Below are positions 1 through 64,000 of a DNA stretch of 64,000 nt, piece by piece. The translations under genes were made by a program, and so were the position numbers. Source of the DNA: Chiloscyllium plagiosum (lineage: Eukaryota); the NCBI RefSeq assembly GCF_004010195.1, contig NC_057719.1, positions 46,728,230 to 46,792,229 on the forward strand, given 5' to 3'. Within the stretch, counting starts at the first letter, position 1. Each line of letters opens with the position of its first letter. The notes below the pieces were generated by a model. The model saw nothing but the letters and a program-made list of their open reading frames with translations. It ran no database searches and had not been told where the DNA came from.

Positions 1-135
1 CTCTAGCTTATCTCTCCACGCTTCAGGCTCTCTGCCTTTATTCCTGATGAAGGGCTTTTGCCCGAAACGTCGATTTTGCTGCTTGTCGGATGCTGCCTGA
101 ACTGCTGTGCTCTTCCAGCACCACTGATCCAGAAT
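1..135 (+). mobile_element. Penelope-like element terminal repeat (pLTR) fragment, family 1
   Basis: ttcctgatgaagggcttttgcccgaaacgtcgat...gatgctgcctgaactgctgtgctcttccagcacc; same repeat family as 45923-46326, which is attached to a GIY-YIG-like C-terminus. Confidence 0.75.
44..71 (+). ncRNA. Minimal type I hammerhead ribozyme motif (Penelope family 1)
   Basis: CUGAUGA(44-50), extra A, GGGC-uuuu-GCCC stem II, GAAA(64-67), palindromic AC|GU stem III, GUC triplet (69-71); stem I weak (AUUC/GAUU). Confidence 0.7.
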
Positions 136-300
136 CAGTAGAGACAGGCAACAACCCCTCCTCCACAATAATCCTCATTGTGTCTGGCGAGGCTGCATAC
201 TCAGGCCCTTACGCTATTCCTTAGACATTCATGACTGTGGCCAAATTCAGCTCTAACTCTATTTGCAGGATCGCTGATGACACCACTGCAATGGGTTGGA
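136..300 (+). mobile_element. Rex1/Babar-like LINE reverse transcriptase remnant
   Basis: Degenerate G-C-x-L-x-P-x-x-Y-S-L-x-x-H-D-C motif followed by ADDTT (gctgatgacaccact). Confidence 0.6.
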
Positions 301-2394
301 TGGCATGGAGATAGATGATTGCCTTTGATCGTGAAGGGTGAACCTACTAGTTTGTCCTCATGCCCACACATAGCCCTTTGCTCAGTGAAAAAGGTGTAAT
401 GGAGACAGTTAATCCCTGCTGCATGTCACCAATCTGACCAGACTCAACATTTTCCATTTTAAATCTCCTTTCTTGAATCTCAGTCCTAGTGAGTGAAAGA
501 GAAAGTTTCAACTTATGTCTCTTATGCACATAAAAGAGTTCATTTTAAACATCCAAATGGTTCACTTAATTTAATATAAAAATTAAACAGATTGCAAATG
601 GAAGCTTTCAAAAAAATATTCTGGATTAAAATAGGGTGAAAAAGATTCATTTTATATCATTCTTTGATAGATGCCCTAATTGGGACTTTAAAAAGCAGCA
701 CAATTTAAAAAAAATTATTTTGATAATTTCCAGATCTGATCAGAAATCATTTCCATTCTGCAATTTTGTATTTGCATGGTTAGCTAAATTTGGGCAGTTC
801 CCTGTATCTAAGTGTTCAGAACTGATTGTTCTTTATTTGCCATATTTCTCATGTCACATATTTAAATCATACAGAAACAGTGCTGAAACTAACATGGACA
901 AAAATCACAATAATGCAAGAGAGATGGTAAGCACTCAGGTTTCAGCCAGCTGAGTAAATGGAAACTATTAGCAATGATAAAGTAAATCATGAAACAGATA
1001 GAAGTTGCACTTCTTAGCTAAAAGGAGTCGACGTTGCCAATCCACAAACATAGTGGAAGTTACTTTAATTCAGGGTGTAATCAGCACATGGGGTCTCCGA
1101 TTGTACCACTAACAAGAGAATGGAACAAAGCCCAGATAGGTTTAACAGCTGAGCCTTATTTTTAAACATAGACATCTGTTCCCACCTGAAGGAGTCAGAA
1201 TAGGTCAGGAGCCAGACACTCCAGAGAATGGTGCTGGGCATAATGTACCAGGATGGGGGCAGACAGGGGTGGGGGAGTTGGGGGATGGGGACTTTCTTGT
1301 GGACTCCATGACAGTCAAGAAAGAAAATTGCAAAATTATGGATAGGGGCAGCTGCAAAATACCTTGCAACACTTGCAGGGTTCTGCCTGCATGCCCCTGC
1401 TGTCCCTCTAGAGATACAATGAAAGTGTGTTCTAACACTGACAAAGATAATGCCATCTGGATGACTGGCATTTTGTCTAAGCTGATGGTGACATTGCTTT
1501 AGTGTTTCTTTTTCTATTCATCCAGCAGGATACTTCAGATGCCAATGTCTTTTTTGTAAGGTTCAGTTGCTGGTTTGTTCACTGGAACTCAAACGATGGT
1601 AACCTGAACCCCAATACACTCACTGGATATGTGGGGTGAATCTCATCAACAGCACCTACAAGCACCACTTCTGTCAAAGTCTTGGACTCAAAATCCAGGC
1701 TGTCTGAATGAAAACCATCTTACTGCAAAATTCCTCTGTGCATGGAATTTCGGAAGTTTCGATTCAACTTCACGTAGCCACAAATGTAAAGGAAAAATAA
1801 ATTCCCCATTAATTGGGCATTAAATTGTCAGCCTTAACATGAAAGGTAGTAATTTCTTTTTTCTGTGAGTAACTTCCCTTTAATTAGCTCTTCCCATGGG
1901 GAAAATTGGTTGGGGAGTTGAATTGCAATGAGAACTAGTGAGGAATGTGATGTCGAGTAAACCACAGCAAAAAATGTTTCAAGTGAAGGTCTCTTGCCAG
2001 AGATATCAATTCTCCCAAGAATGATTCTGTCCCTGGCATCCTCAGTCTGCTGCATACTTAATGTCCCTTACAATGCCCGTTCAAATGTGTCTGTCAGGTG
2101 CTAATGCAATTGGCTAGAAGATTTTCTGCAATCTTTGATTTCGTCAGACTGAATAGCAATCTTCAGGAGATGACATTTAGGGATGCAACCCAACGTGGAG
2201 TGGATTACTGCACAAGGTGAACCCTCTGTTCATTGCTTTCTTGCTAAGATTTCCTACTAAGCAAAAAGATTCTCTGCCAGACGCTAATCATGGTCACTGA
2301 AGTAATTTGTAATATTTGCAGTTATCCACCCTTCCCATTACAGGGAAAGAAAGAACTCTGATAGCAAAATGCCTTACCACCAATAATCTCTCTA

Positions 2395-2870
2395 AAAAGG
2401 TAGTCACTGTAATAACGTAGGGAAGCAATAGTTTGTGCATCATAAAGTACACTGAACAATAAGGAGATAAATGGCCAGATAATCTAAGTTCATAATATTG
2501 ATTGAGATTTTGTTTTGGCCAGGAGTCGTAGAATCATTGAGGTCTCCAGTTCAGAAAGGCTCAAATTGTCCTCCCACACTATAAACAACCGATTAATTAT
2601 TCTAATCCTATTCTCCATCACTTGGCCCAGAGCTTTGTATGCAAGTGACCATCTAAATGTGTCTGAAATGGTATGATGGTTTCTGACCCTACTACCTTTA
2701 CAAGCAGAGAGTGGAACAGTTTCTTCCTGTCTACCTTATCTGTGTCCCTCATTGGTTCTTTCACATTCATCGAAAAAAAAAGTGGTGCCTTCAGCATTGC
2801 ACTATGCTGAAGTGTCAGTTGGGATTATATGCTCAACGTTGTAGAGTAGAGCATGGGCCTATGGTTCTAA
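2395..2870 (-). mobile_element. Deu-domain SINE (SacSINE1/AmnSINE-like), interrupted by a CR1 3'-end remnant at ~2528-2735
   Basis: Minus strand: ttgagcatataatcccaactgacacttcag...; cctggcc...agattatctggccatt...ctacgttattacagtgactac resembles the Deu domain as recalled. Confidence 0.55.
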
Positions 2871-3379
2871 AGTTTGACATCATATTAATTTGCAACACAT
2901 TTAATTTTTTCTTCTGAATATAAGCAATAATTTCTCAAGTAATGACAGAAGACTGATTTAGTATCCATCGGCTACCTGCAGTATATTTCCACTAACTGTT
3001 GGTATGATTTCAAAATTTGCTTTCCTGGGTTACCTGATGCTGCTACTACAATCAGGTTGCTGTTTTAATGAGCACAGGGCTATGTTCCAACTCCCAACAG
3101 CTTTTTCCTTGGTATGATTTAATCCCTTCCTGACGCATCTTAAGTTTAAGACAAAATGAAGGGTGCTGATTATCTTTATAGAAATAACACCCCACAAAAG
3201 GTTAATCAAGAAATGTGGCCACATCCAATGACAGGGAGAATTGAAATCTAAACAGTTAAGATTCGTAACAAACAAGATCATGGGTGCATTCACCTCATTC
3301 CCTCACTTCAGGTGGTATAAATCAAGTCCATCAAGAATTTGTTCATTTTGGGGTTTAAACATTCCAATATACAATTATT

Positions 3380-3692
3380 AGGGGTGGCACGGTGGCTCAG
3401 TGATTTGCACTGCTGCCCCACAACACCAGGGTCCCAGGTTCAATTCCAGCTTCGGGCAACTGTGTGTGGAGTTTGCACATTCTCCCCGTATCTGTGTGGG
3501 TTTCCTCCGGGTGCTCCGGTTTCCTCCCACAATCCAAAGATGTGCGAGACAGGTGAAATGGCCATGCTAAATTCCCATAGTGTTAGGTGCATTAGTCAGA
3601 GGGAAATAGGTCAGGTTGGGTTACACTTCAGAGGGTTGGTGTGGACTTGTTGGGCCAAAGGGCCCGTTACCACACTGTAGGGAATCTAATCT
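3380..3692 (+). mobile_element. HE1-like (V-SINE) tRNA-derived SINE
   Basis: A box ggtggctcagtg, B box ggttcaattcc, V-domain tgtggagtttgcacattctccccgt...ttcctccgggtgctccggtttcctcccac, CR1-derived tail. Confidence 0.85.
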
Positions 3693-3719
3693 TAACAATC
3701 AATCACTTATGAATCACAA

Positions 3720-4425
3720 CATTGGCCACTACCCTACAAGATGAAAGATTGCCCAAGTATTTCCTGCCTACAGAAAGGTAGGACAAATCAAACCTAGCGA
3801 GTTAGCATCTCAATGGCTGAGATCGAAACATTGAATGTTTTCAAGAAGGACTCCGATATAATTCTTAGGGCTAAAGGGATCAAAGGGTACAGGAGAAAAC
3901 GGGAATAGGGAACTGAGTGGGATGATTAGCCATGATCATATCGAATCATGGAGCAGGTGGAAGGGCCTAATAACCTACTCCTGCTCCTACTTTGTGTTTC
4001 TGTGCACTGGGGAAAATTCTTTGCTGGTTTATCAGTCCTGGGAAAATGCTGCAGGAGTTCCTCAGGGTAGTGTCCTTGGCTCCAGCTGTTTTATCAATGA
4101 CCTTGTTTCCATCAGAAGATGGGAAATTCATTGTGCTGAATAATGTACAATCATTTACAACTCCTCAGATACAGTGACTGTTCATTTGCAGCAAAACCTG
4201 GACAACATTAAGGCTTTGACAAGTGACATTTGATGACACAAGTGCCAGACAGACCCCTTGACATTCACTGGCAATACCATCAGGGAATTTCCCAATTCGC
4301 ACCATCCTAGGAGTTAGAAAATGAACTGGACCAGTCACATTAATACTGTGGCTACAAGAACAAACGAGAGGCTAGAAATTCTGTCCTGAGGACTCATCTC
4401 CTGACTCACCAAAGCTGTTTGTAAT
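3720..4425 (+). mobile_element. Old CR1/L2-clade LINE fragments with a nested CR1 3' end (~3815-3995)
   Basis: GVPQGSVLG motif (~4055); similarity to 17400-18670. Confidence 0.55.
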
Positions 4426-4429
4426 CTAC

Positions 4430-4533
4430 ACAAATAAAAACAGAAATTGTTGGAAAAGCTCAGCAGGTCTGACAGCTTCTATGGAAAGAAACCAGAGTTA
4501 ATGTTTCGGGTCCAGTGACCCTTCCTCAGAACT
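4430..4533 (-). mobile_element. Penelope-like terminal repeat, family 2
   Basis: cagaaattgttggaaaagctcagcaggtctgacagc...gagttaatgtttcgggtccagtgacccttcctcagaact. Confidence 0.65.
4496..4533 (-). ncRNA. Minimal hammerhead ribozyme motif (Penelope family 2)
   Basis: Minus strand AGUU-CUGAGGA-A-GGGUC-acug-GACCC-GAAA-C-AUU-AACU: perfect 4-bp stem I and 5-bp stem II. Confidence 0.65.
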
Positions 4534-4723
4534 GCTGTCTGCTTTCTCCTTCGCAATTGTCCTCACTTCCTTGTTGAGTTCAGTTCTTTCATCTAAGGCT
4601 GTCATTTGCAGTGAGAAATTTGTTAAGTACAACAAATCAAATCTTGAGGGGTGTTCTCTAAAAATCATAGAGTCTTAGCTGAAGCTGAAAGCTATTCAGC
4701 TGAAGAAACATTAAAGAAAGCAA

Positions 4724-5000
4724 AGGGGCGGCACGGTGGCTCACAGCGCCAGGGACCCGGGTTCAATTCCAACCTTGGGCGACTGCCTATGTGGAGCTTC
4801 CCAGTGTCTGCGTGGGTTTTCTCCCACAGTCCAAAAGTGGGCTGGTTAGGTGAATTAGCCATGCTAAATTGCCCAGTTAAGTGCATTAGACAGGGGATAA
4901 ATATAGGGTAGGGGAATGGATCTAGGTGGGTTACTCTTCAGGGGTCAGTGTGGACTTGTTGGGCTGAAGGGCCTGTTTCCATACTGTAGGAAATCTAATC
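4724..5000 (+). mobile_element. HE1-like SINE with internal deletions
   Basis: ggggcggcacggtggctcacagcgccagggacccgggttcaattcc; same body and tail as 3380-3692. Confidence 0.85.
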
Positions 5001-5502
5001 AATGTAGGAGTTGCAGAACAAGGAGAGATACTAGGAACATATTCACCAAGTATCAGTAGGTAACTTCACTACTACTAACTTTGCAGTATTGAAGAGTGCA
5101 GGCTTCCAATTCTGCCTGAGTGAAAACATTATGTTGCCCAGATATTAAATAACTCTCCAAACAACTGCAGCAGCAGTTATTCCATTAAAAGAATTAATCA
5201 AATAGCTTATTTCTATATATTAAACAGTAATTAGTTTTGCACTTATGAGAAAGCACAATTCAATCAGCAACTTACAGCTAAAATCTTTTGAGATCCAAAT
5301 TTAAGTGTAAAAATTAAAATTAATTCATATAAATTTTTAGCATCACTAACATGTTGTGTAGATATCCATAGATGCATTTCTGCCTTGCTTTATGTTATTA
5401 CAGATGCCAGACTAACATCATTGCAGCTCTTAGAAAGTATGCTTTTGATTAGATTTTTAAAAATGGTTGTTCTTGTCCTTAATCTAAGCCAAGGGTCTGC
5501 AA

Positions 5503-6718
5503 CAGTGGATAAATCCCCAGGACCTGATCAAATGTACCCTAGGACTCTGTGGGAAGCTAGAGAAGTGATTGCTGGGCCTCTTGCTGAGATATTTGTATCA
5601 TCGATAGTCACAGGTGACGTGCCAGAGACTGGAGGTGGGCTAATGTGGTGCCACTGTTTAAGGAGGGTGATAAGGACAAGCCAGGGAACTATAGACCAGT
5701 GAGACTGACGTCAGTGGTGGGCAAGTTGTTGGAGGGAATCCTGAGGAACAGGATGTACATGTATTTGGAAAGGCAAGGACTGATTAGGGATAGTCAACAT
5801 GGCTTCATGCATGGGAAATCATGTCTCACAAACTTGATTGAGATTTTTTGAGGAAGTAACAAAGGATTGATGAGGGCAGAGCAGTAGATGTAATCTATAT
5901 GGACTTCAGTAAGGTGTTCGACAAGGTTCCCCATGGGAGACTNNNNNNNNNNNNNNNNNNNNNNNNNNNNNNNNNNNNNNNNNNNNNNNNNNNNNNNNNN
6001 NNNNNNNNNNNNNNNNNNNNNNNNNNNNNNNNNNNNNNNNNNNNNNNNNNNNNNNNNNNNNNNNNNNNNNNNNNNNNNNNNNNNNNNNNNNNNNNNNNNN
6101 NNNNNNNNNNNNNNNNNNNNNNNNNNNNNNNNNNNNNNNNNNNNNNNNNNNNNNNNNNNNNNNNNNNNNNNNNNNNNNNNNNNNNNNNNNNNNNNNNNNN
6201 NNNNNNNNNNNNNNNNNNNNNNNNNNNNNNNNNNNNNNNNNNNNNNNNNNNNNNNNNNNNNNNNNNNNNNNNNNNNNNNNNNNNNNNNNNNNNNNNNNNN
6301 NNNNNNNNNNNNNNNNNNNNNNNNNNNNNNNNNNNNNNNNNNNNNNNNNNNNNNNNNNNNNNNNNNNNNNNNNNNNNNNNNNNNNNNNNNNNNNNNNNNN
6401 NNNNNNNNNNNNNNNNNNNNNNNNNNNNNNNNNNNNNNNNNNNNNNNNNNNNNNNNNNNNNNNNNNNNNNNNNNNNNNNNNNNNNNNNNNNNNNNNNNNN
6501 NNNNNNNNNNNNNNNNNNNNNNNNNNNNNNNNNNNNNNNNNNNNNNNNNNNNNNNNNNNNNNNNNNNNNNNNNNNNNNNNNNNNNNNNNNNNNNNNNNNN
6601 NNNNNNNNNNNNNGGATATGGGCCGGGTGCTGGCAGGTGGGACTAGATTGGGTTGGGATATCTGGTCGGCATGGACGGGTTGGACCGAAGGGTCTGTTTC
6701 CGTGCTGTACATCTCTAT
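5503..6718 (+). mobile_element. CR1 LINE (HER1-like), 5'-truncated, spanning an N-gap
   Basis: DKSPGPDQMYPRTLWEARE, PGNYRPVRLTSVVGK, SQHGF, MDFSKVFDKVPH; 3' UTR and ctctat tail after the gap. Confidence 0.92.
5943..6613. other. Assembly gap (N-run)
   Basis: Run of n. Confidence 1.
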
Positions 6719-7581
6719 AGGGGCTTGAATGCAGAAACCTCATGCTCAGAGGCAACAGTAGTTCACTGAACAACAGTAGTACACGGAGCCACAGTTGACC
6801 ACATGGTATAGATGAACTGGTTTCCATTATAATGCGTGTCTTTGCTACAAGCCAATACCATGGATGGATTGCCCTATCAACAATCAAACAGTTATTTCAC
6901 TGGAATAACTAGAGAGGAGATATGCACTTGTAAAGTAGACAACGAATTATGTAGGCGGTGGGGCAAGAGCAACTTCCCAGCACTAATTTGACATGAGAGT
7001 CACCCTGGTAAGCAGCGATGTCAAAATTCTACAAAAAAAAAGTGAAAGAACGTGGAATTCCAAAAAAAAAACACACATTGTCAACAAATACCTCAGTGGC
7101 TTCTAAACCCCTACAAATTGTTTGCAGCCGAGATTATTCTTCTTTTCAGATCCCGCTGGATCCAAGTAATTGCGCAACAGCATCCAGTATACAGCATGCA
7201 CGCAAATGAGCCTCTCCATAAATTCCAGATTTTTCTTGGTCACAAATTGCACTACATTCGGGAAAACAAAGGATTACGTATGACTAATTCACTGCTATGA
7301 CAGACAATTGAAATATATGTAAATTGACACACATTGAAATTATCAGGTGATGCATTTAGCTTTCCGAGGAAAGATCTGAAGATGAAACTGTGGAATCTCC
7401 CTCAGTGGCTCTGATTTGCCAATTACTTTTAGTGACCACAACAGTTTGAGGGGGGTTGGGGCATTGGCACTTATTTCCTTTGTTCAAAGTCAAGTGCAAC
7501 ATATATCAGCTTTCTGATATTTCTAATGACAAAAAGTAATCCAAAATCTAAGCTATATAATGTGGGTAAAATATAAGGTAG

Positions 7582-7784
7582 CTGAAAATGTGTTGCTGGA
7601 AAAGCGCAGCAGGTCAAGTAGCATCCAAGGAGCAGGAGAATCGACATTCCGGGCATGAGCCCTTCTTCTCATACCCAAAACGTCGATTCTCCTGTTCCCT
7701 GGATGCTGCCTGACCTGCTGCGCTTTTCCAGCAACACATTTTCAGCTCTGATCTCCAGCATCTGCAGTCCTCACTTTCTCCTCC
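7582..7784. mobile_element. Penelope-derived fold-back insertion (inverted pLTR pair) with TSD
   Basis: Inverted arms around ~7670; TSD taaaatataa(g/t)gtag at 7567-7581 and 7785-7799. Confidence 0.8.
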
Positions 7785-8278
7785 TAAAATATAATGTAGA
7801 ACAGCTGAGAAATCATTGTAAGTCACGTGGGAAACAAATAACCCAATTAAAAACAAAGTACAGCAGATGCCCTATTCAGGACAGCAGGTGGCTGAGCTAG
7901 AAAGTAAAAGACCAGGGGCCTGTCACTTGCTCTGCATGCACTCACCTTGCCTTTGCAATTAAGGACAACAGCCTTTTCCAGCACACACGCCTGCTGCTGA
8001 CCATTTCAGGTCATACTGGTTTGGTTTGGCTCTCACCTTCTCAGGAGCTCTTCCCTCTCCATCACTGCCTCCAAAAGACATCAGGGTCTGTCATGGTGTG
8101 GGGGCTTGGGCTCCGGCTCCACACCTACTTCTCTTATTTGCTTTTGACTTTCCCCTGAAACATCAATATGCAGCATGGCTCTTTCTTGAATTATCCAGGT
8201 GGGATGAATTTTGGTCAAGTAGCATTGAATTTTTTTGGAGAGGTCTCTGTTCCAGGCTTGGCAGGTTTCTTCATCATG

Positions 8279-8430
8279 GAGGAGAAAGTGAGGACTGCGG
8301 ATGCTGGAGACCAGAGGTGAAAAATGTGGTGCTTGAAAAACACAGCAGGCCAGGCAGCATCCAAGGAGCAGGAGAATCGACGGATTCCTGAAGAAGGGCT
8401 TATGCCCGAAACATCGATTCTCCTGCTCCT
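8279..8430. mobile_element. Penelope-derived fold-back insertion with TSD; hammerhead motif at 8388-8415 (+)
   Basis: TSD aggtttcttcatcat at 8264-8278 and 8431-8445; CUGAAGA-A-GGGC-uuau-GCCC-GAAA-C-AUC. Confidence 0.8.
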
Positions 8431-9254
8431 AGGTTTCTTCATCATTTCTTACATAGGGCAACATCAAATTCCAGCAAAAAATGGCCAACTCCAAACATGA
8501 GTTTTTAATGACAGTCACCAAAAGGAAATAAACAAAACCAGTAAAGGTTACAGTTCAGTCCAAAAATGAAAACCAAATTTTGGCATTATGGTCAATAAAT
8601 ATTTCAAATTATTATTTAGTATTAGCTTTTTGTCATGCACTCAAACGAGTGCAGTGAAACGTTTACAGGTCACCACTGATGATGCCATCTTAGATACAAA
8701 AATGGTACAGATTCTGAAGTACAAATTCTTAGGAGAAAAAAATTATAGAAAAATAAAGAAGGTAGAAGTCCCACATTACAGATCTTAGGAATAAATCAGA
8801 AAAATAAAGAAATAAAAGTTCAGAATAACAGTCCTTCCAACTCAGTCCAGACTGATGCCTCACCTCCAGGTGAGCAATACAGACAATTCCTACACTTACA
8901 TGACAGTGATGTGAGGTCACTGACACAGGACTCTTGGAAGTTGCATGAATAATAGTTTCCCTGCAGCCAGCATTGGTCTTTTATTGCTGCTCACTTCCAC
9001 ATCATTAAGGTACTCAAGTTCAATTTGCAAGCACCAATGTTGCAAATCACCTTTGACAAGCATCTGACCTTTTATTAAATTAATTGCAGCTGGGGTTTGC
9101 AAGCAAATGCCTATTATATTTGTTGCTTCAAAATTGTAGTGTCCAACAAACATGGTTTCCTGCTTTAATCCCTCAGTGACACTGTCTCTGTCCACCCAGG
9201 GTGCAACCCCAGCCATTTCCCAAACCCACTTCCCATCTAGTGGCATTGAATTAT

Positions 9255-9970
9255 GGGACATTGGTTAGGCCTCAGTTGAAGTTCTGTATACATTTCTGGT
9301 CCCCAACCTATAGGGAGGATATAATGGCATAAGAGAGACTGAAGAGGAGAATTGCCAGGGCTTGAAATTGCAACTATGAAGAACGTCAGAGGAAGTGGTG
9401 GAGGCTGATACAATTACAACATTTAATAGACATCTGGATGGGTATATGAATAGAAAGGGTTTGGAGGGATATGGGCCGGTTGCTGGCAGGTGGGACTAGA
9501 TTAATTTAGAATATCTGGTCGACATGGACAAATTGGACTGAAGGGTCTATTTCTGTACTGTACATCTCTATGACTCTATGACCAAGATCGGAAAGGCTAG
9601 GATTGTTTTTCTCAGAACAGAGGAGGCTGAATGCTGACTTAGACAAAGTGTACAAAACAATGAGGGACTTGAATAGCGTGGACAGAGTGAGGCAAACCTA
9701 ATATCCCTAGCTGAGAGGACAATTATCAGGGACAAAGATTTAAGGTGAATTGTAGAAGGATAAAAGGAAAAGCTTTTTCACCTGGAGGATGGTTGGTGTC
9801 TGGAATGCACCAATTTGGTGATTGAGGTAAAAAGCCTCAACTCAATTGAAAGGAAGCTGGAACTGTAACTGTAACCTGTGAAACCACCGTTGAGGTGCTG
9901 GTAAATGAGATTAGAATGGTGGTTAGTTTATTCAGATGGTGCAAACACAACAGGCTGAATGGCCTCTTTA
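9255..9970 (+). mobile_element. Old CR1 3' region with a younger CR1 3' end nested at ~9385-9580
   Basis: ggacattggttaggcctcagttg (RTLVRPxLE-like); nested copy ends in ctctatgactctatga. Confidence 0.75.
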
Positions 9971-11429
9971 ACTTTTCCATTATAAACTGTTAACTTTTCC
10001 TTAATTTTTCTGGTTCTAACTCCCTTATAAAAAACACAATTGAAATTGCACTTAGTGTGCAGTGACCAGAACTGAATGCAATTTTCCAAACATTGTAATC
10101 ACACATCAATGAATTTAATTGTTTGACATTTTAATACAGTTGGAACACAGCTTCACCCTTTGTATTTCTTAAGATAAAGGCCTGTAATCCATGAGCGTTT
10201 TTATATTTTTTGTTTTGCATCTGCCCATTTGATTTTAATGGTTTCTGTATTTGGACTCTTCAACCTCACTGTTTATCCATAGTATTTCACTCTGCCTTTT
10301 AGGAAATCTTTTGACTGAAGTTATCCAGTTTGGATTTCAAAAGATATATCTTTTCATATTAAAGGCCAGTCTTGCCCACCGTCCAATCAACAAATGTACG
10401 TTTGCAAATTTCATATCATTTTTCCAGTTCTTTTACATCACAGAATTCAACCTTTATTTTGAAAACAACACCTAATTAAACGAGGAGTTTTTAGATCAAA
10501 TGCACTGTGACAGCTTTTAAAAACAATCATGTGATTATAAATATATCTTGTCCAGTATGCCACAGGAAACTGTGGGATATTAGAACCTATTTCTTTCAGG
10601 GCCACAATGCTGTTAGTATTATTCAACTGTTTCTACTGTTCTTTGAGTAATTTAGGATTTAAAACTCATCCTTCACCATGTAAAGTCACCCTTGCCCCAT
10701 TCAACCCTGTCAATACTCTCCCAGACTTCCAGCTTGTTCACTTGGTGGAAAATAGTTGACATAACAGTTGTCAACCTGCTATTTGACAGCAGAAGTCTGA
10801 CCACCCAAATGATCCTGCCCTTATTTTACATCCAGGGCAGTGCAGATCCCACAGGGATCACTGCATAGCAATTGGAGAATAGATAATGGATTGGCTTGAT
10901 CACTTGATCACCAGGAATGCTGAGGCCATTTTTACTACCAGCAGCTAACTCACCTGTGTGAATCAGCCATGGTAAAACTTGACAGAACTAATCCCAGAGT
11001 CTTGAGGATAATTGAATGTGTTCTGTTGCTCTCAATGTACCTCAAGAAAATGCAGATTTTTAGACAAGTTTCTTATCTTCAAAACAAATAAAGCTCCACA
11101 ACCATGAACACACAGTAATTCTACAACTTGATATTGCTTGAATATATTTCCATGCTATTGACAGAAGCAATGAGCAGGATTTTCTGGGGACTGGCAGTCT
11201 CATTCAGATTTCTTACACAAATTGTAAGAGCTTTGCGTTTATGACAGACAATACTGATCAGAGCTCTTTCAGAAATGCAGTGCTGGACTTCCATTCTGAC
11301 AGCTCCCTTGTAGGATAGAACAGCCAAGGAGAGTTAAACAATATCTCCTTCTTTTCACAGCACTCAGAGACTGTACTCTGTGATTTAAACATCCAACATT
11401 TCAGACAGCCACTTTGACAGCTGCTGTGA

Positions 11430-12453
11430 AAAAGTAAGTACTTGAGGTGAGTTTGAGGTTGGAGTGCCAGGAAGGTGGGATGCCAGGTGGGTAGGGTTAG
11501 GATGCCATGTGGGTAAAGTGCCAGTTAAGTATGGTGTCAGAGCGAAACATGGAAGGGTGCCAGGTAAAAGATGGAGTATTCAGGGTTAGTCCAAGTGGAT
11601 GGAGGGTATTGGGTCATGTGCTCCTGACCTGGGGAAGCATTGGGTCTGGTGGTGAGAGCGAATGGGTTTTGAGCTCTAAGGGATGGAAGATCATTGGCAC
11701 CACAGCACAGATCAGGTTCAGGAAAAGGGGATTGTGTTGAGAAGTGGGGAGTAAGGAGGTGGGTGTGGTTAGGTCCCACCAGGAGATGGGGAGTGTATCA
11801 GAACCACCATGGGACAGTCACGTGATTTGGTGGGAGAAGGGGGTTCAGCTCCAGTGACAGAGCTAAGGTGCTGGGAGAGTGTGGGAGAGGGGGCCTTAGG
11901 ACTAGGGGCGGGACTTTCTGGGGTGAAATCCAGAGCATAGGAGGGCCACTGAGTCCAGGGCAGAAAGGCAGGGCTGGTTGCTGTGACAGGACAGGAGGGT
12001 GCTGGATTCTGGGTGGGGCTGATTGGCATGTCAGGTCCCGAGTATGGACTGGGATGTATATTCTGGTAATGGGAGTACATGAGCTGGTGATAGTAAGCCG
12101 TTGGCAGGAGGGGTGCGTCTGGACAAGGACTGTGAATCCCAAAGGTCTGGGGCAGGTGAAGTTGTAGGTCTGCGGGGTAATTTGGGGGTCAGTTGAATAG
12201 CACTCCAAGAGTTAGACTTGGTGCTTAATAGTCTAATGCCTTCTGATTAACTGCTTACTTAATCCCTCTGAATTGTCCTTTTAAATAGACACATTCAGAC
12301 ATCTCCAGGCGCAAGGCAGTTACTGAGCAGAATCTTCAATCTTCCAGGAAATTCCTTCAAAGCCTGCTACAATGCAGATTCCACGGGATCTACATGCACA
12401 ATTTCAACCGCTGCTTCGGAAACAATTGTCCAGCCATCGGAAAATCCAGGCCT
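11430..12453. repeat. G-rich decayed interspersed repeat, possibly a non-autonomous Harbinger-like element
   Basis: Strong G skew on +, with aaaatccaggcc end motif; family assignment is inference. Confidence 0.35.
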
Positions 12454-14114
12454 AGTGCAGAATCCAGGCATGTCGGGTTATCAAACATTAACTGCATCCA
12501 CTTGTTGATTATCCGAGGTCATGTATCAACAGCAGCTCAGTCATACTCCCTGAATTATCTTCTGAATGTGCACAGTCCCAAGTACAAGGGATGAAGAGCA
12601 TAAGCTCGGGATACCATTAATGGTGCTATGTACTAATGTTCCTATTAAAAAAAGATGACAGGGTAAAAACTCTATTTACAACTCATAAACAGTACACAGT
12701 AAGTTCTATTAAAAAAACTTATTTCTGGTCACAAAATGGTGACATTTTAAAGATATAGTCTAGTAAATTTAGAGCAATAACCACTGCCAATTTAACTCCA
12801 TGTATAGCAAAACTAATCTGGGTGTGGCTGCTATTAAATGCAGCTGGAACTCTGCAATGGGCAAAAATGCTATGACTCTTTTCCCTCTAATATGCTCCAG
12901 ATGCTATATTCATTTGTATCTCAAATACTTCCCAACCCTTTAGTACTTTGTATTTAAACTAAAACAGCTCCGATTGCCACATCTAATAACCATCAGATTA
13001 CATATCAACACGTTTTTCTGTGCTTAAAACGTTGTTGCCACATTTGTGTCCATACATTAGATGTTTTTTCTCCAAGTACTGCTTTATAGTCATATCCAAA
13101 AGAAAATCTGGAATGTAAGACACATCCATCAATCCAGCCACTAGAAATGTCTGCATTATGATTACACCTTGCAAACACAAGGAATTTCCATTCTTAATTT
13201 GAATTGTAATTTGGGGATAAAAATTGGGACCACTACAAATCAAGTTCCCTACAAAAGGTTTGTTTTCATAGAAGATGACAAATATGCCAAAGTAAAAAAA
13301 GAGATTCAAAGCATTAAAAAAACAGTGCCAGTGCACAACCTATCAGGGCCAAATATGCCAAAGGGATCAGTCATCAGTACCACAGAGCGAGGAGTCAACC
13401 AGGCACCTCAATGGCCATGGCAGGTCAACCCCAGAGCAAAATCAGCCAGCTTGGAAATTAGTAACAGCTTTCAGGTCCCCTGCCAGAAGTTAATAGATAA
13501 TTAAACTATTTCGAATAATTAAGACTTGCATAATTTCTGACAGTCAAAATTCAGAGCTTCTTGCAAGGGAATGTTTGGCCATTATCCAGAGATTTTTTCA
13601 GATATTGCAAGAAAGATTTTTGGGTTTCTTGAGTATCCAAAATTTAGGTCCACTTCAGTGTAATATATTCATAGAGAACTCTCAGAATACACAGCTTTTG
13701 CAGATTAGAGACAATTATGATGTAATCAACCTATTTATGGCTTTCAATCAGGAGATACATCACTAAGTACTGTTCCTCAGGACTGTCCTTCCAGTTTCTG
13801 AACTTCTCTGTTAAGAAGACATCAACCGCGTTGTTTTTAAAATGCCAGCATATAGTTGGTCTCAATTAGCAGATGTCCCTTATCAGAAACAACTTTCAAA
13901 AAGGCTAATTCCCGAATTGAAGCAAATTGTTTCTCTCATTTCTGGAGATACAAAGTTGTCTTAAAGCATCAGGCATTTAGAATGTAGCCCTAGACTATAT
14001 TACAGTTTGAATTATTTGTCATATTTTGCAGTTATTAACTCACATTCCTCTGTGGGGTTTAGAATATTTAAATATGCATGCATCTCATTAAAATCCAACT
14101 TTACTTTGTTTCAT

Positions 14115-14600
14115 ACAGCCATTTACAGCATAGAAGAACCTTTGGTCCAATAGGTTTATGTTAGTTCCTCATGGAACTATCTTGTGAAAACCTTTCCCCA
14201 CTCAGCCACTATATGCAATGTTTATTTCCTTCAGGTGCCCATCCATTTTCCATTCAAAATCATTCATTGGTGTCATTTTCACTATCCTTGTGGTCAACCA
14301 TTTGCAGTTCATTTGCTCCCTAAAAAGAAGTTACTTCTGAAATATCCTCCCTGTCACTTGGCTGAAACTTTCAATCTGTGTCCCATAGTTTTTGACCATT
14401 AACTAATGGGATCTGCATTTCCCTTATCTACCTTATCCAAACTTGTCAGAATCTTGTGCACCTTTGTCAAATCTCCCTTCAATCTCCACTGCTCCAAGTG
14501 AACAAGCCCAGTTTTCCAACCGAAGCTTGGACTAATCTTCATGCCTGACGTCATTCTGGTAAGTCTCCTCTGTATATCCATGACAACCATACCCAGGGCA
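14115..14600 (-). mobile_element. Old CR1 LINE 3' fragment
   Basis: Minus ORF QRRLTRM...LEQWRLKGDLTKVHKIL. Confidence 0.75.
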
Positions 14601-14847
14601 AGATTCCCCAAGTTAGCATTGTTGTAGACAGGAGACCCAAAATCAAGTTCCTGAGTGAGGATGAATGAACTTGCTCCCGTTCCTTATTCATTTGTTCCCT
14701 CAGTTCCACACAAAGAGTTAATTGCTCCCTTGTGAAAACCTTCTTCTCGACCAAATTAATTTACATTTAAAATAATCCAATTAATCGGGTGTTCCTGAGT
14801 TAAAAAAAATGAGTAAGTTTATTAGTTGCTAAATGTAAGAAGAAATA

Positions 14848-15140
14848 ATACAGGTCAGGCATCCATTATCTGTCTGTCCAAAAACCAAAAAATCCTAAAA
14901 AAAGGTCTTTTCGGAAGCAGATCCAACAGAAAGTACAGACTCACCAAGTTCAGGTATGGTAGAAAAAGACTTCCCTTCCAGGTCTGTAGAGTCCCATATG
15001 CGTTAAGCTAAGCTATTTCCCAAGGGCCTGAACAACCCAAACAAACCCAAAAAAAATAGTAGGCTGGAAAACCAGAAATATCCTTGATCTGCAAATCAGT
15101 TGGTGTCGAGGTTTTCGATGAAGGATTCCTGACCTTTCAC
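14848..15140. mobile_element. Tc1/mariner (Tigger-like) MITE
   Basis: Left end ta-caggtcaggcatccattatc; right end gatgaaggattcctgacct is an imperfect inverted repeat of it. Confidence 0.55.
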
Positions 15141-15986
15141 TCAACACGCACAGACACAGATCACCAATCAGAATTCAATTTAAAAAAGATGTGATCAATT
15201 TTCAGATTCTTGGCTTGCCAGGTTGATTGAACTTCATTTGTCCTGTCTCTAATTGTCGAGCTTTGTGGTGAGCCGGCTTCTATTAGACTGAGGGTCTTTA
15301 CCTGAGATCCAGTGATAACCAGTGGCTGGCTCTCCGTCACCTTCAGAACATATAAGCACTTAAACACAAGCTAGTATCACAGCTCACTGGGATGCACGGG
15401 TACCACAGCTGACTGGCACACATGGGTACCACAGATCCCAGGAATACACGGGTACTACACCATACTGGGACACACAGGTACCACAACTCAGTGTGACACA
15501 TAGCTATCACAGCTCACCGGGACACACGGTTAATATCCTTGATCTGCAAATCAGTTGGTGTCGAGGTTTTAGATGAAGGATTCCTGACCTTTCACTCAAC
15601 ACGCACAGACACAGATCACCAATCAGAATTCAATTTAAAAAAGATGTGATCAATTTTCAGATTCTTGGCTTGCCAGGTTGATTGAACTTCATTTGTCCTG
15701 TCTCTAATTGTCGAGCTTTGTGGTGAGCCGGCTTCTATTAGACTGAGGGTCTTTACCTGAGATCCAGTGATAACCAGTGGCTGGCTCTCCGTCACCTTCA
15801 GAACATATAAGCACTTAAACACAAGCTAGTATCACAGCTCACTGGGATGCACGGGTACCACAGCTGACTGGCACACATGAATACCACAGATCCCAGGAAT
15901 ACACGGGTACCACACCATACTGGGACACACAGGTACCACAACTCAGTGTGACACATAGCTATCACAGCTCACCGGGACACATGGGT
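15077..15986. repeat. 455-bp direct tandem duplication (15077-15531 / 15532-15986)
   Basis: Identical ORFs at 15161-15367 and 15616-15822 (offset 455); only a few substitutions between copies. Confidence 0.92.
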
Positions 15987-17385
15987 ACCACAGCTCACTG
16001 GGACACACGGTTACCACACCTCACATGGAGACACGGGTACCACACCTCACTTGGACACACGGGTATCACAGCTCACTGGGACACAAGGGTACCACACCTC
16101 ACTTGGACACACGGGTATCACAGCTCACTGGGACACAAGGGTACCACACCTCACTTGGACACACGGGTATCACAGCTCACTGGGACACAAGGGTACCACA
16201 CCTCACTTGGACACACGGGTATCACAGCTCACTGGGACACAAGGGTACCACACCTCACTTGGACACACGGGTATCACAGCTCACTGGGACACAAGGGTAC
16301 CACACCTCACTTGGACACACGGGTATCACAGCTCACTGGGACACAAGGGTACCACACCTCACTTGGACACACGGGTATCACAGCTCACTGGGACACAAGG
16401 GTACCACACCTCACTTGGACACACGGGTATCACAGCTCACTGGGACACAAGGGTACCACACCTCACTTGGACACACGGGTATCACAGCTCACTGGGACAC
16501 AAGGGTACCACACCTCACTTGGACACACGGGTATCACAGCTCACTGGGACACACAGGTATCACACCTCACGTGGAGACACGGGTACCACACCTCACTTGG
16601 ACACATGGGTATTACAGCTCACTGGGACACACGGGTATGACAGCTCACTGGGACAGACGGGTATCACAGCTCACTGGGACACATGGATACCACAGCTCAC
16701 TGGGACACAGGGGTATCAGAGCTCACTGGGACACATGAGTACCACACCTCACTGGGACACACAGGTATCACACCTCACTGGGACACACGGGTACCACAGT
16801 TCACAGAGACAAATTGGTACCACACCCCACTGGGACACACAGGTATCACAGCTCACTGAGTCACACAGGTACCACACCTCACTGAGACACACGGGCATCA
16901 CAGCTCACTGGGACACACAGGTATCACAGCTCACTGGGACACACGGGTATCACAGCTCACTGGAACACACAGGTATCACAGCTCACTGGGACACACGGGT
17001 ACCACAGCTCACACAGGTATCACAGCTCACTGAGTCACACAGGTATCACAGCTCACTGGGACACACGGGCATCACAGCTCACTGGGACACACGGGTACGA
17101 CAGCTCACTGGGACACACGGGTATCACAGCTCACTGGGACACACGGGTACCACAGCCCACTGGGACACACAGGTATCACAGCTCACTGGGACATACGGGT
17201 ACCACAGCCCACTGGGACACACAGGTATCAAGCTCACTGGGACACATGGGTACCACAGCCCACTGGGACACACGGGTACCACAGCCCACTGGGACACACA
17301 GGTATCACAGCTCACAGGGACACATGGGTACCACAGCTCACTGGGACACACGGGCATCAGAGCTCACTGAGACACATGGGTACAA
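15825..17385. repeat. Minisatellite, 26-bp unit (GGGTATCACAGCTCACTGGGACACAC) with a 52-bp higher-order dimer at ~16035-16550
   Basis: acacaaggg recurs at 16081 and 16133; 52-aa periodic peptides in the ORF track; further degenerate units at ~15370-15530. Confidence 0.95.
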
Positions 17386-17399
17386 ACTGAAAGGATGTG

Positions 17400-18670
17400 G
17401 CATTTGCAGCAATCTTTAGCTGAAAATGTCAAGTGAACAATCAGCACAGTGTCCTTCAGTGTTCGCCAGTATCACAGATGCCAGTCTTCTACCAATTTAA
17501 TTCACTCCACGTGATGTCAGGAGATTCTTGGAATCGCTGGATACTACAAATGGTACGATGATTTATCTGCAATAGTTTTGAAGACGTATATTCCAGAATT
17601 TGCTGCATCACTAACCAAGCTGTTCCAGAACACTAAACCATTGGCATCTCTCCAACAATGGGGAACATTTCTCAATTCCATCCTGTTCACAAACAGTAAC
17701 TACAGCCAAATACCACCCCATCAATCTACTCATGATCATCAGTAAAGTGATAGAAGGTGTCATCAACAGTGATATCAAGCAGCACTGGCTTAACAAGGAC
17801 AAGGTCATTGATGTTCAGTTTCTTCTCTGCCAGAACTACTCAACTCCTCACCTCATTAAAGCCTTGGTTCAAACATGGACAATGATTGCACAATGTTCAA
17901 CACTATTTGTGACTCCTCAGATACTGAAGTAGTCCATGTTCAAATGCAATAAAATCTGGACAATATCCAGTTGTGGGCTGAAAACTGGTAAGTAACATAC
18001 AAGTGCCAGGCAATGACAATCTCTAACAAAAGAAAATGCAACCATTGCCCCTTAATGTCAAGGGACCTCAGCATCACCGAACAACCCATTATCAACAGCC
18101 TGGGGATACCATTGACCAGAAACTGAACTGTACTTGCCATATAAATAGAAGAGCAGGTCAGTGGCTAGGAATGCTGCAGCAAATAACTCACCTCCTGACT
18201 CCCCAAACCCTGTTCATCGTCTACAAGTCAGGAATAGTACCAAATACTCCCCACTTGCCTGGATGAATACAACTCCAACAACACTCAAGAAGCTTGACAG
18301 CATCCAAGCCAAAGCGACTTGCTTGATTGGCATCACATCCACAAACCTTCACTCCCTTCACCACTGACATTCGGTATCAGCAGTGTTTACTAACCGAACG
18401 ATGCACTGCAGAAATTCACCAAAGCACCTTAAAAAGTGCTATCCAAACCCAACGATCACTTCCATTGAGAAGGACAAGTGCAGCAAATACATGGGAATAT
18501 CACCACCTGCCAGTTCCCTCCCAACATGACTATCCTGAGTTGGAGATATATTACTGCTCCTTCAGTGTCGCTGTGCTAAAATCCTGGAATTCTGTCCCTC
18601 AGGGGCCTACCTTAGTGACTGCAGCAGTTCAGGAAGGCAGCTCACGACCACCTCCTCAATGGATAGGCAA
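17400..18670 (+). mobile_element. Decayed CR1/L2-clade LINE ORF2 (RT region and C-terminus)
   Basis: KYHPINLL-IISKVIEGVINSDIKQH; QVRNSTKYSPLAWMNTTPTTLKKLDSIQAKATCLIG. Confidence 0.75.
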
Positions 18671-18914
18671 TCGATTCAGGCCACAACCCATGAATTTCTC
18701 TCTGTCACAAGTTTCAATTATTCTCAAAAAATGCATTTCTCAAGATACAGGATATTAGTTTTCATGGAATAATGATAAGCAACCATGAGTTAAATTTATC
18801 CATATTGAGATTTGCTATAAAGATTGCAGATTGAACACAGTTCTAGGTGGTTGAAGAGGAGCAGCATTAATGAAAACTCAGCAGGTGTCCTATCACAAGT
18901 GTGGATTCACTGGT

Positions 18915-19137
18915 GGTAAAGTCACCACAGTCTTACTTGGTCTAGGGACTGTACTCATTCGAGAGTGATGACTGGCGATAGTTTTACCTGAGTGTTACCC
19001 CATCTCAGGCAGGGGCAAGTTTGAGAAGGAGAGTTCTTCATGGTAACCTCAGCCAGAGCAGGAATTGAACCCACACTGTTGGCATCACTCTGCATCATAA
19101 ACCAGCCGTCCAGCCAAATAAGCTGACCAACTGCCAT
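18915..19137 (-). mobile_element. tRNA-derived SINE
   Basis: Minus strand A-box-like cagcttatttgg, B box ggttcaattcc, then a non-tRNA body. Confidence 0.6.
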
Positions 19138-19609
19138 ACAGACAATAAAAAACAGAAATAAAAATTAAGGTTGAAAGAGAAAATCAAACCAACTGCCTAT
19201 TAGTTTTATGTACTTCATGCACAAGGGTGTCTTCAGTTTTTAAACACTGTTCACATCATAGACTCAAGGATAACTTATTCTGTGTAAACAAATGTCACAC
19301 CAAAAGACCAAAATGCTTCAAAAAGAATAATTTGCTATTTTGTTTTTGATAGATGCAAAAGGTTAGTAAATGAACCAAGCACATGTATCTATTGGAGTCT
19401 AAAGGGACAGATCCCTGTGTAGCTCACTTATGTCTCTGGCATTTATTACAGAAAGATTCATAGAAGTCCAGCTGTAGCTTTGTTGCAATCACTTGTATGA
19501 ATATAGGGCTATTCCCCACAATGCCCAGAGAGACTGTAAGGAGCTGAAGCCAAAACAATTACAACCCACATGATATATGGAATGTACTATACAGAGCAAT
19601 GTTGCAAAG

Positions 19610-19895
19610 AAACTAATATAAGAATATGAAAAATATGAAAGAAGTAGGCCATATGCCTCATTCAATAAGATCACGGTTGCTCTGATATTGGTCTTAACTC
19701 CATCCTTTCCTGTCTCTCCCATAGCCCTTCACTTTTTAATAGTTGAATAATCTGTTTCTCTCTGCCTTGAATATATTCAGTGACTGAAACAACACAGTTC
19801 ACATCACAGAATTACAAAGATTAACAATCTTCTAAGAGAAGAAGTTACTTCCAGTCTCTATCTTAAATCGAGAAACTTTTCTGAAACTGTGCCTC
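19610..19895 (-). mobile_element. Old CR1 3' UTR fragment
   Basis: gaaagaagtaggccat...tctctgccttgaatatattcagtgac; similar to the 33075-33300 tail. Confidence 0.6.
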
Positions 19896-19898
19896 CTG

Positions 19899-19985
19899 AT
19901 GTGTGTGTCTGTGTCTGTGTGTGTGTGTGTGTGTGTGTGTCTGTGTGTGTGTGTGTGTCTGTGTGTGTGTGTGTCTGTGTGTGTC
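19899..19985. repeat. (TG)n/(TGTC) microsatellite
   Basis: Direct reading. Confidence 0.98.
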
Positions 19986-20337
19986 GGGAGGTGGTTGGGG
20001 GGGGCCAAGCTATTTTCTCAGTGTCGACCCTGCGACACCCCTCAAGTATCCTCAGCCTCTTCCTCATGTTCCCACATCCAGCAGATCGCCTTGTTGCCTG
20101 CTCCAATTGTGCAGAGACTGGACATCAAAAACATGTGGCCAACTCTCTCTGGTCTATACTGGAACACCCCATCCCCACCCTCGACAGTGCTCCAGATGTA
20201 GGAATCATGGCTGTATGGGCATGCATTGTCAGAAGGTGCTAACAGTGATCACAGCTCACCAATATGTTAATTGAATGGAATCCCTTCCTGCTGATGAATT
20301 CTGTGATGTTGTGATATAGCCCTCTCAGTGTCATGTG

Positions 20338-20434
20338 CTTCCTGAAGAAGGGCTTATGCCCGAAACGTCGATTCTCCTGTTCCCTGGATGCTGCCTGACC
20401 TGCTGGGCTTTTCCAGCAACACATTTTCAGCTCC
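20338..20434 (+). mobile_element. Short Penelope pLTR insertion starting at its hammerhead motif (20342-20369)
   Basis: cCUGAAGA-A-GGGC-uuau-GCCC-GAAA-C-GUC; gtcatgtg on both flanks (TSD). Confidence 0.75.
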
Positions 20435-20559
20435 GTCATGTGTGTGTAGTCAACGGCACCCTCCTCCTGGGGGAAGCCAGCTACGTTTCCGAATCTGAGT
20501 TCGTTTCAAGTGGGAAATTAGTGCGAAAGGGTGACAGAGATGCTTTAACTCATGTGTAC

Positions 20560-21215
20560 TGGATAGCGAAGAAGGCATTTGGTACGCTTGCTTTCACAGG
20601 TCAATCCATTGAATATAGGAATTAAGAGGTCATGTTGAAGCTGTACAGGACATTGGTTAGGTCACTTTTGGAACACTGTGGTCTGGTCTCCTACTGTAGG
20701 AAGGATGTTGTGAAACTTGAAAGGGTTCAGAAAAGATTTACAATGATGTTGCCAGGGTTGGAGGGATAGTGCAACAGGGAGAGGCTGAATAGGCTGGGGC
20801 TATTTTCTCTGGATTGTCAGAGGCTGAGGGGGGACCTTATAGAAATTTATAAAAAACATGAGGGGCATGGATAGGGTGAATAGTAAAGGTCTTTTCTCCA
20901 GGGTAGGAGAATCCAAAATCTAGACGGTATAGATTTAAGGTGAGAGGGGAAAGATTTAAAAAACACCTAAGGTGCAACTTCTTCACGCAGAGCGTGGTAC
21001 GTGTTTGGAATGAGCTGCCAGAAGAAGTGGTAGAGGCTGGTACAATTACAACATTTAAAAGGCATCTGGATGGGTATATGAATAGGAAGGGTTTATAGGG
21101 ATATGGGCCAAGTGCTGGCAAATGCGATTAGATTAATTTAGGATATCTTGTTGGCATGGGTGAGTTGGACCGAAGGGTCTGTTTTCATTTGTATAGCTCT
21201 ATGACTTTATGGCTC
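20560..21215 (+). mobile_element. CR1 LINE (HER1-like) 3' fragment
   Basis: KKAFGTLAF...; same 3' UTR as other copies; ctctatgactttatg tail. Confidence 0.9.
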
Positions 21216-21998
21216 TGTAAGAGGTAAATTCTCCAGAGTGAGGTGCGAGTGAGAGAGACTAACAGTGGAGTGAGATCTTAGCGAGGATAACATTAACTAT
21301 GCTGTGTTTGGTGAGGCAACCTAAATTGGGAGAAAAAACAGGCAAGGGTAATGATCTTTGAAATGTAGCCCCTGCTTCAAGTGTGTATAGGGATGGGAAG
21401 TAAAGGATGTGGTTTAGCTGTGAAATGACCCTGTTGACTTTCTGGTCTAGACTCAGAAGAATGATTGGTTGGAAAGCACCAGAGGAAAGCCACTACCCAC
21501 TGCACTGTACCCCACCAAATAGTCTTCCCTTCTTTTGCATTTGGCTGTACATTTGAGGATGAAGGTCAAAATCATTTCATACTTTTGTATGTCTTCCTGA
21601 TAGACTTTGTTTGGATTGGGCAGTAGAAAGATACTCATTTCACCTCTTGCATGTTCCAACCACCAAAAGCAACTATTTAAATGGAGGTTTGGTGAGTAGA
21701 CTGCAGCTGTGCATTCCCGACCACCATCAATATGACTCAGTTTCCCAAGCACAAAATAGGAGTCCTTCACACGGCAGCCTCATTGTCAAGCTAATCCACT
21801 CAGTCTGTCTGGAAATATAGAAAAGATTATCTTAAGTGTTTTTACATTTTAACAAAATGGGAAAATAATTAAGAACCAAAATCCTAATTAACGTATATCT
21901 TTTTGCAAACAAACTAATATAATTTCTAAACTAAAAATGTAACAAACCCATTAGCAATAAAACCCCACATTGAGCAAAGGTGTCCCATGGATATTTTG

Positions 21999-22698
21999 TC
22001 TTATGAAGATGTGGGTGTACTGTACCTTTAAGAGAATTAAAAGTTTGTAGAACTACCTGACACAGCACCAACTGTTCTGAATAAGGTAACAATGTAACAC
22101 TTGGTCGAAAGCTAGATTAGTTGGGTTACCTGGAGATGACAAAACAAAGTATAATTTGGTTTCAATTATACCCCCAAAATACCAAACTCCAATCAAGTAT
22201 GAATTGAGTGTATTGACAATCTCAAAAGCCAATGACACAATCTGATGCTTTGGGCTATAAGACCAGGGAAAACTGAACAGTTGAGAGGAGAACTGCCAAG
22301 CTACCAGCATGTGCCAACTGCCTGGAGAATAGCTCTCTTAAATACCTTTATCGATTACTAACCTGTGAAACAGAAATCTCTAAGAAGAAGAAAAGAACAT
22401 CAAGGAAGAGAAGATTTAACATCTGTCTAGTTTTGCAAACTTGAATTTTTCGTAAATCTTAATCGGGGGTTTTAACAGACTAGTATTGTAGAAGGGGAAG
22501 GTAAAAGATAGGTTAGAGGAAGGGGTTGTAAATAGTTGTTAGTTAATTATTCTCTGTTATACCTTAAGAAATAAAGTTGTTAATTTTTATTTTAAATAGT
22601 TCTTGGCCTCTCAAATTTTCACAGATTACAGCACAGGATAAATCTTTCCTGTGTTGCAGGTTTAAATTAAGCTGGAGGGTTTACCCTGTGATGTAACA
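21999..22698 (+). repeat. 5' LTR of the Gmr1-like element
   Basis: Begins t(c)ttatgaag (decayed TGTTA), ends tgtaaca, AATAAA near 22569, PBS follows 3 nt later. Confidence 0.7.
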
Positions 22699-22701
22699 GC
22701 T

Positions 22702-22721
22702 TGGGGGCTCGTCATTGGGAT
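22702..22721 (+). promoter_or_regulatory. Primer-binding site complementary to the 3' end of tRNA-Pro
   Basis: tgggggctcgtcattgggat versus canonical PBS-Pro TGGGGGCTCGTCCGGGAT. Confidence 0.85.
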
Positions 22722-22882
22722 TTGAACTGGTTTAGACAGATTTGAATAGATTTAGGGGTACGGAAAATCCAAGCAGATTTAGACACTTGCAGGTTAGTGT
22801 CCTAGATCTTTAAATAAAATGTAAGTGAGACAATTTGTTTAATTTTAGTAACTTGTGGTTGATTGAATTAAAAGTGATAGAA

Positions 22883-24830
22883 GTGGCTCTTAAAATTTGT
22901 AAAGAGGTTCTGGGATTTGAGGATGATTTTCAAATGTGCCAAGAAAGTTTAGAAGGAAAGAAAAAGGTCATACTTTTAGAATTGCAAATAAGTTACATTT
23001 GGTATTAACTGAGGACAAAAGTAAAGCTGAAATTGTAAGGGAATTACTCAAACACTTAGGTATGTCAAAGAAACAGACCAGTGCAGTAGAGGTAGAAAAA
23101 CGTAAATTATAATTGAGGAAAATGGAGTTAGAAGATAAAGAGACAGAGCGGAAAGAGAGACGGAGAGAGAAAAAGAGAGAAGAGAGAGAGAAGAAAAAGA
23201 GAGGGAGGAAAAAGAGAGNNNNNNNNNNNNNNNNNNNNNNNNNNNNNNNNNNNNNNNNNNNNNNNNNNNNNNNNNNNNNNNNNNNNNNNNNNNNNNNNNN
23301 NNNNNNNNNNNNNNNNNNNNNNNNNNNNNNNNNNNNNNNNNNNNNNNNNNNNNNNNNNNNNNNNNNNNNNNNNNNNNNNNNNNNNNNNNNNNNNNNNNNN
23401 NNNNNNNNNNNNNNNNNNNNNNNNNNNNNNNNNNNNNNNNNNNNNNNNNNNNNNNNNNNNNNNNNNNNNNNNNNNNNNNNNNNNNNNNNNNNNNNNNNNN
23501 NNNNNNNNNNNNNNNNNNNNNNNNNNNNNNNNNNNNNNNNNNNAGAGTGAAAAGAAAGGGAGAGAGAAAGAGAGAGAGAAGAAGAGAGACGAAAAGAGAG
23601 AGAATATGAACTTGAGAAGTTGCTACTTAGTCAGCAAAGTCAAGTTAACAGGATGGAGATTAAAATAGAAGGTAGTGATATATACAAATATGTCAAAACT
23701 CTGTGACATGCCCATTCAGACTAAACTGGTAGGCACAGCAAGTGAGGTATTTGCCATTCTGTCAGATGAGGGGCCAAGAGATTATAAAGAGGTTAAACAG
23801 GCTATTTTAAGTGCTTAAGAATTAGTACCAAAAGTGTATAGACAGTGGCTCAGAAACACAAAGAAGGAACCAGGTCAGACTTATGTTGAGTTTAAAAGAA
23901 TTAAGCATTGTCATTTTGATTGATGATTTTAAAATAGATAAGACCTTTGAGGCTCTGCAAGAGATTATTCTGCTGGAGGAGTTTAAAAACTCACTTCCAG
24001 AGATGGTAAGAATTCGCTTGGAGGAACAGAACGTTCAGGAATTGAGAAGGGCTGCAGAATTAGCAGATGAATACATGTTGGTGCATAAGACAAGCTTTCG
24101 GCTAGAATTTCATCCTGGGACGGATAGAAGTTGGGAGAAGGGGGAGATCCTACACTATGAAACCAAGAGTAAAGAACACTGGTAAGAATTTACCAGAGGA
24201 TAAAAAAGAAACCCAAGATAGTGGAAAGGAGGTGAAAGGCCTCAGGTGTTTCCACTGTGGTAAAGTGGGACATATAAAGACACAGTCCTGGTTGTTAAAG
24301 AAAGGCACTGTGGGTAAGGATGTGGTAAAAGAAGCTAAGCCAGTGGCATTAGTAAAGGTCGTAAAAGAGACCCCAAGAAGAGCTGAGGAGCTGCAGGAGA
24401 GTGCACAGCCGAGGCAGGGTCTGGGTATGGAGTTAGTACCTGATCTTGACAAAGAATTCACCTCTGTGGGTAAAGTTTACTCAGAAAAAACTGGGGGAGA
24501 AGGACAAGAAGTTATAATTTTGATATATGTAGGATCTAACCAGTCGTTGATAGCAAGGAATGAGTGAATATGCACTTTTTCTGATCTGTTACCCGAGAGT
24601 GTAGTAATTTGTGGGATAGATGCACAGACATTTAGTGTTCCCCGATGTAAGATCAGGTTGGAGTGCCAACTCAAGACTGGGGAAGTTACAGTGGGAGTGA
24701 TTGACAGAGTGTCAGTTCCAGGAATTCAGTTTGTTCTTGGGAATGATTTGGCAGGATCCAAGGTGGGAGTGTTACCCCTTGTTGTGGAGAAGCCCAAGGA
24801 AGACCAAGAAGCTGAGGAGTTAAAACGGAA
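22883..24830 (+). pseudogene. gag: gag (E/R/K-rich segment, SCAN-like capsid CTD, zinc knuckle) and aspartic protease remnant
   Basis: EIILLEEFKNSLPEMVRIRLEEQNVQELRRAAELADEY; CFHCGKVGHIKTQSW; IILIYVGSNQSL (decayed ILRDTGAxQS); FVLGNDLAG. Confidence 0.8.
23219..23543. other. Assembly gap (N-run) inside the purine-rich gag segment
   Basis: Run of n. Confidence 1.
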
Positions 24831-25139
24831 ATATCCTGGTATTTTCTCAAACTGTGTAGTAACCAGATCCCACTATCATAAGTCGCTGCATGAAGCGAAA
24901 TGTAAATAGAAAGGTGAAGGAGTTAAGGTTCAGTTAGCAGACACCCTGTATGACGTAATGGTGCAGGAAAACCCCAACAGGCAGAGGGTCAGACAGAAGT
25001 GTTTAGTCCTGAAAGGCTAAGGGGTTTGCAACTGCAAAAAGATATATATGTGGATGCGGACTCTGAAAAGGAGGCAGGGAATATTCTGGAGAGTTATTAT
25101 CTGAAAGACAGAGTCCACGACAGGTTAGTGCAGAGCAGA

Positions 25140-26015
25140 AATGGGCCGAAGTGCACCAGATTGTGTTGCCAGTAGCATACAGACAGGAAGTGTTATGGAT
25201 AGCACATAAAATACTTGTAGGAGGTTACCTAGGGGTATAAAAGACTCACGCTAAGGTACAAAAACATTTTTATTGGCCTGGAACGCACAAGGATGTGGTT
25301 AACGTTTGTCGAATGTGTCATGTGTGCCTCAGATGGTAATAAAACCAGCAGAGAGTGGTAAGGGCGTGGAATGCCTTACCTGCTAATGTAGTCAACTCAG
25401 CCACATTAGGGAGATTTAAACTATCCTTAGATAAGCACATGGATGATTTTGGGATAGTGTAGGGGGATGAGCTGAGAATAGTTCACAGGTCGGCGCAACA
25501 TCAAGGGCCAAAGGGCCTGTTCTGTGCTGTATTGTTCTATGTTCTATGTTCTACTTCATTGCCAATTCCCAAAAAGGTTGGTAGAGGAGTTAGTTGCGTT
25601 TTTCACATGGCATGGGCTACCCAGAGAGATTCAGTCAGACTAAGGGTTCAAATTTACTACTAGACTGTTTAAGGAGGTTCTGGATAGCTTAGGAATACAT
25701 CAATTTAAATCCAGTGCGTATCATCCTGAATCCCAGGGAGCTTTAGAAACGTGGCATCAGACTTTGAAGACCATGTTGATAGCATACTGTCAGGATTACC
25801 CAATGATTGGGATAAATCATAAAAGGTCTGAGATTCAGACGTTTTCCCGAGGGAATGACATGTTCGTACTGTTACCAGTGATAGGAGATCCCTTCAAAGC
25901 CAGGTTTAGTGGTCCCTATCAAATTGAGAAAAAGTTGGGTTAGGTGAACTATCTAGTAATAATGGCAGATAGAAAAAGTTATCGGGTATGTCATGTGAAC
26001 ATGTTGAACCCATAT
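25140..26015 (+). pseudogene. Integrase remnant (zinc-binding domain, partial core, GPY/F), located upstream of RT
   Basis: HQIVLP...AH...FYWPG..KDV...CRMCHVC; HGLPREIQSD; SAYHPESQGALETWHQTLKTML; ARFSGPYQI; CHVNML. Confidence 0.85.
25349..25553 (+). mobile_element. CR1 3'-end insertion inside the integrase
   Basis: agagagtggtaagggcgtggaatgcc... with (ttctatg)n tail, interrupting the KPA|xLPIP segment. Confidence 0.8.
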
Positions 26016-26259
26016 TATACTAGAAAGAACTGGAAAAACAGGTGTTAGTTACTGCCCTGCAGAGTAAGGCATCAAATCTAGACAATATGGATTGTCTACC
26101 TCAAAATAGATTTAAAAATGAAGATGTCCTTGAGGAGTACGATAGGTTATTAAACTCTCTGTCTCAGTAGCGTAGAACACAGTTGAAGTATTTGTTACTG
26201 CAGTACAAGGATATATGTAAGAATCAGATGGGGAGGATTAATGCTATTGTACATGACAG

Positions 26260-27483
26260 TATGCTATCGGCTTAATCCTTTCAAAGCCAGGCCCACCCAG
26301 ATGGAGGTGGAGGCCATGCTTGATGAGAACATCATCGACCCAAGCCAGAGCGAGTGGCGTTTGCCAATCGTCTTAGTTCCCAAACCGGACAGAACTCAAT
26401 GATTCTGTGTGGATTATCGGAAGGTCAACACCGTTACAAAATTGGACTCATATCCAATTCCTAGATTGGAGGACTGTATCAAGAAAGTCAGATAAGCCAG
26501 TTACATCACCAAGTTGGACTTAATTAGTGGTTACTGGCAGGTACCTTTATCAGAGTCAGCGAAAGAAATTTCTGCGTTTGTAACCCCAAATGGGCTATAT
26601 CTGTTTAAAGTGATGCCCTTTGGAGTGAAGAAGGCACCCGCCACATTCTAAAGACTCATGAACAGCGTTGTGGCTGGGCTAACAAACTATGCAGTCTATT
26701 TGGACGATGTAGTGATCTTTAGTAAGTTCTGGAAAGATCACATGGTACAGCTGGCCGAGGTCTTTGAATGACTATGAGAAGCAAAACTGGTGATAAACTT
26801 AAATAAAACAGAATTCGCAAAAGCAGAGGTGACATTCTTGGGACATAACATCGGTCATGAAAGGTTGACTCCATGGAACGCAAAGACAAAGGCCATTGAG
26901 GAATTTCCACAATCAACCTCAAAGAAAGAGTTGCTTAAATTCTTATGGCTCAGTGGATTCTATCGGAAGTTTGTTCCAAACTTCAACAGTGTAGTTGCTG
27001 AAGAAGAACACAAAATTTCAGTGGACAAAACAATGCTGGGAGGCATTCAACCATTTGAAATCGATATTAACCAACAAACCAGTTTTAGCTACACCAAACT
27101 TGTCAAAACCTTTTAAAGTTGCCATTGGTGCTAGTGACATTGGAGTTGGAGCTGTACTCCTGTAGGAAGATGAGGATGGGATTGAACTGCCAGTCGGTTA
27201 CTTTTCGAAGAAGATCAACTTTCACCAGAGGAAATGCTCCACTATCGGAAAAGAAATACTGAGATTGGTACTGGCCTTATAACATTTTAATGTGTATGTC
27301 ACAAACAATGTGTCAGAGACCGTGGTATACATGGATCACAATTCGCTTACATTCCTAGAATGCTTTAAGGCCAAGAATATGAGGCTATTTCGTTGGAGTC
27401 TTATGTTACAGACTTTTAATTAAAAAATCATATATGTTGCGGGTCGTAAGAATGTAATCGCAGATGAGTTATCGTGGATTTAA
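26260..27483 (+). pseudogene. pol: Gypsy-type reverse transcriptase and RNase H remnant
   Basis: PIVLVPKPD, FCVDYRKVN, YPIPRLED, KLDLISGYWQVP, MPFG, YLDDVVI, FLGH, SGFYRKFVPNF, ASDIGVGAVL, PVGYFSKK, KNVIADELS. Confidence 0.9.
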
Positions 27484-28489
27484 CTGATAAAGTTTAGATG
27501 AGATTTATACTTATCTAATGTTTTATATATATGCAGTTATATGGGAAGATGCTAAAATGAACTTAGATTAAAGTTATCAGTATATTACAGTAATGTGTTT
27601 AATAAATAAAACAACGCTGGCAAGGCTTAGGAGGTGAGGAAGATATCGTGACTTCTGACTTCTACCAATATTACTCCACCACTTACTGTAACTTCTTCCA
27701 CTGAAGCAGAAATATTAGAAAATATGTGGTTTCATTCTATGGTACGGGAGGGAGTTTTACACTCATCTGCAGAGGTTATTTACACAGTGTGACCCATTTC
27801 AGAAATGTGAACAGCTTATATTTAAGCCAAAATGAACAGATGACATCCAAGAAATAAGCATACATCAGTATTTTTACTACAGTAGTAAGTTAAACTGATA
27901 TTTCTAAGGGAGAAATCTCAGATTAGCTAAAATATAAGTTATTTAAAGTCCAAGATGTTCTTACAATCACAGTTTAGTAATTACTGGTTCTAGGAAGGAG
28001 GCTTATGAAAGACCTTCAATATCCTGAGACTGTATTTAGTTAAAAAAAAATCCTTATATTTGAAACATACATCCTTAGGATTCTAAAAACAACTGCTGCA
28101 TTTCCTTCAAATAATTTGGTTATACATACAGAAAAGGTTTTTTTTGAAAAGCAAGTGTGGATTATAGAATATTATTGGTTAGCTGAAACTGCAAAATGGT
28201 TCATTTGCAGATGACCACCGATGTGTTTGGAAACAAAGGGTTGAACTTTCTTGTTTTAAAGTGTTTTGTTCAATAAGGTCCACAGTGTCTGTCTGCCATG
28301 TCTCAGGGCAGCTTCTGCTATTCTTCACCTTATTAATGGGCTCGACAGTGGAATAACATAGCAACGTTCTCTAAGCTGCATGGCTGCTCTGAAGGTTCAC
28401 GAACACTGTTTGAAGTGTTGGGTAGGAGTTGCTTCGACTCACAATCTTCAGCGATCCATGCGGAAGGGAACAAAGTTACAGGGATTAAG

Positions 28490-28825
28490 TGAAAAATCAC
28501 ATGACACCAGGTTATAGTCTAACAGGTTTATTTGGAAGTATTAGCTTTCAGAGTGCTGCTCCTTCATCAGGTAGCTGGTAGAGTAGGATCATTGGACACA
28601 GAATTTATAGCAAAAGATCATAGTGTCATACAACTGATGCGATATATTGAACAAATCTAGGTTGCTGTTAAGTTTTTCATATTTTAGAATGGGTTGCAGG
28701 TTTTGATTCATTAATATGTAAATCCCAGAACTTCTTTCAAGTCACATTCCTGAGATAACTTAAGGTTTTATGAAAAAAGGTGACATCTCAGCTCAGACAA
28801 TGCATTAAAGGTGTGAGGTTAGAAT
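28490..28825 (-). mobile_element. Penelope-like terminal repeat, family 3; hammerhead motif at 28542-28570
   Basis: gtgaaaaatcac..caccaggttatagtc..aacaggtttatttggaag; minus strand CUGAUGA-A-GGAG-cagca-CUCU-GAAA-G-CUA. Confidence 0.65.
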
Positions 28826-29694
28826 CTATACACAGCAAATAGCCCCGGCTTAGTGCAAAGGACTTCTGTCACCCAGTAACCATTCCTGTATGGCACAAGG
28901 CTTTGGGGAAGAGGCATGAGCTCGTACACATCATATCAGCTTCCAGGATACCTAGTACAGATCTTCAACATCGATGGGCACAGATTGCTTGAAGCTTGAT
29001 GAAATAATGGAAATTGATTCTGACCATAAACTATACAGGGGTTGGTGATGGGATGCAGTTGATGGCACCTTGCATCTGGGGCGGCCACCATTGGCGGGGA
29101 ACTCAGCAGCCAAGCTGCCTGACTCTCATCATTAGGGAAGGTCGTGGAGAGGTCTAAACTGGTGAAAATGACATTAGTAACATCTCAGAGTGTTTGTGGA
29201 CTGATGATAGGGCAGTGCCACGCAGGTCCCCAGTGGTGGCTCTTTGAAATTTTTAGGGCAACTGTGGTACTGATGGCTGCTGGGATGGAATGAGCACAAG
29301 TCCTGCTCCAGTAGATGAGAGAGTTTGGTGATAATGGTGCAGGACATTCTAATCTGTACCTGCATGGTCTTTCTGAGAGCTGTAGAAAATGGAAACAAGA
29401 GATGGAGCTGCATGGTCACATCATTCTCTTTCGTGTTCCTTAGGGATCCTCCTCTGCTGAGTCTCCCTCTGGAGCCTGGGGTGATACTTACTGGAGGTTA
29501 CTATTCTTGCTGATCTTATGAACAATATTGTAATTGCTCACTCCTTCCACGTAGACTTTGCATTTGAAGGAAGGTTACAAAGACTTCAACCACAACATTG
29601 TCCATGGCAGATACATGAGTAGATAATCTGTGGGAAACATTAGAAAGAGAGCACCACTTCCTTCTTGGTATTCCTGAGTCTTCACATCCATCAC

Positions 29695-30370
29695 ATAATT
29701 CCTTGAAAGTGGAATCGCAGGTAGATAGGCTAGTGAAGAAGGCATTTAGTAATCTTTCCTTCATTGGTCAGTGCATTGAGTATAGGAATTAGGAGGTCAT
29801 GTTGTGGCTGTACAGTATATTGGTTAGGCCACTTTTAGAATACTGTGTTCAATTCTGGTCTCCCTGTTATTAGAAGGATGTTGTGAAACTTGGAAGGGTT
29901 CAGAAAAAAATTACAAGCATGTTGCCAGGATCGGAGGGTTTGAACAATAGGCAGAGGCTGAAGAAGCTTGGGCTGTTTTCCCTGGAGTGTCAGAAGCTGA
30001 GGGTGACCTTATAAAGTTTTATAAAATCATGAGGGGCGTGGACAGGTTGAATAGACAAGGCCTCTTCCCCAGGGTAGGGGAATCCAAAGGTTTAAAGTGA
30101 GAGAAGAAAGATTTAAAAGGGACCTAAGGGGCAACTTTTTCATGCAGAGATGGTGCACATACAGAATGAACTGCCAGATCAAGTGGTGGTGGCTGTTACA
30201 ATTACAACATTTAAAAGGCATCTGGATGGGTACATGAATAGCAAGGATTTAGAGGGATATGGGCCAAACGCTGGCAAATGGGACTAGATTAATTTAGAAT
30301 ATGTCGTCGGCATGGATGAGTTGGACCAAAGGGTCTGTTTCTGTGCTATCCATCTCTATGACTCTATGAC
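29695..30370 (+). mobile_element. CR1 LINE (HER1-like) 3' fragment
   Basis: SLKVESQVDRLVKKAF...; tail ctctatgactctatga. Confidence 0.9.
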
Positions 30371-31255
30371 AATGAAGCCTCATGCTATGTCCTTGTACAG
30401 TGTGGCATAAGGTTTTGCAAGGAGGCCATTGTCATACCTCAGTAAGGAGCTCTAGAAGTATATAACCTTACCCAAATGTACTTTGCATAACCAATGTTTT
30501 TATGCTAACATTGTGAGTGAAATTCTGCTGGTAAGCCATTATAATAGACCCCCAACCCCAAGGGAAATGTCCCTTTGCACAGGACAGGCCATATACTTGC
30601 AGGTTTTTTAAATATACTCAGGGGATGTTGGCTGGACCAGCATTCACTGCTGATCCCTGGCTGCCTTGGAGAATGGGCACGTTACAGTTTCAGTTTACTG
30701 TGCGAATGTGGTAAATGTGCAGCTTTTTCTTGCATAGCTTTAGAAACAGTTTCAGAAATGCCAAGCCCAGGTGATTCTTTTCAAATTCACTTGTCTGTTC
30801 ATAGTTAGTTAGCTGACTTGACAAGGAGACAATTAATGTGAACTGTGTAATGGTCATGATTGCTTAAGGCCATAAACTGTAATGTGCATTCTTGGACAAT
30901 GAACAATTTACCATGTAGTGCAATTTGATGCCTGATAATTTGGCATTACTGAATCCATAGAGGCATGATTAATGCAATTGCCTCCAGCAAGGGCCAGAAA
31001 TTAATATCCTGAAGAAATTAACAATACCTTATTCCACCATTCAGCCGGCAAAGGAAGCCATTTTGTTTCATTACTGGGCCATTGACTTTACATAGAAGAT
31101 GGCAGTATTTCAATTTGTGTTCCTGTGACTGACTTGCAGCTCTATCTGAAGCAAAGCCCCATCTTTCATGTGTCATTTTGTGTTGCTGTCCCTGAGTCCT
31201 GAATGACCTTTCAGCCTCTCTCTCTGTTTCTGTTCAACACCTTCATGTAACATAT

Positions 31256-31274
31256 GATATATATATATATATAT
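31256..31274. repeat. (TA)n microsatellite
   Basis: Direct reading. Confidence 0.9.
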
Positions 31275-31505
31275 AAAACATATATCATATAAATAATATC
31301 CCAAACAGTCCATGCAATTTGAAATTTGTCATGTCCTTGGCTCAAAATGTTCTCATGTAGATGCAAGAGTGAGAATGGGCGTGAAAATTCACCCTCTTTA
31401 ACTCCACTATGTCAAACTATGCTGTAGGAGATCCCATCATTCTATCACAATTTGCACCTCATCACTGTCACCATTTCCTCAGTGAACTAGTCCAGTGAGA
31501 TCTAT

Positions 31506-32173
31506 CGAGGAGAAAGTGAGAACAGCAGATGCTGGAGATCAGAGCTGAAAATGTGTTGCTGGAAAAGCGCAGCAGGTCAGGCAACATCCAAGAAGCAGGA
31601 GAATCGACGTTTCGGGCATGAGCCCTTCTTCAGGAATGAGGAAAGTGTGTCCAGCAGGCTAAGATAAAAGGTAGGCAGGAGGGACTTGGGGGAGGGGAGT
31701 TGGAAATGCNNNNNNNNNNNNNNNNNNNNNNNNNNNNNNNNNNNNNNNNNNNNNNNNNNNNNNNNNNNNNNNNNNNNNNNNNNNNNNNNNNNNNNNNNNN
31801 NNNNNNNNNNNNNNNNNNNNNNNNNNNNNNNNNNNNNNNNNNNNNNNNNNNNNNNNNNNNNNNNNNNNNNNNNNNNNNNNNNNNNNNNNNNNNNNNNNNN
31901 NNNNNNNNNNNNNNNNNNNNNNNNNNNNNNNNNNNNNNNNNNNNNNNNNNNNNNNNNNNNNNNNNNNNNNNNNNNNNNNNNNNNNNNNNNNNNNNNNNNN
32001 NNNNNNNNNNACCTCCTTCCACCTAGTGCATTTCCAACGCCCCTCCCCCAAGTCCCTCCTCCCTACCTTTTATCTTAGCCTGCTGGACACACTTTCCTCA
32101 TTCCTGAAGAAGGGGTCATGCCCGAAACATCGATTCTCCTGCTCCTTGGATGCTGCCTGACCTGCTGTGCTTT
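31506..32173. mobile_element. Penelope-derived inverted pLTR pair around an N-gap (31710-32010), with TSD
   Basis: Inverted arms; hammerhead motifs at 31606-31633 (-) and 32104-32131 (+); ccagtga(g/a)atctatc on both flanks. Confidence 0.8.
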
Positions 32174-33074
32174 TCCAGTGAAATCTATCCCCAAACTTCC
32201 ATTGCTTGCTTTCCCCAGGACTCCATGCACATTCCCCTAATAAGCCCATTGACCAATATCAAGAAAACCTCCAGGACAGATGGTGGGCTATTCCCCAGAC
32301 TGATAGCAGTGCTGCTCCAACTAAGCATGGCTCAGCACCCAGAAAGACCCAGCCAAAAGCCCTGGACTGGGACTAATCATTGCCAAATCTCTGGATGGGT
32401 TCCCAGACCATGGTAGGACCAACCATTTGAATGATCATGTCCAATTACCTGCAGTGGGATTACTGATTGTAGTGGCATCCTATGGCTAACCATAATCCCA
32501 TTATCTTGCTAAATACCCCTGCTCAATTTTGCCTTTCAGACATGGCCGCTTGGTTGAATAATATTCAATGTGTTGTTGTGCAAGTTGCTGGCACATACTG
32601 GGTGTGACACTGACATTGCACAATGTCACACAGCAAGAGCAGTTCAGTTCTCCCCACTGTGACAAGCTGTTTGCCTCCATCTCTCTGCTAAGAGGTAATA
32701 CAAGCCAGAGAGGCTGTTAGCCATCAAGTAAGCACAAATGTGTGCATGCTGAGAAATTAATCCAAGAGCCATACAATGCATTTAGTTTAGATGTGTCCAT
32801 GTGCACAATGTGATCTGGCAGAAGCATGCAAGGCGTAGGTGTCCCTGAGCTCCAAGGTTGTGGTGTTGGGTTGAAGTAGTGTGTCCGAGAATTGGAATGA
32901 TGTGGGGAAGCTGGTGGTTTTCCGATGCCAACTTACATGTACAAAGGGTGGAGGATGACAAACGAATGCCAGGACAAACAATCGGCAAGCTGGGTATTTG
33001 TGACATCCAGCTTCTAGGGAAGGGAGAGAAAACTCAGAAGTATGTACAAATTAGATGTATAAGGGATTTAATAA

Positions 33075-33885
33075 GACCATAAGAAATAGGAGTGGGAGTA
33101 AGGCCATTTGGCCCATCGCGTCCACTCTGCCATTCAATAATGGCTGATGGGCATTTCAACGCACTCTCCCCGTATCCCTTAATTCCTTGTGAGATTAAGA
33201 ATGTATCAATCTCTGCCTTGAAGACATTTAACACCCTGGCCTCCACTGTGCTCCATGGCAATGAATTCCACAGGCTCACCACTCTCTGGCTGAAGAAATG
33301 TCTCCTCATTTCCATTCTAAATTGACCACCTCTAATTCTAAGGCTGTGCCCACAGGACCTAGTATCCCCGTCTGACGGAAACAATTTCCCAGCGTCCACC
33401 TTTTCTAAGCCATGCATTATCTTGTAAGTTTCTATTAGATCTCCCCTCAACCTTCTAAACTCCAATGAATACAATCCCAGGATCCTCAGCCATTCATCAT
33501 ATGTTAGGCCTACCATTCCAGGGATCATCTGTTTGAATCTCCGTTGGACACGCTCCAGTGCCAGTATGTCATTCCTGAGGTGTGGGGCCCAAAACTAGAC
33601 ACGGTATTCTAAATGGGGCCTAACCAGAGCTTTATAAAGTCTCAGAAGACTTCGCTGTTTTTACATTCCAACCCTCTTGAGATAAATGACAATATTACAT
33701 TTGCTTTCTTAACCACGGACTCAACATGCAAGTCAATCTTTAGAGAATCCTGTACCAGCACTCCCAGATCCCTTTGTACTTTGGCTTTAAGAATTTTCTC
33801 ACCGTTTATAAAATAGTCCATGCCTGTGTTCTTTTTTTCCAAAGCGGTAGACCTCACATTTACTCACGTTGAATTTCATCAGCCA
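33075..33885 (-). mobile_element. CR1 LINE 3' fragment (second subfamily)
   Basis: Minus ORFs QRDLGVLVQDSLK; LGLYSLEFRRLRGDLIETYKI; RHFFSQRVVSLWNSLP. Confidence 0.92.
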
Positions 33886-34861
33886 GTAAGATGCAAATAC
33901 ATGGAAATAAAGATAGTCACTACTCAAGGGCAAGATTCTGAAGTCACTGGTTAAAAGGAGATGGCAAGGACGAAAAGGAAAGTGTTTCTCAATGTTGTGA
34001 TTCCAATCTTTTCATTTGCACTGTATTTTCCCAACTTTCTCATCATTCCTGGGAAGGGAGAGTTCTCAAAAATGGTAAATCACAAAGTGGAGAAAACATA
34101 AAAATGAGGTCAATTAAATGAAAAAGAAATCAACAAAAAAGGGAAACTGCATGTACCGTCCAGCTGCAGGAAAATCCCTCAAAGTTTTGAAGGATAAAAG
34201 CTGAATACATTTTTTTCATCTAGAAAAAGATACAACTCGAATCTGCTTAGTTGCCATGTCACAACATGGACTGCAAACCGAGTTTCATTTTACACTGCTC
34301 TTCTATGATGCAGCAATGAATATTTCCGAACCACTGGCGTAAATCATTTGAATTAGAAGCCAAAAATGGAACACAATCACTCTTACTGAACTGAACTAAG
34401 TAGTTTAGGACTTTGGCAAGAATAAGTGTTGTTGCTAATGTGTTGACAGGTAGAGAACTGAAACAGTGTAGCCAAGCACCCAGAGGGAATCTGCTAAACC
34501 TATTATGTCTGCAAAAATATTGGAAGATTGCAACATGGACAAGTTATTTTATTTTTTTGTTGCTGTATACTAATTAATATTATAAACACGAACCTGCCAG
34601 CAAACTGTCTACCTTGTAGTATTTGGCTCTGTTCTCTGGAAAAGATTCAGCAGTGATTAGACCTGCCTCTTTGTCTGTTTCATTCAGTTAATATAGCCTA
34701 CATTACTAAAAATAAATGACTGTGATCAGCAATTACATCAATTAATAAAATAGTATCCAATATTTGTTGCTAAATTTCGAGCTCATATTTAGCTATATGA
34801 AATAAATTATCTTCAACTATAATATATCCAAAAAAAAGTCACAGATCATATATGAGAACAA

Positions 34862-35886
34862 TTTTATGACTAGATCCCTCAAAAAGGTTCCCCAAGTGAT
34901 CACACTTTCAGATGAAGATCCCAAATTATCAGGCTACTGTTTGAGGAGTGTTGAACTAGCTCCCCACTTTTATTTACCCATCCCCTCAGCTGATCACAAG
35001 ATTAATGTACAAAGGGTCTCTTCCCATGTGATACCTTCCTCCAAGAACAAATGAATTTGTGTTTCAAAAAGGAGTAAATTTAATTAGGCTTAAGTTAACA
35101 AAACAATGAGTTTGTCAGTTATTAAATATGAGTGAAAATAATAACACAATACATACAGACATTCAGAATGAGATGAGTACAAAGTAAGATAAAAGTTAAA
35201 ACTATATATTATTCAGTTTCTATGAATTGTTCATGAACAGTAGATAGTGGAACGTTGATAACTGAACAGTCAATTTCAGCATTTATGGCTTAGCGTGTTA
35301 GTTGAAATCCTTTTGTACTGTTCCTTTTGACTGGCTTGTTGGCTAGCTGGCTTCTAGCACTCAGAGTAAAAGAGAACGACAGACATTTACTTACAACACA
35401 AGGGTAACTTGTGGGTGTTTTTTTTACCGTAATCTTCAGAGTTCACTTGCCCTCAAACCTAGTTGTGTGCAAGAGTACATCAACCCACTGACACATGTGA
35501 CCACCTCAGGCACCAACATACCTTCTTTCATCTCCCCACAGAGCAAGACTGAATTGGTATTTAGCCCCTGTTCATATGTAGTCTTGAAAGGGGAAGACCC
35601 AAAGCATGTCTCACACATCCAGACTGTTTTTTTTGTGTGACATCATTGCAGTCTGAAATAACCCTCAGGATATTACACTTCAGTTTGCAATTCCATTCTC
35701 CCCTTTTCGGTTTGTCCCTTTGAAGATTTCGAGACACCTTGTCAGGTAAGATTTTCAGGATCTCTCTCTCTCTAGACAGCCAGTTTATTAAAATCACAGT
35801 CATATTTCGACTGTATACACTGTTTCTAAAATAAATAACATGTAATTAATGTTTAATGTGTCCATATGTGATCTGTGGTCATGACA
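34862..35886 (-). mobile_element. Possible solo LTR (~1 kb)
   Basis: Short inverted termini t(t)ttatgac ... gtcatgaca (TG..CA type); TSD not clear. Confidence 0.4.
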
Positions 35887-36197
35887 GTAATATATGTGAA
35901 ATAGATCAGTACAGTGGAGGTCCAACATTTTCGCTGTCCTACAAAGAAATGATCAATAGCACCAGCTCTAGCTAGTAATGTAAGACTATTCTTAGAAAAG
36001 CTTATTCAAAAAGATAGTTGCTATTAATACAAACTTGGTGATTGTAATGATACAGGAGGAGAAAGGAGAGAAAGATGTTTTGAGTCAGGAAGCGCATTCA
36101 TATATTGTCAAATTTTTGTCAGTAAATAATTATTTCAAACTCATATAGTTGTGCTAAAAAGACTTTTGAAAAATGCTCATAAATTTTAAGTATTAAA

Positions 36198-36420
36198 TAC
36201 AGGTCGTTCTGCTATAATTCACGTTTGGTTAACACAAATTCGCTATAACACGATTGATGAATTGGGGACACTGTTTCTAAAGTGCAAAGTTTTGAAGCAT
36301 GTATTGGTTATAACGCGATTCTGGCCCCACTTGTTTAAATGGTGCTGCTATTACATGATTTTACTATATCACGGGATTGCATGAGAATGGAACTACTGTG
36401 TTAGATCAAAACTGAATGTA
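36198..36420. mobile_element. Tigger-like (Tc1/mariner) MITE
   Basis: TA-caggtcgttctgctataa ... ttagatcaaaactgaatg-TA: degenerate TIRs with TA flanks; internal (g)ctataacacg repeats. Confidence 0.55.
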
Positions 36421-36984
36421 CTATATGTAGAAAGAAAAATGTTAGAATTTAGAGTTGTACAGAGAGACATTTCTAAGTTTGCTGTTTTTTAATTCCCAGT
36501 ACCAGGTTTGGTGTGTTGATTATTCAATCCTCAAAAAATACTTTCACAGAATGAGAAAAAAAGGACTAAAACATTGCTTGCGTGTTTGAATTTTATTATT
36601 GTCATAAACATGGAAACAATCATCAGATAGCAAAAAGTGACTGCTCCTCTACAAAATAGCCACATTACCAACAATACTCAAAGATATAGTAGAAAGGGAC
36701 ATAACTTTCTCAGCCATTGGAACTGATGTCAATTCTGAAGACAATGAAAAACAGAAATCCTGCAGAGCTGATCATTTAGAAATTTTTGTGGTTTGGGAAA
36801 CTAAAGTTGTTAGTTAACCTAGCCTCAGCTAAAAGGAAAATTGTTTCCTCCTGTATTACACAAGAAAAGTATCCTTGAGCGATAACAACATTTTAAGTCA
36901 GAAACTGCAGAATGAATTTAACGAATGAAAAAAAAGTCTGCACAAAAATGCAGAAACTCAGATTAAATCTTCGAACAAAACAAC

Positions 36985-37190
36985 CAAAGAACTGCAGATG
37001 CTGGAAATCAGTAACACTCGAACAGAAATTGCTCGAAAAACTTAGCATCTGTGGATAAAAAGCAGAGTTAATGTTTTAAGTCCAGTGACCCTTCTTCAGA
37101 ACTGAGAGGGTCACTGAACCCTAAATGTTAACTCTGCTTTCTCTCCATAGATACTGCCAGACCTGTTGAGCTTCTCCAGCAAATTCTATT
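36985..37190. mobile_element. Penelope family 2 fold-back remnant with decayed hammerhead motifs
   Basis: gagttaatgttttaagtccagtgacccttcttcagaact | gagggtcactgaaccctaaatgttaactctgc inverted arms. Confidence 0.65.
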
Positions 37191-37759
37191 TGGGTACATT
37201 CCTGAGAATCTTTACCATATCCAGTCTAGAATCTAAACCTGATACTGAGAATTGATACAGTGACAAAAAAAAATCAATTATTCACAAATGTCTCAAAGTA
37301 AGAAGTTCAGGGAAGAGATGTTCAATTCACAAAGTTAGCATTTTTTAAACCAGCTATTAGCACTATTTAATTTGATAGCAAGAGCTTTACCATCAGCCAG
37401 TCAGTTACTAGAAACCACATGGATTCAATTGGCAAATTCAATGTATGACTTTATCAAAAATGCCATGCAATGCACCAGTTTTGCTTCAATTTAACACTTT
37501 ATCCAGCCCCAAGTAGAATACTACACATTAGCAAAGAGCTGCTATATTGAAATTAAGGGATGCAGAGCATACACAGTACAAGAACACCACCTGGAACATA
37601 CAATATTTAAATATTAAAATGTGTAGGAAGAGCATGAAGGGAACAGGACAGCAACACAAGAAACTCTCGCATTCCAGAATATTTTATTTTCATGATCTGA
37701 GCAGCATTTCATGCCAAAAGTAGGAGAGAAGCTCTCTAAAATGTTGATAAAATGAAGAA

Positions 37760-37895
37760 CAGCAGTTAGTGGAGATCTGAAACAAAAACAGAAATTTCTG
37801 GAAAAACTCAGCAGGTCTGGCATCATCCTTGAGAAGAAAGCAGAGTCCAATGAATCGTCAATGCTGAGTTTCTCCAGTGATTTCTGTTTTTGTCA
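37760..37895. mobile_element. Penelope family 2 fold-back remnant
   Basis: aaaaacagaaatttctggaaaaactcagca ... tgctgagtttctccagtgatttctgttttt. Confidence 0.6.
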
Positions 37896-37985
37896 CAAAA
37901 ACCTTGCTAGCAACAAATATCTAAAATCTTATTTTTACCTTTATAAATACTTTGTATCTCATTAATTGGCTCTTAATATAATATA

Positions 37986-38230
37986 GAGATGGAAATGTGT
38001 TGCTGGAAAAGCGCAGCAGGTCAGGCAGCATCTAGGGAACAGGAGAATCGACGTTTCGGGCATTAGCCCTTCTTCAGGAATTGACGTTTCGGGCATTAGC
38101 CCTTCTTCAGGAATGGCTAATGCCCGAAACGTCGATTCTCCTGTTCCCTAGATGCTGCCTGACCTGCTGCGCTTTTCCAGCAACACATTTCCATCTCTGA
38201 TCTCCAGCATCTGCAGACCTCACTTTCTCT
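37986..38230. mobile_element. Young Penelope family 1 fold-back insertion with tandem hammerhead motifs and TSD
   Basis: Near-perfect inverted arms; gacgtttcgggcattagcccttcttcaggaat twice (38050, 38083); TSD tcttaatat(t)aatatag. Confidence 0.85.
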
Positions 38231-40004
38231 TCTTAATATTAATATAGTACAGAGACAGTTTTCAAGTACCACATGCAAAAAGAGTTAAAGCACTCAATTG
38301 ATGAGTCTGGTGACCTGACATTGCAGTGATGAGGACAGATTACATCAGAAATCTCAGTAAGGTGGACAGTGACAAAAGATGGTTTGGAAAGCCTGGAATC
38401 ATTTCTGGCAATTGGGGATTTTGTTTAAATGAATGGCACTAGACAGAACCACACCAAAGGTTTTATTTTGTGTTTGTAAAAGTTTTATCGCCTTGAGAAC
38501 TGATTGCAGTGACGTTGGTTACTGGTTGCTGGCATTCAGAAGAGACATAGGGAAATTCAATCCAGACCATTTTGTCTATTCTGAAATGCTAAGTGATGAA
38601 GAAAAGCAGATATTAAAGTATGATTTCTGTGCTTGTTAGAAATTCAGAGTCTTCTCACCTGATACACTTAGGCGCTGATGAAAACATTGTTGGTGGTGAC
38701 ACCATGAAGTATTAGATTGACCCAAAGGGAGCCAAGTCCTAGGTCCTTAGCTAAATTATTACTAAACATGGATCAAAATGCATTCTCAATTTCAGCAGAG
38801 TATTCAATTTACACATGTCTAACAAACAGACTTCATCTGTTCCATGATTCAGTACAGACACTAGCAAAGGAAACGGGAAGTGAATGTTTACTTGCTCTTT
38901 CCAAACACAGGGAAGAAGGAAAACTCCCAATGCCGGCTGATTTCCATGAAAAAGAGAATTTGCAAATAGTTATGAAGCAACATTAATCACATATACTGTT
39001 CACAGGCCATTGAGTCAGAAACTTCCTTTTGGTGTAGATCTCAATCAGAAAGGTACTTCAAAGCTATAATAATTAAGATTCATTGCAGCTGGCCTTTAAA
39101 AAGGGGAAAAAAAGACAAGCAAGAGTATTATCTTGATCAAGTCCATTAAACAGTTTATCTTCACTTTGGTAAGACAGTTCCTGAAGAACATTATAGATAA
39201 AAAGTTTTATCTTTTGCAGATCACTGTCCTGCAGCCCACACAGAGAAAACTTATGGACGAAGAGGTTAATAGCTTTTTATAGATGGTGAATATTAAACCT
39301 TGAAAATATAGGGATTTGCTGCTTTGTAAAATATTTGCACTTGGGATAAGTCACTCCCACTTGACTTCGTAATTATTTTCTTATGTCAGCCAGGCACTTT
39401 ATAGATGGAAAATTGTTTTGTTACCTTTGAAACTTGAAAAATTGTGTTGAGAAAATGAAACAATGATCTTGTTCTTATTTATTACAATGAAAAATGGTGT
39501 TTTTTAAGAATCAAAATTAAAAAAAAAAGACAGGTGTTTTTCAGTAGTTGTAAGTGTGGAGTTTAAAATCCAATACTTGCCAAGAATAAATGAGTACTAT
39601 TGAGTTCTTTACTTTTAATGGGAAAATTCAATAATAGTTCATTGTAGCTCACATTGACACATTTCACAAAATCTAACCAGCGTTGCAATTCTAGATGAAA
39701 AGAATTGAGCAGTTGAAAAAGTGACTTTCATTTTTCACTGTAAATCGTCACTTAGATAGGTACTTTTTCCAATGGAGACATGAATCAGGAGTAGTCTGGA
39801 AGTCTGTCCTTCCCAGAAAGGCTGGAACTTCATTTGTTGAAGGGTGGGACAGCTTTGCACCAGGACAGGTAGGCTCATCTCACAAGGCCAGCCTCAAAAT
39901 CTTTGTCCCAGAAATGTGATCAGACCCCAAGGAGTGAGGATGCCTTACTACATGGTTCATTGGATTTTGCAAAGCTGCAAAACCTGCAAGGTTTAATACA
40001 CCAG

Positions 40005-40658
40005 AGAAGAGGGTTACCTCAGATTACAACAGGATCTGGATCAGATGGGCCAATGGGCAGAGAACTGGCAGATGGAGTTTAATTCAGATAAATGCGAGGT
40101 GCTGCATTTTGGGAAAGCAACTCTTAGCAAGACTTATACACTTAATGGTAAGATCCTAGGGAGTGTTGCTGAGCAAAGAGACCTTGGAGTGCAGGTTCAT
40201 AGTTCCTTGAAAGTGGAGTTGCAGGTAGATAGGATAGTGAAGAAGGCATTTGGTATGCTTTCTTTTATTGGTCAGAGTATTGAGTACAGGANNNNNNNNN
40301 TGAGGGGCATGGATAGGATAAATAGACAAAGTCTTTTCCCTGTGATTGGGGAGTCCAGAACTAGAGGGCATAGGTTTAGAGTGAGAGGGGAAAGATATAA
40401 AAGAGACCTAAGGGGCAATTTTTTCACGCAGAGGGTGGTACGTGTATTGAATGAGCTGCCAAAGGATGTGGTGGAGGCTGGTACAATTGCAACATTCAAA
40501 AGGCATTTGGATGGGAATATGAATAGGAAGGTTTTGGAGGGATATGGGCTAGGTGCTGGCAGGTGGGGCTAGATTGGGTTGGGATATCTGGTCAGCATGG
40601 ACGGGTTGGACTGAAGGGTCTGTTTCCATGTTGTACATCTCTATGACTCTATGACTCT
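40005..40658 (+). mobile_element. CR1 LINE (HER1-like) 3' fragment containing a 9-N gap (40292-40300)
   Basis: WQMEFNSDKCEVLHFG, QRDLGVQV, NFFTQRVV; tail (ctctatga)n. Confidence 0.92.
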
Positions 40659-43600
40659 AATGGTGTTTGAAACTCAGCAAAAGGTGCTTTGGAAATGGTG
40701 TCTAACAAAGGAGTTTCTATCCTTGTTATGACTGGCGCAGTTTGAAGGGAGTCTCAGTAAACTCCCAACACGTGTGGACTATTGAACCCTCACTCTGCTG
40801 CCTGAGAGAACCACCGCTGATGCCTCTGTTGGCCCAACCAATTTCTGAATTTCCTGAAATTACCTGCTCTCTGTCATGTGCAACCAGAGCATGTCAAAGT
40901 AAAGTGGTCCAAGAGAGCACAGCAACTGACCTCAGGGCTACTTCCCACATTCAGCTCTCAGGTTTATTGTCTCACAGTATTAGCCATGTCACTGATTTCA
41001 GGGAAGGACAGCCACTGAGCAATGTCTGAGCCCTTTTATGATACACACCAATACATTGCAAATGTGCCTCTCAGAGAGCTCTGGATCCCAGGGATATTGT
41101 TGTACATATCAGCTCATGTCACACTGTTATTTACACACCAAAAGGCCACCAAATCTGCTTGAGGTGAACCCATCACTGGTATTCACTCATCAACTCCTTG
41201 ATCTTATGATATCATATCTGGTTAATGATGCATCTTAGGCTAAGGTGAGCCATTTTCACCTACTCCAGGGTCAGAATGTTGCAGCAACTGAGCATCCAGC
41301 AGAGCCAGAGTTTATCAGCACCAAGATTTTGTGACCAGCACCTTGATCTCCTGGTCCTAATGGCTAATGGAAGCACCAGTACTGCAGCAGTGGTTCACCA
41401 TTACCTCATCAATTAGAGTTGGACTATAAATCTTGGCCTAGTCATGCAATGAATGGACAATTTAAAAAAAACAATGTGCTTGGTCTCCTGCTACTAAAAA
41501 CAAAATTTACACACTCGGAGGAGGTAAGGAAAACCTTAACTTTACTAATTAAACATCTTGCTGTAGGTTCAGCATGGCACGAGGTTGAAAGAGACAGCAA
41601 GATCATTTGACAATGCTTCACTCTGTGTGAATCTGTCTACGATGTCCCATTCGCATATCACACGGTCAAACTTCTTGTAATGCAGGATCGTGTATAACTG
41701 GGGATATTAATGAGAGAGCGGGCACAAGATTAAACGAGCAGGAGAGAGCAAGCAAGGCTTTGCTTAAAATCTCTATATAGCTGTAAACAATGTTGACACA
41801 TCCAGTTTCTTGATGCCATTATAGAATGTTAAAAATTGAAGCACCAACGTTTGTACTAATGGAGGGTTTTAATAAACTTACTTGTGGAAGCCGGCATCAT
41901 GATTTTCGATTATATTGTCAAGAGGATAGCATCCAAAGAAGTGAACGAACATTGCCTTGACTGCTCTACAATGGGATCGATGCAAATTCAGATGGAGGAG
42001 AACCTATTGGAGCACATCGTGTCAGGTAAAAGTCGGAAGAGTGCAGTTCCACTCTGCAGCAGAGAATCATGTCCATTCTTCTCCAAAATAGGTGGGGAGG
42101 GTCTTGAAAAAAAAGCAACGGGAGTTACACCACAGCAACACTTTCCTTTAACTATCCTGGAGTGCAATGATGTAATGATGTAAAGGCAGTAAATGTAATG
42201 AGGATAGAAAGTGGTGGATGGTATTAAAGGAGATGGGGAAGTGGCAAAGGAGTGAAACAGATTAATGACATTAGTAAACATAATGTTGAGGGAGAGCACA
42301 TTGAATCATTAGTAGGGATAAGAAGGAGCTGATAGGGGTTTTGTGGATAGACTGAGTGGCCTGAATGGGAAATAAAAGAGAAACATCATTGAATAGAGAT
42401 AGGTGAAGTCTGACTGAATGAAGAATAGAGGAAGAAGTTGGAGCATTAATGTTGACAGCTTCAGCAAGAGTGAAAGGATTTCAGCAAATATCACAACATA
42501 TGTAAGTCAATAACATTAGTGAAATGGGAGCCTTCAAAACTAATGAAAGAGCTGTGCAGGCCATGATTGCTGAGTGATATATTTTCTGACTCCATTGAAC
42601 AGAGATTTATTCATAGATTTAAAATAGAATATCTTTGAGCTTTCGGATATTTTGAAAATGAGATTCTTCTGCTAATAAACCAAAGACATCAGAAACAATT
42701 AAAGTCAGCTACAAAGTGCAGCATTTCTTTTGCCCCTCCCTAGTCTATCAACAGGTGTCTTTCTGAAAATTGAAAACCTCATGTGAATTTTTTGTTTCCC
42801 ATAACATAATGGGAGGCCTACAGCTCTGGAACGAGTCCATTTACTTCACATCATAACCACAGTTGAGGCAAGCTGCTGCTGAATGTTTAGATTTGTATGA
42901 GTCGGCCACGTCCCTGTGTGCGTATCACTGAAGAAAAGGTTTGTGATGTGTGCCAGGACTTACTGCAAGATCAAAGCTTGGAGCAGCTCATAATGAAACA
43001 AGATGGTAAAACCCAAAGAATAAAAGGAAACAAAGGAAATGTTTAGGAGATAAGGATCTGTCTCTGAAATGACATTCATCCAGACCATATCCGGTGCAGA
43101 AGTTAAATCTGAAGTTCATAGACAATAATTCAAAGAGATCAGATTCAAAGCTTTGTTGATCTTCATCTCACCGCTATCCTGCTGTTGTTGCCACCATCTT
43201 GCATATATAGCAGTTATAAATTATGTCCAATAGATATACATTACTTAGAGTCAGAGTCAACAGAAGCATTCTAACCACATTTAATTTTGAACAAAACAAT
43301 GTAATAATTAAAACAAAGATTTTTTTTGAATAGCAGAATGCAGTATCTAATCAAATAAGCAAAACCAGAGTAAGAAGACATAATAAAACACTTAAACCGC
43401 AGGAGTTTAATTGCCAATCCGTATCAGCCTACGTGGTGTGTTCCATCAAGTTTGAGTATATTAGGAAAGAAATCCATACAAATCATAAAAATCAAGCTGG
43501 TGATGATTTGATAATTCAAACCACAAGTTTCCAAAATGTTTGTGTGGATAGCAACACATATGTTGTGTGAAATTCAGAATAATGAAAACCAGGTTAACCA

Positions 43601-44639
43601 AGTCACAGCACCAATTTATGTCCCATTTAAAGAAATCTCATAGAATCTCTGTAAAAATGGAATAACTTCCTGTGCAAAGTAGTTTTATGAGTGTTGGAGC
43701 TGGATCATGTTGAATGACAGGAACTAAATCATCTCCCTACTTTATGGGATTATTTTGATATAGTTTACTACAAATGTAGCGCAATGCTTTTAGAGCCAAT
43801 AAGTGGACAAATTATCACACAAGGTGAAGACAGATAATTTAATAATGTTATTAATTTTGTTAGAAAGCATTTCACTTCTGGAAAGTGTGAAGTTTTGACT
43901 AAATTGTAAAAGTGCATTGCAGGAAAAAAAACATTAACTTCATTAACTTTCCACCTGCTAGGTATCATTAACAACAAAATACAAGGGCCACAAAATTTGG
44001 GTGCGCAGCATGTGTCCTTTCAGCATTACAATTGCCTCCAAAAGGGTGTCTGCAATACATTTGCGTACTTCAGTTGCGGGCCACTTGGTGATGGCATTAG
44101 CACACACGTACGTAGGAATTGTACACTGGAACTATGCAGACTATGATGTCAATCAGCACACACATCAACAGTGAAATGACAGTGTGGCCATTTTGGAGCT
44201 CAACACTCCATTTCATGCTGCCTCTTAAATGTTGCCCATCTGAACATTTGTTCAGCAGTGGAATGGATCCCATCCTTCACCAACATGATTAAAAGTGATC
44301 ATCAGCTGCTAATCAGCTTAGTTCCTGCTGGATTTTTCTTGGTGCATGTGGAAGAATGTGGTTCATTCAAGATGTAAAAGTCCACAGGGAAAAGTAAAGC
44401 ATGTGTTGAAGGAGTGGACCTGTTCTCACTTTAGGGATTCTATATGGATCACATGCTTCAGGCTGTGAGTGTGGTTGCATATCTCCCTCAGTCCCGAACC
44501 TTAACCCTGTCACATAACAGGGAAACTGAACAGAGGTGATACAGGGTAGGAGAAACTGCTGGATGAAGAAAGAAGATGGGAAGAGCTGTCAGCATGAGGT
44601 GACAATTATCCAACACTGATCAGTGAGTAACTCATCCAT

Positions 44640-45300
44640 CACAAACTTCAGTAAGGAACAGTGGATTAGAAATCTCTGCTTTGCAAAACACATCCTCATT
44701 GAAATCTGCCACCTGCTGCAGACAATTTAATTCAGTAGGCATGACCAGGGTGAGATGTCCAGTGACAGAGGAAGTGACATCATCATGAACATTTCTGCAT
44801 CTGGCTCCTTTGAGGCTGGAGCAAGTGACAGTTGGGAAATTTTCCAGCTTGTTATGCATTGTTGCAGAATGTTATGGAGGCTGGGTATTATAATCGAATA
44901 CATTATATCTACTGTGCAACATATAAAAGCAAATGGAGCAAGAACTCAGTTTCCACAGAGGGATTCAGGGTTTCCCATGGCGCTGGCTGCCATTGACCAC
45001 ATGTACATTGATATGTGATGGCTGTAAATCAATTCGGATCTGTACCCCCAGAGCTTATTGGCATGATTCTGCAGATTAATGCCTGGCTTCCTGCAGCATT
45101 CCTTTTACTATCTGTTCAAACTAATTCAGCAACCCAGAGAGTGGCTACTGGTAACAAGAGCTAGTTGCTGACCAAATGACTCAGGATTCTGGTGTTGAAT
45201 CAATATAGATGTGGGCAGCATGTGGAGCACTATATCATTCAACAGAGCAGATTAAAAGGTCTTTTCGGATCTGCTGGATCCAGCACAAGTTGAGAACAGT
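44640..45300 (+). pseudogene. Harbinger transposase (HARBI1-like DDE) remnant
   Basis: MNISASGSFEAGASDSWEIFQLVMHCC ~ (L)NFYAxGSFQxxxGDxxGISQ; GFPMALAAIDHMYI ~ GFPxVxGAIDCTHV; ILQINAWLP; EWLL; IIQQ. Confidence 0.75.
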
Positions 45301-45922
45301 CTTTTCCCTGCTTTTGGGGAGTAACTGAGGGGTTGGGTGGAGGAGGTGCATTGGCTGTGAAGAAGAGGTGGGAGATGAGGAAGGGAGTGAGCAGGCAGCA
45401 CATTCTTTAGTGGCCAGATTCTGATTGATTCTGGCACCAGTGAACAAAACCTCAAACCCCCCACAGACCGACCTCACCTTACCTTCCCTGTGTTACAGAT
45501 TAACAGAGCTTCCACTTGGCCACTGTGCTGAAAGAAAACACAGAATAAACATTCCTAACAAAGTTTAGAAGACAAATATTGTCATATTTCATACAAAAGT
45601 CAACTAATCATGGCTATAGACTCTATTCGTGCCTGTCTTTCATTGCCTTTGGCTGTCCTTAGTGCTTCAGTACTGTGCTACCACATTGGTTGGTGACTTT
45701 CAGTAGAAGATATTGGGTACTCAACTTTGGAGGCTTGCCTTGGGCAGCTGTAGATCTAGAAGCCCCTGCTCTCTCATTAAGACCACTAGGCATGGGTTGC
45801 AGCAGGCTGGATTCGAGCAGATTGGGAGGTCAACAGCATCATCCTGAAAGGGGACAGCAGGTCTATATTCCATAACATTTTCTGGGGCAGCACCTCAGCA
45901 ATCAGAACAATGCATTAGAAAA

Positions 45923-46326
45923 CGCCTCATCTTCCAACCCCATGGCATCAATGTGAATTTCACCAGTTTCCTCATTTCCCCTCCCCTCCACCTTGTCCCA
46001 GATCCAAACTTCCAACTCCCTCACCACCCTCATGACCTGTCCAACCTGTCCATCTTCCTTCCCACCTATCCGCTCCACCCTCCTCTCTGACTTATCACCA
46101 TAACCCCCACTTCCGTCTACCTATCGCACTCTCAGCTACCTTTTCCACAGGCCCACCCCCTCCCATTTATCTCACCACCCCCTTGGCTCACAGCCTATTC
46201 CTGATGAAGGGATTTTGCCCAAAAAGTCGATTCTCCTGCACCTCGGATGCTGCCTGACCTGCTGTGCTTTTCCAGCACCACACTCCTGATTCTAATCTCC
46301 AGCATCTGCAGTCCTCACTTTCGCCT
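45923..46326 (+). mobile_element. Penelope-like element 3' end (GIY-YIG C-terminal remnant, pyrimidine-rich UTR, pLTR), nested in the Harbinger
   Basis: RLIF-QPHGINVNFTSF; decayed hammerhead at 46201-46228; tagaaaac on both flanks. Confidence 0.75.
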
Positions 46327-46389
46327 AGAAAACACTGTTGGATTGCTGAGATCCTGAAAGCCCTCTTTGAACATGGGCATGGGCAGTCA

Positions 46390-46815
46390 TGACAACACTA
46401 GTTTGAGTTTGCATGGATTAAATCTGAGTTTCCAGTGCAGCAACCAGCCATTGAATGACTTCTGCTTGTGCTGCAATAGAACTTTAGGCTTTGGCATCAG
46501 ACTAGAAAGGATGGGCTTCATATCTCTACACAACATTCTGTACAGCATTGGTGCCAGAAACTCCCCCCACTTTGGCAGGCGTGCTAATGGGCCAAACATT
46601 TCAGCATATATGCATATCAGCCATCTTCTGGGTGCCAGAACCGGTGTGCAACTTGGTCCTCCAGTGTGTTTACCATGTTCCACTGCCAGGGTGCAGTTTC
46701 TTCATGCCCAATCTCTCATCACATGCAATGGCCTTGAACATAGGTCATTGAATTTCTTGTGACACTGAGGCAAGGTCCTCAGGGTAGCCTCCTGGCATTA
46801 ACTATCACTAATTAC
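46390..46815 (-). pseudogene. Harbinger Myb/SANT-like DNA-binding gene remnant
   Basis: Minus 46782-46741 reads LRTLPQCHKKFNDL (~RTxxQCRKKFNDL); downstream YAEMFGPLARLP. Confidence 0.7.
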
Positions 46816-47864
46816 ACACTAAAGTGACTCAACAGGTGATAGGGCCTTCCTACTATTGTTTTCAGTTAGGTTGGAGGTGGAAAAGTGAGAGCTTCCCCAT
46901 CCTCCAACCAAATTAATTGGCCCCTGCTAAGCTCACCACAGAGGGCAGTTCAAGACTTGGACATGTAATATACGGGATTAATAGCTGTATGCTAATAGCC
47001 AAACAGCATCATCTGAGATGGCAAATCACATAGGCAAGGGACCCAAGCTTAATTTAGTGCCTCAGTACCATGGTTGAACAGTTAATAAACATTTCTCAAT
47101 TTGCATTTGTAAAGTGTCCATTCTAAGGCTACTAGAAGATGTCAGTGATATTTGTATATACCCAACATCACTTCTCCTCTTCACTTCTCAACCAAAAGCC
47201 TTAGGTTTAGCATTAGACCTTGGAGGCCTTTGATGCCAAATTGTTTCATAAACAAGCATTTCTTTCGCTGATATTCTTCTGCATGCAGTTCCATTTCCAG
47301 ATCGAGCCAGAATGCACCTCCACTTTAAAGTGGTACTAACCTCTCTTGACTTTGCACACTTGCTCATGTGTGTGCAACCATGCATCAGTTTACCAAATTC
47401 TGGCTCCATACTGCAAACATACAATAAGCAGCCGGAGAAAGCTTAGTGTGTACTGTACTGTACTGTACAGGTAAGAGTTAAGCACATATTATAATCAAAT
47501 TTCACAGCCTTTTCAACTGAAAGTAGTTAACTAGTGATTGAAGCAAAATTGCCTGTAGAATATGACCAAAACAAAACCAAAGCTAAACGTGGCAAAACAC
47601 AGACTACTATGCCATTGGCTGTTATATCTGACCAATTTAGTAAGTGTGCTACAGGGCAATTTTTTTATAAACCTAAAATAAATAGTGTGAAATGAAAAAT
47701 ACTGACATTTCCACCAAATGATGTTTCATTAGAATAAATGGAATGTTTGGCTCACTTTGAACAGATATTCAAGTATGGCATCTTTTCCCTCAGAAGCGAA
47801 CGGAAAACGACTAAACAGTTATGGAAGGCCGTATTTGCTCCTTCAGAATTGTTTCATAGGCAAA

Positions 47865-48028
47865 GTGAAAAATCGCACAATACCAGGTTATAGTCCAACA
47901 GGTTTATTTGGAAGCACTAGCTTTCCTTAAAGCTAGTGCTTCCAAATAAGCCTGTTGGACTATAACCTGGTGTTGTGTGATTTTTCACTTTGTACACCCC
48001 AGTCAACACCGGCATCTCCAAATCATGG
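47865..48028. mobile_element. Penelope family 3 fold-back insertion with TSD
   Basis: ~60-bp near-perfect inverted arms centred at ~47925; tt(c/t)ataggcaaa on both flanks. Confidence 0.8.
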
Positions 48029-49619
48029 CTTTATAGGCAAATGGGGCAAGTGCAATAATGTTGTTTTCTGCAGTAAATATTTCAGAGGGTCAAAGAGGAT
48101 AAAATCCAGGTTTGTAGTCATAAAAGCATAACAGTGACTGAGTGACATGATAATGATTTAGGACAACATGTATGAGAATCTTCTGCACAAAAGTCGTGAC
48201 TGAAATTAATCACAAAGTTAGTGATCAAAGTACAAATCATTGTAAAAATATTTTGGTTGATACAAAAATGGAATAAGCTGTTCAAGTTTATTGACTCTAA
48301 TACCCCAAAGTCAGCAGGTTAATTGCCTCAAAGAGGAAGAAGAGTAGACATATGGGTCAGCACTCCATACAGGGAGGATAAATATTAGTAACAATCTGAT
48401 CAGGCTGAAGGCTCTCAGCTCTGTGTGCTGTAACTCCTATAGGGTTTGTGTGCTTTCACATTGGTATGTGTTTTACAGAATAGTTGAATTTGGAGGGAAT
48501 GACAGAAAGATAGAAGAGAAGAAGGCAGAGGATGTGTGAGGTGTTGGGAAGTAATTGCTATTGGATATGTAGAGGTGATGACATCCAAGAGATTTGTACA
48601 AATCAATGTGAATTTTTGAAAAGAAGGAATCCATGAGTTCCTTGAAGAAACTTTCAAACGATGGAAAGTAATAAACTAATTTCTTATAGATACTAGGTGT
48701 GAATGCTTACCTTTAAAAATCAGAGCAAGGAAATATGTAGTCCTTGATTTTGATCCATCCAACTTAGCAGTGAACAACCAACTGGATGAGTGTCAGGTGC
48801 AATTAAGGTCTGGTATGATGTTACTTGACCAAGGGACAAAACAGGTGGAAGTTGGTTCCTGGCATGATGGGGATGGCTGAGAATACCAGCAGCTTGACAA
48901 TGGTTATTATATCAGAAGAGAAGTCAGGGAAAGAATTGGAAAGAAAGTACACAATTTTCAAGTTTTACATATAAAATTTATCATTAACATACCAGCATCT
49001 TATCTGGTAAAAGCATATCTTCCATGGTTGGCGACCAGTCAAATAAATGTCAATTCAATCTGCTTGTGGTACCAGGATGAATTACTAACTGCAATTGTCA
49101 ACCATTGAAACTTTTTTTGTAAACAGAACACAGAACAGCATTTTTGATGCATTCCATAAGTTTATTTTACACTGCTATTGAATCCCAAAAGCAAAAGTGG
49201 TTTTCACAGTAGTCAATATGGTCAATTGATTCCAGAAAGCACAGTGTATGGGGTATTCATTTGTAGGTCTGTATGTACCGATGTGATGATAATCAAGCTT
49301 TACATGGGGAGGATATCACAACATCTAAATTTATGTAACTCCATAGGAACATAATATTGGTATAAAGTAGTTAAGACATGTACTAACCAAAATATTTTTA
49401 AGAAGTACTTTGTACCATCATTGCTATATTATAAAGACGTACTTTGTGTCAGAGACCACGTAGCTATAGAATTCCAGAAGACAATTCAAATGTACCAAGG
49501 TAGATGATACAAGTTTTCATGTTGTATTTTTCCATGTTTGTAAATGGTATTTTCTTTAAGAGCTTTATCTGTGGAACGGGTCAATGATTTTGGTAAGAAC
49601 AATACACAAGAGGGGAAAT

Positions 49620-49945
49620 AATTCCACATGGCCAGTTTTTCCAATCTTAATAATGGAACGGATTGATATGGAAGTCAACCTTTACAAGCAGGCATAGGGG
49701 GATACAGATGGGATTCATTAAGAATGGCATCAAGTTGGCTCAGACATGATGGGACAATGAGCCTGTGCTGTACTGCTCTATGTATATTTGCCTACCCAGT
49801 TGATTGTGTCACCTGTATGCTTGCTTGAAGTGACCAACATACAAAGATACTCAAATCCCTTTGGTCATCAATACTTCCCAATTTATCATTTAAATAATAT
49901 TCTGCTATTCTGTCTTTTCCCTGAGTGGACAACTTCAGACATATC
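49620..49945. mobile_element. Two old CR1 fragments (3' UTR on +, RT piece on -)
   Basis: Minus YYLNDKLGSIDDQRDLSIFV; plus gagcctgtgctgtactgctctatg tail. Confidence 0.55.
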
Positions 49946-51049
49946 CATGTAATTCTATACATCCAATCCCAGTGCTGGCACAGTAAGTCAAGGGCAGCCT
50001 CCAATATCAGCCCAGGGGCTTGGGCTATCAGTTGGGCCAGTCAGAGCAGTCAGGGTCAGGGGGTCTATATCATTGCAGTTTTGCTAATGAGCCATGGTCA
50101 GTCCCATGGACCCAGTACAGCCAGTTCATGCAGTCATTAGAATAAAGTCAATGAGCAAGCTATACAGATCTCTCTCAGGAGTCTAGTCAATTATCATTTG
50201 AGACTGACTGGCTAAGTCACTAAAGGGGGTGAGCAATAGTCAGACCTGGGGATCCATCCACTAAAACTGAAGGATAGACTATCAGAGACCATTACTGCAG
50301 AGTGAAGGCTGTGGAACTTACTTGTGGTAATTGTCAGGAGAATGCTGGGATACAGAAGGGTTAATAATAGTGAAGAGGGGAAACTCAATATATAAAAGGT
50401 GGGGGGGGGGGAAGATGATAGAGCATGGGAGGGAAAGGTAGTCATCGACAGGGAGTGGTATCCTGCCTCCATATGGGTGGAGCTGAGAGGTGGGGGACAG
50501 GGGGCAGGTAAGGAGTCAATTTTTACTCAATATGCCTGGGAATGGGGGATGGCAAAGTGGGCGGATGAAGACTTGGAGATGTTCAAAGCCGATGAGGTTG
50601 ATGGGGATGGTTACAAGACAGGGATGTTTATGTCTGTGCAGAGGCTGAGCCTGAGACTCACTCTTCGAGGTGTGACCATTGCTGCCATCCATCAGGCTGT
50701 AAAGCAGAAGTGTGCAACAAAGATAGAAATGGCTGCAACCACACATGGAGCAGTAAGGGGAAGGGCTTCATTCTGCGAGGGAAGTGGGGCTTCGAGTTTC
50801 AGTGACTAACACAGTCAGACATACACCTGGACACTGAAGCTGAAAAATACCCCGTGAGCAGGAGATAGTTTTGTGAACGTTATGTCTTCACCCACTGTGT
50901 GCAGCCTAAACCCTTAGCCCAAGGTCTCCTGACCATGTCATTTGAAGATAACAAGTGAATTCCATGAATGCCAAGAAAACAATAGCAATGTTCAAACCTG
51001 AGAATAATGGCCAAAGTAACGGCAACCTGTGATTCACTTATTGCCTGCA

Positions 51050-51290
51050 AGGACTGTGAGACTTTGCTGGACATTCTTCCAGACCCTCATGAAGGAACTG
51101 TTCTTGATGACAACCTCACACCATGCTGACAGGGTCAGGTCTCATGTTCTTCTTTGCTGGTCCTTGGGGAGGCAGGTGTGGGGGTGGAGGGGTGCAATGC
51201 TCTTCTGCACTAGCCCATCCAGCAGTACCTTCAGGTCCCTGCCCACCAATGAAGCCACCAGTCTCCCCTCTCAGGCATACTCAGGGCGAA
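51050..51290 (-). pseudogene. Harbinger-type Myb/SANT remnant
   Basis: Minus: RDLKVLLDGLVQK...LPKDQQRRT*DLTLSAWCEV...KNVQQ. Confidence 0.5.
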
Positions 51291-51479
51291 TGTCAAATGG
51301 GCTGGGCAGCTCTAGTCTATGTCCATTGCTCTTTTAAATATGGTTCCATGACCAGAGATGCCAGTATATCCTGGCAGCAGGAAGTACCTCTGGCCAGAAT
51401 GGGTGGGCGACTCAGGCTAACATCAGACAAGAGGGATATGCTGCGTAGTCAATGAGAAGAGTAAACTCACTAGGCTTCC

Positions 51480-52200
51480 TGGAGAGAAACCCTTCATGAA
51501 ATTGAACAAAAATGACAACTTGCCAAAATATGACAAGATTCAACCCAACTTATCCAGATTGTTATTCCTGATCCTATTTGGTTTTGTGTCGTCAGCAAAC
51601 TTGGAAATATTATATTTGATTCCCCTGTCCAAAGTTGATATTGAATAGCTGGGAGCCAAGCAGTATTTCCAGTTGCACCCCATTTAACACTACTTTCAAC
51701 TCCAAAAAAAATCCATTTATTCCTACTCTCCATTTCTTGCCTGCTAACTAATTCTCAGTCCATGCCACATTACCACCAGTCTCATGCATTTTGGTTTTGC
51801 AAATTAGCCTCTCACATGGGGCATTATTAAAAGCTTTCTGAAAATCTAATACGCAACATCAAGGTGGTTCACCCTTGTCTATTCCTCCAGTTACATCCTT
51901 TAAAAAATCCATTAGTTTTGTCAAATATGATTTTCTTCGATAAATCTATGTTGACTTTGTCTAATTCCTTTAGTATTTTCTAACTGTCCTGTTCTAACAT
52001 CCTTTACACTAACCCAACAGAAGTGGGGAAAATGTTGGAGACTAACTGGTCTGTATTTCCCTGCTTTCTCCTTCCCACACTTCTTTTTAAAATGCAGTGG
52101 GATTACAATTGTCACTCTCCAACTGACTGAGATTATTCCAGCAAAAACAGACGATTTCAGGATGACACCCAATGTTATCTCAATGGTCACCTCCAAAGAT
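51480..52200 (-). mobile_element. Old CR1 LINE RT fragment
   Basis: VTIVIPLHFKKK...GKYRPVSL; IRQSQHRF; DFQKAF; decayed GVPQG region. Confidence 0.7.
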
Positions 52201-52778
52201 GGCACTGTCGGCACTATAGGTAGTGTTTGGGCTCCTGACTCTGTCTGCTCTAAGCCGGATGCATCCTTCTTCCGTTTTCCTTTTTCTTTCTCTTTTTGAT
52301 TTTCTCCATCTTCAGACATCAGGGGAAGCCAGAGCAGTGCCGGGCGGGTCATCAGCTGCAGCGGCCATGTCTGCAGTGAGGACTTCTCGCTGTAGTAGGC
52401 CCAGAGCATAAATTCAGGGGACTTGGTGGGGTCTCATCCACGGCGGTGCTTGGTGGGTCATTGACTGTGGCAGTGACAATGCCCAGAGCCTGGACTCTTG
52501 GCGGTGACACCAGGTCGCTGCAGCGGAGGCAGTGTCCGGAGTGGGGTCTCTTGGCTGTGGTTGGCCTGAAGCATGGAGTTTTGCTGGGGTTTGTGTTGAT
52601 GGACCTGGAGTGGGAACACCTTGCAGAAGACCTGGAGCTGTGTTTGAAGGCCCCTTATACAGAGGATAGACTCTATGTAATTTCTTTTTTTTTGTAACTC
52701 AAAATGGCACCAGATTGTGGTGACAAAACACTTTTCGCTACAGTATGTCTTTCTAGATAAATGTAACAATAAATAACT
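52196..52778 (+). mobile_element. Non-autonomous interspersed repeat with a LINE-like 3' tail
   Basis: GC/CpG-richer block starting aagatggc and ending cacttttc...tgtaacaataaataa; family uncertain. Confidence 0.4.
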
Positions 52779-54074
52779 GACAGATTCCTTTAGTACATGG
52801 GACATAGGTTATCATGCACAATGAAATATTTAGCTTTGATTTGATTCGTAAAGGCAGGAAGCTTGACAGTTGCAACAGCCAAACACCAAGGATGTCATTC
52901 ATCAATTATTTCTGCAAATCCACAAAAGTTATTTCATGGTTTATTTTTAAAAACTGACTCAGTGGGACATTCATGATATACTCAGAATAAATGGGGACTG
53001 GCTGACAAATACCACAAACAAATATGGGAAGGAATAGCATCTATGTAGGTGTGTCAAACAATAATGTTTCATCATTTTCAACATGACAAATTTTCAAGTG
53101 ACAACATGATGTAACGCCTGGCAGTATTCATATATAAACCCATGCTGTGCCATATCCTGGTTCTGAAGATGCTGCCTTTTTACTCATACAGAAAAGTATG
53201 ACCAACTCACAGTGCATTATTTTTGTGTTAAGCAATTGGTCCACATGTTGACTATTTTTAGCACACAGTGGTCCACCACTGCACGCTATCGTATGATTAT
53301 CTGCAATGAATAAGGTTTGTGTGTAATCATGCTTACAATTCAACAAAAATAGTTGCTTCACCAACGCGTGTGTGGTCATTGTCGGGAAACAATTTCCCCC
53401 AACTACAAAAAAAATTGCTTAGAGTGACTATACCTTAAATGATTAATCTGAATTAAGATGTGTTGTTCTACTCATCTTCAACTTAGCCAGTGAATAAAAG
53501 CTTTAGGCTCCTTAACAAAGGATTTAACTTTTCAAATAAAATACAATCTCTCTGACCTCCTATTGAGAAATCCAGTCCAAGTATTATTCAGTTTGGGTCA
53601 GGAAATATCTCAGTCCAAACTAAACGTCTTTTGTTGCAAAGTTAGGATTTCTCTTGCAATACCTAATATATGGTGTGATTGCATCCTCCTGTAACATCTG
53701 AGGTGCCTTGGATAGACTTACTGTTACCATTTCTCTGATTGGTGTTGGTCTAAGTTACAAGATCAAATGAAGCAAGATACCCACATGAAGCCTTTGGCAG
53801 GAGAAAGGCTTGGTCTTGCTGAACAGAATAGGTCTATTACATAGTACTTAATAGTTACGTTACAGTAGAGTTACAGTAGAGTCTCTTGTGAGATATCAGG
53901 TTAGACTGAAGAGCAAGCACACTTTACTATTTAGCTACATGGAACTGAGCACACTTAGAAACTGGTCCTGAAAACCTTTGACCAATTCCTCCCAGGAACA
54001 GTATTTTAAATCCTTATGGCTGAAGCTTATCTCTTCAAGTTAGATAATCCTTTCAGGGACTAGAATAAAAGTAA

Positions 54075-54170
54075 TGGATGTTGGAAATCTGAAGCAAACA
54101 CTGAAAGCTCGAGAAACTCAACAGGTCTGGTAGCATCTGGGGAGAAAGAAGCAACATTAACATTTCAAGT
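54075..54170 (-). mobile_element. Penelope family 2 terminal remnant
   Basis: ggatgttggaaatctgaagcaaacactgaaagctcgagaaactcaacaggtctggtagcatc. Confidence 0.55.
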
Positions 54171-54532
54171 GCTGTTTTTAAAGTGCAATTTCTAAAAAAT
54201 AAATCTCTAAAGATTCTGGGTTAAATCTTTGATACTTTAGAGGAGATCATCTTTTAATGGCCAAGTTTCACCCATCATTCATTCATTCATTTAGTCCATT
54301 GATGAAGTGCTTTCTCTCCTTTGTCCAGTTTCCAATGCTGCAATACTTGCTGAGCATCATTGGACAAAAAAAAAACATTTTGTAGTCCGACTAAAGCAGT
54401 GGCATTATCATCGAGCTTTATTTAGCTCACTGGTTTCTTTGCTCTGCTGAATGCTGCTCAGCAATGATTGAAAATGCAAAGTGTCATTTTTAATGTTCTT
54501 AACTCCTCACATTCAATCTCAAATATCATTAA

Positions 54533-54735
54533 TTAGAATCTCTGTAGTTTGGACAACAAGTCCACAGCGACCCTCTGAAGAGTAACCCACCCAGACCCAT
54601 TCCCCTACCCTATATTTACCCCAGACTGATGCACCTAGCCTACACCTCCCTGAACACTATGGGCAATTTAGCATGGCCAATTCTCCTAACCTGCACATCT
54701 TTAGATTGTGAGAGGGAACCGGAGCATGTGGAGAA
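54533..54735 (-). mobile_element. HE1-like SINE 3' half
   Basis: Reverse complement of the tail and body seen at 3520-3692. Confidence 0.75.
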
Positions 54736-55847
54736 AATTTCGTCACAATGTCATCCAATCTTTTATTTTAATATGCAACACTTTACGCTTACCTGTGCTA
54801 AATTTCATCAGCCAGTTTTTAAAAAAATTCTTGATTATCCAGCTCAGCCAGTTTAATGTGGTATACAAATTTTATTAGCATGTATTTAGTTTCCAAAACC
54901 AGATTCTCAATCTACTAATTTACATTAAATAGAGCACTATTACATTCACCCATATCCTGCACCAGGCAAATACATATTTTCTATTCCTCAGCCAATCGTA
55001 TTGATTTATAGGCCTTAAATTGATTTGTGAACATATTATCTCTTGTTTAGTAGCGTACAATGATTGGCACATAAATATATTCTCAATGCTTTGAGTGCCT
55101 GCTGCATCAACATATCAGAAATTTGGAAACAATGCCCACAGTGTTTTCTGACATATGCCGGCATCAGGCAATGTTCCTCATCACTTTTGTGGGCTCTCAG
55201 AATAACTTTTCATATGTCCTTTTCCCACACAGTTTATTCTTACAGACTCTGAAATCAAACAAAATTAACATCAATTGCTATTCGATCTGTGTGTGGTTTC
55301 AGGCTAGGGACTTTAGTGTAATGGGAATTGACTCAAGATTGTCCACATTCATTTAATTTAATTTAGAACCATTATCAACCATCAGGGAGATGAGACCTTA
55401 ATCTCTGCTGTCTGGACAGGAATCAGACTCAAATCCCACAGGATGGAACACCAGGCCACCCAGTCTACCCTCAATAATAGCCCTGAGAATTGTTGTTGTT
55501 TATTCTTGACCTGGCAGAGATAACCTGGCATTTTAATCACATTACAGTTGTTTGGGTTTGTTCCTCATGTTAACATTGCGACAGGAGTGGCATTATCAGA
55601 TTGTAAAGAAAGAAACAATTGGTAGATTTTCTTTTCCAGCTCCTGGGTGGCAATCCAGCAGGGTGGACCACAGCATCACGGGTGGATATCCCACACGTTT
55701 CTAGGATCCAGTTAATTTTCATTACATTTCCATTGAAATCAAAAGCCAAAAGTAGTCAGGCAGTGAAGGTAAAAATCTTCCCCAGCATTACTGAAAGCCA
55801 AAGCCATTCTGCCAACACAGAACAAAGGAAGTGTAGATACTTTTAAA

Positions 55848-55955
55848 AATCAAACTGTTCAGAGATGTTATTACATACCTCTGGAGCAGGTGGAATTGCA
55901 CCTGGGCCTCCTGGCTCAGAGGTAGGGACATTACGACTGGGCCACAAGACTCCTC
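55848..55955 (-). mobile_element. Short tRNA-derived SINE
   Basis: Minus: tggcccagtcg (A box), ggtgcaattcc (B box). Confidence 0.6.
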
Positions 55956-57076
55956 AAGTATAATTTCCAACTGATTTAATACATGACTTCCCATTTTTTA
56001 AGGTATAATGTGGTAAATGCCCTCTTCTAGTCATTTCAAGCTGTATTCAGTTGCTTGCGAGATCCCACAGTTATGTTGCTCAACAGGCCAGCAATTCAAA
56101 TGCTTGTAAAGTTTGGTGAGGTACTGTGGTGTGGTCTTGGAGGGATGTTGAAGATGAGGTTCCTGACAGGGAAGTCAGAGTAGTTTTCTGCCTTCTTAAG
56201 AGACCCTATTTTGTTCACTGTATTGATGAGTGTTCTCTGTTGTGATCTCCTGGCTCAACCACAACTTTATTGCCATGTGGATGCATCTCTTGACCATCAT
56301 TCAGAGGCCATCTCAGGATGGAAGAGGAGGTGGCCTTAGGAACCCTTTACTTTAAACGTCCTATTAGTGAAATTCTAAATGAGACTCTGGGTTCCTGATA
56401 TGTCATTCGATGACCATTATTTTGCACCTTTTAAATCCATCTACATCCTTTAATTGACCTCAACTAACCTCTTGAAATTAAAAAAAAAACCGGAAGAGCT
56501 GATTGCCTGACCCTTTTCCGTGGTTATGTCAGAGCCCAGGTGTCCCTGGAGCAGGAGCACGCAATGTCCACCAACACCCTTGAGATTTTCAGGAAAAGGT
56601 GGGCAGTGCAGGGAATGGAGTTTATTATTTCCCCCTCTAACTCTATTTTGGTTCAATCCCTGCCCTCCCCTTCACTGTTTGATCACACAGCAGTGCCCTT
56701 CTCAAAGGCACTGAACACTCAGATGTTTCCTTTCTTCCAGGTGGTGGAATATAAATAAAGATTTACGCATTTGTTATTTAGAAAAAAAAATAAAAATAAC
56801 TAGAACAGCTTTTTCCAATGACACATGCGAATTTTTCAAAACCAAACAGTGACTCATTCTGCTGGTCTTGGGGGGGTCTTTACTTGTCTTAGTGATCTTA
56901 CACAGTGCTACCTGAGTCATTCTTGTGTAGCTGTTAGAGGGCTATTGATTTTCACTGGAGGAGACCTTCAGTGAACTTCCAGGATGCTGCCCAGTAGCTC
57001 CAGGCCTTCAGAACCTGGCTTTGGATTGTAGCAGCTTGGTGTGGGCTAGAGCAGTCTGGGCAACAGTGGGAGCGCA

Positions 57077-57229
57077 GAGAGAGAGAGAGAGAGCGCGCGC
57101 GAGAGAGAGTGAGAGAGCGAGAGAGAGCGAGAGAGACAGACAGACGGAGAGACAGAGAGAGAGAGAGAGACAGACGGAGAGACAGAGAGAGACAGAGAGA
57201 GAGAGAGACACACAGACAGACAGAGAGAC

Positions 57230-57264
<35 letters not shown>

Positions 57265-57380
57265 GAGAGACAGACGGAGAGACAGAGAGAGAGAGAGAGA
57301 CACAGACACAGACAGACAGAGAGACAGGCACAGAGAGAGAGACAGAGACAGAGAGACAGACACAGAGAGAGAGAGAGAGA
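57077..57380. repeat. (GA)n/(GACA)n compound microsatellite
   Basis: Direct reading. Confidence 0.98.
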
Positions 57381-57926
57381 CTATCCTAATGTTGTGACTT
57401 TCACAGCACACTAGACTGCATTAACATATCAAGCCATTAACATAGAGACCAGGGTTTGCAGTTGGGTTTTAACTTTTCTGTCTGTGTGTTCTTGGAGGCA
57501 TGTAAACACAAAATTATCTACAGTTACGGTGTAATCAGGAAATCAACTTTCTGGTGACAGGAATAGTCAATCCCTCGTGATCTCTAGCGTCACAAAAATC
57601 ACATTCCAGTTTATTTTGTATTACTTCTCTCCCTTTGACGGGTTGTTGTTTGAAGTTCCCTTGACATCTTCAGGTGTGACATTCCATGCTTCCTCCCAGG
57701 GCTACCCCATGCAGCCACTGAATTTATAAACAACTGCAGTCAAGTTTTGATTATATGTTCCTTTTTAAAAAGCATGTGGTAACTACAATAGTCTGAGGTT
57801 ATTAACAATTATCATAACACATAGTTCATAAAGTGTTCAGCAGGTTCATGCTCCTTTGCCAATCACTCCGTAATCCTAGTAATTTGTGAGAGGGCATATG
57901 TATGAGACTTTGGAATCAGCTATGAG

Positions 57927-58153
57927 CTTAGATTAGAGTGGTGCTGGAAAAGCACAGCAGGTCAAGCAGCATCGGAGGAGCAGGAAAATCAATGTTTCAG
58001 GCAAAAGCTCTTTATCCTCCATTCCTGATGAAGGCCTTTTGCCCGAAACGTCGATTTTCCTGCTCCCCAGATGCTGCCTGACCTGCTGTGCTTTTCCAGA
58101 GCCACTCTAATCTAAACTCTGGTTTCCAGCATCTGCAGTCCTCACTTTTGCCT
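57927..58153. mobile_element. Penelope family 1 fold-back insertion with TSD; hammerhead motif at 58025-58052 (+)
   Basis: Inverted arms; cagctatga on both flanks; CUGAUGA-A-GGCC-uuuu-GCCC-GAAA-C-GUC (one stem II mismatch). Confidence 0.8.
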
Positions 58154-58389
58154 AAACAGCTATGACCACAGAGTTCACAGTCAGGCTACCAGCAGTCTGG
58201 ACCGGAATGAGATCAAGTATGGATTTTGTAACCTCAGTCTGAACTTCCACTGTAGCACTGAAATTCTATGTTGTTGCTTACTGTGTTGCAATGAAACTTG
58301 AAATAAGTCAGTCACCAGACACTGCATGATGGCTGGATCCAGGTATATTATAACTAATAACTCTCTGTTACATTAAAGCTGGTCTCCTC

Positions 58390-59470
58390 ATGTTTCTTGA
58401 CATAGAATCCTCTCAATGTGGCAGACCTGGCAATGTAATAAGAATCTCAGTGTTCGTGTTCATCAGCAACATTCATCAAAATCCTGAAAATTCTCTACAA
58501 CAAATATTACCTGAATGCTTACCACCCAGGGAGCTGCACCTGAACTCCCCTGTCCCCAGGGTCTGGCAGTAGCCCATTCATTCTCATTGACTCAGCATGG
58601 GTAGACCCTGCACTATGTTACCCAAGGTACACAGAGTCAATATCTGAACCGGTGGCTGTGTGTGCTTCTTCTGTTTCTTCTTCAATAGTTCTTGTCCTCC
58701 CTGATGAGCTATATTCAGTGAGCAAGGGCACTTTTAGGTATTTGAATACAAAGCCAGAGGGAGATGTTTGATTGAAGGATATAGAAGGTAGAACAGAGAA
58801 AAAAAAGAGTCAAAGTTCATATCATCACTTGGTATGAGATAGCAGGATCTGGGGGAGGAGGAATTTGAAAAGCAGCATAAGACAAGAACATAGTCCCTCT
58901 GATGGTTTTTAATGATGGTGAATGCAAATGTTTCTGTCACAGCAATCCCTATGACATAGAACATCATCTCTTCCAGAAGACTCAGGGGATGTGGGTATAC
59001 CTGTTTCCCCACCCTGTTCTGCTCTGTTCCCTTCTGCTGTGGATCACATTATCCTGCAAGAGAGAAGGGGGAGGGGGTGGAAAATAGGTGGATGTATGTC
59101 AAAGCTGTAACAGATAGACATGAGGCTGGTGATGTTGGTACATGTGGGAGGGCGAGGTGGCATCTCTGAATGTTAGATACAAGTCCTGATTACTGCTGAG
59201 TGAGTAACACATTGAGCACTGGGAGAGGTTGCTGGTGTAGTCGGTAGGAGATATCCTGTCAGGCTGCATTCACTGATCTCATGAGATTATTGAATCTCTT
59301 GCAGTACCCCAGGTTCACAGGGGAGAACACTAGAAATGGACTTTCCCAGCCACCTGAGCTCAGTCACTCCCAGAGAGCATCCTGACCTCCTCGCTTCCTT
59401 TGCACCTTTTCTGCAAACATCTCCAGTGTCACCTCAGAAAACCAGAGAGCCTTCGCTCTGCCCTACTTGC
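58390..59470 (-). pseudogene. Harbinger-type Myb/SANT gene remnant with an apparent intron
   Basis: Minus: RAKALWFSEVTLEMFAEKVQRKR; YCKRFNNLMRS; acceptor ttctctcttgcag then DNVIHSRREQSRTGWG; PLSLLEE; TEILITLPGLP. Confidence 0.6.
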
Positions 59471-59852
59471 TGTGATTATTCTTTGACTACATTCTCCACA
59501 GAGGCAGTGACAACCTTTCTATAAAATGAACATAATACCCATTTAAAGAGAAGAGCTTGTCTTTAACTGATAGTATGTAATGATGATAGATTAGAACCAC
59601 AACTTACTAATGGACTTATTGAACTTATAATTCCAATATGTTTTTTTTTTAATAGAGAAGATTGCTTCAGTCTCAAAATGTCTGGGAAATGAACTCTGAC
59701 TGTCTTGCAAAGTGTTTTGGAGATCCACGGATTGTCACAGCACCACAGTGACATGGTAATTGCAGACAGTAAGACTAAAAAGAAGAACAGATTATGAGAG
59801 GTGACTAAACACTCCCCATCACTCCTATCAGGAGAAAGCCATCTGCTTCAGA

Positions 59853-62430
59853 CATAGAGTCATAGAGATGTACAGCACGGACACAAACCCTTCGGTCCAA
59901 CCTGTCCATACCGACCAGATATCCCAACCTAATCTAGTCCCATTTGCCAGCACTTAGCCCATATTTCTCTAAACCCTTCCCGTTCATATACCCATTCAGA
60001 TGCTTTTTCAATGCTGTAATTGTACCAGCCTCCTCCACTTCCTCTGGCAGCACCTTCCATACTTTAGGTCCCTTTAGGTCCCTTTTATATCTTTCCCATC
60101 TCACCCTAAACCTATGCCCTCTAGTTTTGGAGTACTCCACCCCAGGGAAAAGACTTTGTCTATCTATCCTATCCATGTCCCTCATGATTTTATAAACCTC
60201 GATAAGGTCACCCCTCAGCCTCCGACGCTCCAGGGAAAACAGCTCCAGCCTATTCAACCTCTTCCTGTAGCTCAGATCCTCCAACCCTGGCAACATCCTT
60301 GTAAGTCTTTTCTTAACCCTTCCAAGTTTCACAACATCCTTCCGATAGGAAGGAGACCAGAATTGCACAATATTCCAACAGTGGCCTAACCAATGTCCTG
60401 TACAGCTGCAACATGACTTCCCAACTCCTATACTCAATGCTTTGTCCAATAAAGGAAAGCATACCAAACACCTTCTTCACTATCCTATCTACCTGCAACT
60501 CTACTTTCAAGGAGCTATGAACCTGCACTCCAAGGTCTCTTTGTTCAACAACACTCCCCAGGACCTTACTATTAAGTGTATAAGTCCTGCACTGATTTGT
60601 TTTTTCCAAAATACTGCATCTCGCATTTATCTAAATTAAACTCCACCTGACACTTCTCAGTCCATTGGCCCATCTGATCAAGATCCCATTGTACCCAGAG
60701 GTAACCCTCTTCGCTGTCACTACACCTCCAATGTTGATGTCATCTGCAAACTTACTAACCATGCCTCCTATGATCACATCCAAATCATTTATATAAATGA
60801 TGAAAAGTAGAGGACCCAGCACCGATCCTTGTAGCACTCCAGTGGTCACAGGCCTCCAGTCTGAAAAGCAGCTCTCCTCCACCACCACGCTCTGCCCTCT
60901 ACCTTCGAGCCAGTTCTGTATCCAAATGGCTAGTTCTCCCTCTATTCCATGAGATTTAACCTTGCTAACCAGTCTCCCATGAGGATCCTTGTTGAACGCC
61001 TTACTGAAGTCCATACAGATCATGTCTACTGCTCTGCCCTCATCAATTCTCTTTGTTACTTCTTCAAAAAACTGAATCAAATTCATGAGACATGACTTCC
61101 TGCACTCAACGCCATGCTGACTATCCCTAATCAGTCCTTGCCTTTCCAAATACATGTACATCCTGTCCCTCAGGATTCCCTCCAACAACCTGCCCACCAC
61201 TGAGGTCAGGCCCACTGGTCTAGAGTTCCCTGGCTTTTCCTTACCACCCTTCTGAAACAGTGGCACCACGTTAGCCAACCTCCAGACTACAGCACCTCAC
61301 CTGTGACTATCGATTATACAAATATCTCAGCAAGAGGCCCAGCAATCACTTCCCTAGCTTCCCACAGAGTTCTAGGGTACACCTGATCAGGTCCTGGAGA
61401 TTTATCCACCTTTAGCCATTTCAAGACATCCAACACCACCTCCTCTGTAATATGGACATTTTTCAAGATGTCACCATCTATTTCCCCACTTTCTATATCT
61501 TCTGTGTCCTTTTCCACAGTAAATACTTGTTTGGTATCTTCCCTCATCTCCTATGGCTCCATACAAAGGCTGCCTTGCTAATCTTTGATGGGCCCCTATT
61601 CTCTCCCCAGTTACCTTTTGTCTTTAATGTATTTATAAAAACCCTTTGGATTCTCCTTAACCTTATTTGCCAAAGCTATCCCATGTCCCCTGTTTGCCCT
61701 CCTGATTTCCCTCTGAATTATACTCCTACTTCCTTCATACTCCTCTAAGGATTCTCTCAATCTCTCCTGTCTATACCTGACATACGCTTCCTTCGTTTTC
61801 TTAACCAAAACCTCAGTTTCGCCAGTCTTCCAGCATTCCCTCCACCTACCAGCCTTTCCTTTCACCCTAACAAGAATATACTGTCTCTGGATTCATTTTT
61901 GAAGGCTTCCTATGTTCCTTTTACCTGCGAACAATTGCCCTCAATCAGCTTTTGAAAGTTTTTGCCCAATACCGTCAAAATTAACCTTCCTCCAATTTAG
62001 ATATTTAGCTTTTAGATCCAATCTATACTTTTCCATCACTACTTTAAAACTGATAGAAGTATGGTTGTTGGCCCCAAAGTGCTCCCCCACTGACACCTCA
62101 GTCACCTGCCCTGCCTTATTTCCCAAGAGTAGGTCAAGTTTTGCACCTTCTCTAGTAGGTACATCACATACTAAGTCAGAAAATTGTCTTGTACACACTT
62201 AAATTCCTCTTGACCTAAACCCTTAACACTATGGCAGTCCCAGACTATATTTGGAAAGTGAAAATCCCCGACCATAACCACAGATAACTGAAATCGCCTT
62301 ACAAATTTGTTTCTCAGTTTCCCATTGACTATTAGGGGGTCTATAATACAATGCCAATAAGGGGATCATCCCTTTATTATTTCTCAGTTCCACCCAAATA
62401 ACATCCCTGGATGTATTCCAGGACTATTCT
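59853..62430 (-). mobile_element. Long 5'-truncated CR1 LINE (HER1-like): endonuclease C-terminus, RT and 3' UTR, frameshifted
   Basis: PTREGAKLDLLL, ANNH, KSPGPD, RPVGLTSVVG, MDFSKAF, GVLQGSVLGP, KFADD, RLRGDLIEVYKI; (catagagt)n tail on +. Confidence 0.95.
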
Positions 62431-63324
62431 CTCTAAGTTTTACCATTCTAAGGAAATACAAAAAATGTGACTAAATACCCACTGGTCTGTGTGAATTAGT
62501 GGACTGATGTCCTAATATATGGACTGGTGTTCTGAAGATCACGGTTTGAGAAGAGCAATTGATAAACCCTCCATTGCTGGTCAAGAAATGGAAAGAGTGA
62601 GTGGTTTTCCAAGTGCTGTCAGCCAGCCAATGTCAAAAGGAACCAGAACAAAAGAATTTCAGTTAAATAAGCTGAGGATTTGAAATTGATTGCTCAACTG
62701 CCAACATCATGCTACCAGCACCATCCAAAGTAATGGTTGCAATATTCTACTCTATAAACTTCAAGAATGGCTTGGAAATTGATTTTAAATCATTTTTAAG
62801 CTGATTTGTTTGGAAGCACTTCTTATCCCCAATCTGGATTTTTAAAATGTACTGTGCTATGATTTTTTTCTCATATTTAGGAACTAATAAACTCACTTTT
62901 TTGTTACGTCATACAGACCTGGCTAAAATTGCTCGTTTTAAAATAGAAGTTTATTGTGTGAGTGAGAACGGTATCTATCATTTAAGGAATCACTTTTGGA
63001 ATAACCTTGTTTCAACCAATTGAAGAGGCAGGAGAAAAAAGAAGAGGAATCAGATGACCCCTTCTTACCCTGTAGCTTGGCAACCATGACAACTTGAGAA
63101 ACCTTGTCCAGGTCTGATCATCCAGAAGTCTTCCTGAAACAGGCATTAGCCAGCCATGCTGCTTGGCACCTGCTCCATCAAACTGAGACAACCAACAGTG
63201 CATTTGGGGATGGACTGCACACTCAGAGTCATTTAAATGAAGCAGCAGCATAAAACTTGCATGCTCCCTGTCTCAGTAAGATTCTTCACTTCTTTTTCTT
63301 TGTCCTTTCCCAATTTTTCTGAAC

Positions 63325-63560
63325 CCAAGTGGCTTTCCTGGCCATTTCAGAGTGCAGTTAAGAGTCAACTGTATTGCTGTAGGCCTGGGGTCACATGTAG
63401 ACCAGAAAGAAAGCAAAATGGCAGATTTCACACAGTAAAAGATGGCGAATTACAGCCATCACAATCACGTTCACTGAGGCAAGTAATCTATTCCCGATGC
63501 TGTGATGGAATTTGAACTGCCTTTGACTCCAGAATATTAGTATGTCCCTCTGCAGTCACA
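63325..63560 (-). mobile_element. Old SINE/LINE-tail remnant
   Basis: ccatttcagagtgcagttaagagtcaac...ggaatttgaac (reverse B-box-like). Confidence 0.45.
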
Positions 63561-63829
63561 TTGGAGAGATATGCATGGACTAATCAAGACTTTCAATCTA
63601 CACACCAGCAAATACAGGCCATCAAAATGTTTCCCCGGTGAGAAAGTTGATAAACATATCACTGAGGGCGGTAGATTTTATTTATTCTACAATCACATAA
63701 GCTATCTGACCTGTTGACAGTTTCCACCATCATTTGGATGTGATCTTTTGGTTTCAGACAGCCAGCATAGGCACTTGTCGATTTCTATAGTGTTAAAACA
63801 TTGCGGTGTTTGTGCTCTAACTGAGACTT

Positions 63830-64000
63830 CTCTCATTTTACATACTTCATGTCACTTTCCTGAGAGTATCCTTCTATTGTTTTCCCCATCACACACTTAT
63901 TTAGTTTCCCCATGAATACATCTGCACTATTTAGCTCCCCCACTCCATGTGGTAGTAAATTCCTCACACTTTCACTTCTTCAGCTTCTCATGAATTCCTT
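63830..64000 (-). mobile_element. Old CR1 3' UTR remnant
   Basis: actccatgtggtagtaaattcctcacactttcac resembles the reverse of the RVVxxWNSLP region. Confidence 0.45.

Follow-up and report, generated by a model that had tools for sequence, protein, structure and literature searches.

Short repeats in the 64,000-nucleotide stretch of Chiloscyllium plagiosum DNA analysed here (the window) carry minimal type I hammerhead motifs that lie in the pLTRs—the 3′ ends—of Neptune-type Penelope-like elements (PLEs), and the motif class is one already known from such elements (PMC4209133). We consider it very probable that three or more Neptune-type PLE families, whose short, mostly 5′-truncated copies decay neutrally, carry hammerheads in their 3′ end repeats, and that ribozyme activity is likely confined to RNA of the element itself, likely in a dimer assisted by protein.

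Hammerhead motifs in the window and the genome

A sequence-only reading of this stretch had proposed ten hammerhead motifs, all of which we recovered at the same coordinates and on the same strands. A strict descriptor (CUGANGA, stem II, GAAA, palindromic stem III, and UH) matched 6 sites in the window, compared to a mean of 0.02 and a maximum of 1 in 100 dinucleotide shuffles, and reversed motif patterns, used as a control, gave 0 matches genome-wide. Exact family-1 matches in the genome number 81,529. Within a 1.22 Mb sample, we counted 337 pLTR loci, 47 of them with an intact motif (~1 per 26 kb); extrapolated from these loci, the genome holds roughly 1 million end copies. The window alone contains 20 family loci, including further degenerate copies absent from the earlier list (e.g., at 46201+ and 37099−), such that the density first given, ~1 motif per 6 kb, is too low for family members and too high for intact motifs. 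No host exons were recognised among the 13 window frames. The copies described are as follows:

1..136, plus strand: family 1b pLTR copy with intact motif core 44–71; the 5′ part of the 3′ UTR lies beyond the window edge
4413..4534, minus strand: family 2 pLTR copy with motif 4496–4533 and a broken stem III pair; begins at the motif 5′ edge
7580..7782, unstranded: family 1a inverted pair, head-to-head, truncated inside the core in both arms
8280..8429, unstranded: family 1a inverted pair with a minus long arm and a plus short arm carrying motif 8388–8415 (stem III broken)
20339..20433, plus strand: family 1a solo copy, −3 to +92, with intact motif 20342–20369 and an 8-bp target duplication
28487..28629, minus strand: family 3 pLTR copy and 3′ UTR, with motif 28542–28570 lacking the first stem I pair
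31508..32178, unstranded: family 1a inverted pair with an unread middle; 31606–31633 (−) intact, 32104–32131 (+) broken
36992..37191, unstranded: family 2 inverted pair with two degenerate cores
37762..37846, minus strand: family 2 fragment without core
37985..38229, unstranded: family 1a fold-back hairpin with a 33-bp tandem motif duplication; 38050–38077 intact, 38083–38110 with stem I broken
46143..46326, plus strand: family 1 copy unlisted by the first reading, G12 to A
47861..48020, unstranded: family 3 perfect hairpin, truncated 3′ of stem II; source of a chance mir-302 match
54077..54175, minus strand: family 2 fragment, old
57931..58153, unstranded: family 1b inverted pair; motif 58025–58052 in the plus arm, stem II broken

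The anatomy first described, with an extra A and a palindromic stem III, was borne out across the genome sample: the CUGANGA and GAAA boxes, U16.1, and H17 are the majority state in all four subfamily profiles, the extra A between positions 9 and 10.1 is changed in 2–6% of spanning copies, and G10.1–C11.1 is dominated by G-C or CpG-decayed G-U. Helix III is not self-closed, its palindrome (15.1–16.1) reading ACGU in families 1 and 2 and AGCU in family 3. Helix I comprises 2–4 bp (in family 1, 2 bp, a U-U, and one further pair), as against the 6-bp helix I and loop I–loop II contact of the canonical Rfam type I hammerhead. Rfam hammerhead models, proposed as a check, were absent among the 18 window matches at E ≤ 10, and the miRNA matches in that scan corresponded to fold-back insertions.

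Only four of the ten listed motifs are intact (44, 20342, 31606–31633, and 38050–38077). A C15.2-A mismatch occurs in the copies at 4496–4533, 8388, and 32104, the last also having a G-G in stem II; the copy at 58025 has a C-C in stem II, and the first stem I pair is gone in 38083–38110 and 28542–28570. The claim that stems differ yet still pair is thus true between families and fails among the listed copies. Likewise, AUC in family 1 is not a design variant—it is GUC after CpG decay—and loop II variation in this family is subfamily variation.

A Penelope-like origin for all three families

The Penelope origin suggested earlier holds for the three families, each of which has PLE endonuclease (EN) C-termini upstream. 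Upstream of family 1, we found a CX4CX2C linker and a GIY-YIG C-terminus; at one such locus (L117), a single 462-aa frame comprises a reverse transcriptase (RT) followed by a C-terminal GIY-YIG EN. Its best relatives are cartilaginous-fish proteins and RVT_1/GIY-YIG proteins, and it is 40–45% identical over 95% to proteins carrying RVT_1 and GIY-YIG matches; the frame itself had no Pfam match, a PDB scan was likewise uninformative, and a Pfam GIY-YIG search of the genome gave one weak match. The EN C-terminus lies just upstream of 32 of 210 family-1 copies (~150–250 nt away), of two clear family-2-type copies and a third recognised by eye (270–435 nt), and of several family-3 copies (420–660 nt). 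A CX2-5CxxC linker is present in the translations of two loci, L115 and L116, and in broken form in L005.

Copies end near +92 or +126, that is, at two 3′ ends ~35 nt apart. An inverted own copy adjoins 134 of the 337 loci, and target site duplications (TSDs) flank 23 of 161 copies, compared to 0–2 in the null. At the 30 loci examined, a 5′ pLTR contiguous with the ORF, as in a full-length element, was absent.

Copy starts and a probable 5′ end for the element's RNA

The 5′ junctions of the copies pile up at the motif 5′ edge. Among non-inverted copies, 43 of 119 break at −10..0, some of these being other subfamilies with a diverged UTR; the break rate in this interval is 0.041 per nt, compared to 0.003–0.012 elsewhere, and of the 23 copies flanked by TSDs, 20 begin within −8..0. 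The junctions also show an excess of G (60% vs 26%): the base preceding the A at −4 is G in 5,819 cases, A in 2,803, and T in 1,070, while one base further in than this junction G accounts for 16 of 100 among the matches listed. No G excess was seen in the small samples from families 2 and 3, and an unbiased sample at the −4 A junction gave 6 G against 6 A. These copy starts likely mark the capped start of the element RNA, and the pile-up is likely the result of run-off there.

A structural or microhomology hotspot could instead account for the pile-up, the cDNA end folding back via stem I or annealing by GAT/ATTC and the G arising from pairing—an explanation that we regard as possible, if doubtful. 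Most junction Gs are indeed host- or arm-templated: in solo TSD copies, the G falls within the target duplication or microhomology in 8 of 11 family-1a and 3 of 3 family-1b cases, and an untemplated single G is mostly absent, with one clearly extra G among the 11 family-1a copies. The frequency of inverted arms (noted above) points the same way, as does ATTC, which is found on either side of the motif, ahead of CUGA and past the cut, and forms the limits of the 33-bp duplication at 38.0 kb, in a copy whose predicted fold is a single long hairpin. However, the element itself carries C or T at −5, and an excess of G is therefore not expected from microhomology by itself. The share of A is greater in family 1b, where fold-back predicts A, yet G still exceeds A in this family (908 vs 677; expected ratio 0.70). 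Furthermore, if RT stalled at a structure, copies should end at the 3′ edge, and few breaks occur there.

A capped start with RT run-off would fit a cycle in which transcription begins at an Inr-like site, the A that precedes CUGA by four bases; the promoter place in the source element is putative. The element RT would begin ~90 or 125 nt downstream and run off the capped 5′ end, and the product inserted would be a ~95–130 bp “leader” copy, frequently folded back. A minority of element RNAs may be cut after the NUH triplet, leaving a 5′-OH end available for ligation to U6 ahead of reverse transcription.

U6 joins at the predicted cut site

In both of the loci checked, U6 is joined at +28, exactly the predicted cut; these two loci were pre-selected and do not estimate a rate. 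Among 108 young copies in an unbiased sample, 4 begin at +28, of which no more than 1–2 are clean and independent. The junction in the two U6-joined copies likely marks the predicted cut site, and the joins support self-cleavage indirectly; a U6 join to retroelement RNA needs a 5′-OH end. The fuller proposal, which we see as evenly balanced, is that copies in the hundreds of thousands represent a capped leader reverse-transcribed in full, with the hammerhead as the leader's first 32 bases, that the U6 chimeras record germ-line cutting, and that the ribozyme decaps its own RNA, turning a capped message into a ligatable 5′-OH template. If true, the two ends of the Penelope RNA cycle would be preserved in shark genomes as a fossil map. 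The countable junctions of the roughly 1 million extrapolated end copies make two questions testable from DNA alone: where the RNA of a vertebrate Neptune element begins, and whether cleavage by its weak ribozyme takes place in vivo. What PLE hammerheads do has been described as unclear (PMC8557442).

Two other readings bear on these joins and copies, both improbable in our judgement. Under the first, the motif would be a catalytically dead relic kept merely as a protein-binding or promoter signal, in keeping with hammerhead mutants that had no effect on in vitro insertion of an anole element (PMC11167929) and with Naiad elements that spread without canonical hammerheads (PMC8557442). Against this stand the U6 joins at the scissile bond and a swap of core pair C3-G8 to U3-A8, found in 5 of 7 copies of the family-2 subfamily with stem I C-G and matching a change reported in S. 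mansoni PLEs (PMC4209133). Under the second, the short copies would be non-LTR retrozymes or a SINE-like unit self-amplifying through circular RNA. Their fixed ends (−4 to ~+92 or +126) would suit such units, as would their very high copy number, and retrozymes are reported to derive from pLTRs (bioRxiv 10.64898/2026.07.22.740005), but tandem unit arrays are absent in the window (its sole tandem is the two-unit 33-bp duplication), copies are unpermuted at the cut site, and subfamily letters are common to short copies and long ORF-bearing copies. Solo copies may have been mobilised again.

Neutral decay of dispersed copies

The dispersed copies decay neutrally. Conservation of the core among them, as first claimed, did not hold: core positions mutate at the flank rate, with non-CpG mismatches in four sets of 52/871 in the core vs 205/3476 in the flank, 13/406 vs 71/1713, 51/491 vs 225/1900, and 21/310 vs 91/1231. 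G12 is hit in 19/86, 9/40, 23/49, and 10/31 copies of these sets, a loss due to CpG decay. Among copies, we found selection neither to retain the core nor to remove it, one comparison being borderline (p = 0.049; 37 family-1a copies). The reported covariation of stems is present between families and source subfamilies; below the subfamily level, real covariation is absent. Stem II G-C to A-U changes occur in 8 of 87 family-1a copies (one a misalignment) and stem I U-A to C-G changes in 5 of 48 family-2 copies, and the tests that reach significance are based on related copies rather than on independent events. Significance was not reached for stem II.2 in family 2 (p = 0.2) or, in family 3, for stem I.3 (p = 0.068) and stem I.4 (p = 0.63).

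These patterns weigh on the suggestion that such motifs could cleave any transcript crossing them. In folding predictions, the double-hammerhead dimer is less stable than the best two-strand fold by 10 kcal/mol or more, and the first stem I pair has a probability of at most 0.05 in longer contexts. With four of ten listed motifs (and 47 of 337 overall) intact and the active dimer fold disfavoured, cleavage of any crossing transcript is unsupported. That read-through host RNAs are cleaved at intact sense copies, alone or by two-copy pairing, is very unlikely: the observed density would place several intact motifs in a long pre-mRNA, family RNA appears in both orientations (3,024 of 12.96 million records in a polyA run), and the U6 joins suggest an ability to cut in vivo, but the core is neither retained nor purged, the predicted folds are unfavourable, same-strand, same-family neighbours <1 kb apart number just 24 pairs among 337 loci, read depth shows no step or end pile-up at the cut site (a weak test in polyA single-cell libraries), and monomers are inactive in published work (PMC4209133). 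Runs X19, X1, and X2 contained no reads on the unique flanks of the 20.3-kb copy. Most copies are mutated leftovers that probably leave host RNAs uncut, and the tolerance of about one intact motif per 26 kb, with signs of purging absent, fits ribozymes that are silent outside the element's RNA–protein complex. Published minimal PLE hammerheads are inactive as monomers, weak as dimers, or dependent on element protein (PMC4209133, PMC11167929).

Comparison with known systems

The motifs resemble the minimal PLE hammerheads described by Cervera and De la Peña (2014, PMC4209133) in their CUGANGA core, extra base after A9, G10.1-C11.1 pair, palindromic 15.2–16.2, short helix I, several consensus families per genome, U3-A8 core variant, and mostly single or opposite-strand copies, whereas helix II is shorter here (4–5 bp) and family 1 helix I is weaker. 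The 81,529 exact family-1 matches far exceed the counts given in that work for coelacanth (~4,000) and Xenopus (~9,000), although those were obtained by different methods; the supplement files searched contain no shark terms. In the openly searchable literature, we found nothing relevant on shark Penelope hammerheads or Neptune in sharks, and nothing joining U6 and Penelope. As in non-LTR retrozymes (bioRxiv 10.64898/2026.07.22.740005), reported from one cartilaginous fish, the hammerhead is type I and pLTR-derived; those units are defined by tandem arrangement, whereas copies here are solo or inverted.

The elements share with Neptune-clade EN+ PLEs (Craig et al. 2021, PMC8557442) the order RT, CX2-5CxxC linker, GIY-YIG, as well as heavy 5′ truncation, an inverted 5′-truncated partner, and an optional 30–40 bp tail; unlike in that clade, a full-length copy was not seen here, and the clade assignment is provisional, the linker occurring in Nematis too. 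Like the green anole Poseidon element PAc (Frangieh et al. 2024, PMC11167929), they have two apparent RT start sites yielding two 3′ ends and a hammerhead ~100 nt upstream of these, with mostly uncut RNA copied. The PAc ribozyme has been assayed and needs protein in order to cut, and no RNA ends were found at the cut; the DNA analysed here, in contrast, shows a 5′ junction at a fixed position, together with U6 joins at the predicted cut. Finally, the joins recall U6/LINE-1 chimeras formed via RtcB ligation (Moldovan et al. 2019, PMC6789731), in which the U6 3′ U-tract is joined to retroelement RNA; the L1 partners are variably truncated, whereas both joins checked here fall at the predicted hammerhead cut.

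Motif presence and abundance

All ten hammerhead motifs proposed by the sequence-only reading (eight of family 1, one each of families 2 and 3) were present where that reading had placed them, and they are real, new shark members of the known class of minimal type I hammerheads in Penelope-like elements (PLEs). A strict hammerhead descriptor recovered six sites in the window, compared to a mean of 0.02 in 100 shuffles; no hammerhead family appeared among the 18 Rfam matches to the window (E<=10). Exact-pattern searches of the 3.56-Gb genome returned 81,529 matches for family 1, 22,729 for family 3, and, with a tight pattern, 958 for family 2, while reversed control patterns returned 0.

For a census, we sampled the window and twelve 100-kb blocks at round coordinates (1,264,000 bases, 40,803 N), gathering copies via the part 3' of the motif so that the core was unselected. 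This yielded 344 loci, 337 of which passed the score filter—one per 3.6 kb—and 134 of these 337 carried an inverted arm <=120 nt upstream. Defining as fully intact those motifs with the core, stem II, the stem III pair, and two stem I pairs, we counted 26 of 155, 11 of 55, 2 of 80, and 8 of 47 in the four subfamily sets, for a total of 47/337, or one per 26 kb. The copies are mostly dead; among the ten listed motifs, four are intact.

Other repeats in the window include a 26-bp satellite array (~45 + 14 copies, 15077-17382) whose left end carries an exact 455-bp duplication, a LINE-type element fragment at 60634-61296 (-) (RVT_1 match, E=1e-18) with related pieces near 5.5, 6.6, 9.3, 20.5-21.2, 29.7-30.4, and 40.0-40.7 kb, and another short interspersed repeat in two copies (3493-3576 and 4790-4873). 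A weak zinc-knuckle match at 24106-24564 (+), below cut-off (E=0.003), is perhaps a retroelement ORF1/gag fragment.

Decay and compensatory change

Outside CpG sites, differences from the subfamily majority in core versus flank were 6.0 vs 5.9%, 3.2 vs 4.1%, 10.4 vs 11.8%, and 6.8 vs 7.4%. G12, C15.2-G16.2, and the family-1 scissile C-G lie within CpG sites and are altered in 10-50% of copies. The 'AUC' triplet and odd stem variants, earlier taken as variation that still pairs, are CpG decay with the pairs broken. Covariation of the stems, also proposed, holds in part: compensatory changes occur between subfamilies, whereas the variants in the listed copies are pair-breaking decay. Stem II G-C became A-U in 8 of 87 copies (one misaligned) and stem I U-A became C-G in 5 of 48, both marking subfamilies. 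Because the core decays like its flanks and compensatory changes mark subfamilies, we infer selection on source elements and not on scattered copies.

Junctions at the motif's 5' edge

With C3 of CUGA numbered 0 (predicted family-1 cut between +27 and +28), 5' junctions cluster at the motif's 5' edge. Breaks fell at -10..0 in 43 of the 119 non-inverted copies reaching position 0 in family 3 and the two divisions of family 1 (1a and 1b), four to ten times the rate of other position intervals. Target duplications flanked 23 of 161 copies tested (0-2 in mismatched controls), and 20 of those 23 start at -8..0. RNA reads repeat this junction, with 140 loose ends at -4. The A at -4 lies in TCATTCC, TTATTCC, or TCAGTT, contexts that agree with the Initiator consensus. 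In the Penelope element itself, the pLTR (the type of end repeat in which the present motifs lie) contains an internal promoter, according to the accessible text of PMC2377424.

Genome-wide, the base preceding this A in family 1a, where the element's own base is C, is G in 5,819 cases, A in 2,803, and T in 1,070, a G share of 60% versus 26% expected; one base further in, G occurs in 16/100 among the matches listed (100 of 9,978). Family 1b has G 908 and A 677 at the same junction. At the junctions of full-length L1 copies, an additional G is ascribed to the cap (PMC11702581, in the part available). Three observations count against so simple a cap reading here: the G lies mostly within the target duplication or inverted arm, G and A were equally frequent in a small unbiased sample (6 each), and a search of 30 loci gave no source element carrying a 5' pLTR. 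The likeliest reading, held with slightly better than even confidence, is that the cap templates a C on the cDNA and that this C afterwards base-pairs with a target G.

U6 joins and cleavage

Two preselected loci on the same contig were fetched, a choice from which no rate of joins is derivable (Rfam U6 scores, 109.9 and 90.4 bits):

L338, 192-399, minus strand: U6 copy joined to a family-1 end repeat (Rfam match)
L339, 228-436, minus strand: U6 copy joined to a family-1 end repeat (Rfam match)

At both (2/2), the U6 U-tract meets the end repeat exactly at +28, the predicted cut. Hammerhead cleavage leaves a 5'-OH. Since RtcB, which ligates the U6 cyclic phosphate to 5'-OH RNA (PMC6789731, accessible portion), needs such a partner, the joins at +28 are indirect evidence of germ-line cleavage; template switching at a cut end, instead of ligation, would equally imply cutting. 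Given these joins, cutting likely affects a minority of element RNAs. In an unbiased sample, 4 of 108 young copies start at +28, only 1-2 of them cleanly. Neither the 5' junction statistics nor the U6-pLTR joins were found in searchable literature, and these two are the points of interest.

The suggestion that copies could cleave any transcript crossing them fares less well: host transcripts are unlikely to be cut in bulk. In predicted folds, most intact copies form stem II, but the first stem I pair has a probability <=0.05 in longer contexts; for the four intact copies, the double-hammerhead fold reaches -10.3 to -13.5 kcal/mol, whereas the best two-strand fold reaches -24.1 to -24.6, and the tandem near 38 kb folds as one long hairpin. 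The RNA data, from a polyA single-cell run of a possibly related species and by library type a weak test for cleavage, included 3,024 of 12,955,460 records matching a family-1 copy. These ran in both orientations and showed neither end pile-up nor depth step at the cut site. In the available parts of the respective sources, published minimal hammerheads showed no cleavage as monomers and weak cleavage as dimers (PMC4209133), an anole hammerhead cut only with protein (PMC11167929), and 1/9 Xenopus dimers cut (bioRxiv 10.64898/2026.07.22.740005).

Host elements and relation to known PLEs

Family-1 motifs are preceded by a pyrimidine-rich 3' UTR and, further upstream, the C-terminus of a GIY-YIG endonuclease (EN) with a Cys linker. 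At one genome locus (L117), a 462-aa frame with reverse transcriptase (RT) and EN precedes the motif; its best relatives are cartilaginous-fish proteins, together with full-length proteins from invertebrates that have RVT_1 and GIY-YIG matches, which points to a likely shark origin of the genome. Family 3 is linked to a second EN C-terminus via a longer UTR, and family-2-type copies to a third. The linker would place the elements with Neptune or Nematis (PMC8557442, in the portion available); for vertebrates, the accessible text of bioRxiv 10.64898/2026.07.22.740005 reports only Neptune and Poseidon.

Other fetched loci show composite arrangements. At L124 (5700-7150), a family-1 RT coding piece lies between two inverted family-3 ends, which suggests template switching between families, and at L123 (4700-4850) a family-3 copy has a family-1 insertion at its 3' end. 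Two same-strand family-2 motifs 480 bp apart (L122, 4241 and 4721) do not form a clean retrozyme array; they lie within a local duplication that also contains LINE sequence. Gene models from rays that carry host-gene names (P0008, P0076, P0087) include PLE RT sequence, probably through mis-annotation or exonisation. One subfamily related to family 2, with U3-A8 in the core and AGCU/AGCU as stem I, was seen in three sample blocks (C1, C3, C5) and at locus L248.

Family-1 copies have their 3' ends near +92 or +126, and those of family 3 lie near +85 or +115; these alternative ends correspond to the optional tail traced by Frangieh et al. to two RT start sites (PMC11167929, available part). In the stem I C-G subfamily, U3-A8 replaces the core C3-G8 in 5/7 copies, with A8 in 7/7, the same exchange that the accessible text of PMC4209133 reports for PLEs of S. 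mansoni.
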